Part shown: positions 1 through 64,000 of the stretch, one piece after another
Layout: every line of letters starts with the position of its first letter
Position numbering within the stretch: position 1 is the stretch's first letter
IMG/VR virus record: IMGVR_UViG_3300033182_000980
Coordinates: 311,692 to 375,691 of that record
Strand: one strand, 5' to 3'
DNA: 64,000 bases
Notes under the pieces: model-generated
Told to the model about the DNA's origin: nothing
What the model saw: the letters and a program-made list of their open reading frames with translations, nothing else
Databases searched by the model: none
Translations under genes and position numbers: made by a program

Positions 1-1
1 T

Positions 2-1216
2 ATTCTTCCTGTAACCGAACAGACAGATGGGTTTGACTCTGATAGGGCGAGCAATAGACCTAACGAGAACAGGACTCCTCCATTTATCGAATGGGTGCTA
101 GGAACACCTGTAGGGAATGATGCGTTTTCAGCTAAGGGCAAAGCTGAATACGGACTACCTGTCGTACCTAGTTTAGCAAATCTTGGAGTGGCGAATGGAG
201 AAACACCTTTCGCAGATCATGCGGCGACTCTCTTAAGAATCACACCTGTTGTCCCTAACACAGACGACTCTTTTGTGTCATTTACGAAGGGTGGGAAGCT
301 CAAGGCTAAGATTTCTAGTCCGTCACAAGATGCTTTTGAGGCTAGAGTAGAAGGTGGAGCTTTATTAGAGGTCAATAATGACTTGTCGATACAAAGTGAG
401 AGGACAACGGTCACAAGTGCGACCAAGACGAACATCAACTCTTTGGGGTCTGTTGAGATCAATGGTTCGGGTAGTGAAGAGGGAGAGCCATTAGGAGGTT
501 CTGACAACTCGGTGTCTGTTATTATCAAAGGCACTAAGCGTATCAGCATACAGTCGGACACAGCAGTAGCTTTCAAAGCACCTGTCGTTGATTTTTCTCA
601 AGTGGGTCAGTTGAGGTTAGCTTCATCCGACCAAATGGAGTTCAATACAGGGGCAGGGTTATCACAGACAGCCGATACGATTAAGCAATCGTCTATGGGT
701 CAGTTTGAGCAAGTGTGTGGTGGACCAGCAGGGTTTAACCCCCTTGCAGGACCAGCTCGAAAAGTGACGGTTACCGAGTCTCCTGCAACTGGTGGTGCAG
801 GATTACCTTCAGACTCATACACAAATGCTTTTGGTGGTAAGTCAGAAATCTACATTGGACCCGCCACGAACACCAAGACACTCGCTGTTGGTACAGAGAC
901 TACAACCATCACGGCAGGTTCAGATCAAACAGTTGTGGGTACGACTGTGCAAATGACCGACCCGACAGGCACTAAGTTTTTAGCTCCTGCAGGTTCTGTT
1001 GTAGCGACAGCAGGTACAGTCATAGCTATGGCGGCAAATGTGGTTGCGTTAAAAGGAACTGCGAATGTGTCTATAAGTGGAGCTTCTATTGTGCTTGGTT
1101 CTCCAGGTGCGGCTGTCGGACCAATCGTGTGTGGTTCGGACATACACCCGATCTTAGGTGTGCCTTTCTTGAGTTTCTGTCCACCTAGAGGTCAGAACCT
1201 AGCGATTCTACCTTAA
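2..1216 (+). CDS. Baseplate central spike protein (gp5/VgrG-like), C-terminal part; 5' end lies outside the window
   Basis: Frame is open from base 2, upstream of the track start at 95; repetitive small-residue beta-strand pattern (T/S/G/A/V/I) typical of a spike beta-helix; terminal HPILGVP segment. Confidence 0.6.
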   Translation: MLPVTEQTDGFDSDRASNRPNENRTPPFIEWVLGTPVGNDAFSAKGKAEYGLPVVPSLANLGVANGETPFADHAATLLRITPVVPNTDDSFVSFTKGGKLKAKISSPSQDAFEARVEGGALLEVNNDLSIQSERTTVTSATKTNINSLGSVEINGSGSEEGEPLGGSDNSVSVIIKGTKRISIQSDTAVAFKAPVVDFSQVGQLRLASSDQMEFNTGAGLSQTADTIKQSSMGQFEQVCGGPAGFNPLAGPARKVTVTESPATGGAGLPSDSYTNAFGGKSEIYIGPATNTKTLAVGTETTTITAGSDQTVVGTTVQMTDPTGTKFLAPAGSVVATAGTVIAMAANVVALKGTANVSISGASIVLGSPGAAVGPIVCGSDIHPILGVPFLSFCPPRGQNLAILP

Positions 1217-1674
1217 GGCCAGTAATAATCCATACCTGCTTCATCAAATGGGAAATAGTCTTTATAATGCTCGTAGTCTTTCTCTAAGAGCTTAGACCTA
1301 TGCGACCTATGGACTAACTCATTACCCCACCATACAGGGGCATTTTTGAACGCATTTGGGTGTTGTTCTCTCCAACCCTCAAAGCGTTCAAGCATGGTGT
1401 CTTTATATCCACGCTCAATCCATTCTTTACAAATGGCTTCCGAGTAAAGGCACAAGAACCACTCATGCCCTTTCCACATAAGGACAGCAGGGTGTTCAAT
1501 CCAACCCCTCTTACGCTTTACCCCACGCTTGTCTGTCATGTAGAGATCATTACGCTCTATATGACCAAGCGTGTTGAGTATCTGATAGGACTCGACCCTT
1601 TGCTTGCCGAGTCGTTGTCGATCTAAAGACCAAGAGATGAACTCAAGGTCATCACTAGGTACGAAGGTTTGCAT
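1213..1674 (-). CDS. Pyrimidine-dimer DNA glycosylase / T4 endonuclease V-like protein (MSMEG_6728-type)
   Basis: MQTFVP...LDRQRLGKQRVE...HPAVLMWKGH...EW.ERGYKDT...HRSHRSKLL.KD...YYWP family signature. Confidence 0.85.
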   Translation of the reverse strand: MQTFVPSDDLEFISWSLDRQRLGKQRVESYQILNTLGHIERNDLYMTDKRGVKRKRGWIEHPAVLMWKGHEWFLCLYSEAICKEWIERGYKDTMLERFEGWREQHPNAFKNAPVWWGNELVHRSHRSKLLEKDYEHYKDYFPFDEAGMDYYWP

Positions 1675-2099
1675 TAGCTCTCGTCCTCCTCTTTCAGACC
1701 TACTATGAACAGGGGAGATAAGAAGAGGGATAAGCCACTAAGAAAGCCAGTAGCCTTGCAAATGCCTATCGTGTCGTCTGCGTCCTCCATTTTTTGTTTT
1801 GCAGAAGATAGCTCTACTTGATCACTATCCGAAGGGACAGAGACACATTGCATCATCCATTTAGGGCGATACAGAGTTCCTGTCTCAGCTCCGACATACC
1901 TGTGGTATCGGGTGTGTGCTCCATGATACATTTTCCTGCCCCGATAGTAGACTAGCTCGGACATCCCATTACATTCCAATGGGATATGTGATTGAACACT
2001 ACCAACCTCTCTCCGAGCTGTTCGGTAGTCGCTGTAGGAAGAGGTACATTGTACTACCGACAGACTAAACATGATTGTTAAGGTTATTAGGGCGTTCAT
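1674..2099 (-). CDS. Membrane protein (N- and C-terminal hydrophobic segments)
   Basis: SD AAAGGAGA, class I motif at 2137-2147, two hydrophobic stretches. Confidence 0.7.
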   Translation of the reverse strand: MNALITLTIMFSLSVVQCTSSYSDYRTARREVGSVQSHIPLECNGMSELVYYRGRKMYHGAHTRYHRYVGAETGTLYRPKWMMQCVSVPSDSDQVELSSAKQKMEDADDTIGICKATGFLSGLSLFLSPLFIVGLKEEDES

Positions 2100-2188
2100 T
2101 TGTTCTCCTTTGAGAGTAGTTATATTATGTTATGTATAAGGGGTTACGCTTCCTAGATTATCTATTGTCGCACCTTATGTAAGGAGGT

Positions 2189-2482
2189 GTGATAATGAGA
2201 ACACTAAACGAAGCCATAGTTATTGTTAAGAGCCTGTTTTCTGCTCCATTGGGTAGTTTCCCTAAAGGTGGGATAGAAAGCTCTTTAAGGGTGCGTTTAA
2301 GCACCTCTCCGACCACACTCACACTGATCTCTGAACATGACTTGTCAGTTTCTCTTAGTAGGGGTGAGGACAAGTGGATCGTTCATTATCTTGATGTTGA
2401 GAGAACCTTTGATGACTTAGGTGATGCTGTCTTTGCTTTGGTCGAGCCTATCATCCGAGTTGAGGTGTCAAAGCGTTTATAG
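2189..2482 (+). CDS. Hypothetical protein
   Basis: SD AAGGAGG; late-type motif TAGATTATCTAT at 2154-2165. Confidence 0.6.
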   Translation: MIMRTLNEAIVIVKSLFSAPLGSFPKGGIESSLRVRLSTSPTTLTLISEHDLSVSLSRGEDKWIVHYLDVERTFDDLGDAVFALVEPIIRVEVSKRL

Positions 2483-2539
2483 TTTCTTTATGGGTTCGCC
2501 ATTGGTGATCTAACCTTAACCGACAATGGAGACTGACTT

Positions 2540-3208
2540 ATGAGAAGATCAGCCAGCGAGATTATTAGAAATCTTGAGATGAGGGTGACTCGTCTTGAAA
2601 AAGAAGCTAAAGAGTCATACCCTTGGGATGACTGCATGAAAGACCAAATGGAGCAGTATGGAGACGAAGAAACTGCGGCCAAGGTCTGTGGTAAAATCAA
2701 AGCACAATCACAAGGTCTAGGTAAGTACAAGTCAGCCAGCGTCACAGAGCGTGATGTCATTGACGCTATGAATAAGTTTAAGAGCCTATATGAAGCTGGG
2801 TTCTTAGACAGGGCTACTTATGAGACTCATTGGGATAGGCTTCAAGATCAACTCGCTGACTTTAGGCTTGAAGATGATGATCTTGACGATCCCTCAGTGC
2901 CAAAGGTTGGGGACATTCTTTACTCGTCATGGGGATACAATATGACCCTCGTTGATTTCTACAAGGTCATGGCAGTCTCTCCAAGTGGTAAGTCCATCAC
3001 CCTGCAAATGCTAGAGTCAGATGTAGTAGACGGTGATGCTGGTTATTCGGGTCATGTTATGCCCTCAAGACATGAGAACAGGCGTGAGAAGCCAATCAAG
3101 AACAAAAGGGTATCACCGAGTCGTGATGGGTACTCTGTTAAGATCAACTCATCAGCTAATGCTTACAAGTGGGACGGCAAGAAGAAATACTTCAATCGCA
3201 TGGATTAG
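2540..3208 (+). CDS. MRRSASE-leader protein 1 (leader + YPWDDC mini-domain + SWGY domain)
   Basis: Leader shared with 6245 and 54303; C-terminal VGDILYSSWGYNMTLVDFYKV resembles a common phage domain. Confidence 0.85.
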   Translation: MRRSASEIIRNLEMRVTRLEKEAKESYPWDDCMKDQMEQYGDEETAAKVCGKIKAQSQGLGKYKSASVTERDVIDAMNKFKSLYEAGFLDRATYETHWDRLQDQLADFRLEDDDLDDPSVPKVGDILYSSWGYNMTLVDFYKVMAVSPSGKSITLQMLESDVVDGDAGYSGHVMPSRHENRREKPIKNKRVSPSRDGYSVKINSSANAYKWDGKKKYFNRMD

Positions 3209-3476
3209 GCTTCCAACGGTATGTATGGACGACCTCATCATTCACCATTTGAGCGTCATGGGTGAAAGTGCCATTGTCATAGAAGTAGGTTAAGAGCTTG
3301 CCCTTTTGAGAGGCTACATCTTTGTGTACCATCTCAAGCTCATCAATGGTGATGACATCGGCTTTGGTGAAACCCTCGATCTCACCTTGCTCATTGTAGA
3401 CCACCTCTGCGATCATGCCGATCTCATCTTCGCCCTCTTGGGCGACCTTTATCATACGATAGTTCCAGTTAAACAT
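3192..3476 (-). CDS. Hypothetical protein
   Basis: WNYRM..A.....I.EV.YNE.G pattern common in phage ORFs; coupled to the upstream gene. Confidence 0.65.
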   Translation of the reverse strand: MFNWNYRMIKVAQEGEDEIGMIAEVVYNEQGEIEGFTKADVITIDELEMVHKDVASQKGKLLTYFYDNGTFTHDAQMVNDEVVHTYRWKPNPCD

Positions 3477-3477
3477 T

Positions 3478-3933
3478 TTAGTCTCCGTGTACGAGTTGGT
3501 TGTATGTTTCCTCTAGGCTTTTTAGGTCGTGCTTAAGCATCAGTAGGTCTTGGATTTCGGAAGCTAGACCCCAGTTTCCATGATCTATGCCCTCACCATT
3601 GGTTGGGGATTTACAATCCTTGTAGTAGGAGTGTATCTCTTCCCCTGGATAACACGCTGGATCACGAGGGTCATATCCATCAGCGATACATTCCTCGATA
3701 TAGTCTGATCCATACTCAGCCTCGTAGTCCAAAGGGATGAGGTCTTTGGTCATGTCTAGTGGGTCAAGACCTTTGAGGACACATTCTTTACACAGGATTG
3801 TCTCATAACACCCATTATAAGAGGGAATGACCCGACCACCTCGACCCATACAGGCTTTGCAAGAGCGAGGGTGCTGTTGAACGATTTGAGCATGGATTTG
3901 AGCGATCTTTGTGTCTATGGCTTGTTGGTTCAT
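3478..3933 (-). CDS. CxxCxGxGG zinc-finger protein (paralog of 43599, 49194, 49740)
   Basis: HPRSCKACMGRGG...CKECVLKGLDPLD; start moved to the ATG at 3933 after SD AAAGGAGA. Confidence 0.75.
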   Translation of the reverse strand: MNQQAIDTKIAQIHAQIVQQHPRSCKACMGRGGRVIPSYNGCYETILCKECVLKGLDPLDMTKDLIPLDYEAEYGSDYIEECIADGYDPRDPACYPGEEIHSYYKDCKSPTNGEGIDHGNWGLASEIQDLLMLKHDLKSLEETYNQLVHGD

Positions 3934-3970
3934 TTGGTTCTCCTTTATAGAGTTAGTGATGTTCAAAGAC

Positions 3971-4288
3971 CTACTCGTCTGTGTAGATGATTGTGCAGTT
4001 TCCCGACACCCCTGCACTTACTGGCTTGGTGGTGTCGATGTGTCTCCACTCACCGTCCACAGCGATGACATCCCATCGGGCGAAGTACCCGTCGCTGTGT
4101 TGCTCATTCATGATCTTCCCTGTGGATAGACCATGAAAGATAAGTCGCTCACCGCTGTAGCATTTAACCTCGGCTCGATTGCCAAGTACAGCGTACTTAT
4201 CCCAATCGGCATCGGTACAGCCTGTAAAGACCTCTAGGGCAACGATTAGACAGATCCCCATGAGGGGATAAAACACATTGTTTCTCAT
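3971..4288 (-). CDS. Putative lipoprotein
   Basis: Signal peptide ending VFTGC; start moved to 4288. Confidence 0.65.
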   Translation of the reverse strand: MRNNVFYPLMGICLIVALEVFTGCTDADWDKYAVLGNRAEVKCYSGERLIFHGLSTGKIMNEQHSDGYFARWDVIAVDGEWRHIDTTKPVSAGVSGNCTIIYTDE

Positions 4289-4289
4289 A

Positions 4290-4616
4290 CTACTTTCCTT
4301 GAGTGTATTCGGGTTTAGAGTCATAGTCCAAAGAGCGTTGACGAGGGGTGCGAGTATCGCCTTCTGGCTTAGGTTGGAAAACGATGCTTGCACCTACCTC
4401 GATGGGTGATCCGATGCTCTTTAGGTTCTCCCCAATCTTTGAGCTAACATAGAAGCTCACATCAGCGAACATATTCATACCTTGACGGTAGTCTCCCTCA
4501 CCTAAGACCACTCGGAAGATTTGATCAAGAGCCTCTTGGTCTGACATAGTGCTAGGCACTTTTACATTCTTGAGGACAAGCCCCAAGTCGATGTTCATTT
4601 CTCTGGTATCTGACAT
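4290..4616 (-). CDS. Hypothetical protein
   Basis: SD, tight operon spacing. Confidence 0.65.
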   Translation of the reverse strand: MSDTREMNIDLGLVLKNVKVPSTMSDQEALDQIFRVVLGEGDYRQGMNMFADVSFYVSSKIGENLKSIGSPIEVGASIVFQPKPEGDTRTPRQRSLDYDSKPEYTQGK

Positions 4617-4631
4617 GGTATTCCTTCTTTC

Positions 4632-5099
4632 TTAAGAGAGAGTGCTTGGTGTTGAGAGGTTAGGGTGGAGGCGATACTTGAGCGTCTTGACCTTATCCTC
4701 GCCTTGATCCTGTAGCTTATCGAAGCCATGTAAGACTCGGTAGGTTAGCTCGACACAAGACCCATAAGCGTCATAGTCCGAAGCGACACGCCCTGTACCT
4801 TGACAGGCATTTGAGAGGGCTTTCCAAGTTGGCTCAGCCCCATTGAGTAGTCGAGTGATGTTCTCGATAGCTCGACCCTTTTCAAAGGTATAAGAGTTGC
4901 GACCCCATGCGGTCACTCGGACAAAGAGGTTTTTGAGAGGGAGTCGGATAACATACTCCCACACATTCCATCGGTCGCTTGAGTCAGAGCGACCATAGGC
5001 GAACTCGACCTCACCGATGATCTCACCGTCTCGGACGATGACATCGGTCTTGTTGTAGTGGCTCTTATCGCCACGCTTATAACCCACTAACTTTATCAT
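4632..5099 (-). CDS. Hypothetical protein
   Basis: SD AAAGGAGA; class I motif and hairpin at 5127-5172. Confidence 0.75.
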   Translation of the reverse strand: MIKLVGYKRGDKSHYNKTDVIVRDGEIIGEVEFAYGRSDSSDRWNVWEYVIRLPLKNLFVRVTAWGRNSYTFEKGRAIENITRLLNGAEPTWKALSNACQGTGRVASDYDAYGSCVELTYRVLHGFDKLQDQGEDKVKTLKYRLHPNLSTPSTLS

Positions 5100-5180
5100 A
5101 GTGTCTCCTTTATGAGAGTTGATATGGAGGCTGACTTAGCCTCACTACACTATGATATAGATAAGGGGTTACAACAGCTC

Positions 5181-5564
5181 TTATCCTTCAGGGAACAGGT
5201 TGTCTACGCTCTCCTCAACAAAGGGGGAGGGTTCTTCCTCTTGAGCGTTCTGATTGCCTTGGTGAGCGAGGAGTCGTACCTCAATGGACTTACCGAACAG
5301 TTGCTTGCGTGAGAGCGATTTAACGATGTCCTTATCCCATTCAACCACGCTGTACAGATCGGTGTCCTCAAAGTCGAACATATCTGTATGAACAAGTGCG
5401 AGCTTGAGGGCATCAGAAGGTGTCTCGGCAAAGTCGGTGCGTATGATCTTATACTCATCATCTTCATCAGACCTTGAGGACAGACAGATCCCGAACGCAT
5501 ATTGATTGCGAGGCATGGATTTGAGGAAAAAGGATGAGCCACGCTTTGGCTTAAAGTTATTCAT
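5181..5564 (-). CDS. Hypothetical protein
   Basis: SD AGGAGA; TTCATATAA motif about 40 bp upstream. Confidence 0.7.
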   Translation of the reverse strand: MNNFKPKRGSSFFLKSMPRNQYAFGICLSSRSDEDDEYKIIRTDFAETPSDALKLALVHTDMFDFEDTDLYSVVEWDKDIVKSLSRKQLFGKSIEVRLLAHQGNQNAQEEEPSPFVEESVDNLFPEG

Positions 5565-5602
5565 ATTGTCATCTCCTGTAGGAGTGGTTGTTGATTTTTA
5601 GG

Positions 5603-5914
5603 TTATATGAAAAGTAGGATTACCGAGACTGAAAAGCAGAGGTTTCTCACAAATAAGAGAGAAGCCCTTTCGACAACCAGATCCTTGATCTCCTCGTTAT
5701 TCTCCATGTCCTCATATCGTATGAGTGAACCATTCTCTATGTGGTCAATCGTCTCTGGATCATCAAGGTTGTCTTGGATCAGCAGGTACTTTTGAAAGTC
5801 TGATCTGTTCTCTGCGATTTCTTGTAGCTTTAAGAACACGAGATGGAGCAGAGCTTTACTGCGAATATGAGTGTAAGCGACAGCTACGCCAAGTGCGATT
5901 AAAAGTGGAGTCAT
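5603..5914 (-). CDS. Membrane protein
   Basis: Hydrophobic N- and C-termini. Confidence 0.65.
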   Translation of the reverse strand: MTPLLIALGVAVAYTHIRSKALLHLVFLKLQEIAENRSDFQKYLLIQDNLDDPETIDHIENGSLIRYEDMENNEEIKDLVVERASLLFVRNLCFSVSVILLFI

Positions 5915-6169
5915 TTAGTTTCCGAAGTTATCCTTTGGTTTCTTGATGTGGTTAGCAAGCTCTTTCCATTGAGCTTTACTTACGGATGAGTTTTTGAAGT
6001 AGTTGTTCTTGACCATCTTGTAAGATGATTCTGGAAAGTCTCGTTGAGATGCCTTAGCCCCTTGTGAGTTTTCAAGTAGCTCCTCGAACTCTTTGAATGG
6101 GACATCCGCCATAGAACAAATGACCTCTAAGGCTCTCTCTGCTGGTGTTTTGTTTCGACCTCTAGCCAT
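5915..6169 (-). CDS. Hypothetical protein
   Basis: SD AAAGGAG; ATCATATAA motif at 6211-6219. Confidence 0.7.
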   Translation of the reverse strand: MARGRNKTPAERALEVICSMADVPFKEFEELLENSQGAKASQRDFPESSYKMVKNNYFKNSSVSKAQWKELANHIKKPKDNFGN

Positions 6170-6244
6170 GATGGGTACTCCTTTGTAGTTTATTTATTGG
6201 CTACCAATGTTTATATGATTTAACCCTTGAATGGAGAATGACTT

Positions 6245-6694
6245 ATGAGAAGATCAGCTAGTGAAATTATTAATGACCTTGAGATGAGGGTCGCTCGTCT
6301 TGAGAAATCAGCAGTCAACCTCAGAATGAATCCAGCTAAAAAGAGTTCGGGTATAGAAGAGGTGGTTGATGCCCTTAAAGACGGAAGCCTTAACCTCTAT
6401 GAGTTAAGCGACTTTGCTGTGAACACCTTGAGGGACAACTATCGAAGCCTCAAAGAAGTGAGACTAAGGAAAGAGTATGAGCAGAAACTCAGCGAGATCA
6501 ACCCAAGTGCAGACCTTCGTAAGCTCCATGATTGGTATGCTCGACAAATGCGAGGTGATGTTGCTGGTGAGGCGAGCTTTAAGAAGTTTATGAAGCTGAA
6601 GCCAGATGTTGACTTAGGGATTCCCCTTCACTCAAGTATCAAGTATTACCTCTATCAAGCTCTGATTGCAAACCAGACACTTAGACTACCTTAA
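6245..6694 (+). CDS. MRRSASE-leader protein 2
   Basis: MRRSASEIINDLEMRVARLEKSA leader; TAGTTTATTTAT at 6186. Confidence 0.85.
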   Translation: MRRSASEIINDLEMRVARLEKSAVNLRMNPAKKSSGIEEVVDALKDGSLNLYELSDFAVNTLRDNYRSLKEVRLRKEYEQKLSEINPSADLRKLHDWYARQMRGDVAGEASFKKFMKLKPDVDLGIPLHSSIKYYLYQALIANQTLRLP

Positions 6695-6699
6695 GGGAG

Positions 6700-6999
6700 G
6701 TGATGAAAATGGCACACTGCATCCTTCTAAAAAGACACCTAGATAACCTTGAGCTTGAAGCCTGTATGCTTTTGAAAGCCTATGAGAAAAACTCACATTT
6801 CATCGCTAAATGTGCCGAGAAATCAAATGTCACCCTCACCAAGTCAAGAGTACAAGGTGGCGAGTCTGGTGATTTTATTTTCTTTTGGGTAGTTCCAAGT
6901 ATGTTTAATAATAGACTACCCGCTAAGGCACAGTTAAATAGGCTTAACGATTTTGTTGATCGGTTAGAAAGCACTAAACTTATTGTAGATATAATCTAA
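6700..6999 (+). CDS. Hypothetical protein
   Basis: SD GGGAGG directly after the upstream stop. Confidence 0.55.
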   Translation: MMKMAHCILLKRHLDNLELEACMLLKAYEKNSHFIAKCAEKSNVTLTKSRVQGGESGDFIFFWVVPSMFNNRLPAKAQLNRLNDFVDRLESTKLIVDII

Positions 7000-7280
7000 T
7001 TGTTTTTCTTAACATAGACACCGTATCTAGCTCTGCCGATCAATCCCATCTGCTTCATATTTCCTAGCTCTTGGGAGATCTGGTCTCTTAGTCGGACACG
7101 ATCTTTGGTGCTAGTAGTCTTTGAGGTTTTAGACTCGCCCTTCCTTAGATGAAAAGAGGGGTTGAGATTCTTGCCTTTGATATAAGCGTTGAGACAATCT
7201 TCAACTGTTTGTGGTGTTCCCACTTGGTTGAAGTGTATAGTTAAAAAGCGTCTTATATCTTGTCTTCTACTTATAGGCAT
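6996..7280 (-). CDS. Putative winged-helix (Mrr-N-like) DNA-binding protein
   Basis: LRDQISQELGNMKQMGLIGRARYGVY wing pattern; start uncertain. Confidence 0.5.
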   Translation of the reverse strand: MPISRRQDIRRFLTIHFNQVGTPQTVEDCLNAYIKGKNLNPSFHLRKGESKTSKTTSTKDRVRLRDQISQELGNMKQMGLIGRARYGVYVKKNN

Positions 7281-7284
7281 AGTG

Positions 7285-7626
7285 ATGTTCACAGAGATTA
7301 AAAATGGTAAGCGTTGTTGTCAATATCCTTCACTTTATATTACCCCTTGGGATTACCTTAAAGCAGTTTTAAATGAGTCTGGTTTTGTAGATCAACAGAA
7401 GGCATCTTCAAGGGAGTACATTGTAAAGGGTTGTGATAACAAGATTTTGCTCTATGTGAAGTTCAACACAGAAGAAATGTGTAAGATCGTATTTGTCGCT
7501 GAGTGCGGTGAGAATCTGTCTTGTGAGCTATATTGGAATCACCGAGGCAACTTCCATGAGAACGGAGACTTGGTTCTCTTTAACATTCGGAAGATCTGGT
7601 CCTCTTTGACCACTCTTGACGAATGA
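7285..7626 (+). CDS. ExGF/IRxxW family protein
   Basis: VLNESGF and FNIRKIW; start moved to the ATG at 7285. Confidence 0.6.
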   Translation: MFTEIKNGKRCCQYPSLYITPWDYLKAVLNESGFVDQQKASSREYIVKGCDNKILLYVKFNTEEMCKIVFVAECGENLSCELYWNHRGNFHENGDLVLFNIRKIWSSLTTLDE

Positions 7627-7903
7627 GGTCAAAGAAATCTTGAGAATCACTTATGAGATAGGGGCATTGATTATCGAAACCCCATGTGGCGTTGTTAGTA
7701 TTCACTAGGATGTAAATATCTGTATCAGCTAAGTACCAACGCTCCACCCCTGCATATTCCCCATACTTTTTGAACCCACTCTCGATAAGTCCGACAGAAA
7801 AGAACATCAAACATTTGTTCTCTTTGCCCTCTTTAAACGCTTCTAGGGCTTTGTTCGACCATCCTCTTTTGAAGTCGATTTTGTTTGTGGCGAGAGAGAT
7901 CAT
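7580..7903 (-). CDS. ExGF/IRxxW family protein
   Basis: LIESGF and DLIRQEW; ATGA overlap with the upstream gene. Confidence 0.65.
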   Translation of the reverse strand: MISLATNKIDFKRGWSNKALEAFKEGKENKCLMFFSVGLIESGFKKYGEYAGVERWYLADTDIYILVNTNNATWGFDNQCPYLISDSQDFFDLIRQEWSKRTRSSEC

Positions 7904-8880
7904 AGGGCTGTGTTATCCTCCTCACCTGTATCAACATCATCAAGCAATGATTTGTAATAAGGCTCTGGCCCACGATCTCTAGGCTTACTAAAGTCGGGTA
8001 CACTTGATGCCACACTATCCACAGTGTTTGGTGCAGGAGCACCTTGTACGGTATCGCTAGAACCTGGGAGCTGTTCTTGATCCATCGCTTCAAAGAAGTT
8101 GAGGTCAATGTTGGTCACGATATGTGAGAGGTGTACCTCATCGAGTTGCTTGTTCGGGTCATAGGGGGCGAGTTGAGCTGTTGTGCCAGAGAGAGCATTG
8201 AACAAGATGTCGTCTCTTTCGATTAACAACTGTTCTCTTAAATCACAGAGCTTGATGATCCTCGCTTCGAGGTTGTTCCTCAAGTGTGAGATTTCTTGTG
8301 TCGCCCATTTACGGGCATGGTATACCACACCACCTATTTGATCTGCTCTTGGATAAATACTCTTATTACTGCCACCTAACCTCCAACCAGGAAACTTTAG
8401 AACAGGCAACCACCCCGAAGTATCTATCTGCTCTGACTCTTCTGCTGTCGCAGTTCTAGGGTATAGGACACCACCGTATGGCTGATCATAGCTCTTGTAA
8501 ACATTCCGAGTATTGCCTTGTGAGTCTGTTACTCTAGGTTGATCTACTCCTGGTTCAGTTTCTCGCTCAATCCAATCATAAGAGTCTGGTCTTAAAAACA
8601 TGGATATATCAAAGGGGTTTCCACCTTGAGCGATATATGCTTTTAAGAGCTTTCCGAGAGCAGAGTTGACATCGACATCAAGTCCGACTCTTTTTTCAGT
8701 ACAGACTTGAGCTTCTCCTTCACCCGTCTTTTCATAGGTGATGCGTATCTCTCCTATGCGATTGATCTCTTTATTGATGTGGTTGATCCGATAACCAACA
8801 TTCTGTCTTTGCAATAGGACAAAGCGTCTAAACTCTAGCCATTGCCCTTTACGAAACATACAGTTCCAACCGAAGCTCAT
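7900..8880 (-). CDS. Putative virion structural protein
   Basis: 326 aa, translationally coupled in the operon with the giant protein. Confidence 0.6.
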   Translation of the reverse strand: MSFGWNCMFRKGQWLEFRRFVLLQRQNVGYRINHINKEINRIGEIRITYEKTGEGEAQVCTEKRVGLDVDVNSALGKLLKAYIAQGGNPFDISMFLRPDSYDWIERETEPGVDQPRVTDSQGNTRNVYKSYDQPYGGVLYPRTATAEESEQIDTSGWLPVLKFPGWRLGGSNKSIYPRADQIGGVVYHARKWATQEISHLRNNLEARIIKLCDLREQLLIERDDILFNALSGTTAQLAPYDPNKQLDEVHLSHIVTNIDLNFFEAMDQEQLPGSSDTVQGAPAPNTVDSVASSVPDFSKPRDRGPEPYYKSLLDDVDTGEEDNTAL

Positions 8881-11282
8881 TATCCTTCTCCCTCTCCACC
8901 CATGAGGGCGATAAAGAAATCAATAAGAATGGATGGAACACCTCCAGCTACAACCATCGCACCAGTGCCATACCCGCCCGAACCGATGTCGGGTTTATCT
9001 TCTGACTGTTGAAGGGCAGAGATAAGACCTGCTGTACCATCAGCTAAATGGAATGTGCCGTATAGACCAGCAGGGAAACGGAAGCTCAGTATTAAATCTA
9101 TGAGGGTTTTTATCTTTGCTATAATCGCCTGTACTTGGGCGATCCTCGTTTTCAGCATATGGATGAACTTAAGTATCTGAGCAACGATACCCTCAAGACC
9201 TTTTAGAAATCCTTCCATGTACTTTTTAACTGTATCTATAAAGTCGGTTAAAGAGCTGAGGTCGGCATCTCTAAAGGGTCGCTGATTGATCCAAGCACCT
9301 GTCTCGGTTGTGAGAGGGGGGCTTAGGGTGACTACTCTTTGTGCGAGTCTGAATGTCTCTTTAAAGTCCTTATGCAAAAAGAGGTGTCCGATAAACACTC
9401 CGTGGTCTATAACCACAGGGGATTTAGATCCGACCCAACGATCATGGACAACCGAGTCTCCAAGTCTCTCATAAAGCTGTAAATCGTAGTTAGCGTTTAG
9501 CATATCTAATGTTACATCTCGATCTTCATTGATATAAATGCTAGTAGGTTGAATACCTACTTCCCCTCCTGTAGCTGTGTCCTTCATCATCTTTGCGAGG
9601 TCGAGAGGAAACTCGTTGATCTTGTCTAAGCTATCCTTCAAAGAGTTAAGGGTCGCATCCGAAGGCATATCAGACTTAAACCTAAGCATGATCTTCCTTA
9701 GCCATTCATTAGCCTTTAATGCAAACTCTTGGGTGAGCTGATTTCCTACATATAAGTCAGCGTTAGATTCATAATAAAGCGATATGAGTTGTTGCTCTTT
9801 ACCCACAGGACTATCAAAGCCAAGTATGTTCAAGTGGTATACCTCATACGGATGAGTTAGCAGGTGAGCGAGCCAATAAAACTTAACTGCTTTGAGATAC
9901 TTTTCTCGTATGTCGGAGGGGCTTTTGACCACTACTGTGGCAGAGGGTTTAGAGATACTACCTTTACCCATTGCAAGAGAGACTAAACTCTCACCGACAC
10001 GACCAGAGGTAAGAAAATCTCCTTCCACTAACTGATCCTGTGTCCCGAATCGTAAAAGACCAGGTAGCTCAACAGTTGTCTTACTTATGGAGTTGTAGTC
10101 ATCAGAGTCGATTGTGAGCGAATACAGAGTAATGTAATACTCTGGATCTAAGTTCCCATCTATCTCTAGTTTCTCTAAGGGAATGTCGAAAGAGAAATCG
10201 TTGTCTCCAACTAGACCTCCACCCCCTCCCCCATAGATGAAGCACCGATAAACATCGGAGATTTTTCGACCGTCAATGTTGTTGAGGTAATAACTGTCCT
10301 CTCCCTTTATGATGAAAGACCCACTTGTGCCTATCCCATCGGGAGTCTCATCAAGGGGTTGGAACTCTTTGGACTCATCGAGTTTAGTGAACGCTGGGTC
10401 ATCACTCTTAATAAGAGGCCAGAGACGAGGGTCTGTTTCCCCACCTACCAAGTCTTGAACAGTAGATTTATTTGGGCCGAATGCGGCTATCTCCACATCT
10501 TCTGTAGGCGGCCTCTCCACATTGTTAATGTAAGCGATCTTCTCATTTGCATTACGAGTGGCTACAGAAAACAAGAAGTAGTCGGGCAATATGAATGTCT
10601 TAGGAAAAACCTTATTCGTTGAGGGTGGGGCTGGTAAGTTCCATTTGATTCTTATCCCATCTGGCTTATACACATTTGGGATCTCGATGTCTCCAACGAT
10701 GTCATTGTAATAACCTACTCGTACATTTATCGGAGCTTCTGCTTTATCGCTTGCCCCTTTAAATGACAGAAAGAGCTTAAGTAGCTTCTTAATGTAAGCG
10801 ATGATCGCCCCTAACTTTGAGGCATCCGCACCTGCAAAGAAGGTCATTGCGAATACTTTGCTTTGAGGGGAGAAGTTAGGGCGAGTAGGGTCTTTGAGGT
10901 TTAATAGCTTCTCTACCATCCGGCTTTCAAATGCAGGGTATCCACCGAGTAGGCTTTCAGCAGGGTTCTTGAACTCTTTTTTATCCCATGTGATATACCA
11001 GCCAAGATTGCGAAGATCAGCGATAAAGGAATTTAACAGAGCGATGATTTCTTCAATGATTGGCTTAAGTGGATTGGTGAAGTCGATCAGTAATGAAGCA
11101 ATGAAGTCCAATGCAGAGTTTACTAGAGCGAATGTGAGATTGACGATCTCAAACATCGCATCCGTTTTCTCTTTGGTTTCATCTAAGAGCTTATAAAAAT
11201 CGTTCTCCTTGGCAATACCTACATGACCCCATGTATTAAAGCCAGGTGCTTTAGCCCATCCATTAGGGTCGTTATCAGCCAT
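8880..11282 (-). CDS. Putative virion (baseplate-associated) protein, 800 aa
   Basis: Amphipathic helical N- and C-terminal blocks flanking a beta-rich region; operon context. Confidence 0.6.
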   Translation of the reverse strand: MADNDPNGWAKAPGFNTWGHVGIAKENDFYKLLDETKEKTDAMFEIVNLTFALVNSALDFIASLLIDFTNPLKPIIEEIIALLNSFIADLRNLGWYITWDKKEFKNPAESLLGGYPAFESRMVEKLLNLKDPTRPNFSPQSKVFAMTFFAGADASKLGAIIAYIKKLLKLFLSFKGASDKAEAPINVRVGYYNDIVGDIEIPNVYKPDGIRIKWNLPAPPSTNKVFPKTFILPDYFLFSVATRNANEKIAYINNVERPPTEDVEIAAFGPNKSTVQDLVGGETDPRLWPLIKSDDPAFTKLDESKEFQPLDETPDGIGTSGSFIIKGEDSYYLNNIDGRKISDVYRCFIYGGGGGGLVGDNDFSFDIPLEKLEIDGNLDPEYYITLYSLTIDSDDYNSISKTTVELPGLLRFGTQDQLVEGDFLTSGRVGESLVSLAMGKGSISKPSATVVVKSPSDIREKYLKAVKFYWLAHLLTHPYEVYHLNILGFDSPVGKEQQLISLYYESNADLYVGNQLTQEFALKANEWLRKIMLRFKSDMPSDATLNSLKDSLDKINEFPLDLAKMMKDTATGGEVGIQPTSIYINEDRDVTLDMLNANYDLQLYERLGDSVVHDRWVGSKSPVVIDHGVFIGHLFLHKDFKETFRLAQRVVTLSPPLTTETGAWINQRPFRDADLSSLTDFIDTVKKYMEGFLKGLEGIVAQILKFIHMLKTRIAQVQAIIAKIKTLIDLILSFRFPAGLYGTFHLADGTAGLISALQQSEDKPDIGSGGYGTGAMVVAGGVPSILIDFFIALMGGEGEG

Positions 11283-11475
11283 TGGGGTCTACCTTTCTCT
11301 TTTTCTTTTGTAGCTCCCACTTAGCGAGTGCTTGTTCGAGGACAGCTAAGTTGCCTAAGTCCTCTTGTAGCTTACCCTCGTAGTGTGCTTGAAGCGTCCT
11401 TAAGTTCTCTAGGAGCTTCCCTACCTCTGTGCCATTAAGGTTTGGCTCTTTGGGTGTCTTTTTCCACTTACTCAT
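11275..11475 (-). CDS. Small coiled-coil protein
   Basis: Overlaps both neighbours (translational coupling). Confidence 0.65.
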   Translation of the reverse strand: MSKWKKTPKEPNLNGTEVGKLLENLRTLQAHYEGKLQEDLGNLAVLEQALAKWELQKKKRKVDPNG

Positions 11476-14400
11476 TTGATGTCCTCCAATGCTGTGTCAT
11501 CGGGGTTGCTAAGATCCACTCTACTAAGTTTAGATAGAGTGCCGTTTACTTGATCAGTACGAACAGAAATCCATGCGTACCTACTATCTCTAGCGTTCAT
11601 AGAAGATATATCATTTTCAAGCACTGTCGGGATGCCATCTTCGGGTTCTCCGTACCCCTCATCTGCCATCTTGGGATCTTCAATCAACATTCGCCTGTCA
11701 TATACTGATAAACAAGTCTCGTTGTTCTCAAAAGGCTGACTCGCTTGATTACCCAAGATGCTCTGCAATAAAATATCATTTGACGGATGGCTGTTATCTG
11801 CGATGCCTACATTATTAATCAATCCCTCGGCTTCATATTGCGACCAAGTGTAAGGCTGTGTTGGAAGCTGATTAAATGAACGAATGACCTCAACCCATGA
11901 GAGCGTCCTCTCCCTAAAAAATAAGAACGATCCAGCTAACGACTCACTAAGGGTAGCGTTGCGTCTAAGGATACGATATGAGAAGGGGTGGATAGACTCT
12001 GGCGTTGTAGCGTATGTACCACCAACAATCCCTGCTGTCTGTCTCAAAGGTTGTGCGTCATCTCCACTTACAGAGGGCAATAGCTTATAGGTTGTCCTCG
12101 CTGTTCCACTATCTCCAGCATAGAACTCAACAGAGAGCGTGTTAGCGTCATCTACAGATACGACCTTATACGCCCCTCGATTGTCATCAAGGTGATTGGG
12201 TATGCCAGGTGTGCCGTCTCCATTATCACCTTGTGGTGGTGCTCCATATTCAGTCGCTGTTCCTGTAAGCAGACCTTGAGGATCAATCACTAAGAAATCA
12301 CCCTCTGCTACACCTAGAGCGATGAAGTCAGCGTTGGTGTCGGATAGCACATTCTCTACTCCAACGGAGATGCCCTCTTGAGGTGTTGTGGAATAAATCT
12401 CTGTGAAGCCATGTTCAATGAACTGATCGAACGCTTGTAGCTCTGGGATAAGAGGAACACGAGTGATGACCTTAAAGACATCATTGTTCCCAACTGCCGA
12501 GACAGACCCTCTAATGACAGAGCATTTAAGCGTTGAGCCTACCTCAAGGACTCGTAAATAAAGTGTCTCTTGGTTAGACCCATTAACGCACTGTACTTGA
12601 TCACCTACCGACACAACATTTGTAAAGTCTCCCACCTGTGTATCTGTACCAGAGACATCAGCGACACCTTCACCATCAACCTTGAGGGGTGTAAGGGTGG
12701 CTACACTGTTAGCATAGGCAACGCTATCCACTCGACCTACTCGTTGCTCATAAAGGTATCGGAAACCCTCGAACGCATAGACGAGCTTAGAGAACACATC
12801 AGTAAAGCGTCTAAGTCTACGAACGGTGAAGTTCACTCTCTCATAGAAATCCCAAGCTGGTGGGTTTGTTAAGGTGGACTCAATCGGAGATCGAACTTGG
12901 CTTGGGAGTTCGCTTGGAGTAGCACCAAACTCAACAGGGGTTGTGCCTGCGTAGTCTCTCAAGAGTCGGGGGAATGTAGGATCAAGATAGATGCCTGCAC
13001 TCACATTAACAGTGATCTTGATCGTGTCATTCGGTGTGATGAATGTATCGTGGTATTCATTGCCTTCGGGATTATCTGTAACACGCTCGTATATATTCTG
13101 AGGTAGGTTGAAAGCCACAACCATGTTGTTTTCATCACGCTCTACCCTAGACTCATCTAAGTTATTTTTAGAACCTGTGTATCCCCCACCCACATTGAAA
13201 TAAATCTCGATGGTGTTATCTAGGCTTACAGGTATCTCACCATACCCTAATAGCAAGGTGTTAAAAGGTATGCGTGTTAAACCACCGATAGTTTGTTGAC
13301 CCTCTCCTACAAGGGAGATGAGTTCGTTTATCGTCACACCAGTAGGATGTGGTCCTCCACCTCCACCACCTGGTTTTTCACCATCAGCATAATGTGGGTT
13401 AGCGTGGTTAGCGTTTGTATTCTCGGTAAAGGTAAATGACCCGCCATTTTCTCCATCTGTCAAGGATTCGTATTCCACATGGACTTGAGAAAACCCATAC
13501 AGTTCATCATATACATGAGTAGACACAGAGAGTGGTTTGCTGAGGTAGTTGTTATTAAGCAGTATAATCAACTCACCGGATGCACCAAAGTAGTCGCTTA
13601 GGTTCGGCACATCTGTTGTGATTGTTCCAGTACCATCTCCATTATTCACAACGCTTACAACTTTGGGGAACACTACAGGTAGTAAAGCACTTGAACCTAG
13701 AGTCTCTGTGATTTCTACTGTAGCGTCTGTCTTAACCACACCTCTGACCCGATGCGTACCTGCATTATGTCCATTCTCGATGTAAAGAAGATCACCTGTG
13801 AGGACATGATCCATTGAACCTTGTGAACCAGGTGAAGGTATTACATTACGAAGAATGCCCTTACCACTATCAGTAAGGTTTGCTGGATCTGCAACCCCGA
13901 CCAATCCAGAACTTGCAAGACCTTGTAAGATCGTGTCCGACTCATCAACCTCTGACCCAATGAAGATAGACATAGGGTCATCTGTTCGAGAGATCCCATT
14001 AAGTGATCTTGGTCTGAAAGTAGTGCTGTTGACTGAATAGAAAGAAGTGAACTCCTTGTTGTTTACATCACTATCCACAGTGCCTGTACTTGCCCCTCCC
14101 TCTTCTCTGACCTCAAATGTGCTACTCTTAATCGTCAGCTTTTTAGTCGTATCAGACCCTCCCGCAAAAGCGGGGTCTGTGATTAGAGTAAAAATTTGTC
14201 GATCTGTGGGGAACACAACATCGAGCCTGTTGTTTGCAATCTCGGCTGTGCTAGTGACTGACAGCCTATAGTCATGGGAAACAGGATTACCAGTCTGCTG
14301 GTCAGCCCCAAAGAAGTATCCATTCCCACCATTTGGTTGAACCGAAAAATAAAAAATGTCCGTCGTATTATCCCAGAACCTGTTATAGAGCCAAGAGTTC

Positions 14401-17400
14401 ATATCGCCAAAGTTATCCCATGTCTCTGGAGGGATTGATGTTGGGTCGTAAGGGTCTGGTACAGGTTCTTGAACAATAACTAACTGACTTGTCATAGGAC
14501 AAGATACAGATGTGATGTTAGACGCAGTGTGTAATGATTTTGCTACCTCATCATATAGACTTACAGTCCAAGAAGCACCGTCATAACTGAAGATAAATGT
14601 CCACTTGTTTCGATTTGGGTCGACCGTGTTTGACCCAAGGTTATGAACATGGAGTTTGACCTCTAATCCTGCACTTGGACTAGCAAATAAACTCTGAACA
14701 TCATATCCGTTCATAAAGTAGATCTCGGTCACAGATCGGTCGTAGATCCCATTGACATCTGGAAACCAACCTTCTTGGATGAATAGATTCCCACCATTCG
14801 TTAGACCCACTGAAAGATTTTCAAGCTCACATAAGACATCACATGGTGATGTAAATGTTGGTGGAGAAATACGATCCCCATCCACTTCAGCGATCTCAAG
14901 AACACCTGTAGAAGATGTACCTCCAGCACCACTAGAGTCGGGCTTCAAGATCATAAGATCACCCTGTCTCGGAGCTTGCTCGCAGATGCCATTCAAGGTA
15001 GAGAAATCTTCGCTCGTTGTGAGGAAGCCACCAGAAATACTAGCGGTACCCCTCGCCTCATCTGGATAAGCATACTCATTAAGACCCGATATGTCATTGA
15101 GCGTCTGCACCTGTAAAGCATCTAAAGCTGGTGGGATCTGTGGCAACAAATCCCTCTCGCTAAATCGACTCTTATAAGGGATAGACTCATCACCAGTATC
15201 GTCAACAGCTTCGCCATCAAGAGCTGGATATCTAAAGGGTGTTGTCTCCGAGTAAAAGAAACTAACAGCTCCTTCTAAAGCCAAGCCACCCGAAGGAACA
15301 TTCTGACCAACGATTTCTTTGACGGGCCAGTTCGGTTCACTGATGCTAGGGAGACTTATATCAACAAGCTCACCTGTCGATGACTTTAACCCGATGTCAG
15401 AGCCAACCCTAAAAGTCGTTGACGGCGAGCTGTCATCGTCAAGATCACGAGCAAAGGATTCAATGAGAGTATCACCACGCTTTGGTGGGTTTTCAACCAA
15501 TGACTCACCATTGATCTTCAAGGTAAATGGATTACCTTTTAAGACCACATAGCACCCATTAACGATAGCTTCTACCTTAGCGTTTCTTGGCTCGGATCGT
15601 TCAGATAGAGGTGGGAATAAACCTAACTCAAGGAGTGTCGCTTGCTCGGCTGTGTTCAACACATTGTAGAACTCGCCCCCATTCCGACTGAGCCTCACCT
15701 TCGAGTTGACTTGCAGACCATTAAAGGTTCGATCCACATTCCCTACAAGGGCATCTGCAAGCTCACCACCCTCACTCACAAACTGAGCCGTATCGGGTAA
15801 TCCTGTTGTTGAATCAATGGGGAACTCATCAAGAGGAACAGCAGATAAGATGAAGGTAGGCTTACCCGCTGTCTCTGCCACCTCGGAAGGATAACCATTC
15901 AATGAGAAATCATACACCCTAAAGCGAGCTGACCTACGACTCACCACAGGGAGGGCTGTAATGTTCTCTATTTGCCCTAGAGCGTTGTTTTGAGCATTGG
16001 CTATGGTAATCCCATTGGTCGAGCTATTTAACGCTCCAGGATTGCGATATGAGTACATTCTCGTACTCGTAGGGAATAAGCGACTGAACCTATGTCTCCT
16101 CCACATAGGAGAATAAACAGGATCATACTCTACACGCACATAAGGGAAGCCTGCTCCAAAGTCAAAGACCGTCCTCTCCTTTTGACGAATGAGGACATAA
16201 TCATCCATCTCGTTTTCTATGAGTGAACGCTGTTGCTCAAGGATTGAAGCCAGCACATCTGCTTCGGGTGGAGAACCACCAATCAAGATCGTGTCCTCTG
16301 GAGTCGGGTACTGATTAGCAGGATTAAGAGGAGTTAAAAACTCCATGCTCACATAGCGAGGGTAAATCTCCCTCGTGATATGATCCTCCATACCTGGTGC
16401 GATCCAATCACCAGCAGTCAACAGATTGAACTTGAAAGAGCCATCGGCATCTCCAACCACCTTGCCTGTGGTTGTAGAGAGGATGTCATCAACAGGCTGG
16501 ACATAGCCATTGTAAAGATTGATCCTAGAGCGAGCGACCACATCATTAGCTAGTAAGTCATAGACACCAATCGCCTTACCTTGTGATGTAGGTGAGGAGA
16601 TAACCAGCTTACCCCCCGAACCTGTATCTTGATCGAGGCTTTGTTGAAGCTCATTAGCGATCTCTGATGAGTATGCGTCCTCGTCTGCAATCCTTACTTG
16701 GAAGGTGTCTGGTGATGAAACAACACAACTGACATTCAACCCTAGCCCATCGTATTCTTCGGGTGTCGTGGATTGATTAAAGGTTGCCTTGTATGAAGGC
16801 TTACTTACTCGACCACCTAAGAGCGTAAAAGGCTTTACTGCACTCAACGCAGTATGAAGCAAATAATAACTCACTTGAGGTCTTACATCATGGCCATTCT
16901 TGAGGTCGATTAATCCAGCTTCGGAGTTAAAGTTATAGTCCTCGTTAAGAGTTAAAAGCCTCCCTCGACCCTCGGTGTGATTGTACTTGATGAGCTGAAA
17001 ACTCTCGGTGTCAACAATGCCTGTCGTGAGAGTAAGACTAGTGTCTCCCTCAATCAGAACAGGTCTAAACGAGACATAGAAATCATTGGTCGAGATAAAG
17101 TCATGCCCCGTTGTGAACCCCTCGACTGTGACTTTGGTCATGCCAGTTGCATCATCAAGCCCTACCACTTTGACCCTGTAGGGTGTGCCTTGTAAGACCA
17201 CAATCGACTTGGCTTTAATGAAGTCTCTGTAATCACCCTGTATCAAGATGTCTGGACTCTTAGGTTTCGCTGTCACATTCGCATTAGCCACCTGCCTAAA
17301 GGCATACGAGCTAGTCGTTCCCCCATAGGTGAATGAAGGCACATTGAGATAAGCAATCATCTCTGCCTCAATGTTCACCCTCGCTGGAGGACTTACAGAA

Positions 17401-20400
17401 ATACTATTCGCACTCACCGAAACCACATTGAAAATCTGTGTGCCGACATGAATCAAATCACCAGCACCTAAGATATTCGTAAAGTCTCTTTGGACTGATA
17501 ACGAGCTAGACCCCTTGTCAATCTTGTACTTAGGGATCACCATCCCACTCGATGTACGAACCGTAGCATCTCCTCCGTTAGACTTTAAGGTCGTATAAGA
17601 CACCTTCACAGATGTCGTACTCGCTACCTCAAAAGAGAAGTGTATTGTGTCCTGTCCGATACTATAAAGACCAGCGGTAATCTGCTCTGGCCCTACAAAC
17701 ACTGTGGGCGAAGCTAATAACTCTACTTCTTTACCTGTCGGGTTGTAGGTGTACTGAAACCCATCTACCCTCGTAGCTTCTTCTTGAATGACTACAAACC
17801 CCATCGCTTCAATAACACGAACACCATTAGGATCATCTGTCGGGGTGTAAGATACCTCTACACCCACTCCCTCCTCTAAAGGGTCTTCAAAACTGATCGC
17901 TCCACTCGTTGCCTCATATCTAGGGTTCGCTAACAACTCCAAGAAATCATCAAATGGTTCGGGGTCAAATGGAGTCGTGAGCGTTAAACTCAAATCCATC
18001 TCGGCCGTATCAACCAATCCACTACGAGGCTTCCTTACAAAGATCACCTCACCATCTACCCAACTACTGTTCGCTACCCCATCCTTCTCAAAGACCACTC
18101 GGTCATTAACTACAGTAAACCCCTCTCCTCCAACCATCACACCTGCTTCATACTCAACCTCTCCTACCTTAATGCGATATGACCCACTCGTGTAATGATC
18201 TCCACTCAACTCATAAGGGGATAATAACACCTCGTCCCTTAACACCGTTAAAGGATATGAGTCATCCCCCTTACGAATAAACAAAGTTGAGCTAGGCAAC
18301 ACCTTGTCAAAAGCAAGCGTTCCATACACCTTATAGACCTCTACTGCCTTACGCTCCAACACAGGTAGGTCATCTAAAATCTCTCCCACTACCTTTGTAG
18401 GATCGGGTGTCTCCGCTTCCTCTAACCCCTCTCTATATCCTCTGTAAATCTTCCAACGCCCAAGCTGAATACCTAAGACCGAACTAAGCGTAATCACACT
18501 CCCTGTAATCGCCTCAATCTTAAAGTAGTTTAATCCGTCATAAAAGAAATCACCCTGTCGCACTAGCGTAGCATCAACCTCTAAGTCTAAATCTAATCCA
18601 GTTAGTGATCCAACCTTCTGACCCGATAAAACCTCTGAACCTAAACGATTGATTAAACGAGCTTGACCCTCTAATCCATCACTCGGCAAGTCATAATCAA
18701 CTCCCTCGGTTAAGGTCTGAGTGCTCACAGACCCATCCAACTGCTCTTGCGAGATCGTGATAGATGTTGTGCCTACCCTTAATCCAGATCCCAATGCCAA
18801 GCGTGATGTCTCTTGGTTCACCTTAGAGCTTACTGTACGACCTACAATCCAATGAAACCCATTCGGATTACCCCCAAATGATGTTTCGATGTCCGTATCT
18901 CCAAGTACCTTATCTCCTATCTTGAAAAACTTGCCCGCTCCATATCCAGAGAAATCTAAACGAGGCTCAAACTGTAAAAACTGAAACGCTGTACTACCAC
19001 TTATGTCGGCTACCTTCTCCTCATCGAAAGAATAATAACCCTTGACCGTTGAGCGAGTTAAAACAAACTCAAGCCCTGTCTCCAAACTCACACTAGGTAC
19101 AAGACCAATAGACCTCAATGACACAAACTCTTCTGTCGTTGACGGATGATCTACAACAGATCCTTCGTCCACTACCAAATAACCGTCTACTACTGACACC
19201 CCCGAACCAACCACAGTCTCGCCTGTAAACGATACAACCCCTCCGTCCACCCTAAATGAACCACTCTTGCCCGATAAACCCAAAATGCTCGTGTGCCTCA
19301 AACCACCACGACTCAAAGCAACATGGCCACTGAAAATCTTCTTCGTCTGATTAGACCAAGCACGACTCAAGAATACCGTGTCCGTACCCTGTACCAAATA
19401 ACCTCTGTGGATAGATAACCTCTTAGGTAGCCTCTCTACTAACTCCACAGGTAATGTTCGTCCAGCCTCCTCTAAACGAACATACATCCTCTCCCACCTG
19501 TAATCCCACTTCAAACCCACACCCGTAGGCTTAAATGAACTCGCCACTCCACTCGGCTCTAATCCCGAACCGTCGGGTACATCCATCTTCTCTACTGTTA
19601 ATCCGTCTACGCCAGCTCCCACCCCAATAGGTGCATCACATAAAACCAATCCGTCATAAATCACAGGAGAGCTAGACAAAATCTTACCACTGTCTAACGC
19701 TACCTTCACCACACCATATTCTGCATTACCTAAATCTCCCTCGGTGTCCACAAACACTACATCACTATAGCCATATCCAGCCACTCGCAATAAAGGATAC
19801 TCATTCAATCTCGGCTGTGGCGATAAATAACCCTCACCCAAAACCTCATTCGACTCAAATCCGCCAAGCGTCCCAGATATATACAACACCTCTTTACCCA
19901 CATGATCGCTACCCTCCTTAAATAAAACCTTGCCCGATGGATTTAAAACCACTCCCTCCGCACCAAGCTCAAACGCTCCCTCCTCCTCACCCTCGGCTAC
20001 CACAGGGAAATCTGCCCCACCTATCTCAAACACCGTGACCGAAGCATCGGCTACATTACCACCGCCTAACCTTAACTCTCCCTCTAACCCAGCTATTACT
20101 TCGTAGTCATCCTCACCCCCTACCACCCCCACTACACTTCCAGCCCCACCCTTCAATAATGACCAACCCCTGTTCTCATAATCAAACCGAACCCTACTAT
20201 CATCATTACGAGTCCACCAAAATAACCCGCCAACTAATCCAGTACCCTCCACACTAGATAAATCACGAGCTGAATGAACAACAGTCCCACCATAAAAATG
20301 ATCTAAAGCATCACCATTCTCATCTAACACCGAACTTAACCATACCCGACTGTTCGTTAAGTAATAATAGACACCATCAATCGCTTCCTCGAATAACTTC

Positions 20401-20621
20401 TCAAAACTAACCGTCACACTCTCAACACCTATCTTTCCATCTCCACTAGAAATCAAAGCATAAGAGTCTACTCCTGTAGACCCAATCTCATATAGATCTC
20501 GACCCACACGCTCCCAACGACCGTCTACCTGTACAACCCCTCCGTCCACCACTCGTAAACATAAGCCAGTTGATGAAGCATTACGCTCTCCACTACGAAC
20601 ATCTAGTATAATACTACTCAT
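11472..20621 (-). CDS. Giant virion structural protein (3049 aa; baseplate/tail-associated)
   Basis: Uninterrupted 9.15-kb ORF, acidic and beta-rich with recurring Ig-like or 'GVDY/EDYNF' segments; no enzyme motif recognised. Confidence 0.7.
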   Translation of the reverse strand: MSSIILDVRSGERNASSTGLCLRVVDGGVVQVDGRWERVGRDLYEIGSTGVDSYALISSGDGKIGVESVTVSFEKLFEEAIDGVYYYLTNSRVWLSSVLDENGDALDHFYGGTVVHSARDLSSVEGTGLVGGLFWWTRNDDSRVRFDYENRGWSLLKGGAGSVVGVVGGEDDYEVIAGLEGELRLGGGNVADASVTVFEIGGADFPVVAEGEEEGAFELGAEGVVLNPSGKVLFKEGSDHVGKEVLYISGTLGGFESNEVLGEGYLSPQPRLNEYPLLRVAGYGYSDVVFVDTEGDLGNAEYGVVKVALDSGKILSSSPVIYDGLVLCDAPIGVGAGVDGLTVEKMDVPDGSGLEPSGVASSFKPTGVGLKWDYRWERMYVRLEEAGRTLPVELVERLPKRLSIHRGYLVQGTDTVFLSRAWSNQTKKIFSGHVALSRGGLRHTSILGLSGKSGSFRVDGGVVSFTGETVVGSGVSVVDGYLVVDEGSVVDHPSTTEEFVSLRSIGLVPSVSLETGLEFVLTRSTVKGYYSFDEEKVADISGSTAFQFLQFEPRLDFSGYGAGKFFKIGDKVLGDTDIETSFGGNPNGFHWIVGRTVSSKVNQETSRLALGSGLRVGTTSITISQEQLDGSVSTQTLTEGVDYDLPSDGLEGQARLINRLGSEVLSGQKVGSLTGLDLDLEVDATLVRQGDFFYDGLNYFKIEAITGSVITLSSVLGIQLGRWKIYRGYREGLEEAETPDPTKVVGEILDDLPVLERKAVEVYKVYGTLAFDKVLPSSTLFIRKGDDSYPLTVLRDEVLLSPYELSGDHYTSGSYRIKVGEVEYEAGVMVGGEGFTVVNDRVVFEKDGVANSSWVDGEVIFVRKPRSGLVDTAEMDLSLTLTTPFDPEPFDDFLELLANPRYEATSGAISFEDPLEEGVGVEVSYTPTDDPNGVRVIEAMGFVVIQEEATRVDGFQYTYNPTGKEVELLASPTVFVGPEQITAGLYSIGQDTIHFSFEVASTTSVKVSYTTLKSNGGDATVRTSSGMVIPKYKIDKGSSSLSVQRDFTNILGAGDLIHVGTQIFNVVSVSANSISVSPPARVNIEAEMIAYLNVPSFTYGGTTSSYAFRQVANANVTAKPKSPDILIQGDYRDFIKAKSIVVLQGTPYRVKVVGLDDATGMTKVTVEGFTTGHDFISTNDFYVSFRPVLIEGDTSLTLTTGIVDTESFQLIKYNHTEGRGRLLTLNEDYNFNSEAGLIDLKNGHDVRPQVSYYLLHTALSAVKPFTLLGGRVSKPSYKATFNQSTTPEEYDGLGLNVSCVVSSPDTFQVRIADEDAYSSEIANELQQSLDQDTGSGGKLVISSPTSQGKAIGVYDLLANDVVARSRINLYNGYVQPVDDILSTTTGKVVGDADGSFKFNLLTAGDWIAPGMEDHITREIYPRYVSMEFLTPLNPANQYPTPEDTILIGGSPPEADVLASILEQQRSLIENEMDDYVLIRQKERTVFDFGAGFPYVRVEYDPVYSPMWRRHRFSRLFPTSTRMYSYRNPGALNSSTNGITIANAQNNALGQIENITALPVVSRRSARFRVYDFSLNGYPSEVAETAGKPTFILSAVPLDEFPIDSTTGLPDTAQFVSEGGELADALVGNVDRTFNGLQVNSKVRLSRNGGEFYNVLNTAEQATLLELGLFPPLSERSEPRNAKVEAIVNGCYVVLKGNPFTLKINGESLVENPPKRGDTLIESFARDLDDDSSPSTTFRVGSDIGLKSSTGELVDISLPSISEPNWPVKEIVGQNVPSGGLALEGAVSFFYSETTPFRYPALDGEAVDDTGDESIPYKSRFSERDLLPQIPPALDALQVQTLNDISGLNEYAYPDEARGTASISGGFLTTSEDFSTLNGICEQAPRQGDLMILKPDSSGAGGTSSTGVLEIAEVDGDRISPPTFTSPCDVLCELENLSVGLTNGGNLFIQEGWFPDVNGIYDRSVTEIYFMNGYDVQSLFASPSAGLEVKLHVHNLGSNTVDPNRNKWTFIFSYDGASWTVSLYDEVAKSLHTASNITSVSCPMTSQLVIVQEPVPDPYDPTSIPPETWDNFGDMNSWLYNRFWDNTTDIFYFSVQPNGGNGYFFGADQQTGNPVSHDYRLSVTSTAEIANNRLDVVFPTDRQIFTLITDPAFAGGSDTTKKLTIKSSTFEVREEGGASTGTVDSDVNNKEFTSFYSVNSTTFRPRSLNGISRTDDPMSIFIGSEVDESDTILQGLASSGLVGVADPANLTDSGKGILRNVIPSPGSQGSMDHVLTGDLLYIENGHNAGTHRVRGVVKTDATVEITETLGSSALLPVVFPKVVSVVNNGDGTGTITTDVPNLSDYFGASGELIILLNNNYLSKPLSVSTHVYDELYGFSQVHVEYESLTDGENGGSFTFTENTNANHANPHYADGEKPGGGGGGPHPTGVTINELISLVGEGQQTIGGLTRIPFNTLLLGYGEIPVSLDNTIEIYFNVGGGYTGSKNNLDESRVERDENNMVVAFNLPQNIYERVTDNPEGNEYHDTFITPNDTIKITVNVSAGIYLDPTFPRLLRDYAGTTPVEFGATPSELPSQVRSPIESTLTNPPAWDFYERVNFTVRRLRRFTDVFSKLVYAFEGFRYLYEQRVGRVDSVAYANSVATLTPLKVDGEGVADVSGTDTQVGDFTNVVSVGDQVQCVNGSNQETLYLRVLEVGSTLKCSVIRGSVSAVGNNDVFKVITRVPLIPELQAFDQFIEHGFTEIYSTTPQEGISVGVENVLSDTNADFIALGVAEGDFLVIDPQGLLTGTATEYGAPPQGDNGDGTPGIPNHLDDNRGAYKVVSVDDANTLSVEFYAGDSGTARTTYKLLPSVSGDDAQPLRQTAGIVGGTYATTPESIHPFSYRILRRNATLSESLAGSFLFFRERTLSWVEVIRSFNQLPTQPYTWSQYEAEGLINNVGIADNSHPSNDILLQSILGNQASQPFENNETCLSVYDRRMLIEDPKMADEGYGEPEDGIPTVLENDISSMNARDSRYAWISVRTDQVNGTLSKLSRVDLSNPDDTALEDIK

Positions 20622-21166
20622 ATGAACTTTCCTATAAATGGTGATGAAGCAGGTGCTGGACCAGGAACTCCCGCCACTACACCATTCGCTACTGTGGTTA
20701 AAAAGTGTGAACTGATCCCTTGCCCTAAAGCATTACAGATACGAACTCTATCTAAACCTACAATACCAACACTCGTGAAGCTACTTACCAACAACTGCGT
20801 TAATAACATAGGATCGCCCACCACCCCTCCTATAAATGAACCTACACCTACTCCAGCTACTGCACCTGTAAAAAAGTATGGCTGACTTATACCCACCATA
20901 ATCGGAACCCACATGACCGGAGCCATCACTCCTATTAAACCATTACCCTTAAACGCCGCTTCCATTAAAGCCCCATTAGGAACTACCACCACCGTGCCTC
21001 CACATACTCCACTACCCACTGTTCCCGAACAAGCTCCCTGTACTGTACTCGCTAATAACCATTGATATAAACCAAGCTCTACTCCCTGTGCTATCTGAAC
21101 CATCTGTGGAGTCTTACTACTAGAGGAAGCCATTATAGCTCCACTCACTAATCCTGGGACTGGCAT
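20618..21166 (-). CDS. Gly/Val-rich small virion protein with an internal duplication
   Basis: Two similar halves (AQGVELG / ALGQGISS; GTVGSG / GVGVGS); first gene of the structural operon. Confidence 0.65.
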   Translation of the reverse strand: MPVPGLVSGAIMASSSSKTPQMVQIAQGVELGLYQWLLASTVQGACSGTVGSGVCGGTVVVVPNGALMEAAFKGNGLIGVMAPVMWVPIMVGISQPYFFTGAVAGVGVGSFIGGVVGDPMLLTQLLVSSFTSVGIVGLDRVRICNALGQGISSHFLTTVANGVVAGVPGPAPASSPFIGKFI

Positions 21167-21263
21167 ATAAAATAATCCTATCGCTTTTTCATGTTGTCAG
21201 ACTTACACTACACGCAAGATGTATGTAGGTCTGTGTCTCTTAGTACATTCTACAACACAAACG

Positions 21264-21275
21264 ATAAAACAACTA
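21264..21275 (-). promoter_or_regulatory. Putative late promoter motif (TAGTTGTTTTAT) for the structural operon
   Basis: Matches the TAGTTTNTTTAT motif seen before other late-type genes. Confidence 0.45.
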
Positions 21276-21366
21276 TTGATATTAAACCGTCATTGAAAAT
21301 GAGATCGAAAAAACGGATCAGATTTCTACTGTAGCCAGTGATAGATAAGGGGGCTACGCTTCTGGA

Positions 21367-21966
21367 TCATTCGATCCTAAAGTCACCAGCGATCCAAGCG
21401 AGGTCTAACTGGTGGACGAGATCATATCTGTTCATTTTACGGGCGATAGATTTGAGTTTGTAACAGCGATCCTCAAGGGCATAATGTTGTCTCTGTTTGA
21501 CCGATAGGATCTCTTTGATCTCATAGTGATCTTTGGCCTTTATTTCGAGGTGTGCTTTTCGACCACTCATGTCATAGATGTATTGTTCGTCCCATCTGAT
21601 AGAGGATCTATCGTAGGTTGTCTCGGAGGGTATGACGACCTCGACCTTGCCTTGAGGCTTGGTGAGTTGGAAAACAAAGGTTGAGCAGTAAGAGCCACAG
21701 TCGGCTGTATTCTCTTCTCCCCAATCATCATCTGGATAGAACTTAGATTTTGTTTCGATGAGGTTGAAGCCTTCGCCTTTGATTTCGATCTTGAGGTCTT
21801 TCTTGATGTGCCATACTCGGAACTGCATTGCACTACAGGTAGCCCAAGCGTCAAAGTAGGCACACGCACCATTTCGATCATTGGGATCATCGAAGAAAGA
21901 GTTCTCTTCCCAGTCACCCCATTCACAGCTACCTTCACCAAAGAGTCTAAAGTCTCCTCTCATCAT
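21367..21966 (-). CDS. Hypothetical protein, tandem paralog of 21963..22526
   Basis: Shared T.P.G.V...W....I.D..G..A.L......HY...EIL. Confidence 0.75.
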   Translation of the reverse strand: MMRGDFRLFGEGSCEWGDWEENSFFDDPNDRNGACAYFDAWATCSAMQFRVWHIKKDLKIEIKGEGFNLIETKSKFYPDDDWGEENTADCGSYCSTFVFQLTKPQGKVEVVIPSETTYDRSSIRWDEQYIYDMSGRKAHLEIKAKDHYEIKEILSVKQRQHYALEDRCYKLKSIARKMNRYDLVHQLDLAWIAGDFRIE

Positions 21967-22526
21967 GGTGCAAGCTCCATGATCTTATTGTTGAGCATAG
22001 TGCGAACATCACCTTTAGACATATTACGAAGTCGTGCGAGTCGTTTGATTTCGATGAGAGTTTCTTCTTCTTGAGGGGTGAGGATCTCCTCTACCTTGTA
22101 GTGTCCTTGTTCGGTCTTGAGGAGTCGGGCTTCATTACCTCGTAGGTCTTTGATTAAGCCATCTTTCCATACGACCTCGACCTTATTGTCATCTATCTTG
22201 ATAGAGACATGACCGTTGGGTTGAGTGATCACCCAGTCGATCTCGATCTCATGTTGCTCACAGGGGATCTCCTCATCGTTATCATCCCAAGTGGTGCTTT
22301 CGGTACATTTTTGCTCATGGGAGATGATACGCACACCTTCAGTCTCAAGTTTGTATTCCTTTTTGATTTCGCTGTAAGCACAGAGACTCAACAGCACTCC
22401 CTCATGGACATTGAAGAAGGTTTCAGCACCCCCCTCCCATGCGTCTATATTTGAGTCAAGATCAAAGTGTTCTTCGGAGTTATCTGTGTTCCATTTTAGG
22501 AAGTATGGATTGATGATGTTAAACAT
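21963..22526 (-). CDS. Hypothetical protein, tandem paralog of 21367..21966
   Basis: Same shared motif; SD AAAGGAGA. Confidence 0.75.
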   Translation of the reverse strand: MFNIINPYFLKWNTDNSEEHFDLDSNIDAWEGGAETFFNVHEGVLLSLCAYSEIKKEYKLETEGVRIISHEQKCTESTTWDDNDEEIPCEQHEIEIDWVITQPNGHVSIKIDDNKVEVVWKDGLIKDLRGNEARLLKTEQGHYKVEEILTPQEEETLIEIKRLARLRNMSKGDVRTMLNNKIMELAP

Positions 22527-22608
22527 GGTTCTCCTTTAGCGAGTGAGAGGGTTGATACTTACTTAACGATCTCAACACTTGAAATAAGACAAATCTTTTA
22601 AACTTTTT

Positions 22609-22785
22609 TCACCAACCTCGATTGGCTTTACTTTTCGCTCGGTTAGCTTGTTGCTCCTTCTCTTGGAGGAGTCTCCAGAGGGCTTGAGCTTCTTGCTCGG
22701 TTAGCTTATCGAGCATGGGGAGGAGCGTTTGTCTGTCGCAACGCTCTCTATGAAAGAGAGCCGAGAGGTGTCGTTTGATGCTCAT
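22609..22785 (-). CDS. Small helical protein (58 aa, not in the ORF track)
   Basis: Hand translation MSIKRHLSALFHRERCDRQTLLPMLDKLTEQEAQALWRLLQEKEQQANRAKSKANRGW; ATGA overlap with the 22782 gene. Confidence 0.6.
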   Translation of the reverse strand: MSIKRHLSALFHRERCDRQTLLPMLDKLTEQEAQALWRLLQEKEQQANRAKSKANRGW

Positions 22786-23003
22786 GCGATACCTCCCATC
22801 ATGGCTACTGTTTGAGTGAACACGCTCTCGCTCTCTTTCTTGAGTAGAGAGAGGGCTTCATTGATTGCGAGGTCAGTACACCCTCTCATGTTCTGTTCTG
22901 TGATGTATGGGCCTTTAACAGCCTCATTGAGATGCCACAGCATAGCCTTGAGTGGTGTGCCTGTGAGCTTGTCGAGTTTTAGATTTAAGGTTGTTCGTTT
23001 CAT
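22782..23003 (-). CDS. Hypothetical protein
   Basis: SD; class I motif at 23032-23042. Confidence 0.7.
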   Translation of the reverse strand: MKRTTLNLKLDKLTGTPLKAMLWHLNEAVKGPYITEQNMRGCTDLAINEALSLLKKESESVFTQTVAMMGGIA

Positions 23004-23038
23004 GTGTTCTCCTTTTACGAAGTGATATAGGTAAGGGG

Positions 23039-23131
23039 TTACAGGTTCTTCATACGATAGTAGCTGACGATGAAGAGTCCGATGAGGCAGATGCTGGCGA
23101 CACCAGCGATGTCTAGGATTGTTGAGATCAT
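23039..23131 (-). CDS. 30-aa single-TM peptide (not in the ORF track)
   Basis: MISTILDIAGVASICLIGLFIVSYYRMKNL; SD AAAGGAGA; stop codon lies inside the class I motif. Confidence 0.55.
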   Translation of the reverse strand: MISTILDIAGVASICLIGLFIVSYYRMKNL

Positions 23132-23219
23132 TGTCTTTAGTCTCCTTTAGGCTGAACCCTTTCGGTTGTTCTGGTGTAGAATGATGATAATCATTAGTGC
23201 GAGAAGTTTAAGAGTCATG

Positions 23220-23429
23220 TTAGACCTTCCATACTTGCGTGAATCCAAATCGAAGCTCTAGTGCCTCTAGGAACGCACTTTGGCTCTTGGGTGAACCCTC
23301 CACATCAACTTTCACATAAGGCTCGTAGGGAGTGCCTTCTCGTGTCTTTAAAGACACACCATGTGTCATGGCAATAGAGTGGAGCTGACACTCCTTAGAG
23401 TGTATGGTTCTGGTCATGGCGAGGGTCAT
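23220..23429 (-). CDS. Hypothetical protein
   Basis: Follows the 23444 gene in the same operon. Confidence 0.55.
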   Translation of the reverse strand: MTLAMTRTIHSKECQLHSIAMTHGVSLKTREGTPYEPYVKVDVEGSPKSQSAFLEALELRFGFTQVWKV

Positions 23430-23443
23430 AAGGTTGCTCTCTC

Positions 23444-23980
23444 TTAGCGAGGGTTGTTGAACGCATCCCGATCCACCGTTTCGTCAAACTCGGTGATCTC
23501 GTGTCGGATGTAGCGTGGGAGGTTCAAGTTAGTTTCGATGCAGTTGCGGATTGCTGTGAAGAGGTGCTTTGCCTCTTTGAGTGGATAGTGTCCATCAACG
23601 ATGACACCCCGAACATATTGACGGCCATCCTCCGAGTAGAAGAAGGGAGTACCATCTCTACGAGTGAGCTTACCACTGTAGCTCTTAGGTCGGTTAGTGT
23701 TGTTTCCTGCGAGGCTCGCTTGGGTGCTAGGGATCATCCCCTTGCTACCGAACAGCACCTTATCGACATCAGCTTCGGTGCATTGAACACCTGCCTCATT
23801 GATGAGGGCAGTAGCCTGTGCGAGAGTGTTAGAGCTTGTGAAGGCTTGAAGGCGAGTCAGACGCTCCTGGAGGACTGCCTTGTAGGGGACGGTCATGTCG
23901 AGGATGACGCTGTAGAGTCCATCTCCATTGATGCGGCCGAGTTTGACTCTTGGATGATTGGTTGGGGTTGAGTTATTCAT
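23444..23980 (-). CDS. Hypothetical protein, distant paralog of 24989 and 27697
   Basis: G..YVRG.I and ..I...L.L..(Y/W) shared; start moved to 23980 after SD. Confidence 0.7.
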   Translation of the reverse strand: MNNSTPTNHPRVKLGRINGDGLYSVILDMTVPYKAVLQERLTRLQAFTSSNTLAQATALINEAGVQCTEADVDKVLFGSKGMIPSTQASLAGNNTNRPKSYSGKLTRRDGTPFFYSEDGRQYVRGVIVDGHYPLKEAKHLFTAIRNCIETNLNLPRYIRHEITEFDETVDRDAFNNPR

Positions 23981-24043
23981 CTTTAGTCTCCTATGAGAGT
24001 GAGTGGGCTTCATTGCCCTCGATACTAGGTTATAGATAAGGGG

Positions 24044-24343
24044 TTACGCTTCTAGCTCATCAGCGAGCTGATCGTTCACGCTGTCGAAGAAAAAGTCGAG
24101 GCGAGTCCGATCACTTTCGCTGACGGAGGCGGTCGTATTGATCACATCATAGAAGCATGGGGCATCGGGAGCTACCTCCTCCATGACGGAAACCATGTTG
24201 ATGTACATCCCACGCTCTGCGATGTTGATCTCCTCCTCATTCTCCTCGGCCTCATCCATGAGGTCTTGGAGCTGATTGCGATAGCTCTGCATTTGAGTTT
24301 CGATCTGACGAGAGAGCTGTAGTAGTTTCTCTTGGACTGTCAT
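24044..24343 (-). CDS. Acidic helical hypothetical protein
   Basis: SD; two class I motifs upstream; stop codon inside the downstream motif. Confidence 0.75.
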   Translation of the reverse strand: MTVQEKLLQLSRQIETQMQSYRNQLQDLMDEAEENEEEINIAERGMYINMVSVMEEVAPDAPCFYDVINTTASVSESDRTRLDFFFDSVNDQLADELEA

Positions 24344-24611
24344 GTCTGTTCTCCTTTACGAAGTTGGGTGTCGATTACATAGGTTATATGATTAAGGGGT
24401 TACAAGCTCTAAAGCCGACAGTTAGTTGGCAGTCGCTACCACCCTCGATACTAGACTATAGATAAGGGGTTACACTTCCCCACGGTAGAAATGCACGAGT
24501 CAGAGAATACGCAAAGTTTTCGAGGGTTTAGGTGTCTGTAACCCCTTATCTATATCATAGTATCGGGGCTGAATGACTCACCCCACCAACCACTCCCCAA
24601 TGGAGAACATC

Positions 24612-24872
24612 ATGAACGCACTTCCCCCCCTAACATACGCAGAAGCCTCACATGGTATCACCAAGATCGTCAGTGATCTTGGCTTCCCCCTCTTTATGGG
24701 TGAGGCAGAGCGTAAGCCTACTGTCAAGGCTGTACGCAAGCAAGTGAGTGCTTACTACAACCGACTCCACCGAGAGAACAAGCTCGACTGTCTCCATGCG
24801 TATGACGCAGAGAATAAGTCAGAGCTTCTTGAGGCGGCCGTGGCAGAGCTTCTTGAGCGAGTCGAGGGCTAA
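24612..24872 (+). CDS. Hypothetical protein
   Basis: Class I motif at 24538, hairpin, SD TGGAGA. Confidence 0.7.
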   Translation: MNALPPLTYAEASHGITKIVSDLGFPLFMGEAERKPTVKAVRKQVSAYYNRLHRENKLDCLHAYDAENKSELLEAAVAELLERVEG

Positions 24873-24988
24873 GAGAGTCGGGTTGTAACCCCTTATCTAT
24901 AACCTAGTGTGAGAGGCTAGGGAAACAATCACCCAGCAATCATATAACTTAATCTGCAACCACACCATCTCTTGAAAGGAGAACCACC

Positions 24989-25594
24989 ATGCAGAACATC
25001 ACAGCAACCCCAAACACAAGCATCACTTTCACCACAACCAAGTCGGGTCGTGCCGACTTGAAGAGGGACGGAGGCACAGTTCGTGGGCGACATACAGTCG
25101 AGGTGTCGATGTTGGTCGGCACTGACCACAAGACCATCGCAGGTCTTGACCTCGCTAAAGTCGAGACTGCTGACCGAGCGAAGCTCAAGACAGCTCTTGA
25201 GGATCGGGGCTTGGTCTTTACTGACCTCGACTTTAACTTGGCTCTTGAGGGTGATCAACCTCGTAAGAAGGGTCTACTGACTGCGTTGCGTCAGTCGGCT
25301 ACAGGATCGAACGATGACAACAAGCATCTTGAGGCTTACTCTGACCACCCATGTGGGGTCAAGGGAGTGAGTATCCATGACGGTACAGGTGATGTCCATG
25401 TGCGTGGGATCATCATCGGAGAGAAGATCATCTCTGCTGACCCGAATGGTGATGCTCGCAAGGTGGCGAATGGGCTTCATGTCCAGCTCAAGAACGCAAT
25501 CAGCTCCGAGCTTGATCTCACTTCACGAAAGTGGAGGCAGTACAAGCTACCAGCGTCAGCGACTGTAAATGGGATCGACAACCCAACTCTCTAA
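24989..25594 (+). CDS. Hypothetical protein, paralog of 27697
   Basis: Near-identical blocks DGGT.RGRHTV, NKHLEAY..HPCG, DPNGDAR, WRQYKLP. Confidence 0.85.
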   Translation: MQNITATPNTSITFTTTKSGRADLKRDGGTVRGRHTVEVSMLVGTDHKTIAGLDLAKVETADRAKLKTALEDRGLVFTDLDFNLALEGDQPRKKGLLTALRQSATGSNDDNKHLEAYSDHPCGVKGVSIHDGTGDVHVRGIIIGEKIISADPNGDARKVANGLHVQLKNAISSELDLTSRKWRQYKLPASATVNGIDNPTL

Positions 25595-25672
25595 GAGGTC
25601 GAGGGTATACTCTGTAACCCCTTATTCATATAACAGCATCAGCCAACTAACCACTCACTAAGGAGAACAAAA

Positions 25673-26887
25673 ATGGCTAAGAACTTATCAGCTACCGTCC
25701 GAGAGAACCTTCCCTTTATCCTCAGCACCAATGGTGCCCCAATGAACAAGAAAGAGCTTCGTGATGCTTATGTCTCACACGAGGGGTGTTCGTCCGAGTT
25801 TGACTTCGGGCAAAACAAGGACACTTGGAGCAAGCTCCGATCTGCGATCCACGGTGCGGCTCCCAAGCTCGTAAAGCAAGGTGTCCTTTTTCAGCCGACT
25901 AAGGGCAAGTTTGATGTGGTCGAGGGTACAGCTATCCCATCAGCGTTTGTGCCTTTCCTCAATGGTCAAGCACCTGTTGCTCCAACCCCTGTGGTCGAGG
26001 CAGACCCTGTGGTTGAGGTCGAGCCTGTGGTTGAGGTTGAGCCTGTGGTTGAGGCAGACCCTATGGTCGAGGTGAGCGTGAGCAATCCGGCGGTCATCGA
26101 GGCTCACATCGACACCGAGACTCAAGAGCTGGTTGAGAATGTCGGTGGTAGCCGAGACTACCGTAAGCCTCTCGATCAAGTAGAGGACGGATATATCACC
26201 TCAAGCGTACCCTCAAGCGTACAAGTCAGCACGACTACCCTTGAGCCTGTGGTCGAGGTTGAGGAGACTCAAGAGGTGGTCGAAGCCGAGCCTGTGGTTG
26301 AGGAGACTCAAGAAGAGGTCGTAGATGCCCCTGTAGAGCCTGTTGAGGTTGAGGAGGTGGTAGAGGCTACCCCTGTGGCAGAAACGCTTGTAGAGGACGA
26401 TCTCGACCTCTTTGGTGAGGAGGTTGAGGAGACTCAAGAGGAGGAAGATCAGCAACCGAGCTATGACCTCAAAGAGCTTCGCAAGAACGCTTCCTTTGAC
26501 CCACTCTCGCTGACCATGAAGGGAGTAAAGGGTAGCTATGAGGTATATCGAGATATGGAGGCACGAAACATCGTGTTGACGCAAAAGGGGCGAGAGGACT
26601 ATGTGATCGTACCTGTGGATGTGGATCAAGATCGACTTGACGCTCTTAATGAAGCAGATGCTCGTTATGCTCGATATGCCCTTAAGTCAGTAGAGATCTT
26701 CGATACAGCATCGCATCACAAGGATGGTTGTACTCCAATCGTCAAGGCTCTTATCTCTTGTACCAATAACTGCGAGCATACAGATGACTTTGGAGGTCTA
26801 GTAGAGCCTTGCATGAAGCCTCTTGACTGTCCTCTACAGAGCATTTGGGGAGGGGTGGCGATCTATGTCAACCCTCAAGACGCATAA
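25673..26887 (+). CDS. Winged-helix (Mrr-N-like) protein with EPVVE repeats, DLFGE motif and Cys-rich C-terminus
   Basis: LRSAIHGAAPKLVKQGVLFQPTKGKF; acidic repeats; four Cys near the C-terminus. Confidence 0.75.
   Translation: MAKNLSATVRENLPFILSTNGAPMNKKELRDAYVSHEGCSSEFDFGQNKDTWSKLRSAIHGAAPKLVKQGVLFQPTKGKFDVVEGTAIPSAFVPFLNGQAPVAPTPVVEADPVVEVEPVVEVEPVVEADPMVEVSVSNPAVIEAHIDTETQELVENVGGSRDYRKPLDQVEDGYITSSVPSSVQVSTTTLEPVVEVEETQEVVEAEPVVEETQEEVVDAPVEPVEVEEVVEATPVAETLVEDDLDLFGEEVEETQEEEDQQPSYDLKELRKNASFDPLSLTMKGVKGSYEVYRDMEARNIVLTQKGREDYVIVPVDVDQDRLDALNEADARYARYALKSVEIFDTASHHKDGCTPIVKALISCTNNCEHTDDFGGLVEPCMKPLDCPLQSIWGGVAIYVNPQDA
25985..26380 (+). repeat. Coding tandem repeats (GAGCCTGTGGTYGAGG, EPVVE units)
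   Basis: Several imperfect 18-bp units in two blocks within 25673..26887. Confidence 0.75.
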
Positions 26888-27085
26888 CGATACACCCCTC
26901 AAGCTGTTAAGTGAGAGTCGCCTAGAGCGTTTCTTAAAGGCAGTAGCCCCGACACTTAAGAGCGTGGGGGTGGAGCAGAACATACTTACTTTAACCTTTG
27001 ACCAAACAACAATCATACTCCCCCTCACATCAACGATGACTTGGGGGCAACTAATAGACTCCTTAAAGGAGAAAGGGCTTATCCC

Positions 27086-27331
27086 ATGAGCAACAAGCTA
27101 ACAACAACAGACCTTCGAGACTCAATCATCATCGTAATCGAGCGAGACGGCTCACATCACATCAAGCTCCCGAATAATGACGAGCTAGAGTTTGACAAGA
27201 AGGCGTATAACGCCATGCTAAACACCTTAACTGTCTTAGACGAGCCGAGCTTTGTCCTTAAGACCTTCCTTTGGATCGAGCGTAGGATGCAAGCTCTTAG
27301 CCACATGATCTTCGGTAGGGCAGAGACTTGA
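27086..27331 (+). CDS. Hypothetical protein
   Basis: Start moved to MSNKL; operon context. Confidence 0.6.
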   Translation: MSNKLTTTDLRDSIIIVIERDGSHHIKLPNNDELEFDKKAYNAMLNTLTVLDEPSFVLKTFLWIERRMQALSHMIFGRAET

Positions 27332-27654
27332 AATATACGGTCTTAGTGGACGGTAAGCGTGAGCCTAATCCCAAGCTAGGCTCAATGCCTTTGTATTCAC
27401 TAGATCTAATAGCTTGGATGGAACTACTTACCGAGATGGGGTTTAGGAAAATAGATGGGGATCAAACTTGGGAACATACCAAAGACCCCGAACTGCTCCT
27501 TAGATTGAAGTTTGATGGTTCTCTAATCTCCCTCGAAATCTACCACCCCAAAAGTGGAGGCATTAGCAAGAGCTTTACCCTCGAACGAACCCAAAGTGCC
27601 TTCCTTGGCATAGAGGCTCTGCTCACAGAAATACGCAACATCTACCGAAACTGA
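27328..27654 (+). CDS. ExGF/IRxxW family protein
   Basis: LTEMGF...WEH.KDP.L.LRL.FD...EIRNIY. Confidence 0.7.
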   Translation: MKYTVLVDGKREPNPKLGSMPLYSLDLIAWMELLTEMGFRKIDGDQTWEHTKDPELLLRLKFDGSLISLEIYHPKSGGISKSFTLERTQSAFLGIEALLTEIRNIYRN

Positions 27655-27696
27655 CTAGAAATCTTATAACTAACTTATCACAACTTTTATGGAGGC

Positions 27697-28293
27697 ATGG
27701 ATATGGACATCCAGCTAAACGACAATACGATCATTTCATTCACCACCCAGCGTGTAGGCAAGAAAGACCTCAAGAAAGATGGAGGCACACATCGTGGGCG
27801 ACATACAGTCCGAGTGACAATGCTTGTTGGGTCTGACTATAAGACTGTCTCATCATTGGATTGGACGAAGGCGATGATGGCAGACGCAAACAAGTACGAC
27901 TACATGGAGAAGATCAAGGAGCGAAATCCAGACCTTGAGTTCGACAAGCTGAACTTCAACATCGCATGGGATGATGTCATCATCTCACTACAGGACACTG
28001 CACATGGTGAGGAGAAGCGAAACAAGCACCTTGAAGCGTATGAGCCTCACCCATGTGGTATTCGAGGTGTCATGGTACACAAGGAGACAGGTGATGTTTA
28101 CCTTACAGGCATCCAGGTGAAAGAGGAGATCGTTGAAGAAGATCCCAATGGAGATGCTCGACAGCTTCCTCGGACGATGAAGGCTCAACTCAAGCGTGAG
28201 GTTCAAAAGGTGCTGGAGCTGATGACAGGCAACTGGCGACAGTACAAGCTCCCAAAGGGTGTGACCATTAATGGGATTGACTCTAACGACTAG
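27697..28293 (+). CDS. Hypothetical protein, paralog of 24989
   Basis: Shares the blocks listed for 24989. Confidence 0.85.
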   Translation: MDMDIQLNDNTIISFTTQRVGKKDLKKDGGTHRGRHTVRVTMLVGSDYKTVSSLDWTKAMMADANKYDYMEKIKERNPDLEFDKLNFNIAWDDVIISLQDTAHGEEKRNKHLEAYEPHPCGIRGVMVHKETGDVYLTGIQVKEEIVEEDPNGDARQLPRTMKAQLKREVQKVLELMTGNWRQYKLPKGVTINGIDSND

Positions 28294-28736
28294 AGGTTAG
28301 CCTCTAACCAGGAGAGGTCAAGCGTCCATTGATGCTGTGATCTCTCATTCCACACCTCAAAGACTTGGACGATGTAGTCCTCTGTCTCTTGAGGTGTGAG
28401 ATCATTGATCTTAGCTAGGTGCTTTAAGACTCTGGTTTGCGTATGGGGTGGCTCAACAGATAGAGTACGCCCGATGTGTTTGACCTTGTGGCAGGTGGGG
28501 CAAAGAGAAATCAAGCCCTTGAGTGTTTGGGTCTTGGTCTGATCGTTGTAATCCCATATCTCGTGGCACTCAACAGGCCACTTAGACCCTTTGCCTCCAC
28601 AGACTTCGCATTTGTACCCTGCTTGCTTATAAGAGGCTTTGCGTAGCTTATCCCATTGTGCTTTGGAGAGGTTGGCTTCGGAGCGTAGGTTATTGCCCCA
28701 TGAGGATTGTGGTACGAGTTCAATGTTTAGTTGCAT
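28290..28736 (-). CDS. HNH-type zinc-binding endonuclease-like protein
   Basis: YKCEVCG...ECHEIW...LCPTCHKVKH. Confidence 0.8.
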   Translation of the reverse strand: MQLNIELVPQSSWGNNLRSEANLSKAQWDKLRKASYKQAGYKCEVCGGKGSKWPVECHEIWDYNDQTKTQTLKGLISLCPTCHKVKHIGRTLSVEPPHTQTRVLKHLAKINDLTPQETEDYIVQVFEVWNERSQHQWTLDLSWLEANL

Positions 28737-29061
28737 ATAGACCTCTGATGGTATCTAACAGTTCCCTAATCACATAGAGGAGAGAGTTGCTGGATAAGAT
28801 GTGTACATAGGCTATCTTTTCGTCAGCCTTAAAAATAGTGATTAGACTTATCTTGCTGTCGAATCTAAGTCGGAGGGTTGGGTCATTGGTGTGTTTGTAA
28901 GACCAGCTATCACGACTGGACACGCCATCCGGATCTTTCACGAACCCAATCTCGATGAAAACTACCTTCCAATCAGCAACCGAGAGATGGTAAGGAGATA
29001 ACGAACCGAGGTTGGACGATGGGATCAGTAGCCCCTCGGAGTCCCGATCAATGTATTTCAT
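28720..29061 (-). CDS. ExGF/IRxxW family protein
   Basis: FIEIGF...YKH.NDP.LRLRFD...TIRGLY. Confidence 0.7.
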   Translation of the reverse strand: MKYIDRDSEGLLIPSSNLGSLSPYHLSVADWKVVFIEIGFVKDPDGVSSRDSWSYKHTNDPTLRLRFDSKISLITIFKADEKIAYVHILSSNSLLYVIRELLDTIRGLYATKH

Positions 29062-29450
29062 TTCTTCTTCTCTCTAAGTGCGAGTAAGGTTTTGGTCAGC
29101 TCACCTGCTTCATCTTGTCTGTCTTGATTTCTATCTGGATGGCAGAACATGAGCAGTCTTTTGACGAGAGCTTGATCTATCTTGGGCTTCGACTGAGCTT
29201 GATAGCGTAGGCTAGAAATCTCCATCTTGAGTTGATGGACTTGAGCGTTGAGTGTCTTGATCTGATTATCTAGGTACGAAGTGTCGGGTGTCTCTTGTAA
29301 GAGCTGATGGATGATTTTCTGTAGGGAGTCGTATCGGTCATCAGACTTGATACGCTGAAAGCCTTGGCTACCTCTCCAGCAAGTCCAGCAAAGATCATAG
29401 TGGCTATTTTCCATAGGCCAGTTGCACTCGCTACATATTTGAACATCCAT
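29058..29450 (-). CDS. Zn-finger + coiled-coil + C-terminal J-domain-like (HPD) protein
   Basis: CSEC..CWTC; KRLLMFCHPDRN; start moved to 29450. Confidence 0.7.
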   Translation of the reverse strand: MDVQICSECNWPMENSHYDLCWTCWRGSQGFQRIKSDDRYDSLQKIIHQLLQETPDTSYLDNQIKTLNAQVHQLKMEISSLRYQAQSKPKIDQALVKRLLMFCHPDRNQDRQDEAGELTKTLLALREKKK

Positions 29451-29509
29451 AGTTAATACTTTCTTTATATCTATTCTTACACAGATCATTTATATGAAAG
29501 GCATAAACA

Positions 29510-30247
29510 ATGTATGACAAGATCGCTTATCTAAGATTAAGGATTGCTCGTTTAGAACGACTCGCAGATTTAAGGCCAGGTCTTGGCACAAAAGACCCTT
29601 GCTACATTATTCAGAGAGCAGTTAACAATGGAGCAGACATCCCAAAAGCCCGATATGTTAAAGAGGTGTTGGAGGATCTTGAAATCGTCACATACGGAGA
29701 GTCTGGCCGTAGTGGGTTAGAAGACATTCCTAGTAGCGAAAAGAATGATTGGTATGGGGCTACTTACCCTCGCAGATTGAAGGAAAGAGTTGAGGGCGAG
29801 GAGATTGCATATGGAAAAGGTGGGAAGAAAAAGTTGCCAGTCAACATTCCACATCTCACTTATTCTCAACACGCTCAGTTTAGGATGGATCTGAGAGGGG
29901 TCACTACGAAACAAGTAGAAGCTGTTGTGAAGCACTGGCACACACAGAATGCAATGGTACGAGAGGGTATACGAGATTATGACCGACTAAAAGAAATCGC
30001 CATGACAAATAAAGAGGAGCATGATTCAATCCGAGAGAACTTGGACTATCTTGAAAGGATTCTGTCTCCTGATGAGTTCAGAAAGCAGAAGGCTGATATG
30101 AAAAGGTACAATAGGAGTATGGAGATCAACCATAAATATATGGGTGTCTTTGTAGGGTTTGTGCCTCAGAGAGATGGAAGTATAGACATCAAGACCGTCT
30201 TTAATCTTAAGAAAGACGATGAGCCTTACGGAAACTATGGTTGCTAA
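29510..30247 (+). CDS. Leader-bearing protein with a DUF4258/RelE-like RNase-fold domain
   Basis: LRLRIARLERLA leader; YSQHAQFRMDLRGVTTKQV...IDIKTVF. Confidence 0.65.
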   Translation: MYDKIAYLRLRIARLERLADLRPGLGTKDPCYIIQRAVNNGADIPKARYVKEVLEDLEIVTYGESGRSGLEDIPSSEKNDWYGATYPRRLKERVEGEEIAYGKGGKKKLPVNIPHLTYSQHAQFRMDLRGVTTKQVEAVVKHWHTQNAMVREGIRDYDRLKEIAMTNKEEHDSIRENLDYLERILSPDEFRKQKADMKRYNRSMEINHKYMGVFVGFVPQRDGSIDIKTVFNLKKDDEPYGNYGC

Positions 30248-30252
30248 GATTT

Positions 30253-30579
30253 CTACTCCGAGAGTTTCATCTTTTGGAAGAACTTTCGAGACTCCTCTAA
30301 GAAGCACGAGATAAGCTCTTTGTTCGTGATTTTGCTATCGTAGATATAGCTATCTGACTTGTACTTGTACTCAAAAAAGATGGTGTTGTCTTTTGATGAG
30401 AGCTGAACGCTGAACAGATCATCTTGTGTATGCGTCCAGACACCATCTCTATGAGATGCCTGGAAGCCACATTCTACTACGAGGATTTTGAAGATGGAGT
30501 CTTTGTTAAAGTCCTCTGTCTGTGATGTGGTGAGATCGGGGCTAACAACCCTCACTCCGTTTTGTTTAACTGTCAGCAT
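30253..30579 (-). CDS. ExGF/IRxxW family protein
   Basis: MLTVKQNGVRV...VVECGF...WTH; start moved to 30579. Confidence 0.65.
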   Translation of the reverse strand: MLTVKQNGVRVVSPDLTTSQTEDFNKDSIFKILVVECGFQASHRDGVWTHTQDDLFSVQLSSKDNTIFFEYKYKSDSYIYDSKITNKELISCFLEESRKFFQKMKLSE

Positions 30580-31369
30580 TGGTTTCACCCCCCATCTTGA
30601 GGTGACCTGTGACAAGATCAATCGCACGGCGGAAGTCATACGCTTGATCCCGCGAAATCTTGACGCTAAAGAGTAGGTCAAGGACTTGACCCTTCCATGC
30701 TAGGGGGTTGTCGCTTGTGAAGTTTACGAAGAGTCTTTGGACTTCTCTTATATGACTCACAGGAGTCAAATCATCCCCTTTGATTGACATATAAGCATCC
30801 ATCAATCGGACGACATACCTTGAGCTGATAGGTGAAGCGACCTTTTCTGATACGCCTTGCTCATCTAAGATTTGCTTGAGGATATTTGAGGTATGGTCTG
30901 TGCAGTTGAGCTTACGGCCAGACTGATAGTAAGCGTTGACTGCCTCGACCTTTTCTTCGTCCGAGATCTTGTCGATCTTACGAGTGTGCTCTTTACGAGA
31001 CTTGGTGTGTTGTTTGCGGGAAGCCTTTAGGGAGTCATTCTGCTTCATGTCAGATGTAGGCAAGCTATCCTCGCCCATAAGAAACTTACTCCACCTTACA
31101 TTTATAGTGGTGGGGCTGACTCCATACTTCATTGCTAGATTATGTACTCCATCTGGTTCATTTCGGGCTTGTTCGACCTCCTCGATAGGGATTGGTACTG
31201 ATAGGTGCTTGTAATTTGCACCTGTGATCTTCGGTGTGGCTTTCCTTAAAGTCTTTACGACCACGACTGGATGCTCGTTGTACCGAGTAGCGATCTGTTC
31301 TGGAGTCTTCCCTTCTTGCATGAGCTTGTGCCACTCGACCCTCATTTCTGGCTTTGCTTTCATGCTCAT
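30566..31369 (-). CDS. Multi-HTH DNA-binding protein
   Basis: PEQIATRYNEHPVVV and NLAMKYGVSPTTI HTH-like motifs. Confidence 0.7.
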   Translation of the reverse strand: MSMKAKPEMRVEWHKLMQEGKTPEQIATRYNEHPVVVVKTLRKATPKITGANYKHLSVPIPIEEVEQARNEPDGVHNLAMKYGVSPTTINVRWSKFLMGEDSLPTSDMKQNDSLKASRKQHTKSRKEHTRKIDKISDEEKVEAVNAYYQSGRKLNCTDHTSNILKQILDEQGVSEKVASPISSRYVVRLMDAYMSIKGDDLTPVSHIREVQRLFVNFTSDNPLAWKGQVLDLLFSVKISRDQAYDFRRAIDLVTGHLKMGGETNADS

Positions 31370-31370
31370 G

Positions 31371-31589
31371 TTAGCCCCACTTGCTCACGAGGTTGTTGAC
31401 CTCTTTCTCGTACTCTTTGAGGGTGTACTTTTTGTGGACACCGAAGTCTCTTGCGAGCTTCATCCACTCGTTGTTGAAAGCCACTGGATCTTTGCCCTCG
31501 GACATGACCTTGTAGAAGGTGCTCCTCACCCTCTCGTTGATGGCGAGAAGCTGTGCCTTCTTGCTTACCTTGTTCTTGATCTTCTTCAT
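31371..31589 (-). CDS. Small basic protein
   Basis: SD; class I motif at 31659 with hairpin. Confidence 0.7.
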   Translation of the reverse strand: MKKIKNKVSKKAQLLAINERVRSTFYKVMSEGKDPVAFNNEWMKLARDFGVHKKYTLKEYEKEVNNLVSKWG

Positions 31590-31665
31590 GGTGAGTTCTC
31601 CTTAGTGGGAGTTAGTTGGGGGGGGGTTGGTCATCAACCCCTTACACTAGGACATAGATAAGGGG

Positions 31666-32082
31666 TTACGACCTCTTAAACTTGACTTGGTAGGTCTGCA
31701 TCGTTTCGAGGTTAGGTACAGCGTAGAACGCTTCCTTGACCTCTTCGGGAGCATCCCGAAACTCGCTCCACCGGATCGTGTAGCTGTGTGCGATGTATTG
31801 GTCGAAGAGATCCTCACCGATAGCGTCCTCGATGTCGTTGATGTCAACCGACTCTAGCTTGGGAGTCGGGGGTTGCTTCTCCACCCTTGTCGTGTACTTA
31901 CCTGATGCAGACTCGATGATGAGATCTTGGTCATCAGCCATTTCGATCAGCTCGGACTTGAAGCTCTTAAGAGACTTGTTGAGCCTGTTCTGTGCCTCCC
32001 ACAGTCGAGAGGCGGCTTCGGTTCGCTGATTGATGTTGAGGGTGGTGTCATTCATTTGGTTCATAAGTGCGTTGAAGTTCAT
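31666..32082 (-). CDS. Hypothetical protein
   Basis: SD; stop codon inside a class I motif. Confidence 0.7.
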   Translation of the reverse strand: MNFNALMNQMNDTTLNINQRTEAASRLWEAQNRLNKSLKSFKSELIEMADDQDLIIESASGKYTTRVEKQPPTPKLESVDINDIEDAIGEDLFDQYIAHSYTIRWSEFRDAPEEVKEAFYAVPNLETMQTYQVKFKRS

Positions 32083-32112
32083 TTCTTTATTCTCCGTTTG
32101 TGAAGTGTGGTT

Positions 32113-32754
32113 TTAGTTGGTGAGGTTAAGTTCGGTTAGGATGTGTGTGGTAGTTTCTCCGTTAAGGCTTTCCCATCGGACTCCCACTTGGTGAAAGCCA
32201 TGACCCTCTAGGTTTGGGTTCTTTTGAGCTCCAGAGATAAGGAAGCCTTTCATGCTTGGGTCTGATTTGAGGGACACCTCTTTGCCTGTCGTAAAGTGAG
32301 GTGCAAGAGCTTCACAGACTCGATAAGTCTCATTTAAGATGTCTCTCTCTCCTGGCTTCGGCAACCGAACCTTAGTTGCAGAGTCTCGAACCATACAGGA
32401 CTTGTGGGTCAAGACATCATAGACGAAGAGTGCTTTACCCGACCCTTGCATTGGCTCTTTGGCGTGAAGGATAAACCCTTCGATACCTCGCTTGTCTTTG
32501 CTTCCCTTAGTGACCTTTACAGGAGTGTTGATAGCGAGACAGTCATACATCATATCCATCTCGGACTTGAGAGCCTTCTCAAAAGCTCTGACTTGAGACT
32601 TAACCAAGTCGCCATTAACTAGCTCTTGGATAAGGTCGGAGTCATGCCCCTCATAAGGATGGTCTGACTTGTACACCCCTTGAGGTAGAGGTTGACCTTT
32701 TAGTGCGAGGTGTACGCTCTTAGCGTACTCTAAGACTTGTTCTGTTGTGTTCAT
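32113..32754 (-). CDS. Hypothetical protein (possible SH3/KOW-like beta domains)
   Basis: SD AAAGGAGA; PVKVTKG..K.G.EG pattern. Confidence 0.7.
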   Translation of the reverse strand: MNTTEQVLEYAKSVHLALKGQPLPQGVYKSDHPYEGHDSDLIQELVNGDLVKSQVRAFEKALKSEMDMMYDCLAINTPVKVTKGSKDKRGIEGFILHAKEPMQGSGKALFVYDVLTHKSCMVRDSATKVRLPKPGERDILNETYRVCEALAPHFTTGKEVSLKSDPSMKGFLISGAQKNPNLEGHGFHQVGVRWESLNGETTTHILTELNLTN

Positions 32755-32779
32755 GTTTGTTCTCCTTTACGAGAGTAAG

Positions 32780-33550
32780 TTAGATATTGTTCATTGCTTT
32801 GTAGGCATCACCGATAACCTTTTTCACCATGCCCCATGAGGGGATATGATAGGCTACCTCACCTTTAAGGATCGGCTCACCCGATACGACACAAGAGGTG
32901 TCAGCTAGAGCCTCTATTTCGGTTGTGTCATGGAGTTTGGCTGACTTGGGTACTTTGACCTTACTTAAGTTGTATCCAGCTTTAGAGGCGATCTCTAGGG
33001 CTTCATTCCTTGCCTCTCTTGCTTCCCTTTTGGCTTGTTGGGCTTCACCCTTAGTCTCACAGCATTGAGCTAAGAGAGGACAGCCTTGACATACAGGGTC
33101 AGATTGAACCACCTTGCCGAAGCATGGAGTGGTAGCGACAAGTCGGATGAGAGTCTCCTCACAGGTGAGGTCATACAGACTTGGTGCGTTTGTGTTTACC
33201 TCGATCTCACCGAACAGATCATCTTCGAGCATCATCATCTCCATTGTGGTTTGTGTAGGTTGAGAAGCAACAGGTGCTTCTGCTTCTGCTTCGCAAACCA
33301 CAGTACCATTCCATCTCCACTCCCAACCTTGGGTGGTCATCTCCCCTGTAGCCTTGAGCGTCTTGACTGCTTGGCTACAGAGGTTATCGAACTTGGGCTG
33401 GCCCGATGGGTAGTAGCCAAAGTCAGCGTGGGTCATACCCATGTGAGTGAGGATTGCTTGTCGAGCTTCTTGGAGTCGGCTCGGCAAGATGCTAGGGAAG
33501 ATCTCCCTCATAGAGTTGAGGATCAGAGTTTTTTGTTCTTGGGTTGTCAT
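32780..33550 (-). CDS. Winged-helix (Mrr-N-like) protein with DLFGE motif and Cys cluster
   Basis: GQPKFDNLCSQAVKTLKATG; CFG...CQGCPLLAQC; start moved to 33550. Confidence 0.7.
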   Translation of the reverse strand: MTTQEQKTLILNSMREIFPSILPSRLQEARQAILTHMGMTHADFGYYPSGQPKFDNLCSQAVKTLKATGEMTTQGWEWRWNGTVVCEAEAEAPVASQPTQTTMEMMMLEDDLFGEIEVNTNAPSLYDLTCEETLIRLVATTPCFGKVVQSDPVCQGCPLLAQCCETKGEAQQAKREAREARNEALEIASKAGYNLSKVKVPKSAKLHDTTEIEALADTSCVVSGEPILKGEVAYHIPSWGMVKKVIGDAYKAMNNI

Positions 33551-33644
33551 AGATTTGTCTCCTTTAGGAGTGAGTAAGTGAGCGATCTCACCTTTCAAGA
33601 GTTAATAGATAAGGGGTTACAGAGTGGTTGTCCACCTACCGACC

Positions 33645-34805
33645 TTAGAGGTCGATAGGGCAAACATCAGAGCTGGCTTGGCTTTGAGCGTCTACCACAT
33701 CGGAGCGTAGGTAGGGGTCGATAGCACCCTCAAGAGCGTCTTGATTGTGCTTCTCGTTGAGATGCCCCTTGATGATCGCAAAGGATCGCTTGAGAGCCTT
33801 CTTAAAGTCGGTGATGCCTAAGTCCTCCATGACTGTAAGGCAAGCATGACCCCATTGCTTTGCTTGGCGTAGAGTGATCTCCATACCCATCGCTTGCTCC
33901 TCTGCTACCTTACGGATAGCTCGGTTGCAGTCCACCAAGAGCTTCACTTGGTCTTGATCAAACTGAGGAAACTCAGCCTGTACGACCATACGCTCAAACT
34001 TAGGTGTAGGAGGTGGAGCGTAGATACCGACACAGCGAGACAGGAGGCTTGAGTCTTTCATTTGGGTGATGTTCCCTCGACCACCATCCCCATCTGCACC
34101 ACTATTGCTCGTAAAGTAGAAGCGAGTGTTAGGCAAGATCTCAAACATCTCACCTGTGATTGGGTTGGTCAGCTTCTCTTTGCCTAGCTCAAGAGCTTGG
34201 CGGAGGATCTCAAGCTGGTCGGGTGTAGCTCTGTCGTAGTCAGAGAAGAGGATGACTGCGGGTACTGTGATTGTAAGCATACCCTTGTCATTGACAACAG
34301 TATAGCCGACTTTCTCCATGCCCTTGATTGCGTCTTGAAGCTGTTGCTCGGTTGCCCCTGTAAAGTCTCGCTTGCACGACACCCCACGACAAGCCTTGAG
34401 CAGATCACCCTCGACCTCTTTAGTCATTGTGCCACCTTTGCCATCACCTACGAGCGTGGTTCGGTAGATCCAGTCCACAGGATTTGTGCCTTGCTTAAAG
34501 GCAAAGCGAGCGAGAGGCAGATTGAAAGCGTGGCAAAACGCCTCGATTAAGATGTCCTTACCTGTACCAGCAGGCCCCGACACGATGAGGTGGTTGATTT
34601 TCAAGAAGAGAGTGCCATCTTGCATCCACCCCTCGCTCGTGTCCTCGACATAGTTGTCGGGACGCTTTGCAGGGTCGAAGCCAGCGTTGATGATCTCTAA
34701 CGCTGTGAGTGGCGACATTGTTCTACGCACACCACAGAAGTAGTTGTAGGCGAGGGTATACAGTTCGGGTCGCTGACGATTTTTTTTCATGTTCATATCG
34801 ACCAT
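33645..34805 (-). CDS. MoxR/CobS-like AAA+ protein with atypical Walker motifs
   Basis: GPAGTGKD (Walker A), VILFSDYDR (Walker B position), FYFTSN sensor, LLSR, ITLRQ. Confidence 0.8.
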   Translation of the reverse strand: MVDMNMKKNRQRPELYTLAYNYFCGVRRTMSPLTALEIINAGFDPAKRPDNYVEDTSEGWMQDGTLFLKINHLIVSGPAGTGKDILIEAFCHAFNLPLARFAFKQGTNPVDWIYRTTLVGDGKGGTMTKEVEGDLLKACRGVSCKRDFTGATEQQLQDAIKGMEKVGYTVVNDKGMLTITVPAVILFSDYDRATPDQLEILRQALELGKEKLTNPITGEMFEILPNTRFYFTSNSGADGDGGRGNITQMKDSSLLSRCVGIYAPPPTPKFERMVVQAEFPQFDQDQVKLLVDCNRAIRKVAEEQAMGMEITLRQAKQWGHACLTVMEDLGITDFKKALKRSFAIIKGHLNEKHNQDALEGAIDPYLRSDVVDAQSQASSDVCPIDL

Positions 34806-35066
34806 AAGGGTTCTCCTTGTCGAAGTAGGTTGCGTTGATGTAGTTCACATAAATAAGGGGTTACAGGTTGGGCGAGTCGCCCGATTAGGTTATACAATCT
34901 CGTGAGAAAATGTTCCCTCACACCATGATATAAATAAGGGGTTACAGCTCATCGAAAAAAGTTTTTTGTCCGATAGTGGTCAGCTCGTCCGTTATATGTG
35001 TGAACCGAATTGTAACCCCTTATCTATACCATCACATCAACCACCCACTCCAACAGGAGAACGCTT

Positions 35067-35261
35067 ATCAAATACCAAGTCATACTGAACAACACCCAAG
35101 TCCTCTCAACACATAAAAATCGCAAGCTCGCTGAGAATGCACTCAGACGATGGATGAAGAAGCATGATGAGGAGCGTCAAGCCCACAACCGAATGATCAG
35201 TTGGGTTGACCCAAAGCTCGTTCGCAATGTGAGTGGGGTCTACCACATCCGAGCAGTGTAA
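35067..35261 (+). CDS. 64-aa ORF starting at ATC (non-canonical start or pseudogene)
   Basis: Class I motif at 35012; SD context AGGAGAACGCTT identical to that of ATG-start genes 41128 and 45430; open to TAA. Confidence 0.5.
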   Translation: MKYQVILNNTQVLSTHKNRKLAENALRRWMKKHDEERQAHNRMISWVDPKLVRNVSGVYHIRAV

Positions 35262-35350
35262 CCCCTTATCTGTAGACTAGTGTCGAGGGCAACTGTTCCT
35301 CACTTTCATATAATACACGAACACCCACTCACTCACCAAAGGAGATCCTT

Positions 35351-36496
35351 ATGGTACTACCACCAAACCATGACCCTACACAATACGCAAAGCGTGATCC
35401 CTTGAGCTTCGCTAAGGGTGCGTTTGAAGCGTTGACCTTAATGCTCAAGGACATCAAGGTCGTCCGACAGGGCGGCACTTTTGCAATCGCATCAGCCTTT
35501 CCTTGGCTCGTCTTTGGGCGAGCTATCCAAGACACAAGAGCGTCTGACTACCACTCGAAAAACGAGTGGCTCAAAGCCATCTACAGGGACGCTCAGTACA
35601 AGTTTCAGTCATCACCCGATACTGCTACTCTGTTTCTTCCAGCTCCATCAGCGGCAGGTGTGACGACAATCAACGCTAGTGCTGGTGTTGGTGGAGGTGT
35701 GCATGAAGCAGGTCATGCGATCTGCGACTGTGCGAACGGACGCTTCCCGACTTATGAGCAGTTTCGAGCTAAGGTCGGCCGCCACTTGGATATGACTATC
35801 CCCTACCACGAGTCAAACTTCCCCAAGTGGGTAAATGTGACTGCTGACATGAGGCTTGAGCCAGGAATGGCTTTGGCTTATCCAGAGGTCGAGCATCGCT
35901 TCCATGCAATCCAAACTTGGTGTCATGGTCTTGAGGCAGAGGGTCGAGGTCAGGAAGTACCTAGCGACTTTCTCATGGCTCTTAGAGATGCTGGTAAGGG
36001 TTGGGTGTCTGACGAGTCAAAGGCTGTCTATGCAGAGTATCAGCAAGACGCTAGAGACTTGGTTGACTACCTCCGACCAATCTGGTCAGAGCTAAAGCCT
36101 CGCAATACAGATTGGGCTGACTCGGCTCACCTCCCTGTCTATGTCGCTGTGGAGATCATCAACGCCTTACATAAGATCTTAAAAGAGCCTCCCCCTCCCC
36201 CTAAGCCAAGGGGGGGCAAGGGCAAGGGCAAGGGTGATCCTCAAGATAAAGGTAAGGGAGATGGGAAAGGTGATCCTCAAGATCAGCAAGACCCACAAGA
36301 TCAACAAGACACGCAACAGTCAGCAGGCAAGTCTCCAATGAGCCTTGAGGACATCAAGCGTCTGCTCGATGGGGAGGGTAAAGCACTTGATCCGAACAGT
36401 GCGATGAAGCAAGAGGTCGAAAAGAACAAGAGGTATCTTGACCACGAGCTGTACATCCCTAACGGAGCAAAGCCAATCTATCGGAAGCTCCTCTAA
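35351..36496 (+). CDS. Zincin-like metallopeptidase domain (CobT N-terminal-like) with low-complexity linker
   Basis: HEAGH followed by NVTADMRLE; Pro/Gly/Lys/Gln linker. Confidence 0.75.
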   Translation: MVLPPNHDPTQYAKRDPLSFAKGAFEALTLMLKDIKVVRQGGTFAIASAFPWLVFGRAIQDTRASDYHSKNEWLKAIYRDAQYKFQSSPDTATLFLPAPSAAGVTTINASAGVGGGVHEAGHAICDCANGRFPTYEQFRAKVGRHLDMTIPYHESNFPKWVNVTADMRLEPGMALAYPEVEHRFHAIQTWCHGLEAEGRGQEVPSDFLMALRDAGKGWVSDESKAVYAEYQQDARDLVDYLRPIWSELKPRNTDWADSAHLPVYVAVEIINALHKILKEPPPPPKPRGGKGKGKGDPQDKGKGDGKGDPQDQQDPQDQQDTQQSAGKSPMSLEDIKRLLDGEGKALDPNSAMKQEVEKNKRYLDHELYIPNGAKPIYRKLL

Positions 36497-36553
36497 CAGA
36501 TCGGGGCTGTTGTAACCCCTTACTTATCCTACTCTTGAAAGGAGACTTATATC

Positions 36554-37366
36554 ATGCCTAATAAGTACGACACACAAGTCTTGTCCTCGATCAATCGGGG
36601 AACAAATAAAGTGAGGCGAGCCTTAGAGGTCGCCAATCAAAAGGTCGGTCAAAACTTTATCGGTGCTCGCTTGAACACTCGAAGCTCGGCTCTCGTGAAT
36701 ACGCTTACTAGCGTTCGCACTGGTCAGATCAATCGTGATCGCTACCATAAGATGTACCAGAAGCCACAAGTGAGAGCGGCGTTCTCGTTCGCTATAGACG
36801 GTAGCGACTCGATGAACTACAACACAGGGTGTCCGAGTGGCACTTACTGGAAAGAGTGTATCAGTCTCATACATGGGCTTCATACAGCTTGCCAAGGGAT
36901 CGGGGTTGACTCAACCTCTGCGTTGGTCATGTACACCTATGGTGATCGTGATGTGCCTATGGCAAGCTCTAGCTATAAGCCTGTGGCTAACATGATCAAA
37001 GGTCTTGGTGATAAATGGCAACGAGATAATCCCGATAAGCTACGCAAGAAGCGTTGCAATGGAGGAACATCAATCATCTGTTATGCCGAGACCGCACTAG
37101 ACATGGTATCTCAATCTGACGCTACCCATAAGATCGCCTTCTTCCTTACCGATGGTGAGGACTATGAAAAGGCTTACCTAGAGAGCATGAGACAGCAAGC
37201 TCAAGCTCAAGGCATCAAGCTAGTAGGGATCGGGCTAGGTGTGAGTGGTGATCGACTCCCTAATGGCATTAGTGGTGCTAATGCTCTTGAGATCGCACCT
37301 CGAATGATGGATCACCTAGAGAAAATCATCAAGTCCTCAACAGGTGTAGAGGCAAACGACAAATAA
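36554..37366 (+). CDS. von Willebrand factor A domain protein (CobT C-terminal-like)
   Basis: MIDAS DGSDS, GGT, FLTDGE, VGIGLG. Confidence 0.85.
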   Translation: MPNKYDTQVLSSINRGTNKVRRALEVANQKVGQNFIGARLNTRSSALVNTLTSVRTGQINRDRYHKMYQKPQVRAAFSFAIDGSDSMNYNTGCPSGTYWKECISLIHGLHTACQGIGVDSTSALVMYTYGDRDVPMASSSYKPVANMIKGLGDKWQRDNPDKLRKKRCNGGTSIICYAETALDMVSQSDATHKIAFFLTDGEDYEKAYLESMRQQAQAQGIKLVGIGLGVSGDRLPNGISGANALEIAPRMMDHLEKIIKSSTGVEANDK

Positions 37367-37430
37367 TCATATAACCCAAAGACCAACCAAACCCAGCCCA
37401 CATGGGCCTCAACACAGGAGAACAAAGCCA

Positions 37431-37775
37431 ATGGCTAACATCCGAACCCTCATCAAGTCATCCCTCCAATCAGACAGCTCCGGTATGCGTGTTGCTGACA
37501 TCGCTGACTCCATCGGGGTGTCCTACTCCTCTACCTATCAGACCATCAAGAACATGGAGTCTGACGGTGAGGTCAATAAGATCGCTCGTGGGGTCTATGC
37601 CCTTGCGTACATCCCTAACTTCAGCACCGCCGAGTGCATCTCCCTCCTCCAGTCTTTGGAGAGCCAAGAGATCGCTGTTGAGATCGCTCGTGAAGAGCTT
37701 GATCGAGCAGAGGCACAGCTTCAAGCTGTCAAGCGTACCATCAAGTCAACCATGATGTCAGCGTTCGAGGACTAG
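37431..37775 (+). CDS. Winged HTH + coiled-coil protein
   Basis: MRVADIADSIGVSYSSTYQTIKNMESDGEVNKIARGVY. Confidence 0.8.
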   Translation: MANIRTLIKSSLQSDSSGMRVADIADSIGVSYSSTYQTIKNMESDGEVNKIARGVYALAYIPNFSTAECISLLQSLESQEIAVEIAREELDRAEAQLQAVKRTIKSTMMSAFED

Positions 37776-37803
37776 CCGACCTCTGCCCTTAGTGGCATTC
37801 GAT

Positions 37804-37919
37804 AGACGCAGACGCTGGTGTCTCACATCTAGGCTTTGTCCATGAGCTGAACGAACAACACTTTTTGAAGGTAGGTGCTGTTCCCGATGTGATGGGAGGT
37901 TCGACTCCTCTATGTGTCT
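37804..37919 (+). ncRNA. tRNA-like RNA 1 (acceptor, D-like and T arms; expanded anticodon region)
   Basis: AGACGCA/TGTGTCT acceptor stem; GAC-GCTGGT-GTC; GGAGG-TTCGACT-CCTCT T arm. Confidence 0.65.
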
Positions 37920-37945
37920 TTAGGAGATTTAGTCTTGTATCTCCG

Positions 37946-38100
37946 AGCCTTAGACGGTTGGTGTCGCACATACAGGTTTTAGTGTATTGTCCTGTAGCTC
38001 TAATCTGATCGCTGTGGGTGGCGATCTCACTCGTACTTTTGGGAAGGGGTACAGAGTAAAGATTGAGCAGTGTCGGAGGGTTCGACTCCCTCGTAAGGCT
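37946..38100 (+). ncRNA. tRNA-like RNA 2 (paralog of RNA 1)
   Basis: AGCCTTA/TAAGGCT acceptor stem; GAC-GGTTGGT-GTC; GAGGG-TTCGACT-CCCTC T arm. Confidence 0.65.
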
Positions 38101-38212
38101 TTACGATTAGATTTCTAGCCTGTGGGCGAGGGGCTGATCTGTAACCCCTTATTTATAGTCTAGTGTAAGGGTTGATTGACAGCCCACTAACCCACTCCCA
38201 AAGGAGAAACAA

Positions 38213-38290
38213 ATGGTACAGCTCTTTATCTTCCTCCCTGTCCTCTTCCTCGCCTACGCCATGCTCTGTGATTGGGTTGTTGGCGAGTAA
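38213..38290 (+). CDS. 25-aa single-TM peptide (not in the ORF track)
   Basis: MVQLFIFLPVLFLAYAMLCDWVVGE with its own class I motif (38141), hairpin and SD. Confidence 0.6.
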   Translation: MVQLFIFLPVLFLAYAMLCDWVVGE

Positions 38291-38306
38291 AGTAAAGTCG
38301 GGGTTC

Positions 38307-38746
38307 TGTAACCCCTTATCTATTACCTAACATGAGGAACGATCCTCACAACCACTCACTCTCATAGGAGAACAAGACATGATCGACTTAACCAACTACC
38401 CAATGCTCAACGCTCGTCAGCACACCCCCTTCTTCGCAGACCTCACCTCAGAGGATCGTGTGATGAATGTCAACGGTAGCCCCATGTCTCATGGGGTGTG
38501 GAACATGATCGTCAGCCACCGAGATCTCAAGCTGTGGTGTCGGCTCGGAATGAAACCCCATCGTGGGTGGAAGGTGAGCCAGGCGAAGGCTTACTTCGGC
38601 ATCAAGGGCAACAAGGACAAGCTCTTGAAAGAGTTTGAGGCTCTTAAGGCAGAGGTAGACGAGATCCTTTTAGGGCGATAATGATCGGGGTTGTAACCCC
38701 TTATCTATAACCTAACATGAGGAACGATCCTCACAACCACTCACTC
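38307..38746 (+). repeat. 55-bp direct repeat (38307-38361 and 38692-38746) flanking one gene
   Basis: One mismatch; each copy contains the class I motif and a TGAGGA/TCCTCA hairpin. Confidence 0.9.
38379..38681 (+). CDS. Hypothetical protein
   Basis: G.KPHRGWKVS..K.YFG.KG phage ORF pattern; SD. Confidence 0.8.
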   Translation: MIDLTNYPMLNARQHTPFFADLTSEDRVMNVNGSPMSHGVWNMIVSHRDLKLWCRLGMKPHRGWKVSQAKAYFGIKGNKDKLLKEFEALKAEVDEILLGR

Positions 38747-38760
38747 CCAAAGGAGACAAC

Positions 38761-39285
38761 ATGAACAGCGTAAACATCACAGCCGAAAACTTTATCCCAG
38801 CTCTCCTCGCACCCTTCGGTGGCAAGGACACCCACAACGAGGCAGGCGAGGCTCTCCCCTCAACCAGCTCTAAGGCTTGGAGCTTCACCCTCCACAATCG
38901 TGATCGCAACACTCACCTCACCTTCAAGGCTCGCCGCCCGAAGGGGTGGACTGTAGAGTCTCCTGTCCTCATCGACCTCATGACAGGCAAGGACAACGAT
39001 GCAGACTTTGGCTTCATCGGGAGCGTCAGTCCTCGTGGGTTCTACAAGCCAAGCCCCAAGAGCAAGGTAGACGCTGATCGCCTTGAGGTAGCCAATCGCA
39101 CAATGGTTTGGCTTCTCACCAAGCTCAACAATGGGGTGGAGCTTCCCGATGCCCTAGAGATCAAGGGTGCTTCTAAGTGCTGTAGGTGTGCTAAGAAGCT
39201 CACCAACCCCGACAGCGTAGACGATGGGATGGGTCCAGTCTGTCGCCGTAAGGCTAACGAGAGCAAGGTTAGCCGAGGGGTCTAA
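38761..39285 (+). CDS. DUF6011-like zinc-ribbon protein (paralog of 48477)
   Basis: HLTFKA; CCRCAKKLTNPDSV..GMGPVC. Confidence 0.8.
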   Translation: MNSVNITAENFIPALLAPFGGKDTHNEAGEALPSTSSKAWSFTLHNRDRNTHLTFKARRPKGWTVESPVLIDLMTGKDNDADFGFIGSVSPRGFYKPSPKSKVDADRLEVANRTMVWLLTKLNNGVELPDALEIKGASKCCRCAKKLTNPDSVDDGMGPVCRRKANESKVSRGV

Positions 39286-39416
39286 GGGTTGGGCTAGGGT
39301 CGGGGCTGAAAAGCTCTTAGAGGGGCATTTAAGAGATCGTAAGAAAAGTTTGTAGGTTTTGTCCGATAGTGGTCAGAGCCTTCGTCTTATAGGTGAACAG
39401 CAAAGGAGAACAAGAC

Positions 39417-39725
39417 ATGAGACATGATAACCTAACTCTCCCCAACAACCGAAAGGGAAGCACGATGAAGATGAGAGCAAGACGAGGCGACCTTATCACC
39501 CTCCAACCTGATGCCTGTGGCTACTTCGAGTCCGAGGTCGGCTGTACGGTAACGCTCATGAGTGAGGATCTCGGTAATCGTACGGTGCGTGTCATCAAGG
39601 CTCGTGATCAGTTCCACCACGACTGGCCCGAAGCTCCAAATAACCTCATGCTCGTAAGGTGTGAGGGTCAACAGTACCTTGTGTCTCGTGAGCATCGCCA
39701 CCTCTGCTTGGTGTCGGGGAGCTGA
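39417..39725 (+). CDS. Hypothetical protein
   Basis: SD AAAGGAGA; start uncertain. Confidence 0.55.
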   Translation: MRHDNLTLPNNRKGSTMKMRARRGDLITLQPDACGYFESEVGCTVTLMSEDLGNRTVRVIKARDQFHHDWPEAPNNLMLVRCEGQQYLVSREHRHLCLVSGS

Positions 39726-39858
39726 TCGGGGTTGGACCCTAGAAATCATGGGTCGGTCATATCCAGCTCTAGTGCCAGAGCTGTAACCCCTTATCTATGA
39801 TCTAGTATCAAGGGTTGACTGGTTCAGCCCAACAGACTCCAGAAAGGGAGAACAAGAC

Positions 39859-40458
39859 ATGACCAACAAGACCTTCGCAACCATGATCATCATCGGCATT
39901 GCCCTCGCTGGCTTCTATGGTAAGGCGAGCATTGAGGCCCATGAGGGCAGGGCAGTTTACCACAGCGAGTGTGAGATCAGCTCACACCCTGTGCAGTACC
40001 TCCACACGACAGGGAAGAAGAGGTGGAGGAAGTGGGTCTACCTCGATACTGTAAATGGTGTCGAGATCAAGGCGAGCAAGGATCAGCACAAGGCGTGTGA
40101 GAGCGTGAAGGTTCTCATGTCGAATGAGGCGGAGCTTGCAGAGGCGAACCGACTCAAGAGCATCGAGAACCAGAGGCTCTTAGCAGTCCTCGGTTGGTTC
40201 TTTTTGATCATGGTGGTTGAGGTCGCCATCAACTATCTGGCTAAGAGGCGAGAGCGTCTTGAGTGGGAAGAGGCGAAGCGACAACAAGACCTTGAGCATA
40301 AGCGAGAGTGTGAGAAGTGGGCGGCGAGGCGTAAGGCAGAGGAAGCCGAGCGTATGAGGTCTAAGACAGCGAATGAAGAACGAGCAAAGCGAAAGGCCGA
40401 GAGGGGAGCAATCCTTGAGGCTAGGAGGCTTGCTAACCTAGAGCGTAAGAAAGGATAA
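39859..40458 (+). CDS. Two-TM membrane protein with charged helical tail
   Basis: Two hydrophobic segments; class I motif at 39783. Confidence 0.75.
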   Translation: MTNKTFATMIIIGIALAGFYGKASIEAHEGRAVYHSECEISSHPVQYLHTTGKKRWRKWVYLDTVNGVEIKASKDQHKACESVKVLMSNEAELAEANRLKSIENQRLLAVLGWFFLIMVVEVAINYLAKRRERLEWEEAKRQQDLEHKRECEKWAARRKAEEAERMRSKTANEERAKRKAERGAILEARRLANLERKKG

Positions 40459-40462
40459 CGAG

Positions 40463-41017
40463 ATGACGCTAAGAGAACAGCTACAACAAAGAGCAGACAT
40501 GATAGGTCAACTAGGAGGTCGAGGCGACCTTATGACGCAAGAGCAGTATGTGATCAATGAGGGTGTTCAGATGGCTTCTAGTGAGCCTTTAACAGAGGAG
40601 CAGTACGCTTACCTTAGAATGATCACAGGAGCGATTGAGTGCCTTCCTAAGCAGTGCTTTTACAATGCACAGATGATGACCCTTGCCGATAGCTACCATG
40701 AGACACCCAGGGTGCAGTACCATGAGGGCTATGTGTGGACTGGCTTAATGCCGATCCTTCATGGGTGGATCACTCTTGATGATAAGATCGTGGATGTGAC
40801 TTTGAGTACAGACCGAGAGGCGACTCAAAGATACTTTGATGGTGAACCTCCACAAGAGGACTTGAGGGATAGGATACTAGGAGTGATACCCGATGGGTGG
40901 GAGTACATTGGTGTGCCGATGGAGACGGCTTATGTGGTGGGGTTCATGCTGGAGAAGATGGAGTCCCGATCACTCATTGACAACTGGCAAGATGGTTGGC
41001 CTTTGCTCCAAGCCTAA
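40463..41017 (+). CDS. Transglutaminase/papain-like fold protein
   Basis: KQCFYNA, YHEGYV, HGWI, IVDVT give a Cys-His-Asp triad pattern. Confidence 0.65.
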   Translation: MTLREQLQQRADMIGQLGGRGDLMTQEQYVINEGVQMASSEPLTEEQYAYLRMITGAIECLPKQCFYNAQMMTLADSYHETPRVQYHEGYVWTGLMPILHGWITLDDKIVDVTLSTDREATQRYFDGEPPQEDLRDRILGVIPDGWEYIGVPMETAYVVGFMLEKMESRSLIDNWQDGWPLLQA

Positions 41018-41127
41018 ATAGGAACACGCTTCCTATTTAGAAAAGGTAGAAGCACTTCCACCTTTCAACTTGTAACCCCTTACCTATGAGGGGGTATCAA
41101 TCAACCACTCTGACAAGGAGAACGCTT

Positions 41128-41538
41128 ATGAACTCTTTCATCTCAATCATCACAACCAACGCAATCAAACGCTTCGAGGCTTACGATGACACCTTCAAGC
41201 GTGTGATCCCGACAGCCCATATCGAGCTGACCAACATGAGCTTCGGCATCCACAAGTCTTTCTTTGGAAATGACACCGACCACATCGCCCCACTCTCACA
41301 GCGTACAGGCACTTACCGACTTGTGTGCGACCCAAAGGATCACGAGGCTATCGTGGAGGCTCTTGCAGAGGAGTTTGCTGAGGTGTCTGCTTGCGTCAAG
41401 CTGTTCGCTATCGAGATCAGCCGACCGACCACAACCAAGTGGGTTGCTCGTAAAGAGAAGGCAATGACTCGTAAGGGAGCTACCACTCTCACAATCACTT
41501 GGAGTGAGGACTCTCGCATCACCACACAGAACCTCTAG
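41128..41538 (+). CDS. Hypothetical protein
   Basis: Class I motif at 41072, SD; start moved to 41128. Confidence 0.7.
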   Translation: MNSFISIITTNAIKRFEAYDDTFKRVIPTAHIELTNMSFGIHKSFFGNDTDHIAPLSQRTGTYRLVCDPKDHEAIVEALAEEFAEVSACVKLFAIEISRPTTTKWVARKEKAMTRKGATTLTITWSEDSRITTQNL

Positions 41539-41624
41539 GATAGCCCTAGAGAGTTTTTGGGTATCGACCCTAACACTACCCCTAACCACACACCAAAGAT
41601 GGCTTAGAGGGCAATCTCGAAGCT

Positions 41625-41885
41625 CTAGTGAACCATGACTTGATGGTAGGCAAACTTGAGCCAGTCCTCTGCGTGGTTGCCCCCTTGCCACATGAGGAGC
41701 TGTACGGACTTTTCAAGCTCTCTCCATTCAGCGAGGGTCTTGCTGTTAGTGGTCATCCATCGTGATCTCAAGTCTCGGTAATGACCTCGTGCTAAATCCT
41801 CCCACATGGGGAGCCAGCTTGATCGAGCTGTCCTAGACTTACGAAGCATCTGGATAAGGTCAAGTGTGGTCATGTCTCGTGTCAT
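41625..41885 (-). CDS. Hypothetical protein
   Basis: SD AAGGAG; ATCATATAA motif at 41926-41934. Confidence 0.6.
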   Translation of the reverse strand: MTRDMTTLDLIQMLRKSRTARSSWLPMWEDLARGHYRDLRSRWMTTNSKTLAEWRELEKSVQLLMWQGGNHAEDWLKFAYHQVMVH

Positions 41886-41947
41886 GTTTTACTCCTTGTA
41901 TCATATAACTTTGAGTACCTATTTGTTATATGATTTGAGGGGTAAAC

Positions 41948-42541
41948 ATGACTTATCTAATAAGGAGTTATCGGGGTTTTGACTCGTTCTTAAAGTGGCA
42001 GTTATGGGTCGGGTTTCTGGCTAGTCTGGTGTGGGCTTTGAGTGTGCCGATAGTCCATAAGCTCCAGGGTGTGCATTGGACGACAGCGTATATCTCACTC
42101 TACCTAATCTTCATCCGAGTGAGTGGGTTGATCCTGCCCTTCTTCAAAGGAGCGAGGATTAGAAATCTGTACCTCATCACGATCTGCTTGAATGTGATCT
42201 ATGCAGCCAGCCTGTTGCTTTACTTCTATGATGTCCATCTCTTCCTCTGGGCAGAGGTGGTTCTAGGCATAGCGTATAGCGTGGTTGGTCCACTCATGGG
42301 GATCGGGTGGGATGTGTGGGTCGTGAAGCAGTACCCAACGGACACCTTCGAGGACTTCAGATATTGGGAGTCCTTTAGGTGTTCGCTAGGTGGTGTGATG
42401 GGGAGTGGCTTAGTCGCCTTGATGACAACCCTCACGAGTCTCGATCAGACCGTGAGGGTGTTCATGGGGGCGATGGTGTTCATGCTAATGATCCAGCAAG
42501 CAAACTGGATCAAGCACTACCGACATCTCATCGAGCCTTAG
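41948..42541 (+). CDS. Polytopic membrane protein (about six TM, half-MFS-like)
   Basis: Six hydrophobic segments. Confidence 0.7.
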   Translation: MTYLIRSYRGFDSFLKWQLWVGFLASLVWALSVPIVHKLQGVHWTTAYISLYLIFIRVSGLILPFFKGARIRNLYLITICLNVIYAASLLLYFYDVHLFLWAEVVLGIAYSVVGPLMGIGWDVWVVKQYPTDTFEDFRYWESFRCSLGGVMGSGLVALMTTLTSLDQTVRVFMGAMVFMLMIQQANWIKHYRHLIEP

Positions 42542-43020
42542 CGACCCTTACGCTTTTGTCGGCTAAGGATCTGATTCATGCTCACTACCCCGTCATCGTC
42601 AGAGGGTAAAAGCTCGGTGATCTTGTCTCCCTCAATGAGAGCCTGATACCCCTCGAAGTCAGAGATGACAAACCCCTCTGGAGTCTTGACCCAAGACACC
42701 TTGGCGATCTCATCGAGTCCGTCATAGTGGAGGGTCAGCTCGCCTGTGTCGGTCGGCTTGAAGATGATCTCAACGCACCACTGGGGATCGAGTCCGTTGT
42801 CATCGTCCATGTACTCTTGAGTGACCTTGTACTCGCCGCCTACGACCCTTGCGTAGTAGGTGAGCTTCAAGTCAGAGAAGCTGGAGACAGACCAGGTGGG
42901 GTTGCCCTTTTCGGGAGTGTTAAAGAAGGTCATTGCTGAGGGGTCAAGATCATCAGTAGGGTAGGGTGGGTCATGGTTTACCGTAGCGTAGGAAAAGTCC
43001 TCATACGAGCGTTGAGACAT
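42538..43020 (-). CDS. Hypothetical protein
   Basis: Operon with 43024. Confidence 0.65.
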   Translation of the reverse strand: MSQRSYEDFSYATVNHDPPYPTDDLDPSAMTFFNTPEKGNPTWSVSSFSDLKLTYYARVVGGEYKVTQEYMDDDNGLDPQWCVEIIFKPTDTGELTLHYDGLDEIAKVSWVKTPEGFVISDFEGYQALIEGDKITELLPSDDDGVVSMNQILSRQKRKGR

Positions 43021-43023
43021 GGG

Positions 43024-43485
43024 TCAGCTCCGATCACAAATCTCGTTCAAGCGAGAGGCGAAGGGAGGGCAGTTCTCCATCATGTATGCGTAAGCGTCCT
43101 CTTGCTTGTAGATGCCCGACTGACTCGCTGTGTCTTGGAGGCAAGCGATCAGATAGGTGAGGCGAGCAGAGGGAGCGTTGGTGAACTTGTAGCTGGTCAA
43201 GTCATCCTCGCTCATGTTCTCGGCAGTCTCACAGAGCCAAGCCTTGTCTTGCTCGGTAAGATCGAAGCCATAGGAGGGGCGATTGATTGACCACCAGAGG
43301 GACATCTCAAAGGGGTGTGCGAGCTTGCCATGAGCCTTGAGGTAAGCCTTGGCCTCGTCCATCTTCCGCTCGATGACGATGTGGAGATCGTTGTCAGAGC
43401 GGGTCGGGTAGCGTGGGTCGTTGTTGATCTTCGTTTGCTCTGCGATCACAAACTGTCGATACTGATTGAGGGTTGCGTTCTTCAT
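43024..43485 (-). CDS. Hypothetical protein
   Basis: SD AAAAGGAAG. Confidence 0.7.
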   Translation of the reverse strand: MKNATLNQYRQFVIAEQTKINNDPRYPTRSDNDLHIVIERKMDEAKAYLKAHGKLAHPFEMSLWWSINRPSYGFDLTEQDKAWLCETAENMSEDDLTSYKFTNAPSARLTYLIACLQDTASQSGIYKQEDAYAYMMENCPPFASRLNEICDRS

Positions 43486-43598
43486 ATTGTCTGTAGCTTC
43501 CTTTTTAGGAGGTCTAAGTTTGGTTGAGGGTCAGCTTGTCTGCCCTCTACTATCTGAACACATAGGCTGTCGGTTTCTTTTCACCGACTGTGATTTTT

Positions 43599-44207
43599 TT
43601 ATGGGCGAGAGAGCTGACCCTCCCTTGAGCCGAAGTTAAACTCCTCGATGATCTCGTTGATCTTCTGTAGCTGTGTAGCTACCCACTCTTGGTTGCCTCC
43701 ACCTTTAGTGTCGTAGTGGTGGTCGAGGAGGTGGAGGTTATTCGAGATGCTGAACAGCTCGGAGCTGAACTCGTAGTACGCTCTGTCATAGTCCTCGATG
43801 ACCTGTGGAGGTGTCATGTCGGCCTCCCACGCAAACTCCATGAAGAGGTCATGTAGAGCGTCCTCTCGCTCGTCCTCATCTAAGGTCGGGTCAAGGGAAG
43901 CCTTAGCCGCTTCCTCATCGAACCATGATCGGTTAGTGTCCCAAGCGTAGACCCCCTCCATGACGCAGTGGTCGCACAGCTCCTCGTCATGGTCGTACTC
44001 GTCATAGCCGACACAGTACGAAACCATGTACCGTCCTGCACCCTCACACTCCCGACACATCTTAGCGTCAGCGTAGCGAGATGCTTGGAGCTTCGCCTTA
44101 GCATCCTGTAGCATTGCCTTGAGGGTGGGGAGGTTAGCGATGTCGCTCTCGATCTTCGAGGTGAGGACTCGCTCTGAGGTCTTGATGTCTTGTAGTGATG
44201 GCATCAT
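43599..44207 (-). CDS. CxxCxGxG zinc-finger protein
   Basis: CRECEGAG...CDHC; class I motif at 44275. Confidence 0.75.
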   Translation of the reverse strand: MMPSLQDIKTSERVLTSKIESDIANLPTLKAMLQDAKAKLQASRYADAKMCRECEGAGRYMVSYCVGYDEYDHDEELCDHCVMEGVYAWDTNRSWFDEEAAKASLDPTLDEDEREDALHDLFMEFAWEADMTPPQVIEDYDRAYYEFSSELFSISNNLHLLDHHYDTKGGGNQEWVATQLQKINEIIEEFNFGSREGQLSRP

Positions 44208-44296
44208 ATTGATGTCTCCATTAGGAGTGAGTGAGGTGCGTGATGATTCTGCCCCTCTGACATTTAACTATAGATAAGGGGTTACAGACTCAGGGA

Positions 44297-44479
44297 TTAC
44301 ATTTGCTTGAGGAGCGTTAAAGCCTCCTCTGCCTTGTCAGCGTCAACCTTGATGTGGACGATCTGATCGCTCGGTACAGGGTGGAAGCTAGGGTTCAAGT
44401 GCGTTATGACAGCCATGATGTCATAGAGGTGATAAAGGGTTGAGGTGTCGGGTAAAGACGCTACGATGGTTCGGGTCAT
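44297..44479 (-). CDS. Hypothetical protein
   Basis: SD AGGAGA. Confidence 0.6.
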   Translation of the reverse strand: MTRTIVASLPDTSTLYHLYDIMAVITHLNPSFHPVPSDQIVHIKVDADKAEEALTLLKQM

Positions 44480-44491
44480 GTCGTTCTCCTA

Positions 44492-44773
44492 TTAGTGGTG
44501 GTAAGGGTTCATCTCGTGTCCTGGCTCAAAGCCTGTGATCAGCCACTCTCGGATTTGGACTGACCACTCCGAGAGTGCGTCTTGAGCCACAGCTCCCTCG
44601 GCCCATGCAGTCAGCATGGCAACAGCTTGGGTGGCAGGGGTGTCTACCTCAAGGGTAGATGGGGCTGGTGCGAGCCACCCTGTAGCCGAGCGAGTGAGAG
44701 TGGTCTTACCCTCAACCTCTGCGACTTTAACCGAGATAGCACCCATTGGTCGTTGGTGTGTGATAGTTGTCAT
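44492..44773 (-). CDS. Hypothetical protein
   Basis: AQDAL..WS...REWLITG phage pattern; class I motif at 44810. Confidence 0.7.
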   Translation of the reverse strand: MTTITHQRPMGAISVKVAEVEGKTTLTRSATGWLAPAPSTLEVDTPATQAVAMLTAWAEGAVAQDALSEWSVQIREWLITGFEPGHEMNPYHH

Positions 44774-44875
44774 GTGTGTCTCCTAGTAGTGGTTGTGGTT
44801 GATGATAGATAAGGGGTTACAAATCGTGAGGGCTGACCCTCCATTATAGGGTTCGGGTTTCACCCCCCCTCGTTC

Positions 44876-45088
44876 CTACTTGCCTTTCTTGTCTTGCATC
44901 CACTGGGTGAAGTCGATGACCTCTTGCTTTGGGGCGTACAGCTCTTGGAGGAGCTTCGCCTTGATCGTGTCGATGTCAGACTCGCTGACCTCCCACACTC
45001 GATCCCCATGAGAGGTTGGCTGGCCAGTCTTGATCGAGTGGGCCATCTCCTTCACGAAGTTGTTGATGTCTTCATTGGTCATACGCAT
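44876..45088 (-). CDS. Hypothetical protein
   Basis: Class I motif at 45155 with hairpin. Confidence 0.65.
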   Translation of the reverse strand: MRMTNEDINNFVKEMAHSIKTGQPTSHGDRVWEVSESDIDTIKAKLLQELYAPKQEVIDFTQWMQDKKGK

Positions 45089-45166
45089 AAGCGTTTATCC
45101 TTTGTCAAAGAGTGGTTGCGTGGGTGGTCGCTACCACCCACGCTAGTTCATAGATAAGGGGTTACA

Positions 45167-45430
45167 TTAGTCTCGAACGATGCGTCCTAGTCGGTTCACC
45201 TTGATAACGAAGGTATCACCATGACGGTAAGCGTCATCACCTTTTCCGATGATGGCAGACTGTACAAGAAGGACATAGCGATGACCTTTTACAAGGTGGT
45301 CAAACATATCTTTCCAAGGCAGTCTTGGTTGTGAGGATGAGGCTGATGTCAGACGAACACGCTTCACATCATAGGACACTTGAGCTTTAGCCCAAGCAAA
45401 CACATCAGCTTTACTCGGCATAGAAGCCAT
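45167..45430 (-). CDS. Hypothetical protein
   Basis: SD; class I motif at 45503. Confidence 0.7.
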   Translation of the reverse strand: MASMPSKADVFAWAKAQVSYDVKRVRLTSASSSQPRLPWKDMFDHLVKGHRYVLLVQSAIIGKGDDAYRHGDTFVIKVNRLGRIVRD

Positions 45431-45497
45431 AAGCGTTCTCCTTTACGAAGTAGTGGTTTTCAAAGAAATAATCGTTGGTCGCTACCAACACTAGTCC

Positions 45498-45537
45498 ATA
45501 GATAAGGGGTTACAGGCTGTCGTAACCCCTTATCTAT
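45498..45537. promoter_or_regulatory. Back-to-back class I motifs forming a perfect 16-8-16 palindrome
   Basis: ATAGATAAGGGGTTAC-AGGCTGTC-GTAACCCCTTATCTAT between divergent genes. Confidence 0.85.
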
Positions 45538-45604
45538 CTCTTAGTATCGAGGGTGGCAGAGGTCGCCCCACCAACCAAACTCTTTGACACTATGAAAGGA
45601 GGCT

Positions 45605-45886
45605 ATGCTTATGCGTATGCCTACTAAGTCCGACTACCTAGCCTACGCTGGCTACTCACGCTCTTACCAGGTTGAGGTCTGTGCTTGCGAGTACGACTCA
45701 AAGGGTATGATCCTCGACTTCGCCACAGACGGATGGGAAGGGCGGCAGCTTCGCAATGTGCCAACTGACACACCCCTTCAGCTCAACATCATGGATCGCA
45801 ATGGCGACAAGATGGAGGACATCGGGATCAGCATCAATGGTGAGACTGGTGAGATCGAGTGCAGTAGCAAGCACTTCGAGGGCTAG
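45605..45886 (+). CDS. Hypothetical protein
   Basis: SD AAAGGAGG; class I motif at 45522. Confidence 0.7.
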   Translation: MLMRMPTKSDYLAYAGYSRSYQVEVCACEYDSKGMILDFATDGWEGRQLRNVPTDTPLQLNIMDRNGDKMEDIGISINGETGEIECSSKHFEG

Positions 45887-45959
45887 GGTAGTCGGGGTAT
45901 CGAGTAACCCCTTAATCATATAACAACATCAACCACTTACTTCGTAAAGGAGACTGCCT

Positions 45960-46109
45960 ATGTACGAACTGTATGATCGCTTCGAGCGTAAGGTCGTCAA
46001 GACCTTCTCTTCACTTGGCGAGGCTGGACTTTACCTCGCCCAAGAGGTAGAACATGAGTCTCGTAAAGAGGGGCGAGTGTCCATGCCACGCTTCATCATC
46101 AGATACTAG
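45960..46109 (+). CDS. 49-aa protein (not in the ORF track)
   Basis: MYELYDRFERKVVKTFSSLGEAGLYLAQEVEHESRKEGRVSMPRFIIRY; class I motif at 45904 and SD. Confidence 0.6.
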   Translation: MYELYDRFERKVVKTFSSLGEAGLYLAQEVEHESRKEGRVSMPRFIIRY

Positions 46110-46121
46110 GAAGGACTGCAC

Positions 46122-46733
46122 ATGACACTTACCCAAAAAGTAAATGGGGTTCGGAAGATGATCCCGACCCCTCATCACAAGACAGCGTATAAGACCAATG
46201 CGTCCGAGCAGTCTTGGCTTGCCCGACATCGTGATCTGTTCATCCAGCTTGCCGAGGAGGTGGGCTTCGAGGTGGGGGTGGGGAGTCGAGAGCTTCGGCT
46301 GACGCACGACATCGGAAACTTCACCGTCCGATTCCATTGGGATCGGGAGTGGTCAACAATCGAGATGTACGGTCGCTGTGTTGATCGAACCACCCGAACC
46401 TACCACCACTGGCGAGGTGATGCTAAACCCAAATCGCACAATGACGCACACCTTGGAAACTGGTTTCTCAAGAATGTGCGAGAGGACTGGATCGGGTCCA
46501 ATATGCCACCGATGGAACAGATCGGTCCGAGGGACGAGATCGTGTTTACCTCCACTCCGACAGGTGGGGGTCAAAGAACACGAGCAAAGGTCATCGAGCG
46601 AGGGGGCAAGTGGGGCAACAACTACTTCAAGGTCGAACTGCTAGAGGAGCGAGGGGTGAAGAAGATCAAGCCCATCGGTACGGTGGTGGAGGTACACTAT
46701 AACTGCATCATCCACCACGAGAGCAAAGCGTAA
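46122..46733 (+). CDS. Hypothetical protein
   Basis: SD; stop codon inside a class I motif. Confidence 0.75.
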   Translation: MTLTQKVNGVRKMIPTPHHKTAYKTNASEQSWLARHRDLFIQLAEEVGFEVGVGSRELRLTHDIGNFTVRFHWDREWSTIEMYGRCVDRTTRTYHHWRGDAKPKSHNDAHLGNWFLKNVREDWIGSNMPPMEQIGPRDEIVFTSTPTGGGQRTRAKVIERGGKWGNNYFKVELLEERGVKKIKPIGTVVEVHYNCIIHHESKA

Positions 46734-46783
46734 CCCCTTATCTATAGAACAGCATACAGCACCTCTCTTGAAAGGAGAACAGC

Positions 46784-47158
46784 ATGACAATCGAACAGCA
46801 ACGAGTCCAATACGCAACCATCCGAAACAGCCTCCCCTCAGCCTTTCGTGCCGAGTGGCGAAACATCGAGCAAGCCTTCAAGGATCTCGATGTACCACCA
46901 ACCCCTAGCGAGTGGGTAGCCGAGGTGAGAAAGTACAGCTCCGAGGTGAGTCAGTACGAGTCGGCACTGAACGCTTGGGTCAAACTCCGAATGGAGGACG
47001 AGGCAGGTTGGGGCGAGGACTACAGCCCAAGTCAGATCAAGGGGTGGCGAGATGACCTCGACATCCGAAGCAAGACCTCGCTCTTGAGGCGAGCGTTCAA
47101 TGAAGACTTAAACACAATGATCAGCTACGATGAGTGGCGAGAAAGTAGAGACTGGTAA
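46784..47158 (+). CDS. Hypothetical protein
   Basis: Class I motif at 46730, SD. Confidence 0.75.
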   Translation: MTIEQQRVQYATIRNSLPSAFRAEWRNIEQAFKDLDVPPTPSEWVAEVRKYSSEVSQYESALNAWVKLRMEDEAGWGEDYSPSQIKGWRDDLDIRSKTSLLRRAFNEDLNTMISYDEWRESRDW

Positions 47159-47159
47159 T

Positions 47160-47537
47160 ATGAGTTGGCATCAACATATATCAGAGTTAGCAGACATGAT
47201 CAATGAAGCCCACAGCCTACGGTTGACCGACAAACAAGAGGCTCTTAGTTGGGCTGAGGATTACATCGACCAATCCGAAACCTATGAGGAGATCAAAGAC
47301 CTAGCCCACCACTACGGGATAGGATCTGTCGAGGTCGCCCAACCCCAAAAGATAAAAGACCAGCTCAAAAAAATGATCGCTGATGAGGTGCTTGATTGGA
47401 AAGGGGCAGAGGCTGAAGAAGCTGAGGAGGAGGAGGCCGAGTGGGAAGTCGAGTCTACTTGCGATGACCAATGGGAGATCGAGTATGAGGACGAGGACGA
47501 GGCAGAGGACTGCGAAGCATGGGAGGGCGAGCGATGA
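47160..47537 (+). CDS. Acidic hypothetical protein
   Basis: Start moved to MSWHQ; very acidic C-terminus. Confidence 0.65.
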   Translation: MSWHQHISELADMINEAHSLRLTDKQEALSWAEDYIDQSETYEEIKDLAHHYGIGSVEVAQPQKIKDQLKKMIADEVLDWKGAEAEEAEEEEAEWEVESTCDDQWEIEYEDEDEAEDCEAWEGER

Positions 47538-48133
47538 AAGCACTCATAGGGCTAACGCTCAAGAAGGCTAAGGAGGTCGCCAAGCAAGAGCTAGGGGTCA
47601 AGAGGATGGGCGATGCTCGCTTTCAGATGATCCTCGATCAAGGAGTCAAGAGAGGCGACTTCATCCTCGAAGGCGACATGATCAAAGACCCCAACATCAG
47701 CTCGACAGACCCCCTCGACCTAGACCTGTTCGGTGAGATCGAAGAGGTCGAGGAGGAGGTCGAAGCATCACCCGACCCTGTGATCTCCACTAAGACCATC
47801 CACCCCGAAGTAGCCCACCTCGACCCCAAGCTGTCCAGCTCTGACCTACCACGAGCTGGTGATCTCTACCACTACAGATCCTACTCTGGTGAGGTCGTGC
47901 AAGGTGAGGTCAAGTCCACCATCTGCTTTGCCGAGTGTCAGAACCCCGATGGCACATGGCAGACAGTCGCCTTTCAAGACCTCTACCTCAAGAAGCGTGG
48001 AGTGCCTAAAGAGACGATGCTAAATCACCTCAACGCTTACTACCAGAATAATAATAATTTAAGAGCAGAGCATGATCAGCTCTTAAAAGAGATAAGCGAG
48101 CTTAAGGGGAAAGTGGACGAGGCGAAGGGGTAG
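47534..48133 (+). CDS. Putative winged-helix protein with DLFGE motif and coiled coil
   Basis: FQMILDQGVKRGDF; LDLDLFGEIEE; ATGA coupling. Confidence 0.65.
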   Translation: MKALIGLTLKKAKEVAKQELGVKRMGDARFQMILDQGVKRGDFILEGDMIKDPNISSTDPLDLDLFGEIEEVEEEVEASPDPVISTKTIHPEVAHLDPKLSSSDLPRAGDLYHYRSYSGEVVQGEVKSTICFAECQNPDGTWQTVAFQDLYLKKRGVPKETMLNHLNAYYQNNNNLRAEHDQLLKEISELKGKVDEAKG

Positions 48134-48204
48134 CTGTAACCCCTTATCTATGTCCTAGTGTCGGGGCTTATGACCAGCCCCCCACTCACACTAGGAGAAC
48201 CCCC

Positions 48205-48447
48205 ATGAAAGTCACAATCTATCCAGCCACTCAAGCCCCCCACACTGTAGTGGTCAGCACCTTCTCTGACCTACAGAAGCTCGTAGGTGGAGACATCCAG
48301 GTTGTTAAGGAGACGAGCCTTGGCGACCTACTCGTCAACGAAGAGGGCTTGCTCATGAACCTACCTCGCAATCAGCACTACCCCTTCCTCGTGGGTGATG
48401 TTGTCCTCGCACCCAAGGGCTGGGGCGACCTTCCCTACGGCGACTAA
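48205..48447 (+). CDS. DUF3846-like protein
   Basis: LQKLVGG.I...LLVNEEGLL.NLP.N...LVGDVVL. Confidence 0.8.
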   Translation: MKVTIYPATQAPHTVVVSTFSDLQKLVGGDIQVVKETSLGDLLVNEEGLLMNLPRNQHYPFLVGDVVLAPKGWGDLPYGD

Positions 48448-48476
48448 CCCACCAACACTCTGACAAGGAGAACCCC

Positions 48477-49010
48477 ATGCACCAGATCGTTGTTTCACCA
48501 GCCGACTTCCTCAACCACCTCAACGCTCCATTCTTCGGGGCGACCCATGACCAAGACGGCAACGCCCTCCCCTCCAAGCGTACCAAGGAGTGGGTGTTCA
48601 CGCTCGGCAACGAGCGTAAGGATAATCACCTCACCTTCAAGGCGACTCGCCACAAGGGGCAGACCGTCAATGATCCTGTCGAGGTCAGCCTCAATCTGCA
48701 TGGGCTGAACAGCATCCATGACCCTGTGTATCAGACCATCGGGACGGTGGACTCTAGGGGTACGCTCCGAGTCCAGTACGGACTCAACCTTAACCAGCCG
48801 AGACTCGACATCGGCTATGACACCCTCGTCTGGCTCTTAGGTGTGGCGACCGACCCTAGCTATGAGATGCCCGACCATCTCCAGATCATGTGTGAAGCAC
48901 GATGTGCAAGATGCCGACTCCCCCTCACCAACCCTAACAGCCTCAAGTCAGCCATCGGCCCCATATGTCGTAGCAAGATCAACAAGAGCAAGCCAGCCAA
49001 GAGGCCATGA
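48477..49010 (+). CDS. DUF6011-like zinc-ribbon protein (paralog of 38761)
   Basis: HLTFKA; CARCRLPLTNPNS...IGPIC. Confidence 0.8.
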   Translation: MHQIVVSPADFLNHLNAPFFGATHDQDGNALPSKRTKEWVFTLGNERKDNHLTFKATRHKGQTVNDPVEVSLNLHGLNSIHDPVYQTIGTVDSRGTLRVQYGLNLNQPRLDIGYDTLVWLLGVATDPSYEMPDHLQIMCEARCARCRLPLTNPNSLKSAIGPICRSKINKSKPAKRP

Positions 49011-49193
49011 AAATTTACTCGCTCACCCCACTAAAATTTTTAGGGCGAGCCGAACAAAAATCTCAGCGTGTAGAAATCAGAGGGTCGGGGGGTGCTTCGC
49101 AGAAGCAGTCCGAGTGTAACCCCTTATCTATAGTCTAGTGTGGGGAGGCTGACAGGCTGACCCAACCCCCCCTCTCGAACAAGGAGAACCGAC

Positions 49194-49655
49194 ATGACGA
49201 TCACCAAGACACACGCTGACATCAAGACCCTTGAGGCGAGCCTCGATCAGCTCAACGCACAGCTCAAGGCCGAGCACCCCAACCACTGCACCAAGTGTGG
49301 GGGTGTCGGGGGTGACATCTCCACCAGTGGCGATGGGTGGCACGAGCCGATCACAGATGACTGGAACGACTGCTCGGCTTGTCTCGGTCAGAGCCTCAAC
49401 CCCCTCGACCTCACCTCGACCATCTCCGATGAGGACGCAGAGGCCCATGTCGAGCGGATGACGGATGGGGAGCACCCCCTCCTCTCCAAGATCCATGAGG
49501 TCGAGCTTGAGCTTCACTACGAGCAGATGCACCTCGCACACCTTGAGATGGAAGAGGCCGAGCGAGAGTGGCTTGAGCGTGAACACGAGCGAGCGATGAG
49601 AGAGGCCGCCGAGGACGAGCAGAGCTACCTAGAGTTTTACTCCGACCTCAACTGA
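49194..49655 (+). CDS. CxxCxGxGG zinc-finger protein
   Basis: HPNHCTKCGGVGG...CSACLGQSLNPLD. Confidence 0.8.
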   Translation: MTITKTHADIKTLEASLDQLNAQLKAEHPNHCTKCGGVGGDISTSGDGWHEPITDDWNDCSACLGQSLNPLDLTSTISDEDAEAHVERMTDGEHPLLSKIHEVELELHYEQMHLAHLEMEEAEREWLEREHERAMREAAEDEQSYLEFYSDLN

Positions 49656-49739
49656 GCGTAACCCCTTATCTATGACCTCGTGTAAGGGGCGACTACTTCG
49701 TACTCGCCCACCCACCCACTCCCCCTAATGGAGAACCCC

Positions 49740-50138
49740 ATGACAGACCATCACACACAAGCCAAGCTCGCAGACCTCAAGAGGCGAGCTGACCTCAACG
49801 CGGCTAAGCGAGCCGAGATCACAGCCAAGCTCAACGCTGACTACCCCCACCTATGCGACCAGTGTGATGGGACAGGTGGTGAGATCTCCTACGACTGGGG
49901 GAGCTTCACAGAGCCGCCGTGCCATGACTTCGAGGCTTGCTCGGTCTGTCTTGGAGAGGGCTTGAACCCTCTCGACATCACCTCCACCTTGAGTGAGGAT
50001 GAGGTCGAGGCATGGATCGACAAGGTGCTTGATGACCTCAAGTACCCCCTCCCCCTCCACGCAGACCTTGAGGCTCTGATGCAAGAGGCAGATGCTCTCG
50101 GAGAGGAACAGGCAGACCTCCTAATGAGGCAAGGCTAA
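49740..50138 (+). CDS. CxxCxGxGG zinc-finger protein (tandem paralog of 49194)
   Basis: YPHLCDQCDGTGG...CSVCLGEGLNPLD. Confidence 0.8.
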   Translation: MTDHHTQAKLADLKRRADLNAAKRAEITAKLNADYPHLCDQCDGTGGEISYDWGSFTEPPCHDFEACSVCLGEGLNPLDITSTLSEDEVEAWIDKVLDDLKYPLPLHADLEALMQEADALGEEQADLLMRQG

Positions 50139-50335
50139 TGCTCCCCCCTCAAAGACAGGGTTAATCAACATTCTGTCAGAACCCCACCAAAAACTATTGC
50201 GGGGATCTCGGAGTCCCTAAAACCGCATATTGAAAACGCATACAAAATGACACCCTTAATTTGAAACCATGTTTCAACCACCCTTTCGTAACCCCCTAGT
50301 TATAGGGCTACACAACCGAACCAAAGGTATGAACA

Positions 50336-50707
50336 ATGGACACTACAGCAACTAAAACACAATACGAGCTAGACGCAGAGCTAGTGGCACATAAGTTATC
50401 AGAGCTTCGAGGAGGCTCTTACCACGATGCACGACCTGTTGAGATCAAGATCGAGAATGGGGGGTGCTACATCAGCTTCAAGATGTGGTCGGGTGAGGAC
50501 GAGCCGGAGGAAGATGAGGACGATGACCGAGAGTGGAACTTGGAGTGTTCGACAGGTGATCTTCTGTCAGATCTCAAGAGGGCGTGTCGTGAGAGTGGTG
50601 TAGACATCGACATGGTGTACCAATACTGCGATGTCCATAATGATCGCTACAGAGGCATCTATGTCGATGCCTGTATCGACCTCACCCACACAGGAGCAGA
50701 CGAATAG
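50336..50707 (+). CDS. Acidic hypothetical protein
   Basis: Variant class I motif at about 50288. Confidence 0.65.
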   Translation: MDTTATKTQYELDAELVAHKLSELRGGSYHDARPVEIKIENGGCYISFKMWSGEDEPEEDEDDDREWNLECSTGDLLSDLKRACRESGVDIDMVYQYCDVHNDRYRGIYVDACIDLTHTGADE

Positions 50708-50861
50708 GGTTAAGTCTCCAGAGGGGGGGTCTTATATATGAGCATTTTTGGAAAAGCGATGTTGGATAAGTGATCTCATATATTATTTGGCGGGGGATTT
50801 TTTGGGTTCGATTTTGTAACCCCTTATCTATGTAATCTTGCCTCTTGAAAGGAGACTTAGA

Positions 50862-51203
50862 ATGAAGCTAACAGTTAAAGACAATGGTATTCGAGTAGCG
50901 AACCCTAGTTATAAGGGTAATCGTATAAGCGGTGATCAGATAAGGCAGTATCACTCGACTTTGCTTGAGGAGTTGGGGTTTAAGAAAGAGGGTAGACCAT
51001 TCTGGATGCACAGCTCAACGAGCAAGTTTGAGGCATCTGCATTATGTGTGGTTTGGAAAGAAGATCCGTATGTGTTGAGCATACAGAGAGGAGACTTTGT
51101 TAAGAACCTTCGTATTGGGGGAGAGTATGATCTGTATGACTTTGTGTCTGATGTTTTGCAGTCGGTAAGGGATGTTTGGGTTGAGGGCGGTAAGCACCAA
51201 TAA
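50862..51203 (+). CDS. ExGF/IRxxW family protein
   Basis: MKLTVKDNGIRV...LEELGF...FWMH...SVRDVW. Confidence 0.7.
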   Translation: MKLTVKDNGIRVANPSYKGNRISGDQIRQYHSTLLEELGFKKEGRPFWMHSSTSKFEASALCVVWKEDPYVLSIQRGDFVKNLRIGGEYDLYDFVSDVLQSVRDVWVEGGKHQ

Positions 51204-51246
51204 GCAACGGAAACATATAAGTCATTCTCTTGAAAGGAGAACAGAG

Positions 51247-51591
51247 ATGAACAAGTATATAGAGAGACAAGATGATGGTACGGTGGACTGGTCTAAAGAA
51301 GGCTTTGAGCTTTTGAATAGTTTTCAACAAACGGTCGCATCTCAAGGAGATCTTGCTTGTCGTAAGGTTTTGAGTGAGGTGCTTGAGAGTCGTGGTTTTG
51401 AGTGGGCTTTACCTTATGAGGAGTATGTCTTATCAGACGGTGCGGGTAAGTCAGTTTGGGTCTTGATGGGAGTCGAGTCTTTACAGGTCGTGAGAGACGG
51501 TGTGATTTACAATGGAGCTATGCACTATGAGCTTGGTTCGGATGAGTTGGGAGATTTATGGGAAATGATCAGAAAGGCATGGAACGCATAA
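51247..51591 (+). CDS. ExGF/IRxxW family protein
   Basis: LESRGF...EMIRKAW; SD. Confidence 0.7.
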   Translation: MNKYIERQDDGTVDWSKEGFELLNSFQQTVASQGDLACRKVLSEVLESRGFEWALPYEEYVLSDGAGKSVWVLMGVESLQVVRDGVIYNGAMHYELGSDELGDLWEMIRKAWNA

Positions 51592-51824
51592 TGATTGAGT
51601 ATTCAAGTGTGAGGGAAGTACCCAAGACGATAGCTGGGTTTTTTAGTGAGTCGGACTTAGAGGGTAAGAGTCGTGTTGAGATTTCTTATAGTTATCCGGG
51701 AGGTTCATTAGTGATCCATGAGGTGGGGGTGATAGGTTCATATCGTTTGGAGTTATTATCAGCCGAGATAGACGGTCGTTCTGGGATCAAGATACGGACA
51801 ACTTATAGAGTGGAGGTGATGTGA
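51591..51824 (+). CDS. Hypothetical protein
   Basis: Coupled to both neighbours. Confidence 0.55.
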   Translation: MIEYSSVREVPKTIAGFFSESDLEGKSRVEISYSYPGGSLVIHEVGVIGSYRLELLSAEIDGRSGIKIRTTYRVEVM

Positions 51825-52165
51825 GAACCTTTACTTTAATAAGGGATGGAAAGAGGCAATGGAAGGATTATGATCCTTATGTGGAGGAGATGTTGGGTAG
51901 GTATTGTTTGGAGATGCCCGACTGTTCTGACTTCTTTGTGTGGATATTTAAGGACGAGTTAGGTTTTGAGCCAGGAGACTTCACATCTTACTTGGGAGTA
52001 TACGGATCAAGTTTTAGTGATTGTTTAGTATTGGGGGGCAAGGTGAGTGTGTTTTACTTTGATCGTTGTCACTGGGTAGTGAAGCATGGTGCGTATGAGC
52101 GAGTGGTGGAGGATATGAGGGATATATTTGATCTGATCCGAGAGGCGTGGGTGTTTTATGAGTGA
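51821..52165 (+). CDS. ExGF/IRxxW family protein
   Basis: KDELGF...DLIREAW. Confidence 0.7.
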   Translation: MRTFTLIRDGKRQWKDYDPYVEEMLGRYCLEMPDCSDFFVWIFKDELGFEPGDFTSYLGVYGSSFSDCLVLGGKVSVFYFDRCHWVVKHGAYERVVEDMRDIFDLIREAWVFYE

Positions 52166-52209
52166 GGGATCATATAAGGGGTGGTTCACATTGAGAAAGG
52201 AGAGAAATC

Positions 52210-52518
52210 TTGAGATATTTGGTGGCGTTGATGTTTTTACTAGGTTGTGGTGAGGAAGGTCTAAGGAGCACCCCATGTGAGCCTTATGAATTTGATGGTG
52301 GGACTTACCCTCGTGCAATCTTAGAGGGTTTAGACCCAACAGAGATAAGTGATGTGAAGTTATGTGGGGTGAGATCAGCAGATGTATATGAGTATTCTTG
52401 CTTCACGGATCTTGTTTTGATCTCCGATGGGGATTCAACGGAGATTATTTGTTTTGGTCGATCTTATCCCTTGTTGGAGTACACAGATCTCACGGTTTAT
52501 TATAGGGAGTCAAAATGA
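52210..52518 (+). CDS. Putative lipoprotein
   Basis: MRYLVALMFLLGC lipobox; Cys-rich. Confidence 0.7.
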   Translation: MRYLVALMFLLGCGEEGLRSTPCEPYEFDGGTYPRAILEGLDPTEISDVKLCGVRSADVYEYSCFTDLVLISDGDSTEIICFGRSYPLLEYTDLTVYYRESK

Positions 52519-52811
52519 GGTTGTTGCTTCTACTTGTTTTATTACTGGGTTGTGGTGAGGATAAACCTGCTAAGGTTTACAAAACGAATTGTCCAGAGGT
52601 GGAGTTAGGGCAGTACATAGGTTATTTGAGTATAGAGGGTGTGGACAAGAAATCGTATGTGTATTGGGGTTGTGTAGATGAGGATTGCAGACGAGAGGCA
52701 ACGAGTGATTATGAGGTATCTGTGATGTCAATGGGAGATGATGTTTTGAGGGTCTGTTGTGGAGGTGTGGAACACCGAGTAGATCGGGTAAATGTGGTAG
52801 TTATTAAATGA
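52515..52811 (+). CDS. Putative lipoprotein
   Basis: MRLLLLLVLLLGC lipobox; Cys-rich. Confidence 0.7.
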   Translation: MRLLLLLVLLLGCGEDKPAKVYKTNCPEVELGQYIGYLSIEGVDKKSYVYWGCVDEDCRREATSDYEVSVMSMGDDVLRVCCGGVEHRVDRVNVVVIK

Positions 52812-52848
52812 CTTAGGGTTATAGACTAGAGGGGGTGAAATATGCCTT

Positions 52849-53205
52849 ATGTCTATAACAGAAAAAAAGAATGACAGACGAGTTTGGTCAGAAGGCTTTA
52901 TTTTAGCCTATGAAGGACTGACGGTAGAAGATCGCTATCAGAGCTTGATCTTAGGTTTAAGCGAGGCTGGGTTCGTCAAGCAGGACTACACCTCTTACTC
53001 TCCCTTGAGCAAAGTGACCGATTTATTGTTAGATGGTGTCGTTGTTCGTCTTTATCTAGTAGATCTAAACAGCGACACGGTGATTTGTTATCGTGTGGGT
53101 TTAGAAGGTCGTATGGATAACGATGACACCGACACTATATTTAGGCTTAGTCTGGACACGATATGGGAGGACATTCGTAAGGCTTGGATCAGTTCAAAGT
53201 TATAG
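52849..53205 (+). CDS. ExGF/IRxxW family protein
   Basis: LSEAGF...EDIRKAW. Confidence 0.7.
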   Translation: MSITEKKNDRRVWSEGFILAYEGLTVEDRYQSLILGLSEAGFVKQDYTSYSPLSKVTDLLLDGVVVRLYLVDLNSDTVICYRVGLEGRMDNDDTDTIFRLSLDTIWEDIRKAWISSKL

Positions 53206-53260
53206 TTTTTCTATATGTTGATTATATTAGCATCGAACTTTGTAATAGGAGTACATCATC

Positions 53261-53566
53261 ATGTCCGAGTCAATGAAGAACGCTTTAGAGTGGGGTTTTA
53301 AGATACTGTCAGTTTTCTTGATCCCTGTAATCATTTATATCTTTAACATGAGTACGAGTCTGAAGCTGATGGAGCAGAAGTCCGAGTCTCAAACACGCAC
53401 TATCGAAAAGTTAGAGGGTAAGATTGAGCGTATAGAAGAGGACTTGAATCAAGTTCAGCTTAACAGTCAAGAGCTTCGTCAAATGAGAACGGACTTAAAT
53501 CAACAGAACGCTATGATGAGGGAGGTTTATCAGTGGGTTCTCCGACAACAAGGTAGAAATCCATGA
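53261..53566 (+). CDS. Single-TM coiled-coil protein (holin- or spanin-like candidate)
   Basis: N-terminal TM and long coiled coil; late-type motif at 53203. Confidence 0.55.
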   Translation: MSESMKNALEWGFKILSVFLIPVIIYIFNMSTSLKLMEQKSESQTRTIEKLEGKIERIEEDLNQVQLNSQELRQMRTDLNQQNAMMREVYQWVLRQQGRNP

Positions 53567-53928
53567 AAAAGTTAGCTCTACTTATCGTAGTCTTTAGTTT
53601 TTTTTTAATGAGTGGGGTAGGGGTTGAAAGTCGGGGTTCTACAGAAAATGTTGACAATGTGTTTGAAACAGATAAAGAGGTGGTACAAGTAAAGAGTGTG
53701 GCTCAAGAGCAAGCCGAGATCATCTCAGACATGAGGGACGAGGTTAAAGAGCTTCACGAGATGACTTGCCAAATCACCCTTATGCTTAAAAGCACAGGAG
53801 AACATAAAGATGTCAGAAGAGACTGTAAACCCAGAGGCGACAGAGACAGCGACCAACCAACCTCAAGAAGTGGGGACACTCACCGAGGAGGAAATGGCTT
53901 CGATCTCACAACTCCGTCAGAACGCTAA
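53563..53928 (+). CDS. Signal-peptide/TM coiled-coil protein
   Basis: MKKLALLIVVFSFFLM; ATGA coupling. Confidence 0.55.
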   Translation: MKKLALLIVVFSFFLMSGVGVESRGSTENVDNVFETDKEVVQVKSVAQEQAEIISDMRDEVKELHEMTCQITLMLKSTGEHKDVRRDCKPRGDRDSDQPTSRSGDTHRGGNGFDLTTPSER

Positions 53929-54151
53929 TCAGCTTTTAAATCAGCTTGGTCAGTTAGAGCTCCGCAAGACTCGTATTGCGTTTCAGATTGAGCGTAATGA
54001 AGCACAGGCACAAGAGATTGTAGCATCAGCTCGTGAGCGTCTTGGTATTCCAGAGTCAGCACCTTGGCAGATTCAAGAGGATGGCAAGGTTGTAGCGATC
54101 CTCAATCAGCCATCTGAAGAGGGTGTTACTGCTGACGAGGGTAGCGACTGA
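53810..54151 (+). CDS. Coiled-coil hypothetical protein
   Basis: Own SD AGGAGA; LNQLGQLELRK heptads. Confidence 0.7.
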   Translation: MSEETVNPEATETATNQPQEVGTLTEEEMASISQLRQNANQLLNQLGQLELRKTRIAFQIERNEAQAQEIVASARERLGIPESAPWQIQEDGKVVAILNQPSEEGVTADEGSD

Positions 54152-54196
54152 TTAGTTAGCTCACCCAACAACCTTTAAGGTTGATAAGATCGACTT

Positions 54197-54241
54197 GAAG
54201 AGCCTATCTTCCTTGAATGAGGAGATAGGCTCTTTTCGTTT
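54197..54241 (+). terminator. Intrinsic terminator
   Basis: GAAGAGCCTATCTTCCT / AGGAGATAGGCTCTTT stem followed by a T-rich run. Confidence 0.8.
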
Positions 54242-54302
54242 GTAGTTTCTTTATATCTTCTCATAAGTGATCTCTTAACCTTAACCAAATGGAGACTGAC
54301 TT

Positions 54303-54725
54303 ATGAGAAGATCAGCATCAGAAGTAATTAGAAATCTTGAGATGAGGATCGCTCGTCTTGAAAGGCAGTCTTCAAGTACGGACGACTACATACTTGCAAA
54401 GAAAATTGAGCGTCAGTTGGACGAAAACGGTCTTACCTTAAAAGACCTCGAAAGAAACCCTAAGCTCCTTGACCTTGATGAGATTGAGCATCAAAATCCT
54501 AGCATGAAATCTGACATACAAAGATGGGTCAAGAAGGGTTGGATCACCATTGAGGGTGGTGAATATGAGGAGTCTCGTGGAAGCCGATCATATCCTGGAG
54601 GTTGGGATGCGTACCTCATCACCAAAAAAGGTATTCAAGAGATTAGGACTTGGAACACCCTACAACAGATGGGTCGGCTTCACCACCACATCCAGATGGG
54701 AGTGATTAGGCCTCTGACCACCTAA
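54303..54725 (+). CDS. MRRSASE-leader protein 3 (C-terminal region possibly winged-helix)
   Basis: MRRSASEVIRNLEMRIARLERQS; WVKKGWI...YLITKKG. Confidence 0.85.
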   Translation: MRRSASEVIRNLEMRIARLERQSSSTDDYILAKKIERQLDENGLTLKDLERNPKLLDLDEIEHQNPSMKSDIQRWVKKGWITIEGGEYEESRGSRSYPGGWDAYLITKKGIQEIRTWNTLQQMGRLHHHIQMGVIRPLTT

Positions 54726-55356
54726 AGAAACGATCATCTTCTTTATGAGTGATCCCCATACGCTTCACTTTACCAGCTTTCTTCCCACGCACATAGCGTT
54801 CAAAGTCAGTAAAGTGTCTACGCTCTAAGTCGGACAAGTCATCAACGGTAATCTGTTCTTCGACTAAGAGCCAAAAGCGACTCGCCGCTTTAGCTACCCA
54901 AAAGGCATCGGCTTGGTGGTTATTCCACCTCTTAGCACCTTGCCCTTGAGTAGCTTGTTTAGCCGCGTCTACCATATCTCCCTTACCCATCTTCCACCCC
55001 TTTGGTCGATTAAGGAAAGCAGAGGCATGAGCTTTAACTTGATTGGGGGAGAGGTAAACAGTGTCGCACTTCTCAAGCATGAGGGCTTCATTGCTGTAGA
55101 GGAACAGACCGTACATACCCTCGGAATATAGATCGTTGAAGATGGGAGACTCGATCCCGACACGCAGTGTTTCTTCGGGGTGGTCAGCTCTGACTTTCTG
55201 TACGATTTCTCTTAAACCTTCTCTAAGAGTGATATATCTATCAACGAACATCATCTTGGCTTCTGTTTTCATTGTGCCTTTATCCATGAAGTGTCCGTCA
55301 TCACGGATAAGCGTCCACCCAAAGTTTCTAAGTGAGGGGTCGAGTCCTAAGATCAT
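54706..55356 (-). CDS. ruvC: Holliday junction resolvase RuvC-like
   Basis: ILGLDPSL..FGW, VGIE, QVK, HQADA catalytic pattern. Confidence 0.85.
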   Translation of the reverse strand: MILGLDPSLRNFGWTLIRDDGHFMDKGTMKTEAKMMFVDRYITLREGLREIVQKVRADHPEETLRVGIESPIFNDLYSEGMYGLFLYSNEALMLEKCDTVYLSPNQVKAHASAFLNRPKGWKMGKGDMVDAAKQATQGQGAKRWNNHQADAFWVAKAASRFWLLVEEQITVDDLSDLERRHFTDFERYVRGKKAGKVKRMGITHKEDDRFFRWSEA

Positions 55357-55435
55357 GTGGTCAATCCTTTTGTAGTTTATTTATGATCGTCTTTATATGT
55401 TCGTTATATGATACCCCTTTTAAGGAGAAAACCAC

Positions 55436-56434
55436 ATGAGACATGATAACAGTTATCGTAGAGCAAAACGCTCTTATCGTGAGGCTTCAATGAGCCGACA
55501 GGCAACAATGGAGCGTATTGCAGGGCTTGAGATGAAGGTCGCGGCGATGGAATACCAAGCAGGGATGAAAGAGTCTCTTAAGGGGCTATTCCTCAAGTAT
55601 GTTGCCGAGCCTCTTGATAAGTATCGCAGACATCTTAATCTTTTTAAGATGCCCATTGATGATCTAATGGATGATGTAATCGAGGCGATTGCTCCAGAGT
55701 ATGCCGAGAAGCTCATGGAGGCTGAGGTTGACGCTGACTTCACCGAGTTTGAAGAGGGTGCTAAACTCCGACAAGATGAGAGAGCACATGGTCAGTCCAA
55801 ATTCCCCCCTCGTAATAAGTCTCCAGAGTTCTATGAGGGTTATCATTGGGGCGATGTTAATGATGGCCCTGTTCCGAATGAGGTTAAGAAGCGTATCATC
55901 CAGGAAGCCGCTCAAGAGCACAGCAAGAAGGTTACCGAGAGAGCTTTGAAAAAGGTTCTTAATGTAATCAACCCTGTTGAGATCATCAAACACGCTTACC
56001 ACATCATCAAGAAGCATGGATGGGATCCTCATACTGAGGAGATTTGGTATAAGAAATGGCCTAAGCGTCTGTTCAAGGTTGTTCTCATGGGTATTGCTGT
56101 AGCTATCGTTGAGACAATCGAACACGCTGTACTACCTGCCATTATGGTTAAGCTCACGGGCAACCCAGCTTGGTATGGACTTGCCGCTGTACCTCTCCTT
56201 GAGATTGTTCTTCCTATCGTCCTCGCTTACTTCAAGGGAGCTAAGAAAGACACTGTTGATGAGCCAGGACACCTTGATTGGTATGAAGAGAACTATGGAG
56301 AAATCGAGGATGTCCTTGACGATAATGTCTTTGACGATGATGACGATGATGATAGCCGAGTAGCGAGCTATCGTCCTCGTGGTCGCAGAGCGAGTTATCT
56401 TGATCCTGCTCTCAAGTTTAACTACAACCTTTAA
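55436..56434 (+). CDS. Late-type membrane protein with leader-like RIAGLEMKVAAME segment
   Basis: TAGTTTATTTAT at 55373; hydrophobic C-terminal helices; several R/K-x-A motifs. Confidence 0.7.
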   Translation: MRHDNSYRRAKRSYREASMSRQATMERIAGLEMKVAAMEYQAGMKESLKGLFLKYVAEPLDKYRRHLNLFKMPIDDLMDDVIEAIAPEYAEKLMEAEVDADFTEFEEGAKLRQDERAHGQSKFPPRNKSPEFYEGYHWGDVNDGPVPNEVKKRIIQEAAQEHSKKVTERALKKVLNVINPVEIIKHAYHIIKKHGWDPHTEEIWYKKWPKRLFKVVLMGIAVAIVETIEHAVLPAIMVKLTGNPAWYGLAAVPLLEIVLPIVLAYFKGAKKDTVDEPGHLDWYEENYGEIEDVLDDNVFDDDDDDDSRVASYRPRGRRASYLDPALKFNYNL

Positions 56435-56862
56435 GGTAGTACGCAGAGTCCTCGACTCACATTGTGGATGACAGGGAAGCATTTCCCTCCAGCCACAATG
56501 ACCGTACCCAACATAGATGGGTCTTTAGGGTGAACCACATTATCGGTGGTAATCACCTCATCTATACCTAGCTCATTCAATCGGTGTTCTGCATCGGTGA
56601 ATGAGCTTTGTTTTATGCCCCATTGCTCTTTTTCACTACGAGCTAGGGCATACCCTACCATAGCCTCTATAACTTCGTTTACAGAGGCTTCTATGCCCCA
56701 TGTGAGTACCGACTCTCTATTAGAGGGTTGCTCTACCCATTTGAGTAGGTCATCTCCCTTTGGAGCACCTACGAGTAAAGGCATACATTTAGGGGGAACA
56801 TCTACTTCGAGGAACAATGGTGTCTTGCCCTTTACTTTTAGTTCTAAGATTTCAATCATCAT
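56431..56862 (-). CDS. Hypothetical protein
   Basis: HNVSRG.C motif; operon context; start moved to 56862. Confidence 0.65.
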   Translation of the reverse strand: MMIEILELKVKGKTPLFLEVDVPPKCMPLLVGAPKGDDLLKWVEQPSNRESVLTWGIEASVNEVIEAMVGYALARSEKEQWGIKQSSFTDAEHRLNELGIDEVITTDNVVHPKDPSMLGTVIVAGGKCFPVIHNVSRGLCVLP

Positions 56863-57253
56863 TGTCCTCGTTTTGGTCTGTACTATCGGCAAGAACCCAT
56901 AAGAGAGCGGCCACATCTGGATATTTACTAGCTATCTTACCCATGTCGCCCTCATTGATGAGATCATCAAACTCAAGATTGAACTCGTCTCTGATTTCTT
57001 CCTCTGTTTTTTGGGGCTTGAAGAAAGGACAGGTGTTTGGTGTGGATGGGTCACAGATCACACCATCCCACTCTTTAGGTTTCTCTGCATCTTGGAGGCA
57101 AACATAAAACAAAGGGTCATTAGCATTGCCTCGGACTAAACCGGAGTGAGAACAGTTGCAAGGCTTCTTCGACATACCATTGCGAATAGCCTTTTGAAGA
57201 AGCCGATGTTTGACTTGCTTGAGCTTATGTCTGATTGCACCTTGTTTCTTCAT
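56852..57253 (-). CDS. Cys-rich hypothetical protein
   Basis: PCNCSH..VC..IC..TCPFF. Confidence 0.7.
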   Translation of the reverse strand: MKKQGAIRHKLKQVKHRLLQKAIRNGMSKKPCNCSHSGLVRGNANDPLFYVCLQDAEKPKEWDGVICDPSTPNTCPFFKPQKTEEEIRDEFNLEFDDLINEGDMGKIASKYPDVAALLWVLADSTDQNEDNDD

Positions 57254-57873
57254 TACTTTATTCTCTTTAAGGTAGCACCATTCTTACTTGGTGTGATCTT
57301 GTATCCTATATCACAGTTATCAGCAATGGTCGGATCATGTGTAATACACAAAATGTCCATATCTAAGCGTTGACAGAGAACCTTGAGAAAATCGACTAGA
57401 ATCTCTACTCGGTTTTCGTCCACAGCAGGGAATGTCTCATCAAGAATGAGGACAGGTCTTAGGTTTCTCTTAAGGATTAAAGAAATCCTTAACAAGAGGC
57501 TCTGTATCGTGGTGACAGCTCCACCAAAAGCGTCTAAGCCATCTCCCTCAATCTCAAGCCCATCTTGACCTTTAAAGGTGGTTTTGAGATTGACTGCTAC
57601 CTTACCACGAACCTTTGTGATCTCGGCTGTCAGCCCAACCTCTTGTTCGGGGAAGATCGCCTTCAACCCCTCTTCTAAGAGGGAGATATAGGTCGATACC
57701 CCTCGCTCTACTTCATCTTGAGCGAGAGTGTCGAGGATGACCCCTGCTTCTGTCTTTTTATCTTTATCTAGCTCAAGGAAAGCGATCTCGTTTTCGAGGT
57801 CGTCTATGCGTTTTTCACACGATTCCTTGAGCGTTTTTAATCGGTAAAATCGAGAAGCAAGGTCATTCATCAC
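57253..57873 (-). CDS. sbcC: SbcC/Rad50-like ABC ATPase, C-terminal half only
   Basis: Coiled coil, FGG signature, LILDE Walker B, ITH H-loop; no Walker A. Confidence 0.75.
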   Translation of the reverse strand: MMNDLASRFYRLKTLKESCEKRIDDLENEIAFLELDKDKKTEAGVILDTLAQDEVERGVSTYISLLEEGLKAIFPEQEVGLTAEITKVRGKVAVNLKTTFKGQDGLEIEGDGLDAFGGAVTTIQSLLLRISLILKRNLRPVLILDETFPAVDENRVEILVDFLKVLCQRLDMDILCITHDPTIADNCDIGYKITPSKNGATLKRIK

Positions 57874-57874
57874 A

Positions 57875-59080
57875 TTAAAGCATCCAACCTATAATAGAAA
57901 CAGTCTGTACTCCAGAGTCTTGATCGGACTTAAAGAGCATATAACCCTTGTTGCCCTCACGAGTACACCCAAAGACGATGTTATCATTATAGATTTCTAC
58001 TGCCTTTTTGATCGACAAATAGTTAAAATCGAAAGTGGCGATGTCGTCACCCTCACCAGCCTCTTTGAGCCGAGTCGCATACATCAAGTTGGAGAGGTCT
58101 GTGATCTCTTCGAGTGGCTTCTCTGCATCCTCGAATGGGGGCACTTCGAGATTGTATGAGATCGTCTTACTGTTAGACGAGTTCATCTCAAGGCTAGGAG
58201 GCAATAAAGCCTCATCTTCGGGGTCTTTGAATGTGACTTTATAGTTGGTCTTATCAGCAAACGCTGACAAGAATGTAAGCCCATTCATAAAGTTATCCTT
58301 AGACAGCCTCCAAACCCTACGAGGCGTCCAGTTAAACGCATCAGCATATTGCTGTGTGATGGGAGGGTAGGTGTAAGGCAGATCCATTACAGCGAATAAC
58401 GCACCGTCCTCTGCCTTAAAGAATGTCGCTTGACCACCACTAAGGACTTCAATCACATTACCGTCATATGCTTTGAGGAACTTCATCAGTGGTGCGATGT
58501 CCTTGTAGTGGATCTTTACATCCATCCCTTGAAGGTCATCGTGTCGGGACATATTAAGCATATATCCGTCACAGGCAATCGCTTTACCACCCTCGATCAA
58601 GATCATTGCAAGCTCTGGTCTACGGCTATCATCTTGTGATACATACTGTCGGTTTGTATTAAGCGTATCATAGAGGATAGAAGCAGAAATCTCTCCGACC
58701 TTAGTCGCTTGTTTGAACTTCTCGACCCAAGGAGGGAATGCTTCGGGATCTAATGAGACTGTGGTTGCCTCACCCTCACTGCCCTTTAAGGATACTTCCT
58801 TCTCCTCATCGTTGTACTCAATCTCAACGACACCTGTCATAACATTAGTCGCTGAGATTAAACGCTTACCCTCGATAGAAAAAGACCCTTTATCTTGAAC
58901 TGTAGCACCGATGACAGGGATCTTTGAAAACTGACGAGGGGGAGAACAAGCCATGACGCTCACACCAGCTTCTTCGGCAGAGAAGATAAAGTGTGAGGTG
59001 ATGTCTTGATTTGTACCCAAAGTGTTCTGAGCGATTGATAGGGTTTCTTTCAAGTCTTGTGCTGAGACTGTAATCTTCAT
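57875..59080 (-). CDS. dnaN: DNA polymerase III beta-like sliding clamp
   Basis: MKITV...L, F.....FP, VSQDDSRRPEL..I...G...IACDG, YP motifs of beta clamps; 401 aa. Confidence 0.7.
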   Translation of the reverse strand: MKITVSAQDLKETLSIAQNTLGTNQDITSHFIFSAEEAGVSVMACSPPRQFSKIPVIGATVQDKGSFSIEGKRLISATNVMTGVVEIEYNDEEKEVSLKGSEGEATTVSLDPEAFPPWVEKFKQATKVGEISASILYDTLNTNRQYVSQDDSRRPELAMILIEGGKAIACDGYMLNMSRHDDLQGMDVKIHYKDIAPLMKFLKAYDGNVIEVLSGGQATFFKAEDGALFAVMDLPYTYPPITQQYADAFNWTPRRVWRLSKDNFMNGLTFLSAFADKTNYKVTFKDPEDEALLPPSLEMNSSNSKTISYNLEVPPFEDAEKPLEEITDLSNLMYATRLKEAGEGDDIATFDFNYLSIKKAVEIYNDNIVFGCTREGNKGYMLFKSDQDSGVQTVSIIGWML

Positions 59081-59340
59081 AGAGAATCTACTCGACTTTC
59101 AATGCGTGTGATGACTTGCTCTGCATCCAACAGAGCTTCGTTAAGTTTGGTGATTGCCTCTTGCCTTTCAGCTTTGAGGCGATTGATTTCATCTTCAAGA
59201 GTGTCGGGGTTAATACCCCTTTCGACCAATCTTTTATCAAGCTCCGAGAGACTTGATCTGGCTGCTTCTAGCTTACCAAGCAAACGCTCTCGCCTTCGCT
59301 CAATGTCTAGTTTTTTATTTACGAGTTGTTCAAGATCCAT
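59077..59340 (-). CDS. Small coiled-coil protein
   Basis: Heptad repeats around GINP; SD. Confidence 0.7.
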   Translation of the reverse strand: MDLEQLVNKKLDIERRRERLLGKLEAARSSLSELDKRLVERGINPDTLEDEINRLKAERQEAITKLNEALLDAEQVITRIESRVDSL

Positions 59341-59383
59341 TTGAACTTTCCTTTCGTAGTGTGGTTATCAACCATTATATGAT

Positions 59384-60358
59384 TTACTTCATATTGAGGT
59401 TGATAATCCCCCCACCTTGTTCAGTCGGGTCTGGTGTCTTTGTTTTACCTAGACCACGCTTCGCCGCATTACGCTTCTTTTGTGCTTGTCGTTCTTCACA
59501 GATGTTCTCGAACTTACACCAAGTACAGTGCTTAGGGATTGGGTTAGGCTCAAACACCCCCCTGTGGATAGCACGATTAGTTTCAATCGCCTCTTTCCCT
59601 AGCCTACGAATATCGTCATCTGTGATCTTCACTTCAACAAATCCAGTCCACTCATCATCTGGATTTGCAAAGTGCTTCTCTGGAGGGTTTGATCGAGGAT
59701 ACCTAAAGTAAAAGAACCCAAGCCGATCTGGTACTTTCCCATATTGTAATCTAAAACAAAGGGCATACCACCGAAGCTGATCTTCGTCCTCATATTTCAT
59801 TGGAGTAGATGCGTTCTTACCATCAAGGATATGAACCTTGCCCTCCTTGTCTCGATATACAAGGTCAGCAATACCACATACATTAAAGTATTTGTTCATA
59901 GGTGGGGTCATACGCAACTCGGACTTCGCATACGGCCCAAGAAATCTATGCTCTTTTAAAATCTCAAGAAAGTTTTGAGCACCTTTATGACAGATGTCCA
60001 TTGCTTCTTCTCTAGTCATATATGACCAGATCACATAGTGGCGTTGCTCTGCTTTGGCAAACGCTTGATCAACGATCTCCTTGATCTTTGTCTGTATCGT
60101 CTTAGGATCACGATACAACTCATGGTCGTATATTTCCTCAACCACAGTAGATAATACAGTACCCATTAACTGATGATGCTCGGAGTCTTTTGACTCATCA
60201 GGCAATGGCTTTGGCTTTCCTTTACCAGCCCCTAAATCATGGTCGGGGTGTCCTTTATGCCATAGGTATTGTTGAGGGCAAGCCCTCATCATTTTCAAGT
60301 GAGACCAGTATATGTTTCTCATGGGATCGTCCAATACTTCGGTGTTAGGTTCACCCAT
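59384..60358 (-). CDS. PD-(D/E)XK RecB/AddB/Cas4-like exonuclease with a likely Fe-S cluster
   Basis: ACPQQY; GIADLV...ILDGK; QLRWYAL; CTWC...C. Confidence 0.85.
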   Translation of the reverse strand: MGEPNTEVLDDPMRNIYWSHLKMMRACPQQYLWHKGHPDHDLGAGKGKPKPLPDESKDSEHHQLMGTVLSTVVEEIYDHELYRDPKTIQTKIKEIVDQAFAKAEQRHYVIWSYMTREEAMDICHKGAQNFLEILKEHRFLGPYAKSELRMTPPMNKYFNVCGIADLVYRDKEGKVHILDGKNASTPMKYEDEDQLRWYALCFRLQYGKVPDRLGFFYFRYPRSNPPEKHFANPDDEWTGFVEVKITDDDIRRLGKEAIETNRAIHRGVFEPNPIPKHCTWCKFENICEERQAQKKRNAAKRGLGKTKTPDPTEQGGGIINLNMK

Positions 60359-60459
60359 ATTGTACCTCCTATCTAGTTAAAGTTGACGACCCTCTTCCTT
60401 ATATGTTTGTAATCCCTTTATGACCCCTAGATTATGTAGCAAACGCATTTGGGGGTCTT

Positions 60460-61344
60460 ATGTTAGACAGAGTAGTACAACGACACATGGTTAGGCTTGC
60501 TTGCCAAGTAGCTTATGAGCAAACCCCTAACTTGAAGAAAGCACACGCTTCGGATTTCTCTCTTGAAGCAATCCAAGTAATCGCCAAGCACTTAACCTCC
60601 AATAGCCGTCAAGACTTTACGCAGAAGAAGGCTTTTTTCTCCATAGTAAAAAAGGTCAAGCAACTCATCGACCTCTTTAAGAAAGCACCTCAAGCGTGGG
60701 ATAAGTTTAAAACCATGCTAGGTATTACTTCTAGCGGTGTGGCGATGGTTAAAGAAATCGACACAAAGCTCGGTAATCTTCTTGAGGAGGGGAAGAAGAA
60801 GCTCGACCAAGTAGCTAAAAGAGTATGGAGTGAAATACCCATGCTTAAGTTGATTGGTGAGGTTCTTGAAGAAAAGAACAGGTGGGAAGTAGCATTAGAG
60901 AACGCAAAAAAGTTTGTACCAGAAAAGGTATTGAATGCGTTTAAAGCGATTGAATCTAGTGCCACATCAATAGGCGATTATTTAGATGACCTATTAAGCA
61001 AGTCTAAGACCCTCAAAGCATTATCAGCACCAATCAAAATCTATCTGTTTTTTCAGATATGGGATTGGTTTGCTGACTTTGACTTTAGGGTCGTGGTGGC
61101 AGGTATTCTCGGCACGATTGATTTCAAAGACTTGATCGCCCTATTACCCTCGGAGGGTATCGAGATCATCCTTGAGCTTGTACTACCCCCACCAGCCAAT
61201 GGAGCGTTAGCAAAGCTCATAATAGAAGTGGGGGTTGCCTCTGCCTTTGCCATGATTATGGTGCTAGAGATCAAACACTTGATGAAGGTCTACAAGGTAA
61301 ACAACACCAAAGACCTCTTAGTAAAGCTAGAGGCTAATGGCTAA
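60460..61344 (+). CDS. Late-type helical/membrane protein
   Basis: MLDRVVQRH...RLA...KKA N-terminus; hydrophobic C-terminal helices. Confidence 0.7.
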   Translation: MLDRVVQRHMVRLACQVAYEQTPNLKKAHASDFSLEAIQVIAKHLTSNSRQDFTQKKAFFSIVKKVKQLIDLFKKAPQAWDKFKTMLGITSSGVAMVKEIDTKLGNLLEEGKKKLDQVAKRVWSEIPMLKLIGEVLEEKNRWEVALENAKKFVPEKVLNAFKAIESSATSIGDYLDDLLSKSKTLKALSAPIKIYLFFQIWDWFADFDFRVVVAGILGTIDFKDLIALLPSEGIEIILELVLPPPANGALAKLIIEVGVASAFAMIMVLEIKHLMKVYKVNNTKDLLVKLEANG

Positions 61345-61346
61345 TC

Positions 61347-62573
61347 TTAGTTGAAGAGATCGTCTAGCTCGTCCATAGCCGCTTGAGCATCACCACCGAG
61401 CTTGCTTGATGGCTCTGTCTTGATCTCTGGTTCATCTTCCTTCTTCTTGGAAGTAAGATAACCACGCACTTGACCAAACATAACATCAAGCCAGTTAGCA
61501 GGGAGAAGGTTTCGGAAGCCCTCAAGACCTTGACCCTTATGTTCTGTGCCTGTGGTTGGGTCAGCCCAAGTGTACCAAGCACCACCCTTCTTCACGACAC
61601 CGACAGAAATCGCAAGGTCAAGCACAGTACGCTCATTGTCTACACCAACCCCATTCATAAGGTAGAACTCGGATTCATGTTTATAAGCGTCTGACACCTT
61701 ACACTTATCGAGGGTAGCACGAACGATGTTGCCCTTGACGGTATCAATCATCTTGTTCTGTAGACCGTCCCACTCCTTACCTCGATCCTTACCAACCACA
61801 CGAAGCATGATCTTGAGGCTTGAGTAGTAAGTCCATGCTTGACCACCTTGAGGCTTACGAGTCGGACCACCACCAAAGCCACCCATACCACCGATAGCTT
61901 CACGAAGCTGAGAAATCCCGATAACCGCAGTGTTCGAGTCAGCGATTACACGCTTAAAGAGAGGAAGGAACTGCGACCATTGTCGGGCGAGAAGTCCGAC
62001 AGCAGATTGCTCACCAGCTTCCTTTTGGAACATCTTTTCGGGAACACCAGCACCCACAGAGTCAACCACGATAAGGTCAACACCTGCCGATGCGAACTTG
62101 ACCATGAGCTTGAACCCTTGCTCAAGGGTTTCGGGCTGTAGGAGCATAAATTTAGATTTGTCTGTAACAGGCACACCGAGCATTTGAGCATAACGAGGTT
62201 CGACCTCATTCTCCCAGTCAATGTAGACACAAGTTCCACCTTCCTCATTACAAATCGAGGCGGCTGTCTGGAGAGCGATAGTGGTCTTACCTGCACCTGC
62301 AAGCCCATAGATATTGGTGATGCGTCCACGAGGTATGCCAGGACAGGGGCGTACACCTTGAGCGTTCTCTTTACCCCCGATGAGATAGTCGAGAGAAACA
62401 GAACCTGTGCTGATATGAGGCATGGAGGTAGACAGAGAATCGAGATCAAGCTCTACAAGAGCCGAGTCTTTCTGACCCTTTTCAGCTTCGTTGAGGACAC
62501 CAGCGAGATCGACACCTTTTAGGGCCGACTTTACCTTTGAAGATTTTGACTTTGATGTTTTGGCTTTAGCCAT
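61347..62573 (-). CDS. recA: RecA recombinase
   Basis: ISTGS..LD, GIPRGRIT, GLAGAGKTT, IVVDSV, ISQLR, GG.A..YY, K.GAWY; start moved to MAKAK after SD. Confidence 0.95.
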   Translation of the reverse strand: MAKAKTSKSKSSKVKSALKGVDLAGVLNEAEKGQKDSALVELDLDSLSTSMPHISTGSVSLDYLIGGKENAQGVRPCPGIPRGRITNIYGLAGAGKTTIALQTAASICNEEGGTCVYIDWENEVEPRYAQMLGVPVTDKSKFMLLQPETLEQGFKLMVKFASAGVDLIVVDSVGAGVPEKMFQKEAGEQSAVGLLARQWSQFLPLFKRVIADSNTAVIGISQLREAIGGMGGFGGGPTRKPQGGQAWTYYSSLKIMLRVVGKDRGKEWDGLQNKMIDTVKGNIVRATLDKCKVSDAYKHESEFYLMNGVGVDNERTVLDLAISVGVVKKGGAWYTWADPTTGTEHKGQGLEGFRNLLPANWLDVMFGQVRGYLTSKKKEDEPEIKTEPSSKLGGDAQAAMDELDDLFN

Positions 62574-62684
62574 GAACGCACTCCTTAAGAATGAGGTTAA
62601 TGGGACGACTTCAAGACCCTTATATGATCTTCTCATTTATAGTCTATTTATAATTTTATTTTCTATGTAAGAGGAGAGACAAAC

Positions 62685-63017
62685 ATGATTTACAACACTT
62701 TAGCACACATTGGAGATACTGTTCCGTGTCAAGTCGCTTGGCTAGGAACAGACCTTAAACCTCTTGATGTTCAGAATGTTGAGGCGACTCTCTTTCACTA
62801 TGTAGGGGATGTACGCACTGTATTAAGTGGACCAAACGCAATGGTAGCCACGGATCAAGCTCATCGCTTCGTGTATCGCTTTACCGTACCAGATAGCGTT
62901 TTAGGACAAACTATATTTGTTGAGTTTAAAGCAGAGTTAGTAGCAGACAACACGCTCATCTATGGCGAACAAACTATCTCAGTCTCTTCAAGAGACACTT
63001 TCATTGAGGTGGTGTAA
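62685..63017 (+). CDS. Ig-like beta protein, putative virion component
   Basis: Beta-strand pattern; late-type motif at 62640. Confidence 0.6.
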   Translation: MIYNTLAHIGDTVPCQVAWLGTDLKPLDVQNVEATLFHYVGDVRTVLSGPNAMVATDQAHRFVYRFTVPDSVLGQTIFVEFKAELVADNTLIYGEQTISVSSRDTFIEVV

Positions 63018-63019
63018 TC

Positions 63020-63340
63020 ATGGCAGTTATTTTTGAACAGCGTACACAGCTCGGTCCGAATGACTTGAGGGTAGAAATATATGACAGTCAAGGGAATGGT
63101 TTTGACCCATACTTAATACGCTATGAGTTTTATGGAGAGGATCATACGAGAGGAGAGTGGAGGGTCGGTTTAGGGGGGAGGACACCTGTGAGAGAGGAAG
63201 CAGGTAAATACTATGTCGGTGAAGTGATGTCGGCTGGATTTATACCTGGATCATACTTTGTTCGTTGGGTTATTCAGCGAACTGAAACCTCACCTCTTGA
63301 AGTGATCAAAAAACAAGAGTTTGCCTTGATTGGATACTAA
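63020..63340 (+). CDS. Ig-like beta protein, putative virion component
   Basis: GKYY.....PG.Y.VRW pattern. Confidence 0.6.
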   Translation: MAVIFEQRTQLGPNDLRVEIYDSQGNGFDPYLIRYEFYGEDHTRGEWRVGLGGRTPVREEAGKYYVGEVMSAGFIPGSYFVRWVIQRTETSPLEVIKKQEFALIGY

Positions 63341-63342
63341 CT

Positions 63343-63558
63343 ATGAAAATAATCCTACACTTTGCCATAGCATTAACTTTTTACTCTTGCGATCAATCCG
63401 AGATACCCGAAGAAGATAATCGCACTGAATGTGAAAAGGCGTTAGATCATATTCAAGAGTGTGTCGGGTACAGACCATACCTTAGAACCTGCTCGGTTGA
63501 AGATGCTGAAAAGATCCTCTCTACACCTTGTGAAAACATTAAGGAATTGTGGAGATGA
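63343..63558 (+). CDS. Putative lipoprotein
   Basis: Signal peptide ending FYSC; Cys-rich. Confidence 0.6.
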   Translation: MKIILHFAIALTFYSCDQSEIPEEDNRTECEKALDHIQECVGYRPYLRTCSVEDAEKILSTPCENIKELWR

Positions 63559-63561
63559 GGT

Positions 63562-64000
63562 ATGGCTATAAAATATGAAGTAGAAATGAAAGAGCGATAC
63601 TTGGCTATCGTTCTCCTCGACATAATAGGTAGTACAGCATTTGTCCAGAGGAATGGTGCTGTGGTCGCCGCGAAATGGTTTCAAGTACATGATCGTCTTG
63701 CTCGATCACTTGTCTATAAACACAATGGTAGAGAGATTGATCGGTCTGATGGATTTCTATTATCCTTTGATCGCATCATTGATGCTGTTAACTTTGGGCT
63801 GGCTTATCAGAAAACAGTCCCTAAAAAAACGAACCTACAAACTCGCATTGGTATTCACTGGGGCAAGATCATCGAAGTTAAACAAGATGATGTCTTTGTC
63901 GGTGCTGGTGCAAAGCGTGTAGAGCTTGAGGGTCTAGCCAAAAACATAGCCGCTCGCACAATGAGCCTCTGCCAAGCAGGACAGGTTTTACTTACTAAAG
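63562..64000 (+). CDS. Class III nucleotidyl (adenylate/guanylate-type) cyclase, truncated by the window end; absent from the ORF track
   Basis: Hand translation: AIVLLDIIGST...GREIDRSDGFL...RIGIHWG...EGLAKNIAARTMSLCQAGQVLL. Confidence 0.85.
   Translation, partial: MAIKYEVEMKERYLAIVLLDIIGSTAFVQRNGAVVAAKWFQVHDRLARSLVYKHNGREIDRSDGFLLSFDRIIDAVNFGLAYQKTVPKKTNLQTRIGIHWGKIIEVKQDDVFVGAGAKRVELEGLAKNIAARTMSLCQAGQVLLTK

What the first reader, a model, noticed from the sequence alone, without database searches (positions are those of the whole stretch)
2480..61344. Portable leader (MRRSASE.I..LEMR.ARLE) fused to unrelated cargo: candidate capsid-targeting system for virion-packaged effectors
Seen: genes 2540, 6245 and 54303 share about 90 bp at the DNA level (AATGGAGA.TGACTTATGAGAAGATCAGC...CTTGAGATGAGG.T..CTCGTCTTGA). 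This covers the SD and first ~23 codons, after which the proteins are unrelated. Looser versions occur in 29510 (LRLRIARLERLA) and 55436 (RIAGLEMKVAAMEYQA), and possibly 60460. All are plus-strand genes, mostly set against minus-strand neighbours, each 50-63 bp behind TAGTTTNTTTAT or a variant. The leader ends in K/R-x-A/S (KEA, KSA, RQS, RLA), and the same triplet recurs between domains (KYKSA in 2540; KKA twice in 60460). Known: T4 internal proteins IPI-III carry a short N-terminal capsid-targeting sequence removed by the prohead protease. Inference: promoter + SD + leader form a mobile module that routes varied proteins into the head for injection.
Basis: partly seen in the sequence, partly recalled or inferred. 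Interest (0 to 1): 0.85.

Follow-up and report, generated by a model that had tools for sequence, protein, structure and literature searches.

The report
Portable leader tag on huge-phage proteins
A marine huge phage related to Bacillus phage G attaches the same 23-residue helical leader, driven by the promoter type that also precedes its capsid gene, to many unrelated small proteins; this looks like an address tag for loading proteins into the virus particle, but loading has not been shown.

Summary
The core observation holds. Genes 2540, 6245 and 54303 share the ribosome-binding site and first 22-23 codons (77-83% DNA identity), then fall to random similarity.

Codon usage shows selection on the peptide. 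Ser6 switches between TCA and AGT/AGC, and Arg15 and Arg18 use all six codons.

The leader is far more widespread than the window suggests:
- at least 12 copies in this 375-kb genome;
- 74 distinct proteins in 60 cargo clusters among fetched relatives;
- 1,056 cluster representatives among 1.84 billion proteins;
- none in 50,697 GenBank phage records or 185,579 cellular genomes.

Promoter box, a cassette-specific 5' UTR, ribosome-binding site and leader form one conserved cassette. One whole cassette is present or absent between related genomes.

In this same genome the box also sits upstream of the head operon and of the decoration-like gene plus major capsid gene. The capsid protein is phage G gp27-like. 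Leader genes often lie beside portal, protease or capsid genes.

A short core, R-x-A-R-L-E-[KR]-Q-[AS], also recurs between domains.

Gene 29510 carries a real short variant. Gene 55436 has the box but no significant leader. Gene 60460 has neither.

A virion-loading tag with a cleavable junction is the best reading (about 0.45). Packaging, cleavage and injection are untested.

The parts
2476..2491 (+). Promoter box (TAGTTTCTTTAT with upstream T-rich flank) of leader gene 2540
   Evidence: Exact pattern match. nhmmer box model. Same box upstream of the head operon and capsid gene elsewhere in the genome.
2492..2539 (+). Cassette-specific 5' UTR with conserved GTGATCT and AACCTTAA blocks and the AATGGAGA ribosome-binding site
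   Evidence: UTR model hit, E 4e-7. Alignment of 44 cassettes from many genomes.
2540..2608 (+). Leader, codons 1-23 of gene 2540
   Evidence: Leader HMM 49.7 bits. AlphaFold2 helix at residues 5-25.
2540..3208 (+). Leader gene 1: leader, then an inserted Cys-containing mini-domain (aa 24-66), a disordered KYKSAS junction (aa 62-67), a helical region and a beta domain (aa 121-222, phrog_37844)
   Evidence: Orthologs join the leader directly to 'ASVTERD', so the mini-domain is an insertion exactly at the junction.
6182..6197 (+). Promoter box of leader gene 6245
6245..6694 (+). Leader gene 2 (leader = 6245-6313); cargo has no family match
   Evidence: Leader HMM 51.9 bits.
54238..54255 (+). Promoter box of leader gene 54303, directly after a terminator-like hairpin (54200-54236)
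54255..54302 (+). 5' UTR of gene 54303. In this copy only, it pairs with the ribosome-binding site and start codon.
   Evidence: MFE -23.7 kcal/mol, z -4.48, 0 of 200 shuffles as stable. UTR model E 5e-11.
54303..54725 (+). Leader gene 3 (leader = 54303-54371); the cargo resembles a winged-helix fold only weakly
   Evidence: Leader HMM 53.5 bits. Atlas structural matches at TM about 0.5, a lead only.
29452..29469 (+). Box variant (TACTTTCTTTAT) upstream of gene 29510
   Evidence: 1 mismatch; 5.5 bits.
29510..30247 (+). Gene with the short leader variant (core RIARLER at aa 11-17) and a different UTR type
   Evidence: Relatives in L100, L173 and L123 carry the same short N-terminal form.
55367..55384 (+). 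Promoter box upstream of gene 55436
55436..56434 (+). Box-driven gene without a significant leader. Same promoter class, not a leader protein. A conserved ortholog lies in L005.
   Evidence: Leader HMM 4.3 bits, E 1.7. Ortholog in L005 8342-9370.
62634..62652 (+). Promoter box upstream of gene 62685-63017, which has no leader. This shows the box is not restricted to leader genes.

Best explanation
The leader is a portable address tag. It makes late-expressed accessory proteins join the assembling virus particle, most likely the inside of the procapsid.

Proposed mechanism:
- Residues 5-25 form a short amphipathic, leucine-zipper-like helix. Hydrophobic positions are I9, L12, I/V16 and L19. E13, R15 and E20 are invariant.
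- The helix docks on a shared partner in the head-assembly machinery, such as the scaffold, core proteins or the capsid shell interior.
- The conserved end of the tag, R-[IV]-A-R-L-E-[KR]-Q-[AS], is probably where the head-maturation protease releases the cargo. The same core between two domains would then cut multi-domain proteins apart.
- New cargos are recruited by recombination at the conserved cassette of late-type promoter box, special 5' UTR, ribosome-binding site and leader.

Shown: the shared peptide is under protein-level selection, the cassette is conserved, the cargos are very diverse, the promoter box is shared with head genes, and the core motif recurs internally.

Inferred: the docking partner, cleavage, presence in virions and delivery into the host.
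For: 1. Peptide-level selection. Ser6 is TCA in 35, AGT in 29 and AGC in 4 copies. Arg15 and Arg18 use all six codons. A5, L12, E13, R15 and E20 are invariant in 71 modules.
2. One tag, many cargos. 74 distinct leader proteins fall in 60 cargo clusters. 1,056 representatives reach E<=1e-3 among 1.84e9, nearly all starting at residue 1. The genome holds at least 12 copies.
3. Cargos are small and soluble. Median length is 119 aa and 5 of 216 have a TM-like segment, as expected for packaged proteins.
4. Shared promoter type. The box lies upstream of the head operon (L112:1569) and of the 208-aa gene plus capsid gene (L112:9230) of the same genome. It holds a fixed position 710-770 nt before the capsid gene in 25 of 46 distinct relatives. 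The capsid protein is phrog_2522 (2.7e-51, on the L101 homolog, 97% identical) and matches phage G gp27, PDB 6wkk, E 3.6e-63.
5. Neighbourhood. Two leader genes lie directly after the capsid gene in L101. Leader genes are inserted right after the portal and right after the ClpP-like protease in L095. Up to 5 or more lie within 10 kb of the capsid gene in several relatives.
6. The core motif recurs between domains in 8 of 217 leader proteins against 0.12 expected. A full leader lies inside a conserved 573-aa WGR protein next to the portal (38.7 bits).
7. AlphaFold2 models the leader as a separate helix followed by linkers of low confidence.
8. Precedent. T4 internal proteins carry 10-19-residue capsid targeting sequences removed by the prohead protease (PMC9026906). 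SPN3US head proteins gp45 and gp225 have N-terminal propeptides of 20 and 24 residues (PMC10052503).
Against: - There is no proteomic, structural or expression evidence for packaging, cleavage or injection.
- The junction does not match the known T4 (L/I-x-E) or phiKZ/SPN3US (A/S/G-x-E) cleavage rules. The specificity of this phage's proteases is unknown.
- Leader genes are scattered over the whole genome. The window copies lie among replication and recombination genes. In this genome only one copy lies within 10 kb of the capsid gene, so there is no measurable enrichment.
- Relatives with a nearly identical capsid protein lack the leader where checked. These are LR745208.1 (89% identity) and the L163-L182 subclade (91-95% identity). 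The tag is therefore accessory to head assembly.
- The leader can be internal (L096 573-aa protein, P0100, P0136). The T4 tag is characterised at the N-terminus.
- 'Late' timing is inferred from position only. The RNA-library contigs laid do not prove transcription.
Confidence: 0.45

Rival explanations
1. The leader is a docking or oligomerisation helix for a partner that is not the capsid. Candidates are another late structure, a phage-built compartment, or a host hub protein. The proteins would share a meeting place in the infected cell rather than a ride in the virion.
For: The peptide is a generic 2.5-heptad amphipathic helix. Leader genes lie all over the genome. Cargo leads point to nucleic-acid-binding folds: WGR, a weak winged-helix match and an Mrr N-terminal-like fold. 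These could act in the cell. Capsid-conserving relatives do without the leader.
Against: This does not explain the promoter box shared with head genes. It does not explain the repeated insertion beside portal, protease and capsid genes. It does not explain the conserved junction or inter-domain core motif, which looks like a processing site.
Confidence: 0.25
2. The leader anchors small domains on the outside of the capsid, or elsewhere on the virion surface. It would be a display anchor rather than an internal loading tag.
For: The evidence is the same co-expression and neighbourhood as for internal loading. The phage G-type head carries a separate decoration protein, and a 208-aa gene sits before the capsid gene.
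Against: A surface anchor would not need a junction that recurs between domains. More than a thousand cargo families of about 120 aa with mixed charge show no adhesion-type domains.
Confidence: 0.1
3. The leader is a timing or degradation tag. A phage ClpP-type protease, or another protease, would recognise it to limit the lifetime of late accessory proteins.
For: A ClpP-like protease gene lies by the portal (phrog_94, 4e-43). A leader gene is inserted directly after it in L095. In phage G, ClpP and ClpX are separate from the head protease (10.1101/2024.12.16.628780).
Against: There is no match to known ClpX N-terminal recognition motifs; I compared these by eye from memory only. A degron would not be expected between two domains, nor to be the most conserved peptide of the clade.
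Confidence: 0.07
4. The conserved stretch is a regulatory nucleic-acid cassette (promoter, UTR and translation start). On this view the encoded peptide is incidental, or the genes are ordinary fast-diverging paralogs.
For: Codons 2 and 3 are almost always AGA (63 of 66 and 65 of 66 Arg codons). That indicates extra nucleotide-level constraint at the start. The UTR is conserved. The 54303 copy folds into a hairpin that hides its ribosome-binding site and start codon (z -4.48).
Against: From codon 5 onward, synonymous sites vary freely while the amino acids stay fixed. RNAalifold finds no consensus structure in 44 cassettes. Only one of five window copies folds better than shuffles. The cargos show no sequence similarity and point to different folds. 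Orthologs of one cargo exist with and without the leader.
Confidence: 0.03

Closest known systems
T4 capsid targeting sequence (CTS) of internal proteins IPI-III and Alt
   Same: Both are short N-terminal peptides shared by otherwise unrelated, non-essential small proteins. In both, the gene sets vary between related phages. T4's tag targets proteins to the prohead core and is removed by the prohead protease (PMC9026906).
   Different: This tag is 23 residues, not 10-19, and has no sequence similarity to the T4 tag. The junction is LE[KR]Q[AS], not L/I-x-E. The head is phage G-like, not T4-like. The scale is far larger, with at least 12 copies per genome and more than 1,000 cargo clusters. The tag comes with its own conserved promoter-UTR cassette. 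Packaging and cleavage are untested here.
Propeptides of phiKZ/SPN3US giant-phage head and ejection proteins
   Same: Both are giant phages in which many proteins would be packaged with the DNA. SPN3US has N-terminal propeptides, two of them of 20 and 24 residues, cut by the prohead protease. Multiple cleavage motifs occur within one protein (PMC10052503).
   Different: Those propeptides are not one shared portable sequence. Their cleavage rule is A/S/G-x-E. The phages are unrelated chimalliviruses.
Encapsulin cargo-loading peptides and microcompartment encapsulation peptides
   Same: In all these systems a short peptide acts as an address for an otherwise arbitrary cargo. Encapsulin shells have the HK97 fold, as does this phage's capsid protein. 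Microcompartment tags are N-terminal amphipathic helices. These statements rest on my own knowledge.
   Different: Encapsulin tags are typically C-terminal and are not cleaved. Neither system is part of a virion. No homology was detected.
Morons and T4 mobile promoter cassettes (PeSL)
   Same: Each leader gene is a self-contained transcription unit with its own promoter, inserted between operons. One differs by presence or absence between close relatives. At the RuvC locus different genomes hold different leader genes.
   Different: Here the mobile unit also encodes the first 23 residues of the protein. No consistent terminator or stem-loop flanks the units. The PeSL comparison is from memory.

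Membership tests
T4-type capsid targeting sequence system | A short N-terminal peptide shared by otherwise unrelated small proteins of one phage | tested here: met
   At least 12 copies in the genome. 60 cargo clusters among 74 proteins. Leader HMM scores of 50-53 bits.
T4-type capsid targeting sequence system | The peptide ends at a prohead-protease site (L/I-x-E in T4) and is removed during head maturation | tested here: inconclusive
   The junction LE[KR]Q[AS] is conserved and its core recurs between domains. It does not fit L/I-x-E. Cleavage cannot be observed with these tools.
T4-type capsid targeting sequence system | Tagged proteins are present in the virion and delivered with the DNA | not testable with these tools
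   No isolate exists and no particle proteome was available. No cultured phage carries the leader.
T4-type capsid targeting sequence system | Expression together with head genes | tested here: inconclusive
   The same promoter box precedes the head operon and the capsid gene. Timing itself was not measured. RNA-library contigs cover the capsid gene and leader sequences but do not prove transcription.
T4-type capsid targeting sequence system | Homology to the T4 head machinery (gp23 capsid, gp21 protease) or to the T4 tag sequence | tested here: not met
   The capsid protein matches phage G gp27 (6wkk, E 3.6e-63) and phrog_2522. The protease candidates are phrog_18299 and ClpP-like phrog_94. 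The leader has no match in any GenBank phage record.
Moron / mobile promoter cassette | Own promoter directly upstream of an inserted gene | tested here: met
   The box lies 41-51 nt before each ATG. It is conserved across 44 cassettes. Promoter activity itself is inferred.
Moron / mobile promoter cassette | Presence or absence of the whole unit between closely related genomes | tested here: met
   DNA run X13 joins L112:13541 to 13964, skipping exactly the box plus leader gene. L095 has two extra leader genes compared with L096.
Moron / mobile promoter cassette | Own terminator or flanking stem-loop | tested here: not met
   No consistent terminator follows the three window genes. Two of them overlap convergent genes.
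Encapsulin-type cargo-loading peptide | The peptide binds the interior of an HK97-fold shell and is usually C-terminal and uncleaved | not testable with these tools
   The location here is N-terminal or internal. Binding could not be modelled because only single-chain prediction was available.

The most novel reading that the evidence does not exclude
A globally abundant clade of marine phage G-like huge phages runs a natural protein-loading system. One 23-residue helical tag, supplied with its own late promoter and translation leader, routes over a thousand unrelated small proteins into the capsid. A short core motif serves as a cleavable linker, so several cargos can be delivered from one precursor. 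If so, this would be the largest known repertoire of virion-delivered proteins. It would also offer a ready-made tag for loading foreign proteins into HK97-type shells.
Probability: 0.35. Interest if true: 0.88.

Novelty: new variant of a known kind. Interest (0 to 1): 0.75.

Why it matters
Huge phages have large capsids and large numbers of genes of unknown function. How they choose which proteins travel with the DNA is known in detail only for T4 and, in part, for phiKZ-like phages.

Here a single sequence tag marks a whole class of late accessory proteins in an uncultured, very widespread marine clade. That makes a long list of 'dark' genes addressable at once. One can ask by mass spectrometry or reporter fusions whether they are packaged, and then what they do on entry.

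If confirmed, the tag would also be a compact tool for loading proteins into phage G-type capsids. The cassette would be an example of a regulatory region and a targeting signal moving together as one evolutionary unit.

Tried and rejected
- **Conserved RNA element in the UTR and start region.** RNAalifold gave no consensus structure. Only the 54303 copy folds better than shuffles. Rfam found nothing.
- **Recent gene conversion as the cause of similarity.** Within-genome cassette identity is 0.73 (UTR) and 0.75 (leader). Between genomes it is 0.70 and 0.75. Rejected.
- **Homology of the leader to the putative scaffold repeats** ('ARVARLAD', seen by eye). The leader HMM did not pick it up. The scaffold family does have a conserved AMERKA..RLG[RK]xASQ stretch. 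Its relation to the leader is unproven.
- **A head gene present only in leader-bearing relatives, as a candidate receptor.** All five head-module genes occur in both groups.
- **Cultured relatives carrying the leader.** None was found by tblastn or blastn. None was found in 185,579 cellular genomes.
- **Cargo function.** Pfam and PHROGs gave almost nothing. A PDB fold search of the gene 2540 model found nothing at E<=0.001. Atlas matches are leads only.
- **Transcript ends from public RNA runs.** No RNA run was listed as holding the sequence. The contigs laid have ends set by assembly, not by transcription.
- **Literature search for the motif.** No paper describing it was found.
- **Protease family by sequence against solved structures.** No significant match.

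Full report
**Origin of the window.** The window is the last 64 kb of IMG/VR contig IMGVR_UViG_3300033182_000980, which is 375,691 bp long. Window base 1 is contig base 311,692. No near relative exists among GenBank phage records at DNA level.

The capsid protein, found elsewhere in the contig, matches the solved phage G gp27 capsid protein (6wkk, E 3.6e-63). The portal is related to those of an uncultured 485-kb phage (71% identity), Tunturiibacter phage Tunturi_5 (37%) and Bacillus phage G (26%). The phage therefore belongs to an uncultured marine branch of phage G-like huge phages.

The window itself carries replication and recombination genes:
- a RecA/UvsX-like gene (61347-62636, minus strand);
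- a sliding clamp (57875-59080, minus strand);
- a PD-(D/E)XK exonuclease (59384-60358, minus strand);
- an AAA/VWA gene pair (33645-34805 minus strand, 36554-37366 plus strand);
- a 3,049-aa ORF with no family match.

A gene at 54706-55356 (minus strand) looks RuvC-like by eye; I did not test it.

**The observation.** Genes 2540, 6245 and 54303 start with the same 22-23 residues. Ungapped DNA identity from -16 to +66 is 77-83%. It falls to 26-32% in the next 84 nt.

A leader HMM built from 69 distinct leaders gave these scores:

| Gene | Score | Note |
|---|---|---|
| 54303 | 53.5 bits | E about 1e-15 |
| 6245 | 51.9 bits | E about 1e-15 |
| 2540 | 49.7 bits | E about 1e-15 |
| 29510 | 6.9 bits | E 0.25, core only |
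| 55436 | 4.3 bits | E 1.7 |
| 60460 | no hit | |

The short form in 29510 is nonetheless real. The core R-[IVL]-A-[RK]-L-E occurs 82 times in 276,009 residues from this clade against 0.15 expected. Several relatives carry the same short N-terminal version.

**Selection acts on the peptide.** In 71 distinct modules, Ser6 is TCA in 35, AGT in 29 and AGC in 4. Arg15 and Arg18 use all six Arg codons. Ala5 uses all four Ala codons. A5, L12, E13, R15 and E20 never change.

Codons 2 and 3 are almost always AGA, which points to an added nucleotide-level constraint around the start. Beyond E20 the consensus continues as [KR]-Q-[AS] (198, 142 and 199 of 216) and then decays. AlphaFold2 models residues 5-25 of gene 2540 as one helix, followed by domains joined through low-confidence linkers. 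The hydrophobic positions 9, 12, 16 and 19 and the charged positions 13, 15 and 20 fit a short leucine-zipper-like heptad pattern. That last point is my reading of the sequence.

**The cassette.** Aligning 44 upstream regions from many genomes shows four conserved blocks:
- the box (consensus TAGTTTATTTAT with a T-rich 5' flank);
- about 7 variable bases;
- a UTR with GTGATCTC and TTAACCTTAA blocks;
- the ribosome-binding site AATGGAGAA.

In the window the full cassette model finds only the three strict genes, and weakly 55436. The box alone also precedes 29510 and 62685.

I tested three other explanations for the cassette's conservation:
- The UTR is not a conserved RNA structure.
- Cassettes are no more alike within a genome than between genomes. 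Purifying selection, not recent gene conversion, keeps them similar.
- The unit is gained and lost as a whole. A DNA run holds a relative that joins L112:13541 to 13964, removing exactly the box plus a leader gene. L095 has leader genes after its portal and protease genes where L096 has none. At the RuvC locus the window has one leader gene where L005 has three, plus another after the 55436 ortholog.

**Cargo diversity.** Regex and HMM scans of all fetched loci gave 74 distinct leader proteins. All carry the leader at the annotated start. Two of them (LP008, LP009) have hundreds of open in-frame codons upstream. LP009 turned out to lie inside a 584-aa ORF. The cargos fall into 60 BLASTP clusters.

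A profile search of 1.84 billion cluster representatives found 1,056 with E<=1e-3 and 89 with E<=1e-10. Nearly all of the 150 best listed carry the leader at or near residue 1, with lengths mostly 43-482 aa. The contig holds at least 12 copies on both strands.

Family searches name almost nothing. WGR appears in two members and a few PHROGs of unknown function appear in others. Leads from predicted structures differ between cargos:
- the beta domain of 2540 resembles the N-terminal domain of Mrr-type enzymes (TM 0.75 by query);
- the 54303 cargo gives weak winged-helix matches (TM about 0.5).

A PDB fold search gave no significant hit. Cargos are small (median 119 aa), soluble (5 of 216 with a TM-like segment) and of mixed charge.

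In the 2540 family some orthologs lack the leader. The window gene has a 43-residue Cys-containing mini-domain inserted exactly at the leader-cargo junction.

**Link to head assembly.** The head genes of the same genome were fetched.

L112 holds a head operon:
- genes of 344 and 1171 aa;
- a 482-aa homolog of a phrog_18299 head-maturation protease;
- a 513-aa acidic EF-hand protein that I take to be the scaffold;
- a 208-aa gene;
- the 292-aa capsid gene.

A leader gene lies 2.7 kb further on.

L096 holds:
- the portal;
- a ClpP-like protease (phrog_94, 4e-43, scored on the 94%-identical L012 homolog);
- a 573-aa WGR protein with a full leader at residues 308-329 (38.7 bits).

The promoter box stands upstream of several genes:
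- the head operon;
- the 208-aa gene plus capsid gene;
- the 573-aa gene;
- a 177-aa gene after the protease;
- a 631-aa gene beside the portal.

It keeps its position before the capsid gene in 25 of 46 distinct relatives. These genes lack the special UTR. The box is therefore a general promoter of the class that includes the capsid gene, presumably late. The UTR belongs to the leader cassette.

In relatives, leader genes lie directly after the capsid gene (L101) and reach five or more within 10 kb of it. RNA-library contigs from one seawater sample lie on the 208-aa gene, the capsid gene and three leader-containing sequences. This does not prove transcription.

**Internal motifs.** Among 217 N-terminal-leader proteins, 8 have a second core (R-x-A-R-L-E-[KRNG]-[QS]-[AS]) between two domains against 0.12 expected. 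The sample is biased toward high scorers.

P0100 shares the 310-residue N-terminal domain and the internal leader of the 573-aa protein but has a different C-terminal cargo. That indicates cargo exchange at the leader. A conserved junction at the end of the tag that also recurs between domains is what a processing site would look like. No cleavage has been observed.

**Interpretation.** The portable-module idea is well supported. The most economical function is a virion-incorporation tag with a cleavable junction, working like the T4 capsid targeting sequence (PMC9026906) or the short propeptides of SPN3US (PMC10052503).

The case is circumstantial. It rests on the shared promoter type, the neighbourhood, the junction logic, the cargo properties and precedent.

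Points against:
- the copies are scattered;
- the leader is absent from relatives with 89-95% identical capsid proteins;
- the leader is sometimes internal;
- the junction matches no known protease rule.

I put this reading at about 0.45. A non-capsid docking role gets about 0.25, and the remaining alternatives are lower. 'Effector' is not supported by any cargo annotation.

**Novelty.** No GenBank phage record, no representative cellular genome and no searchable paper contains the leader. If it works as proposed, it is a new variant of a known kind of system. It is distinguished by its sequence, its scale, its phage lineage and its fusion to a dedicated promoter-UTR cassette.

Noticed in passing
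window 11472-20621 (-), with 8880-11282 and 7900-8880 downstream: A 3,049-aa ORF has no Pfam or PHROG match. It heads a minus-strand run of large genes (800 aa, 326 aa) that are also unmatched. A weak box variant lies upstream at 21264-21275. These may be virion proteins.
   Followed up: partly
window 54255-54325: Only in the 54303 copy does the 5' UTR pair over 14 bp with the region spanning the start codon, with a second helix over the ribosome-binding site. MFE is -23.7 kcal/mol, z -4.48. Other copies do not fold better than shuffles.
   Followed up: yes
window 2511-2520, 54277-54286 and cassettes in A4: The conserved UTR block TTAACCTTAA resembles the T7 gene 10 'epsilon' translational enhancer (TTAACTTTA). 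This resemblance is recalled from memory and was not tested.
   Followed up: no
window 2609-2737: A 43-residue Cys-containing mini-domain (YPWDDC...CGKIK) is inserted at the leader-cargo junction of gene 2540. It also occurs, sometimes with other Cys motifs, in metagenomic proteins P0022-P0024 and P0027-P0031. Its function is unknown.
   Followed up: partly
L112:10983-12291: A DNA run holds a relative that lacks this stretch just after the capsid gene. The stretch carries a 103-aa membrane-like ORF and a 303-aa ORF. The 303-aa ORF looks like a homing endonuclease by eye; this was not tested.
   Followed up: no
L112:10001-10879 and loci L103-L182: The capsid protein matched 574 IMG/VR stretches. 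The 80 loci kept are 91-100% identical. The neighbouring protease, putative scaffold and 208-aa proteins are only 34-75% identical in many of the same loci. This is unusually strong conservation of one head gene.
   Followed up: partly
window, 11 sites, e.g. 24348-24362 (-), 32759-32773 (-), 45435-45449 (-): A second recurrent upstream element, YTCKYAAAGGAGAAC, precedes non-leader genes (11 matches against 1.2 expected). It is distinct from the AATGGAGAA site of leader genes.
   Followed up: partly
L096:7242-8963; P0100: A conserved 573-aa protein beside the portal has an N-terminal domain, an internal full leader and a WGR domain. P0100 keeps the N-terminal domain and leader but has an unrelated C-terminal part.
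   Followed up: partly
window 56335-56434; L112:7670-9211: The C-terminus of gene 55436 (…ASYRPRGRRASY…) resembles the C-terminal basic tail of the 513-aa putative scaffold (…ASYRPRTSARKA…). Seen by eye only.
   Followed up: no
window 29510-30247: There is a weak, sub-threshold Pfam hit to DUF4258 at residues 118-142 (E 0.0017, 19 bits against a cut-off of 25).
   Followed up: no
window 33645-34805 (-) and 36554-37366 (+): An AAA ATPase (phrog_249, labelled 'porphyrin biosynthesis'; Pfam AAA_5) lies near a weak VWA-domain protein. They form a pair of unknown role next to the small-gene arrays.
   Followed up: no

What the first reader, a model, noticed from the sequence alone, without database searches (positions are those of the whole stretch)
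38307..38746. Cassette-like junctions: the motif supplies stop codons, and a 55-bp repeat brackets a single gene
Seen: gene 38379..38681 is flanked by 55-bp direct repeats with one mismatch. In at least five genes (23039, 24044, 31666, 35067, 46122) the TAA stop is the TAA of the next GTAAC motif, so the coding sequence ends exactly at the motif. Two motifs in tandem have no gene between them (24393/24463; 34854/34935). Known: integron cassette stops often fall in the RYYYAAC core, but no attC-type palindrome is visible here. Inference: genes are gained and lost by recombination at the motif (RecA is encoded nearby), and the tandem motifs are empty sites.
Basis: partly seen in the sequence, partly recalled or inferred. 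Interest (0 to 1): 0.6.

Follow-up and report, generated by a model that had tools for sequence, protein, structure and literature searches.

The report
Phage promoter repeats bounding shuffled genes
The repeated GTAAC motif is the core of a phage-specific promoter in an uncultured 376-kb marine phage; the small genes behind its copies have been swapped, inverted, gained and lost among relatives, much as already described for T4-type phages.

Summary

**What the motif is.**
- The core GTAACCCCTTATCTATA occurs 33 times in the window and about 67 times in the 375,691-bp phage genome.
- In 64-66 of 71 hits it points at a co-oriented gene start 39-130 nt downstream.
- It sits back-to-back between divergent genes.
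- It is about 100% conserved at orthologous sites where the flanks are about 50% alike.
- It is one of three upstream motif classes, so I read it as a promoter core. Many copies are followed by a leader hairpin, a CA-rich spacer and a strong ribosome-binding site.

**Stops in the motif.** The motif carries a stop in each of its three frames (consensus) and genes are tightly packed.

**The 55-bp repeat.** This is two neighbouring promoter-leaders, 96% alike against a genome mean of 31%. It is a unique, recent duplication or conversion.

**Relatives.**
- An 80%-identical relative has the bracketed gene and its neighbour in swapped order.
- It has two genes inside one "empty" tandem site, a gene inverted between inverted motif copies, and several motif-flanked indels.
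- Synteny breaks are no commoner at motif junctions than at other gene junctions (15/25 against 15/30, p=0.59).

**Ruled out.** No integrase and no attC, so this is not an integron.

**Closest known.** PeSL cassettes of T4-type phages.

**Not tested.** Transcription and circles, because no RNA runs or raw reads were available.

The parts
38307..38361 (+). Copy 1 of the 55-nt repeat. It holds the promoter core (38308-38324), the leader hairpin (about 38333-38348) and a CA-rich spacer upstream of the bracketed gene.
38300..38315 (+). Terminator-like hairpin GGGGTT-loop-AACCCC. Its 3' arm is the motif itself and a T-rich tail follows.
38379..38681 (+). The bracketed gene (100 aa). It has no Pfam or PHROG family. 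It is 93% identical in G001 and 36-53% identical in about 19 unrelated viral contigs. It is absent from the third lineage.
38692..38746 (+). Copy 2 of the 55-nt repeat. It is the promoter core (38693-38709) plus leader of the DUF6011 gene, and is preceded by a second motif-armed hairpin at 38687-38700.
38761..39285 (+). DUF6011 gene (174 aa). In G001 it lies upstream of the bracketed gene, so the order is swapped. Its 3' flank of about 60-75 nt travels with it. Its identities are discordant: 81% to G001 and 86% to the more distant lineage.
38141..38157 (+). Promoter core ahead of a 25-aa ORF (38213-38290, stop included). By its upstream flank it is orthologous to the G001 promoter that drives DUF6011 there.
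24387..24473 (-). Tandem promoter cores (24457-24473 and 24387-24403) with no gene between them. G001 has two genes (88 and 125 aa) at this place.
34848..34945 (-). Second tandem pair of cores (34929-34945 and 34848-34864). It is also tandem in G001 (94826/94906).
45497..45538 (.). Back-to-back divergent cores, 45497-45513 (-) and 45522-45538 (+), 8 nt apart. They are the only promoter candidates for the divergent genes 45167-45430(-) and 45605-45886(+).
44876..45430 (-). Two genes with their own cores (at 45165 and 45513). They lie between direct motif copies (44820 and 45513) and are absent from G001.
45605..45886 (+). Gene that is inverted in G001 together with its promoter and leader. In G001 its 3' end abuts a motif, which then supplies the stop.
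50816..50832 (+). Single core in the window. G001 has a 200-aa gene between two cores at this place.
61347..62636 (-). RecA-family recombinase (429 aa).

Best explanation
**Setting.** The window is the last 64 kb of a 375,691-bp uncultured marine jumbo phage.

**The motif (inferred role).**
- GTAACCCCTTATCTATA is the invariant core of a phage-specific promoter. It is one of three upstream motif classes in this genome.
- In many copies the core is followed by a weaker block, a GC-rich hairpin that would sit at the 5' end of the transcript, a CA-rich spacer and a strong AAGGAGA ribosome-binding site.
- In a fifth to a third of copies an upstream GGGG(T/C) run pairs with the motif's ACCCC. This gives a terminator-like hairpin for the preceding gene.
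- Each small gene in the 23-51 kb region is therefore a self-contained promoter-leader-ORF module. The region is dense in such modules and rich in genes without known family.

**Which polymerase (open).**
- No phage RNA polymerase was recognisable.
- My best guess is host polymerase redirected by a phage factor.
- A 188-aa protein with sigma-70 region 4 is one candidate.

**Stops in the motif (shown directly).** Genes are packed against the next promoter, and the consensus motif holds a stop in each of its three frames.

**The 55-nt repeat (shown).** It is a recent duplication or gene conversion of one promoter-leader onto its neighbour.

**Shuffling (shown by comparison).** Whole modules have been swapped, inverted, deleted, inserted and allelically replaced among three related lineages.

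**Mechanism of shuffling (inferred).**
- The roughly 17-60 nt of shared promoter-leader sequence gives homology for recombination, using phage RecA or copy-choice, as proposed for PeSLs of T4-type phages.
- Selection also keeps only rearrangements that preserve intact promoter-gene units.
- The data do not show that the motif is a preferred breakpoint over other gene borders.
For: **Promoter.**
- 64-66 of 71 hits have a co-oriented start 39-130 nt downstream.
- The logo shows 16-18 invariant positions and no conservation upstream.
- Cores stand back-to-back between divergent genes.
- The region has fewer sigma-70-type sites than shuffles, 8 against 12.5, and none serves these genes.
- Orthologous cores are 90-100% conserved against 38-56% for the flanks.
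- The exact 16-mer is found in 79 stretches from 36 IMG/VR contigs, but the 11-mer core is absent from the nearest GenBank phage.
- Two other upstream motif classes behave the same way.
- Leader hairpins: mean energy -6.7 against -4.3 in shuffles, p 1e-8.

**The repeat.** Leader identity is 96% against a mean of 31% (sd 9) over 2211 pairs. The next best pair is 64%. No such pair exists in the relatives.

**Shuffling.**
- Synteny maps.
- Junction sequences.
- A third lineage with the same modules in another order and orientation, lacking the bracketed gene.
- Discordant identities for single modules.
- Metagenome contigs whose homology ends at gene ends and motif starts.
- RecA.
- A sigma region 4 protein.
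Against: - There is no transcript evidence. No RNA run holds the sequence and only assembled contigs were available, so the transcription start is inferred.
- No polymerase or factor is tied to the motif. T7-type, Rpb1, Rpb2 and sigma region 2 families gave nothing, and the T7-family search had no positive control.
- Synteny breaks are not enriched at motif junctions: p=0.59 in the region. For G000-only blocks genome-wide, P is 0.38-0.45.
- Several breakpoints lie in the leader or at gene ends without a motif.
- My gene calls are crude (ORF plus Shine-Dalgarno scoring), so the junction statistics are noisy.
Confidence: 0.75

Rival explanations
1. The motif is itself the recombination site. Homologous exchange between motif copies excises and inserts genes through mini-circles, and tandem motifs are emptied sites.
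For: - The gene is bracketed by 55-nt repeats.
- G001 holds two genes inside the window's tandem pair 24403/24473.
- Deletion, insertion and inversion events are flanked by direct or inverted motif copies, with homology ending at the edge of the core.
- G001-only blocks are enriched for motif flanks (4 with both flanks, 4 with one, of 18; P 0.003-0.006).
- RecA is encoded.
- There is a precedent in PeSLs (PMC2839356).
Against: - There is no enrichment at motif junctions within the region (15/25 against 15/30), nor for G000-only blocks.
- A core-by-core exchange should leave one motif, yet 24403/24473 keeps two. Its left break is 56 nt into the leader.
- The tandem pair 34864/34945 is conserved in G001.
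- Integration of a circle by exchange in the core would not by itself make two identical 55-nt leaders.
- Selection for intact promoter-gene units predicts the same pattern.
- No circle or deletion junction was observable.
Confidence: 0.3
2. The motif is an integron-like site, with cassettes moved by a site-specific recombinase.
For: Stops overlap a conserved ..AAC-containing core. The array holds small genes of unknown function.
Against: - The only tyrosine-recombinase-fold hit is a type IB topoisomerase, about 62 kb away across the genome ends.
- There is no attC-type imperfect palindrome.
- Modules lie on both strands and each has its own promoter-like core, which always points at its gene.
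Confidence: 0.02
3. The motif acts on RNA, as a terminator or processing site between genes, and not as a promoter.
For: - In 13-21 of 67 copies an upstream G-run pairs with the motif's ACCCC and a T-rich tail follows. Both copies that flank the bracketed gene are among them.
- Terminator-like sites are twice the shuffled expectation.
Against: - Most copies lack the upstream arm.
- Copies stand at the head of divergent gene pairs, where nothing upstream could be terminated or processed.
- No other promoter candidates exist for these genes.
Confidence: 0.07
4. The two 55-nt leaders are alike because both genes need the same regulatory leader (convergent or conserved function). No recent recombination is involved.
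For: - Hairpin types recur among unlinked leaders and between genomes. For example, the GAGGAACGATCCTC type is also found at G000 279764 and at G001 99822.
Against: - 96% identity over 45 nt, including unpaired spacer positions, against at most 64% for every other pair.
- In G001 and in the third lineage the same two genes carry different leaders.
- Orthologous leaders are only about 53-56% alike.
Confidence: 0.08

Closest known systems
PeSLs (promoter-early stem-loops) of T4-type phages (Arbiol et al. 2010, PMC2839356; Comeau et al. 2014, PMC4122927)
   Same: - Short repeated intergenic promoter-plus-stem-loop motifs.
- They are concentrated in hyperplastic regions rich in genes without known family.
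- The upstream gene's stop lies at or in the motif, and a Shine-Dalgarno site and start follow.
- Insertions, deletions and replacements between close relatives are flanked by the motif.
- A gene flanked by two copies in one phage corresponds to a single copy in the other.
   Different: - The promoter here is not sigma-70-like. It is a contiguous 17-nt phage-specific core with no -35 element.
- The stem-loop is either a leader hairpin downstream of the core or a hairpin that uses the core as one arm, and only some copies have either.
- The phage is an uncultured marine jumbo phage of 376 kb with no nucleotide match in GenBank phage records; its closest RecA there is 51% identical, in an uncultured 485-kb phage.
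- Mini-circles and promoter or terminator activity were shown experimentally for PeSLs and are untested here.
- Enrichment of breakpoints at the motif is not statistically supported here.
Promoters of single-subunit phage RNA polymerases (T7, T3, SP6 type; recalled from general knowledge)
   Same: A contiguous, nearly invariant core of about 17 nt ending in CTATA, followed by G or A. Many copies per genome. A 5' leader hairpin and a strong ribosome-binding site follow.
   Different: No T7-family polymerase was detected in the genome (without a positive control). A variant of the motif carries the host-type TCATATAA element in place of TCTATAG. That points to a sigma-dependent -10-like element.
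T4 middle promoters (MotA box plus -10 element; recalled from general knowledge)
   Same: A phage-specific upstream box replaces the -35 element next to a TATA-type -10. It is one class in a temporal series of promoter classes.
   Different: The box here lies directly against the -10-like element, at about -25 to -18 rather than -30. No MotA or AsiA homologue was looked for or found.
Integron gene cassettes
   Same: An array of small genes whose stops overlap a conserved junction core.
   Different: No integrase and no attC. Each gene has its own promoter, and genes lie on both strands.

Membership tests
Integron cassette array | IntI-type tyrosine recombinase next to the array | tested here: not met
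   PF00589 gives one weak hit in the genome (G000 61715-63145). Pfam reads it as a type IB topoisomerase (E 1.3e-12) and no NCBIfam integron-integrase model matches it.
Integron cassette array | attC sites: imperfect palindromes of about 57-141 nt ending each cassette | tested here: not met
   The repeat search finds only direct repeats at the junctions. The only local inverted repeat is a 5-6 bp hairpin.
Integron cassette array | Promoterless cassettes, co-oriented behind one promoter | tested here: not met
   Modules lie on both strands and each has a core pointing at its gene.
PeSL-type regulatory cassettes | Repeated intergenic motif that holds a promoter just upstream of a Shine-Dalgarno site and start codon | tested here: met
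   64-66 of 71 hits are co-oriented with a start 39-130 nt downstream. Function is inferred from position, not assayed.
PeSL-type regulatory cassettes | The promoter matches the host sigma-70 consensus (early promoter) | tested here: not met
   No -35 conservation. The sigma-70 scan finds fewer sites than shuffles and none at the motifs, apart from one partial overlap.
PeSL-type regulatory cassettes | Stem-loop acting as terminator or attenuator within the motif | tested here: inconclusive
   An upstream arm pairs with the core in 13-21 of 67 copies. A leader hairpin of -8 kcal/mol or stronger is present in 26 of 67. Activity was not assayed.
PeSL-type regulatory cassettes | Concentrated in hyperplastic regions rich in genes without known family | tested here: met
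   30 of 67 copies lie in the last 55 kb of the genome. Most genes there have no Pfam or PHROG family. The region is rearranged among three lineages.
PeSL-type regulatory cassettes | Indels and replacements between close relatives are flanked by the motif | tested here: inconclusive
   About 8 clear events are motif-flanked. There is no enrichment over other junctions in the region (p=0.59), and 32 of 47 genome-wide blocks have no motif on either flank.
PeSL-type regulatory cassettes | Mini-circles formed by exchange between neighbouring copies | not testable with these tools
   Only assembled contigs of low-share runs were available. The joints reported have sides of 20-33 nt, which is about the motif's own length and below or barely at the tool's own 30-nt reliability bar.
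T7-type single-subunit RNA polymerase promoter | The phage encodes a T7-family RNA polymerase | tested here: not met
   PF00940 has no candidate in six frames. The control genomes do not carry the family, so the sensitivity of this search is unverified.
T7-type single-subunit RNA polymerase promoter | Contiguous, nearly invariant core of about 17-23 nt upstream of the start site | tested here: met
   Logo of 67 copies.

The most novel reading that the evidence does not exclude
**Reading.**
- The 17-nt core is read by a so far unrecognised transcription specificity system of an uncultured marine jumbo-phage clade. This could be a new sigma-like or appropriator factor, or a polymerase hidden in one of the giant ORFs that have no known family.
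- The same core doubles as a RecA-dependent exchange site that moves promoter-gene modules through small circles.
- That would extend the PeSL mechanism beyond T4-type phages and beyond sigma-70 promoters.

**Status.**
- My evidence excludes neither half.
- The first half rests on the absence of recognisable polymerases.
- The second rests on individually suggestive junctions without statistical enrichment.
Probability: 0.2. Interest if true: 0.55.

Novelty: new variant of a known kind. Interest (0 to 1): 0.38.

Why it matters
- **Annotation.** The result gives a ready map of about 67 transcription units, and of two further promoter-like classes, for a large uncultured marine phage in which most genes have no known family. 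It also gives a concrete motif with which to look for the factor that reads it.
- **Genome plasticity.** The hyperplastic region of this phage family is built from self-contained promoter-gene modules that are reordered among lineages. This is the pattern described for T4-type phages, now seen in an unrelated jumbo phage with a different promoter type.
- **Caution.** Breakpoints at a motif that occupies two fifths of all gene junctions are not by themselves evidence that the motif causes the recombination.

Tried and rejected
- **Integron reading.** Rejected: no IntI (the hit is topoisomerase IB), no attC, and both strands are used.
- **Phage RNA polymerase.**
  - T7 family, Rpb1 and Rpb2 domains and sigma region 2 gave nothing.
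  - Eleven giant ORFs (1084-3049 aa) had no polymerase-related Pfam family; four matched only tail, baseplate or intein families.
  - The 3049-aa ORF had no PHROG family.
  - Three of the giant ORFs had no PDB sequence match.
  - No NADFDGD-type catalytic motif was found.
- **Rfam.** Nothing in 20-52 kb at E up to 0.1. ARAGORN found no tRNA in the window.
- **GenBank phages.** No nucleotide match.
- **Literature.** No paper holds the 12-mer.
- **Reads.** No RNA run and no raw reads. The best holders have at most 9% of the words. Most of the "joints" from laid contigs have a short side of 20-33 nt, about the length of the motif, so I do not count them as deletion or circle evidence.
- **Breakpoint enrichment.**
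  - In-region Fisher test p=0.59.
  - G000-only blocks P=0.38-0.45; G001-only blocks P=0.003-0.006.
  - The genome-wide signal is confounded, because the plastic region is also the motif-rich region.
- **Tandem motifs as emptied sites.** Accepted for 24403/24473 and not shown for 34864/34945.

Full report
**What the sequence is**

- The window is bases 311692-375691 of a 375,691-bp IMG/VR virus record that CheckV rates as complete.
- It has a sheath, a baseplate protein and many giant ORFs without any known family.
- It has no nucleotide match among GenBank phage records.
- By RecA its nearest record is an uncultured 485-kb phage at 51% identity.
- Runs that hold parts of the stretch are mostly marine, seawater or estuary metagenomes.

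**Checking the observation**

- The two 55-nt repeats (38307-38361 and 38692-38746) differ by one base. They extend to 65 nt at 95% and bracket ORF 38379-38681.
- The 12-mer GTAACCCCTTAT, with up to two mismatches, occurs 36 times in the window against 3.8 +/- 2.1 in shuffles.
One of these is a 30-aa ORF that is 93% conserved in a relative. Another is a frame (35067-35261) that has ATC where its relative has ATG.
- The tandem pairs are real, and a RecA-family gene lies at 61347-62636.

**What the motif is**

Position and orientation:
- Oriented copies share an invariant core, (Y)(T)GTAACCCCTTATCTAT(A). Nothing upstream of it is conserved.
- Downstream comes a weaker block. Many copies then have a GC-rich hairpin (mean -6.7 kcal/mol against -4.3 in shuffles, p 1e-8), a CA-rich spacer and AAGGAGA plus ATG.
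- Of 71 genome hits, 64-66 have a co-oriented gene start 39-130 nt downstream. The few exceptions lie inside genes.
- Copies stand back-to-back, 8 nt apart, between divergent genes at 45513/45522. Nothing upstream there could be terminated or processed.

Conservation and distribution:
- The region has fewer sigma-70-type sites than shuffled sequence, and none that serves these genes.
- At 25 orthologous sites in a relative of about 80% identity, the first 11 core bases are essentially invariant and the 17-nt core is 90% identical. Flanks are 38-56% identical.
- The exact 16-mer occurs in 79 stretches from 36 IMG/VR contigs. The 11-mer core is absent from the nearest GenBank phage.

Other motif classes:
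- Two more upstream motif classes exist and behave the same way. One is TCATATAA, a -10-like element that also stands before tRNA genes with TTGAC-type -35 boxes. The other is TAGTTTNTTTAT, found mainly before genes outside this region.
- A minority variant of the finding's motif carries TCATATAA in place of TCTATAG.

From all this I read the motif as the core of one temporal class of phage promoter.

Which polymerase reads it is open:
- No T7-type or multisubunit polymerase and no sigma region 2 was detected.
- A 188-aa protein passes the Pfam threshold for sigma-70 region 4.

**Stops in the motif**

- The consensus reads as a stop in each of its three frames: TAA at +1, TAG at +15 and TAG at +20.
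- Genes are packed against the next promoter.
- The TAA of GTAAC is the commonest stop offset: 9 of 48 co-oriented upstream frames here and 7 of 31 in the relative. Other stops scatter over the 60 nt before the core.
- In about a fifth to a third of copies an upstream G-run pairs with the motif's ACCCC and a T-rich tail follows. Both copies flanking the bracketed gene are of this kind, so the unit can also look like a terminator for the gene before it.

**The 55-nt repeat**

- Across 2211 pairs of copies, leaders (+17 to +61) are 31% +/- 9% identical. This pair is 96% identical and the next best is 64%.
- No comparable pair exists in the relatives.
- In the relative G001 and in a third lineage the same two genes carry different leaders.
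- The repeat is therefore a recent duplication or conversion of one promoter-leader onto its neighbour. It is not the ordinary similarity between promoters.
- An abundant metagenome contig at 93% identity spans 38306-39728 in the same gene order, so the arrangement is not an assembly artefact.

**Relatives**

G001 (226,698 bp, about 80% identical) is syntenic with the window from 10374 to 64000. Gene-level maps show these differences:
- The bracketed gene and the DUF6011 gene are in swapped order.
- Two G001-only genes lie between the equivalents of the window's tandem cores 24403/24473.
- Window genes 44876-45430, which lie between direct cores, are absent from G001.
- Gene 45605-45886 is inverted with its promoter and leader, between cores in inverted orientation. 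In G001 its 3' end abuts a core that then supplies the stop.
- G001 has an inverted paralogue with its own core at 41072.
- G001 has a 200-aa gene between two cores where the window has the single core at 50816.
- The window has extra genes after core 48136.

Further evidence of shuffling:
- A third lineage (four contigs) has the same modules in yet another order and orientation, and lacks the bracketed gene.
- Single modules have discordant identities among the three lineages, which indicates allelic replacement.
- Junction sequences show that promoter and leader usually travel with the gene, and that homology often ends at the 5' edge of the core. Some breaks lie within the leader or at gene ends without any motif.

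**Is the motif the breakpoint?**

- In the window's 20.6-52.3 kb, 15 of 25 motif-bearing junctions and 15 of 30 motif-less junctions are synteny breaks (Fisher p=0.59).
- Genome-wide, of 47 presence/absence blocks, 6 have the motif on both flanks, 9 on one and 32 on neither. Enrichment is significant only for G001-only blocks, and it is confounded because the plastic region is also the motif-rich region.
- The second tandem pair is tandem in G001 too.
Individual events fit exchange between motif copies, but the motif is not shown to be preferred over other gene borders. Selection for intact promoter-gene units predicts the same picture.
- Circles and deletion junctions could not be examined. 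No RNA runs or raw reads were available, and most contig joints have short sides of about the motif's own length.

**Comparison with what is known**

- It is not an integron. The only tyrosine-recombinase-fold hit is a type IB topoisomerase. There is no attC, both strands are used, and each module has its own promoter.
- The closest described system is the PeSL of T4-type phages (PMC2839356, PMC4122927). PeSLs are repeated promoter-plus-stem-loop cassettes in hyperplastic regions, flanking indels between close relatives, with mini-circles shown experimentally.
- Here the promoter is a contiguous phage-specific 17-mer rather than a sigma-70 promoter, the phage is an unrelated marine jumbo phage, and no experiment exists.
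- No paper in the library holds the motif string.

**Verdict**

- This is a new variant of a known kind, of moderate interest.

Noticed in passing
window 37776-38140: A 365-nt non-coding spacer holds two pieces that look like tRNA T-arms (GGTTCGACTCC type, near 37895-37911 and 38093-38110). The second is conserved upstream of the orthologous G001 promoter. ARAGORN and Rfam call nothing here.
   Followed up: partly
window 35067-35261 (+): A 64-codon frame behind core 35012 has ATC where sister leaders have ATG, and where its G001 homologue (55 aa, 53% identical) has ATG. It may have an unusual start or be a freshly silenced gene. Both copies end in the TAA of the next core.
   Followed up: partly
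whole genome (G000), e.g. window 2-5 kb, 45 kb, 55-63 kb: Two further upstream motif classes: TCATATAA (55 copies, -10-like, also before tRNA genes near G000 176-178 kb) and TAGTTTNTTTAT (48 copies, nearly absent from 325-375 kb). Together with the finding's motif they suggest a three-class transcription programme.
   Followed up: partly
G000 42275-42841 (-), outside the window: A 188-aa protein with a sigma-70 region 4 match over the Pfam threshold and a second similar helix-turn-helix. It lies just upstream of a 2234-aa ORF and is a candidate promoter-specificity factor.
   Followed up: partly
about 18 genes across G000, e.g. window 6245-6694 and 54303-54725: A gene family sharing a conserved N-terminal 25-35 residues and a common leader (…TAACCCTTAACC…ATGGAGA) behind the TAGTTT-class motif. 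It may be a targeting or propeptide signal.
   Followed up: no
G000 ends (1-1401 and window 56432-64000): The first and last parts of the record map to overlapping G001 coordinates (121945-123327 and 114783-122354). This suggests a terminal repeat of about 400 bp or a circular permutation, although IMG/VR classes the record as linear without end repeats.
   Followed up: no
G000 3255-7340 (-), outside the window: A 1361-aa ORF contains an intein with a LAGLIDADG homing endonuclease domain.
   Followed up: no
window 33645-34805 (-) and 36554-37366 (+): An AAA_5 (CobS-like) gene and a VWA (CobT-like) gene, 95% conserved in G001, sit in the middle of the plastic region. Each is behind its own core.
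   Followed up: no
window leaders, e.g. 50816-50860, 46730-46783: The ribosome-binding site is often preceded by its partial complement (CTCTTGAAAGGAGA), which could sequester it in a small hairpin.
   Followed up: no
G000 61715-63145 (+), outside the window: A type IB topoisomerase-like gene (Pfam Topoisom_I, E 1.3e-12).
   Followed up: partly
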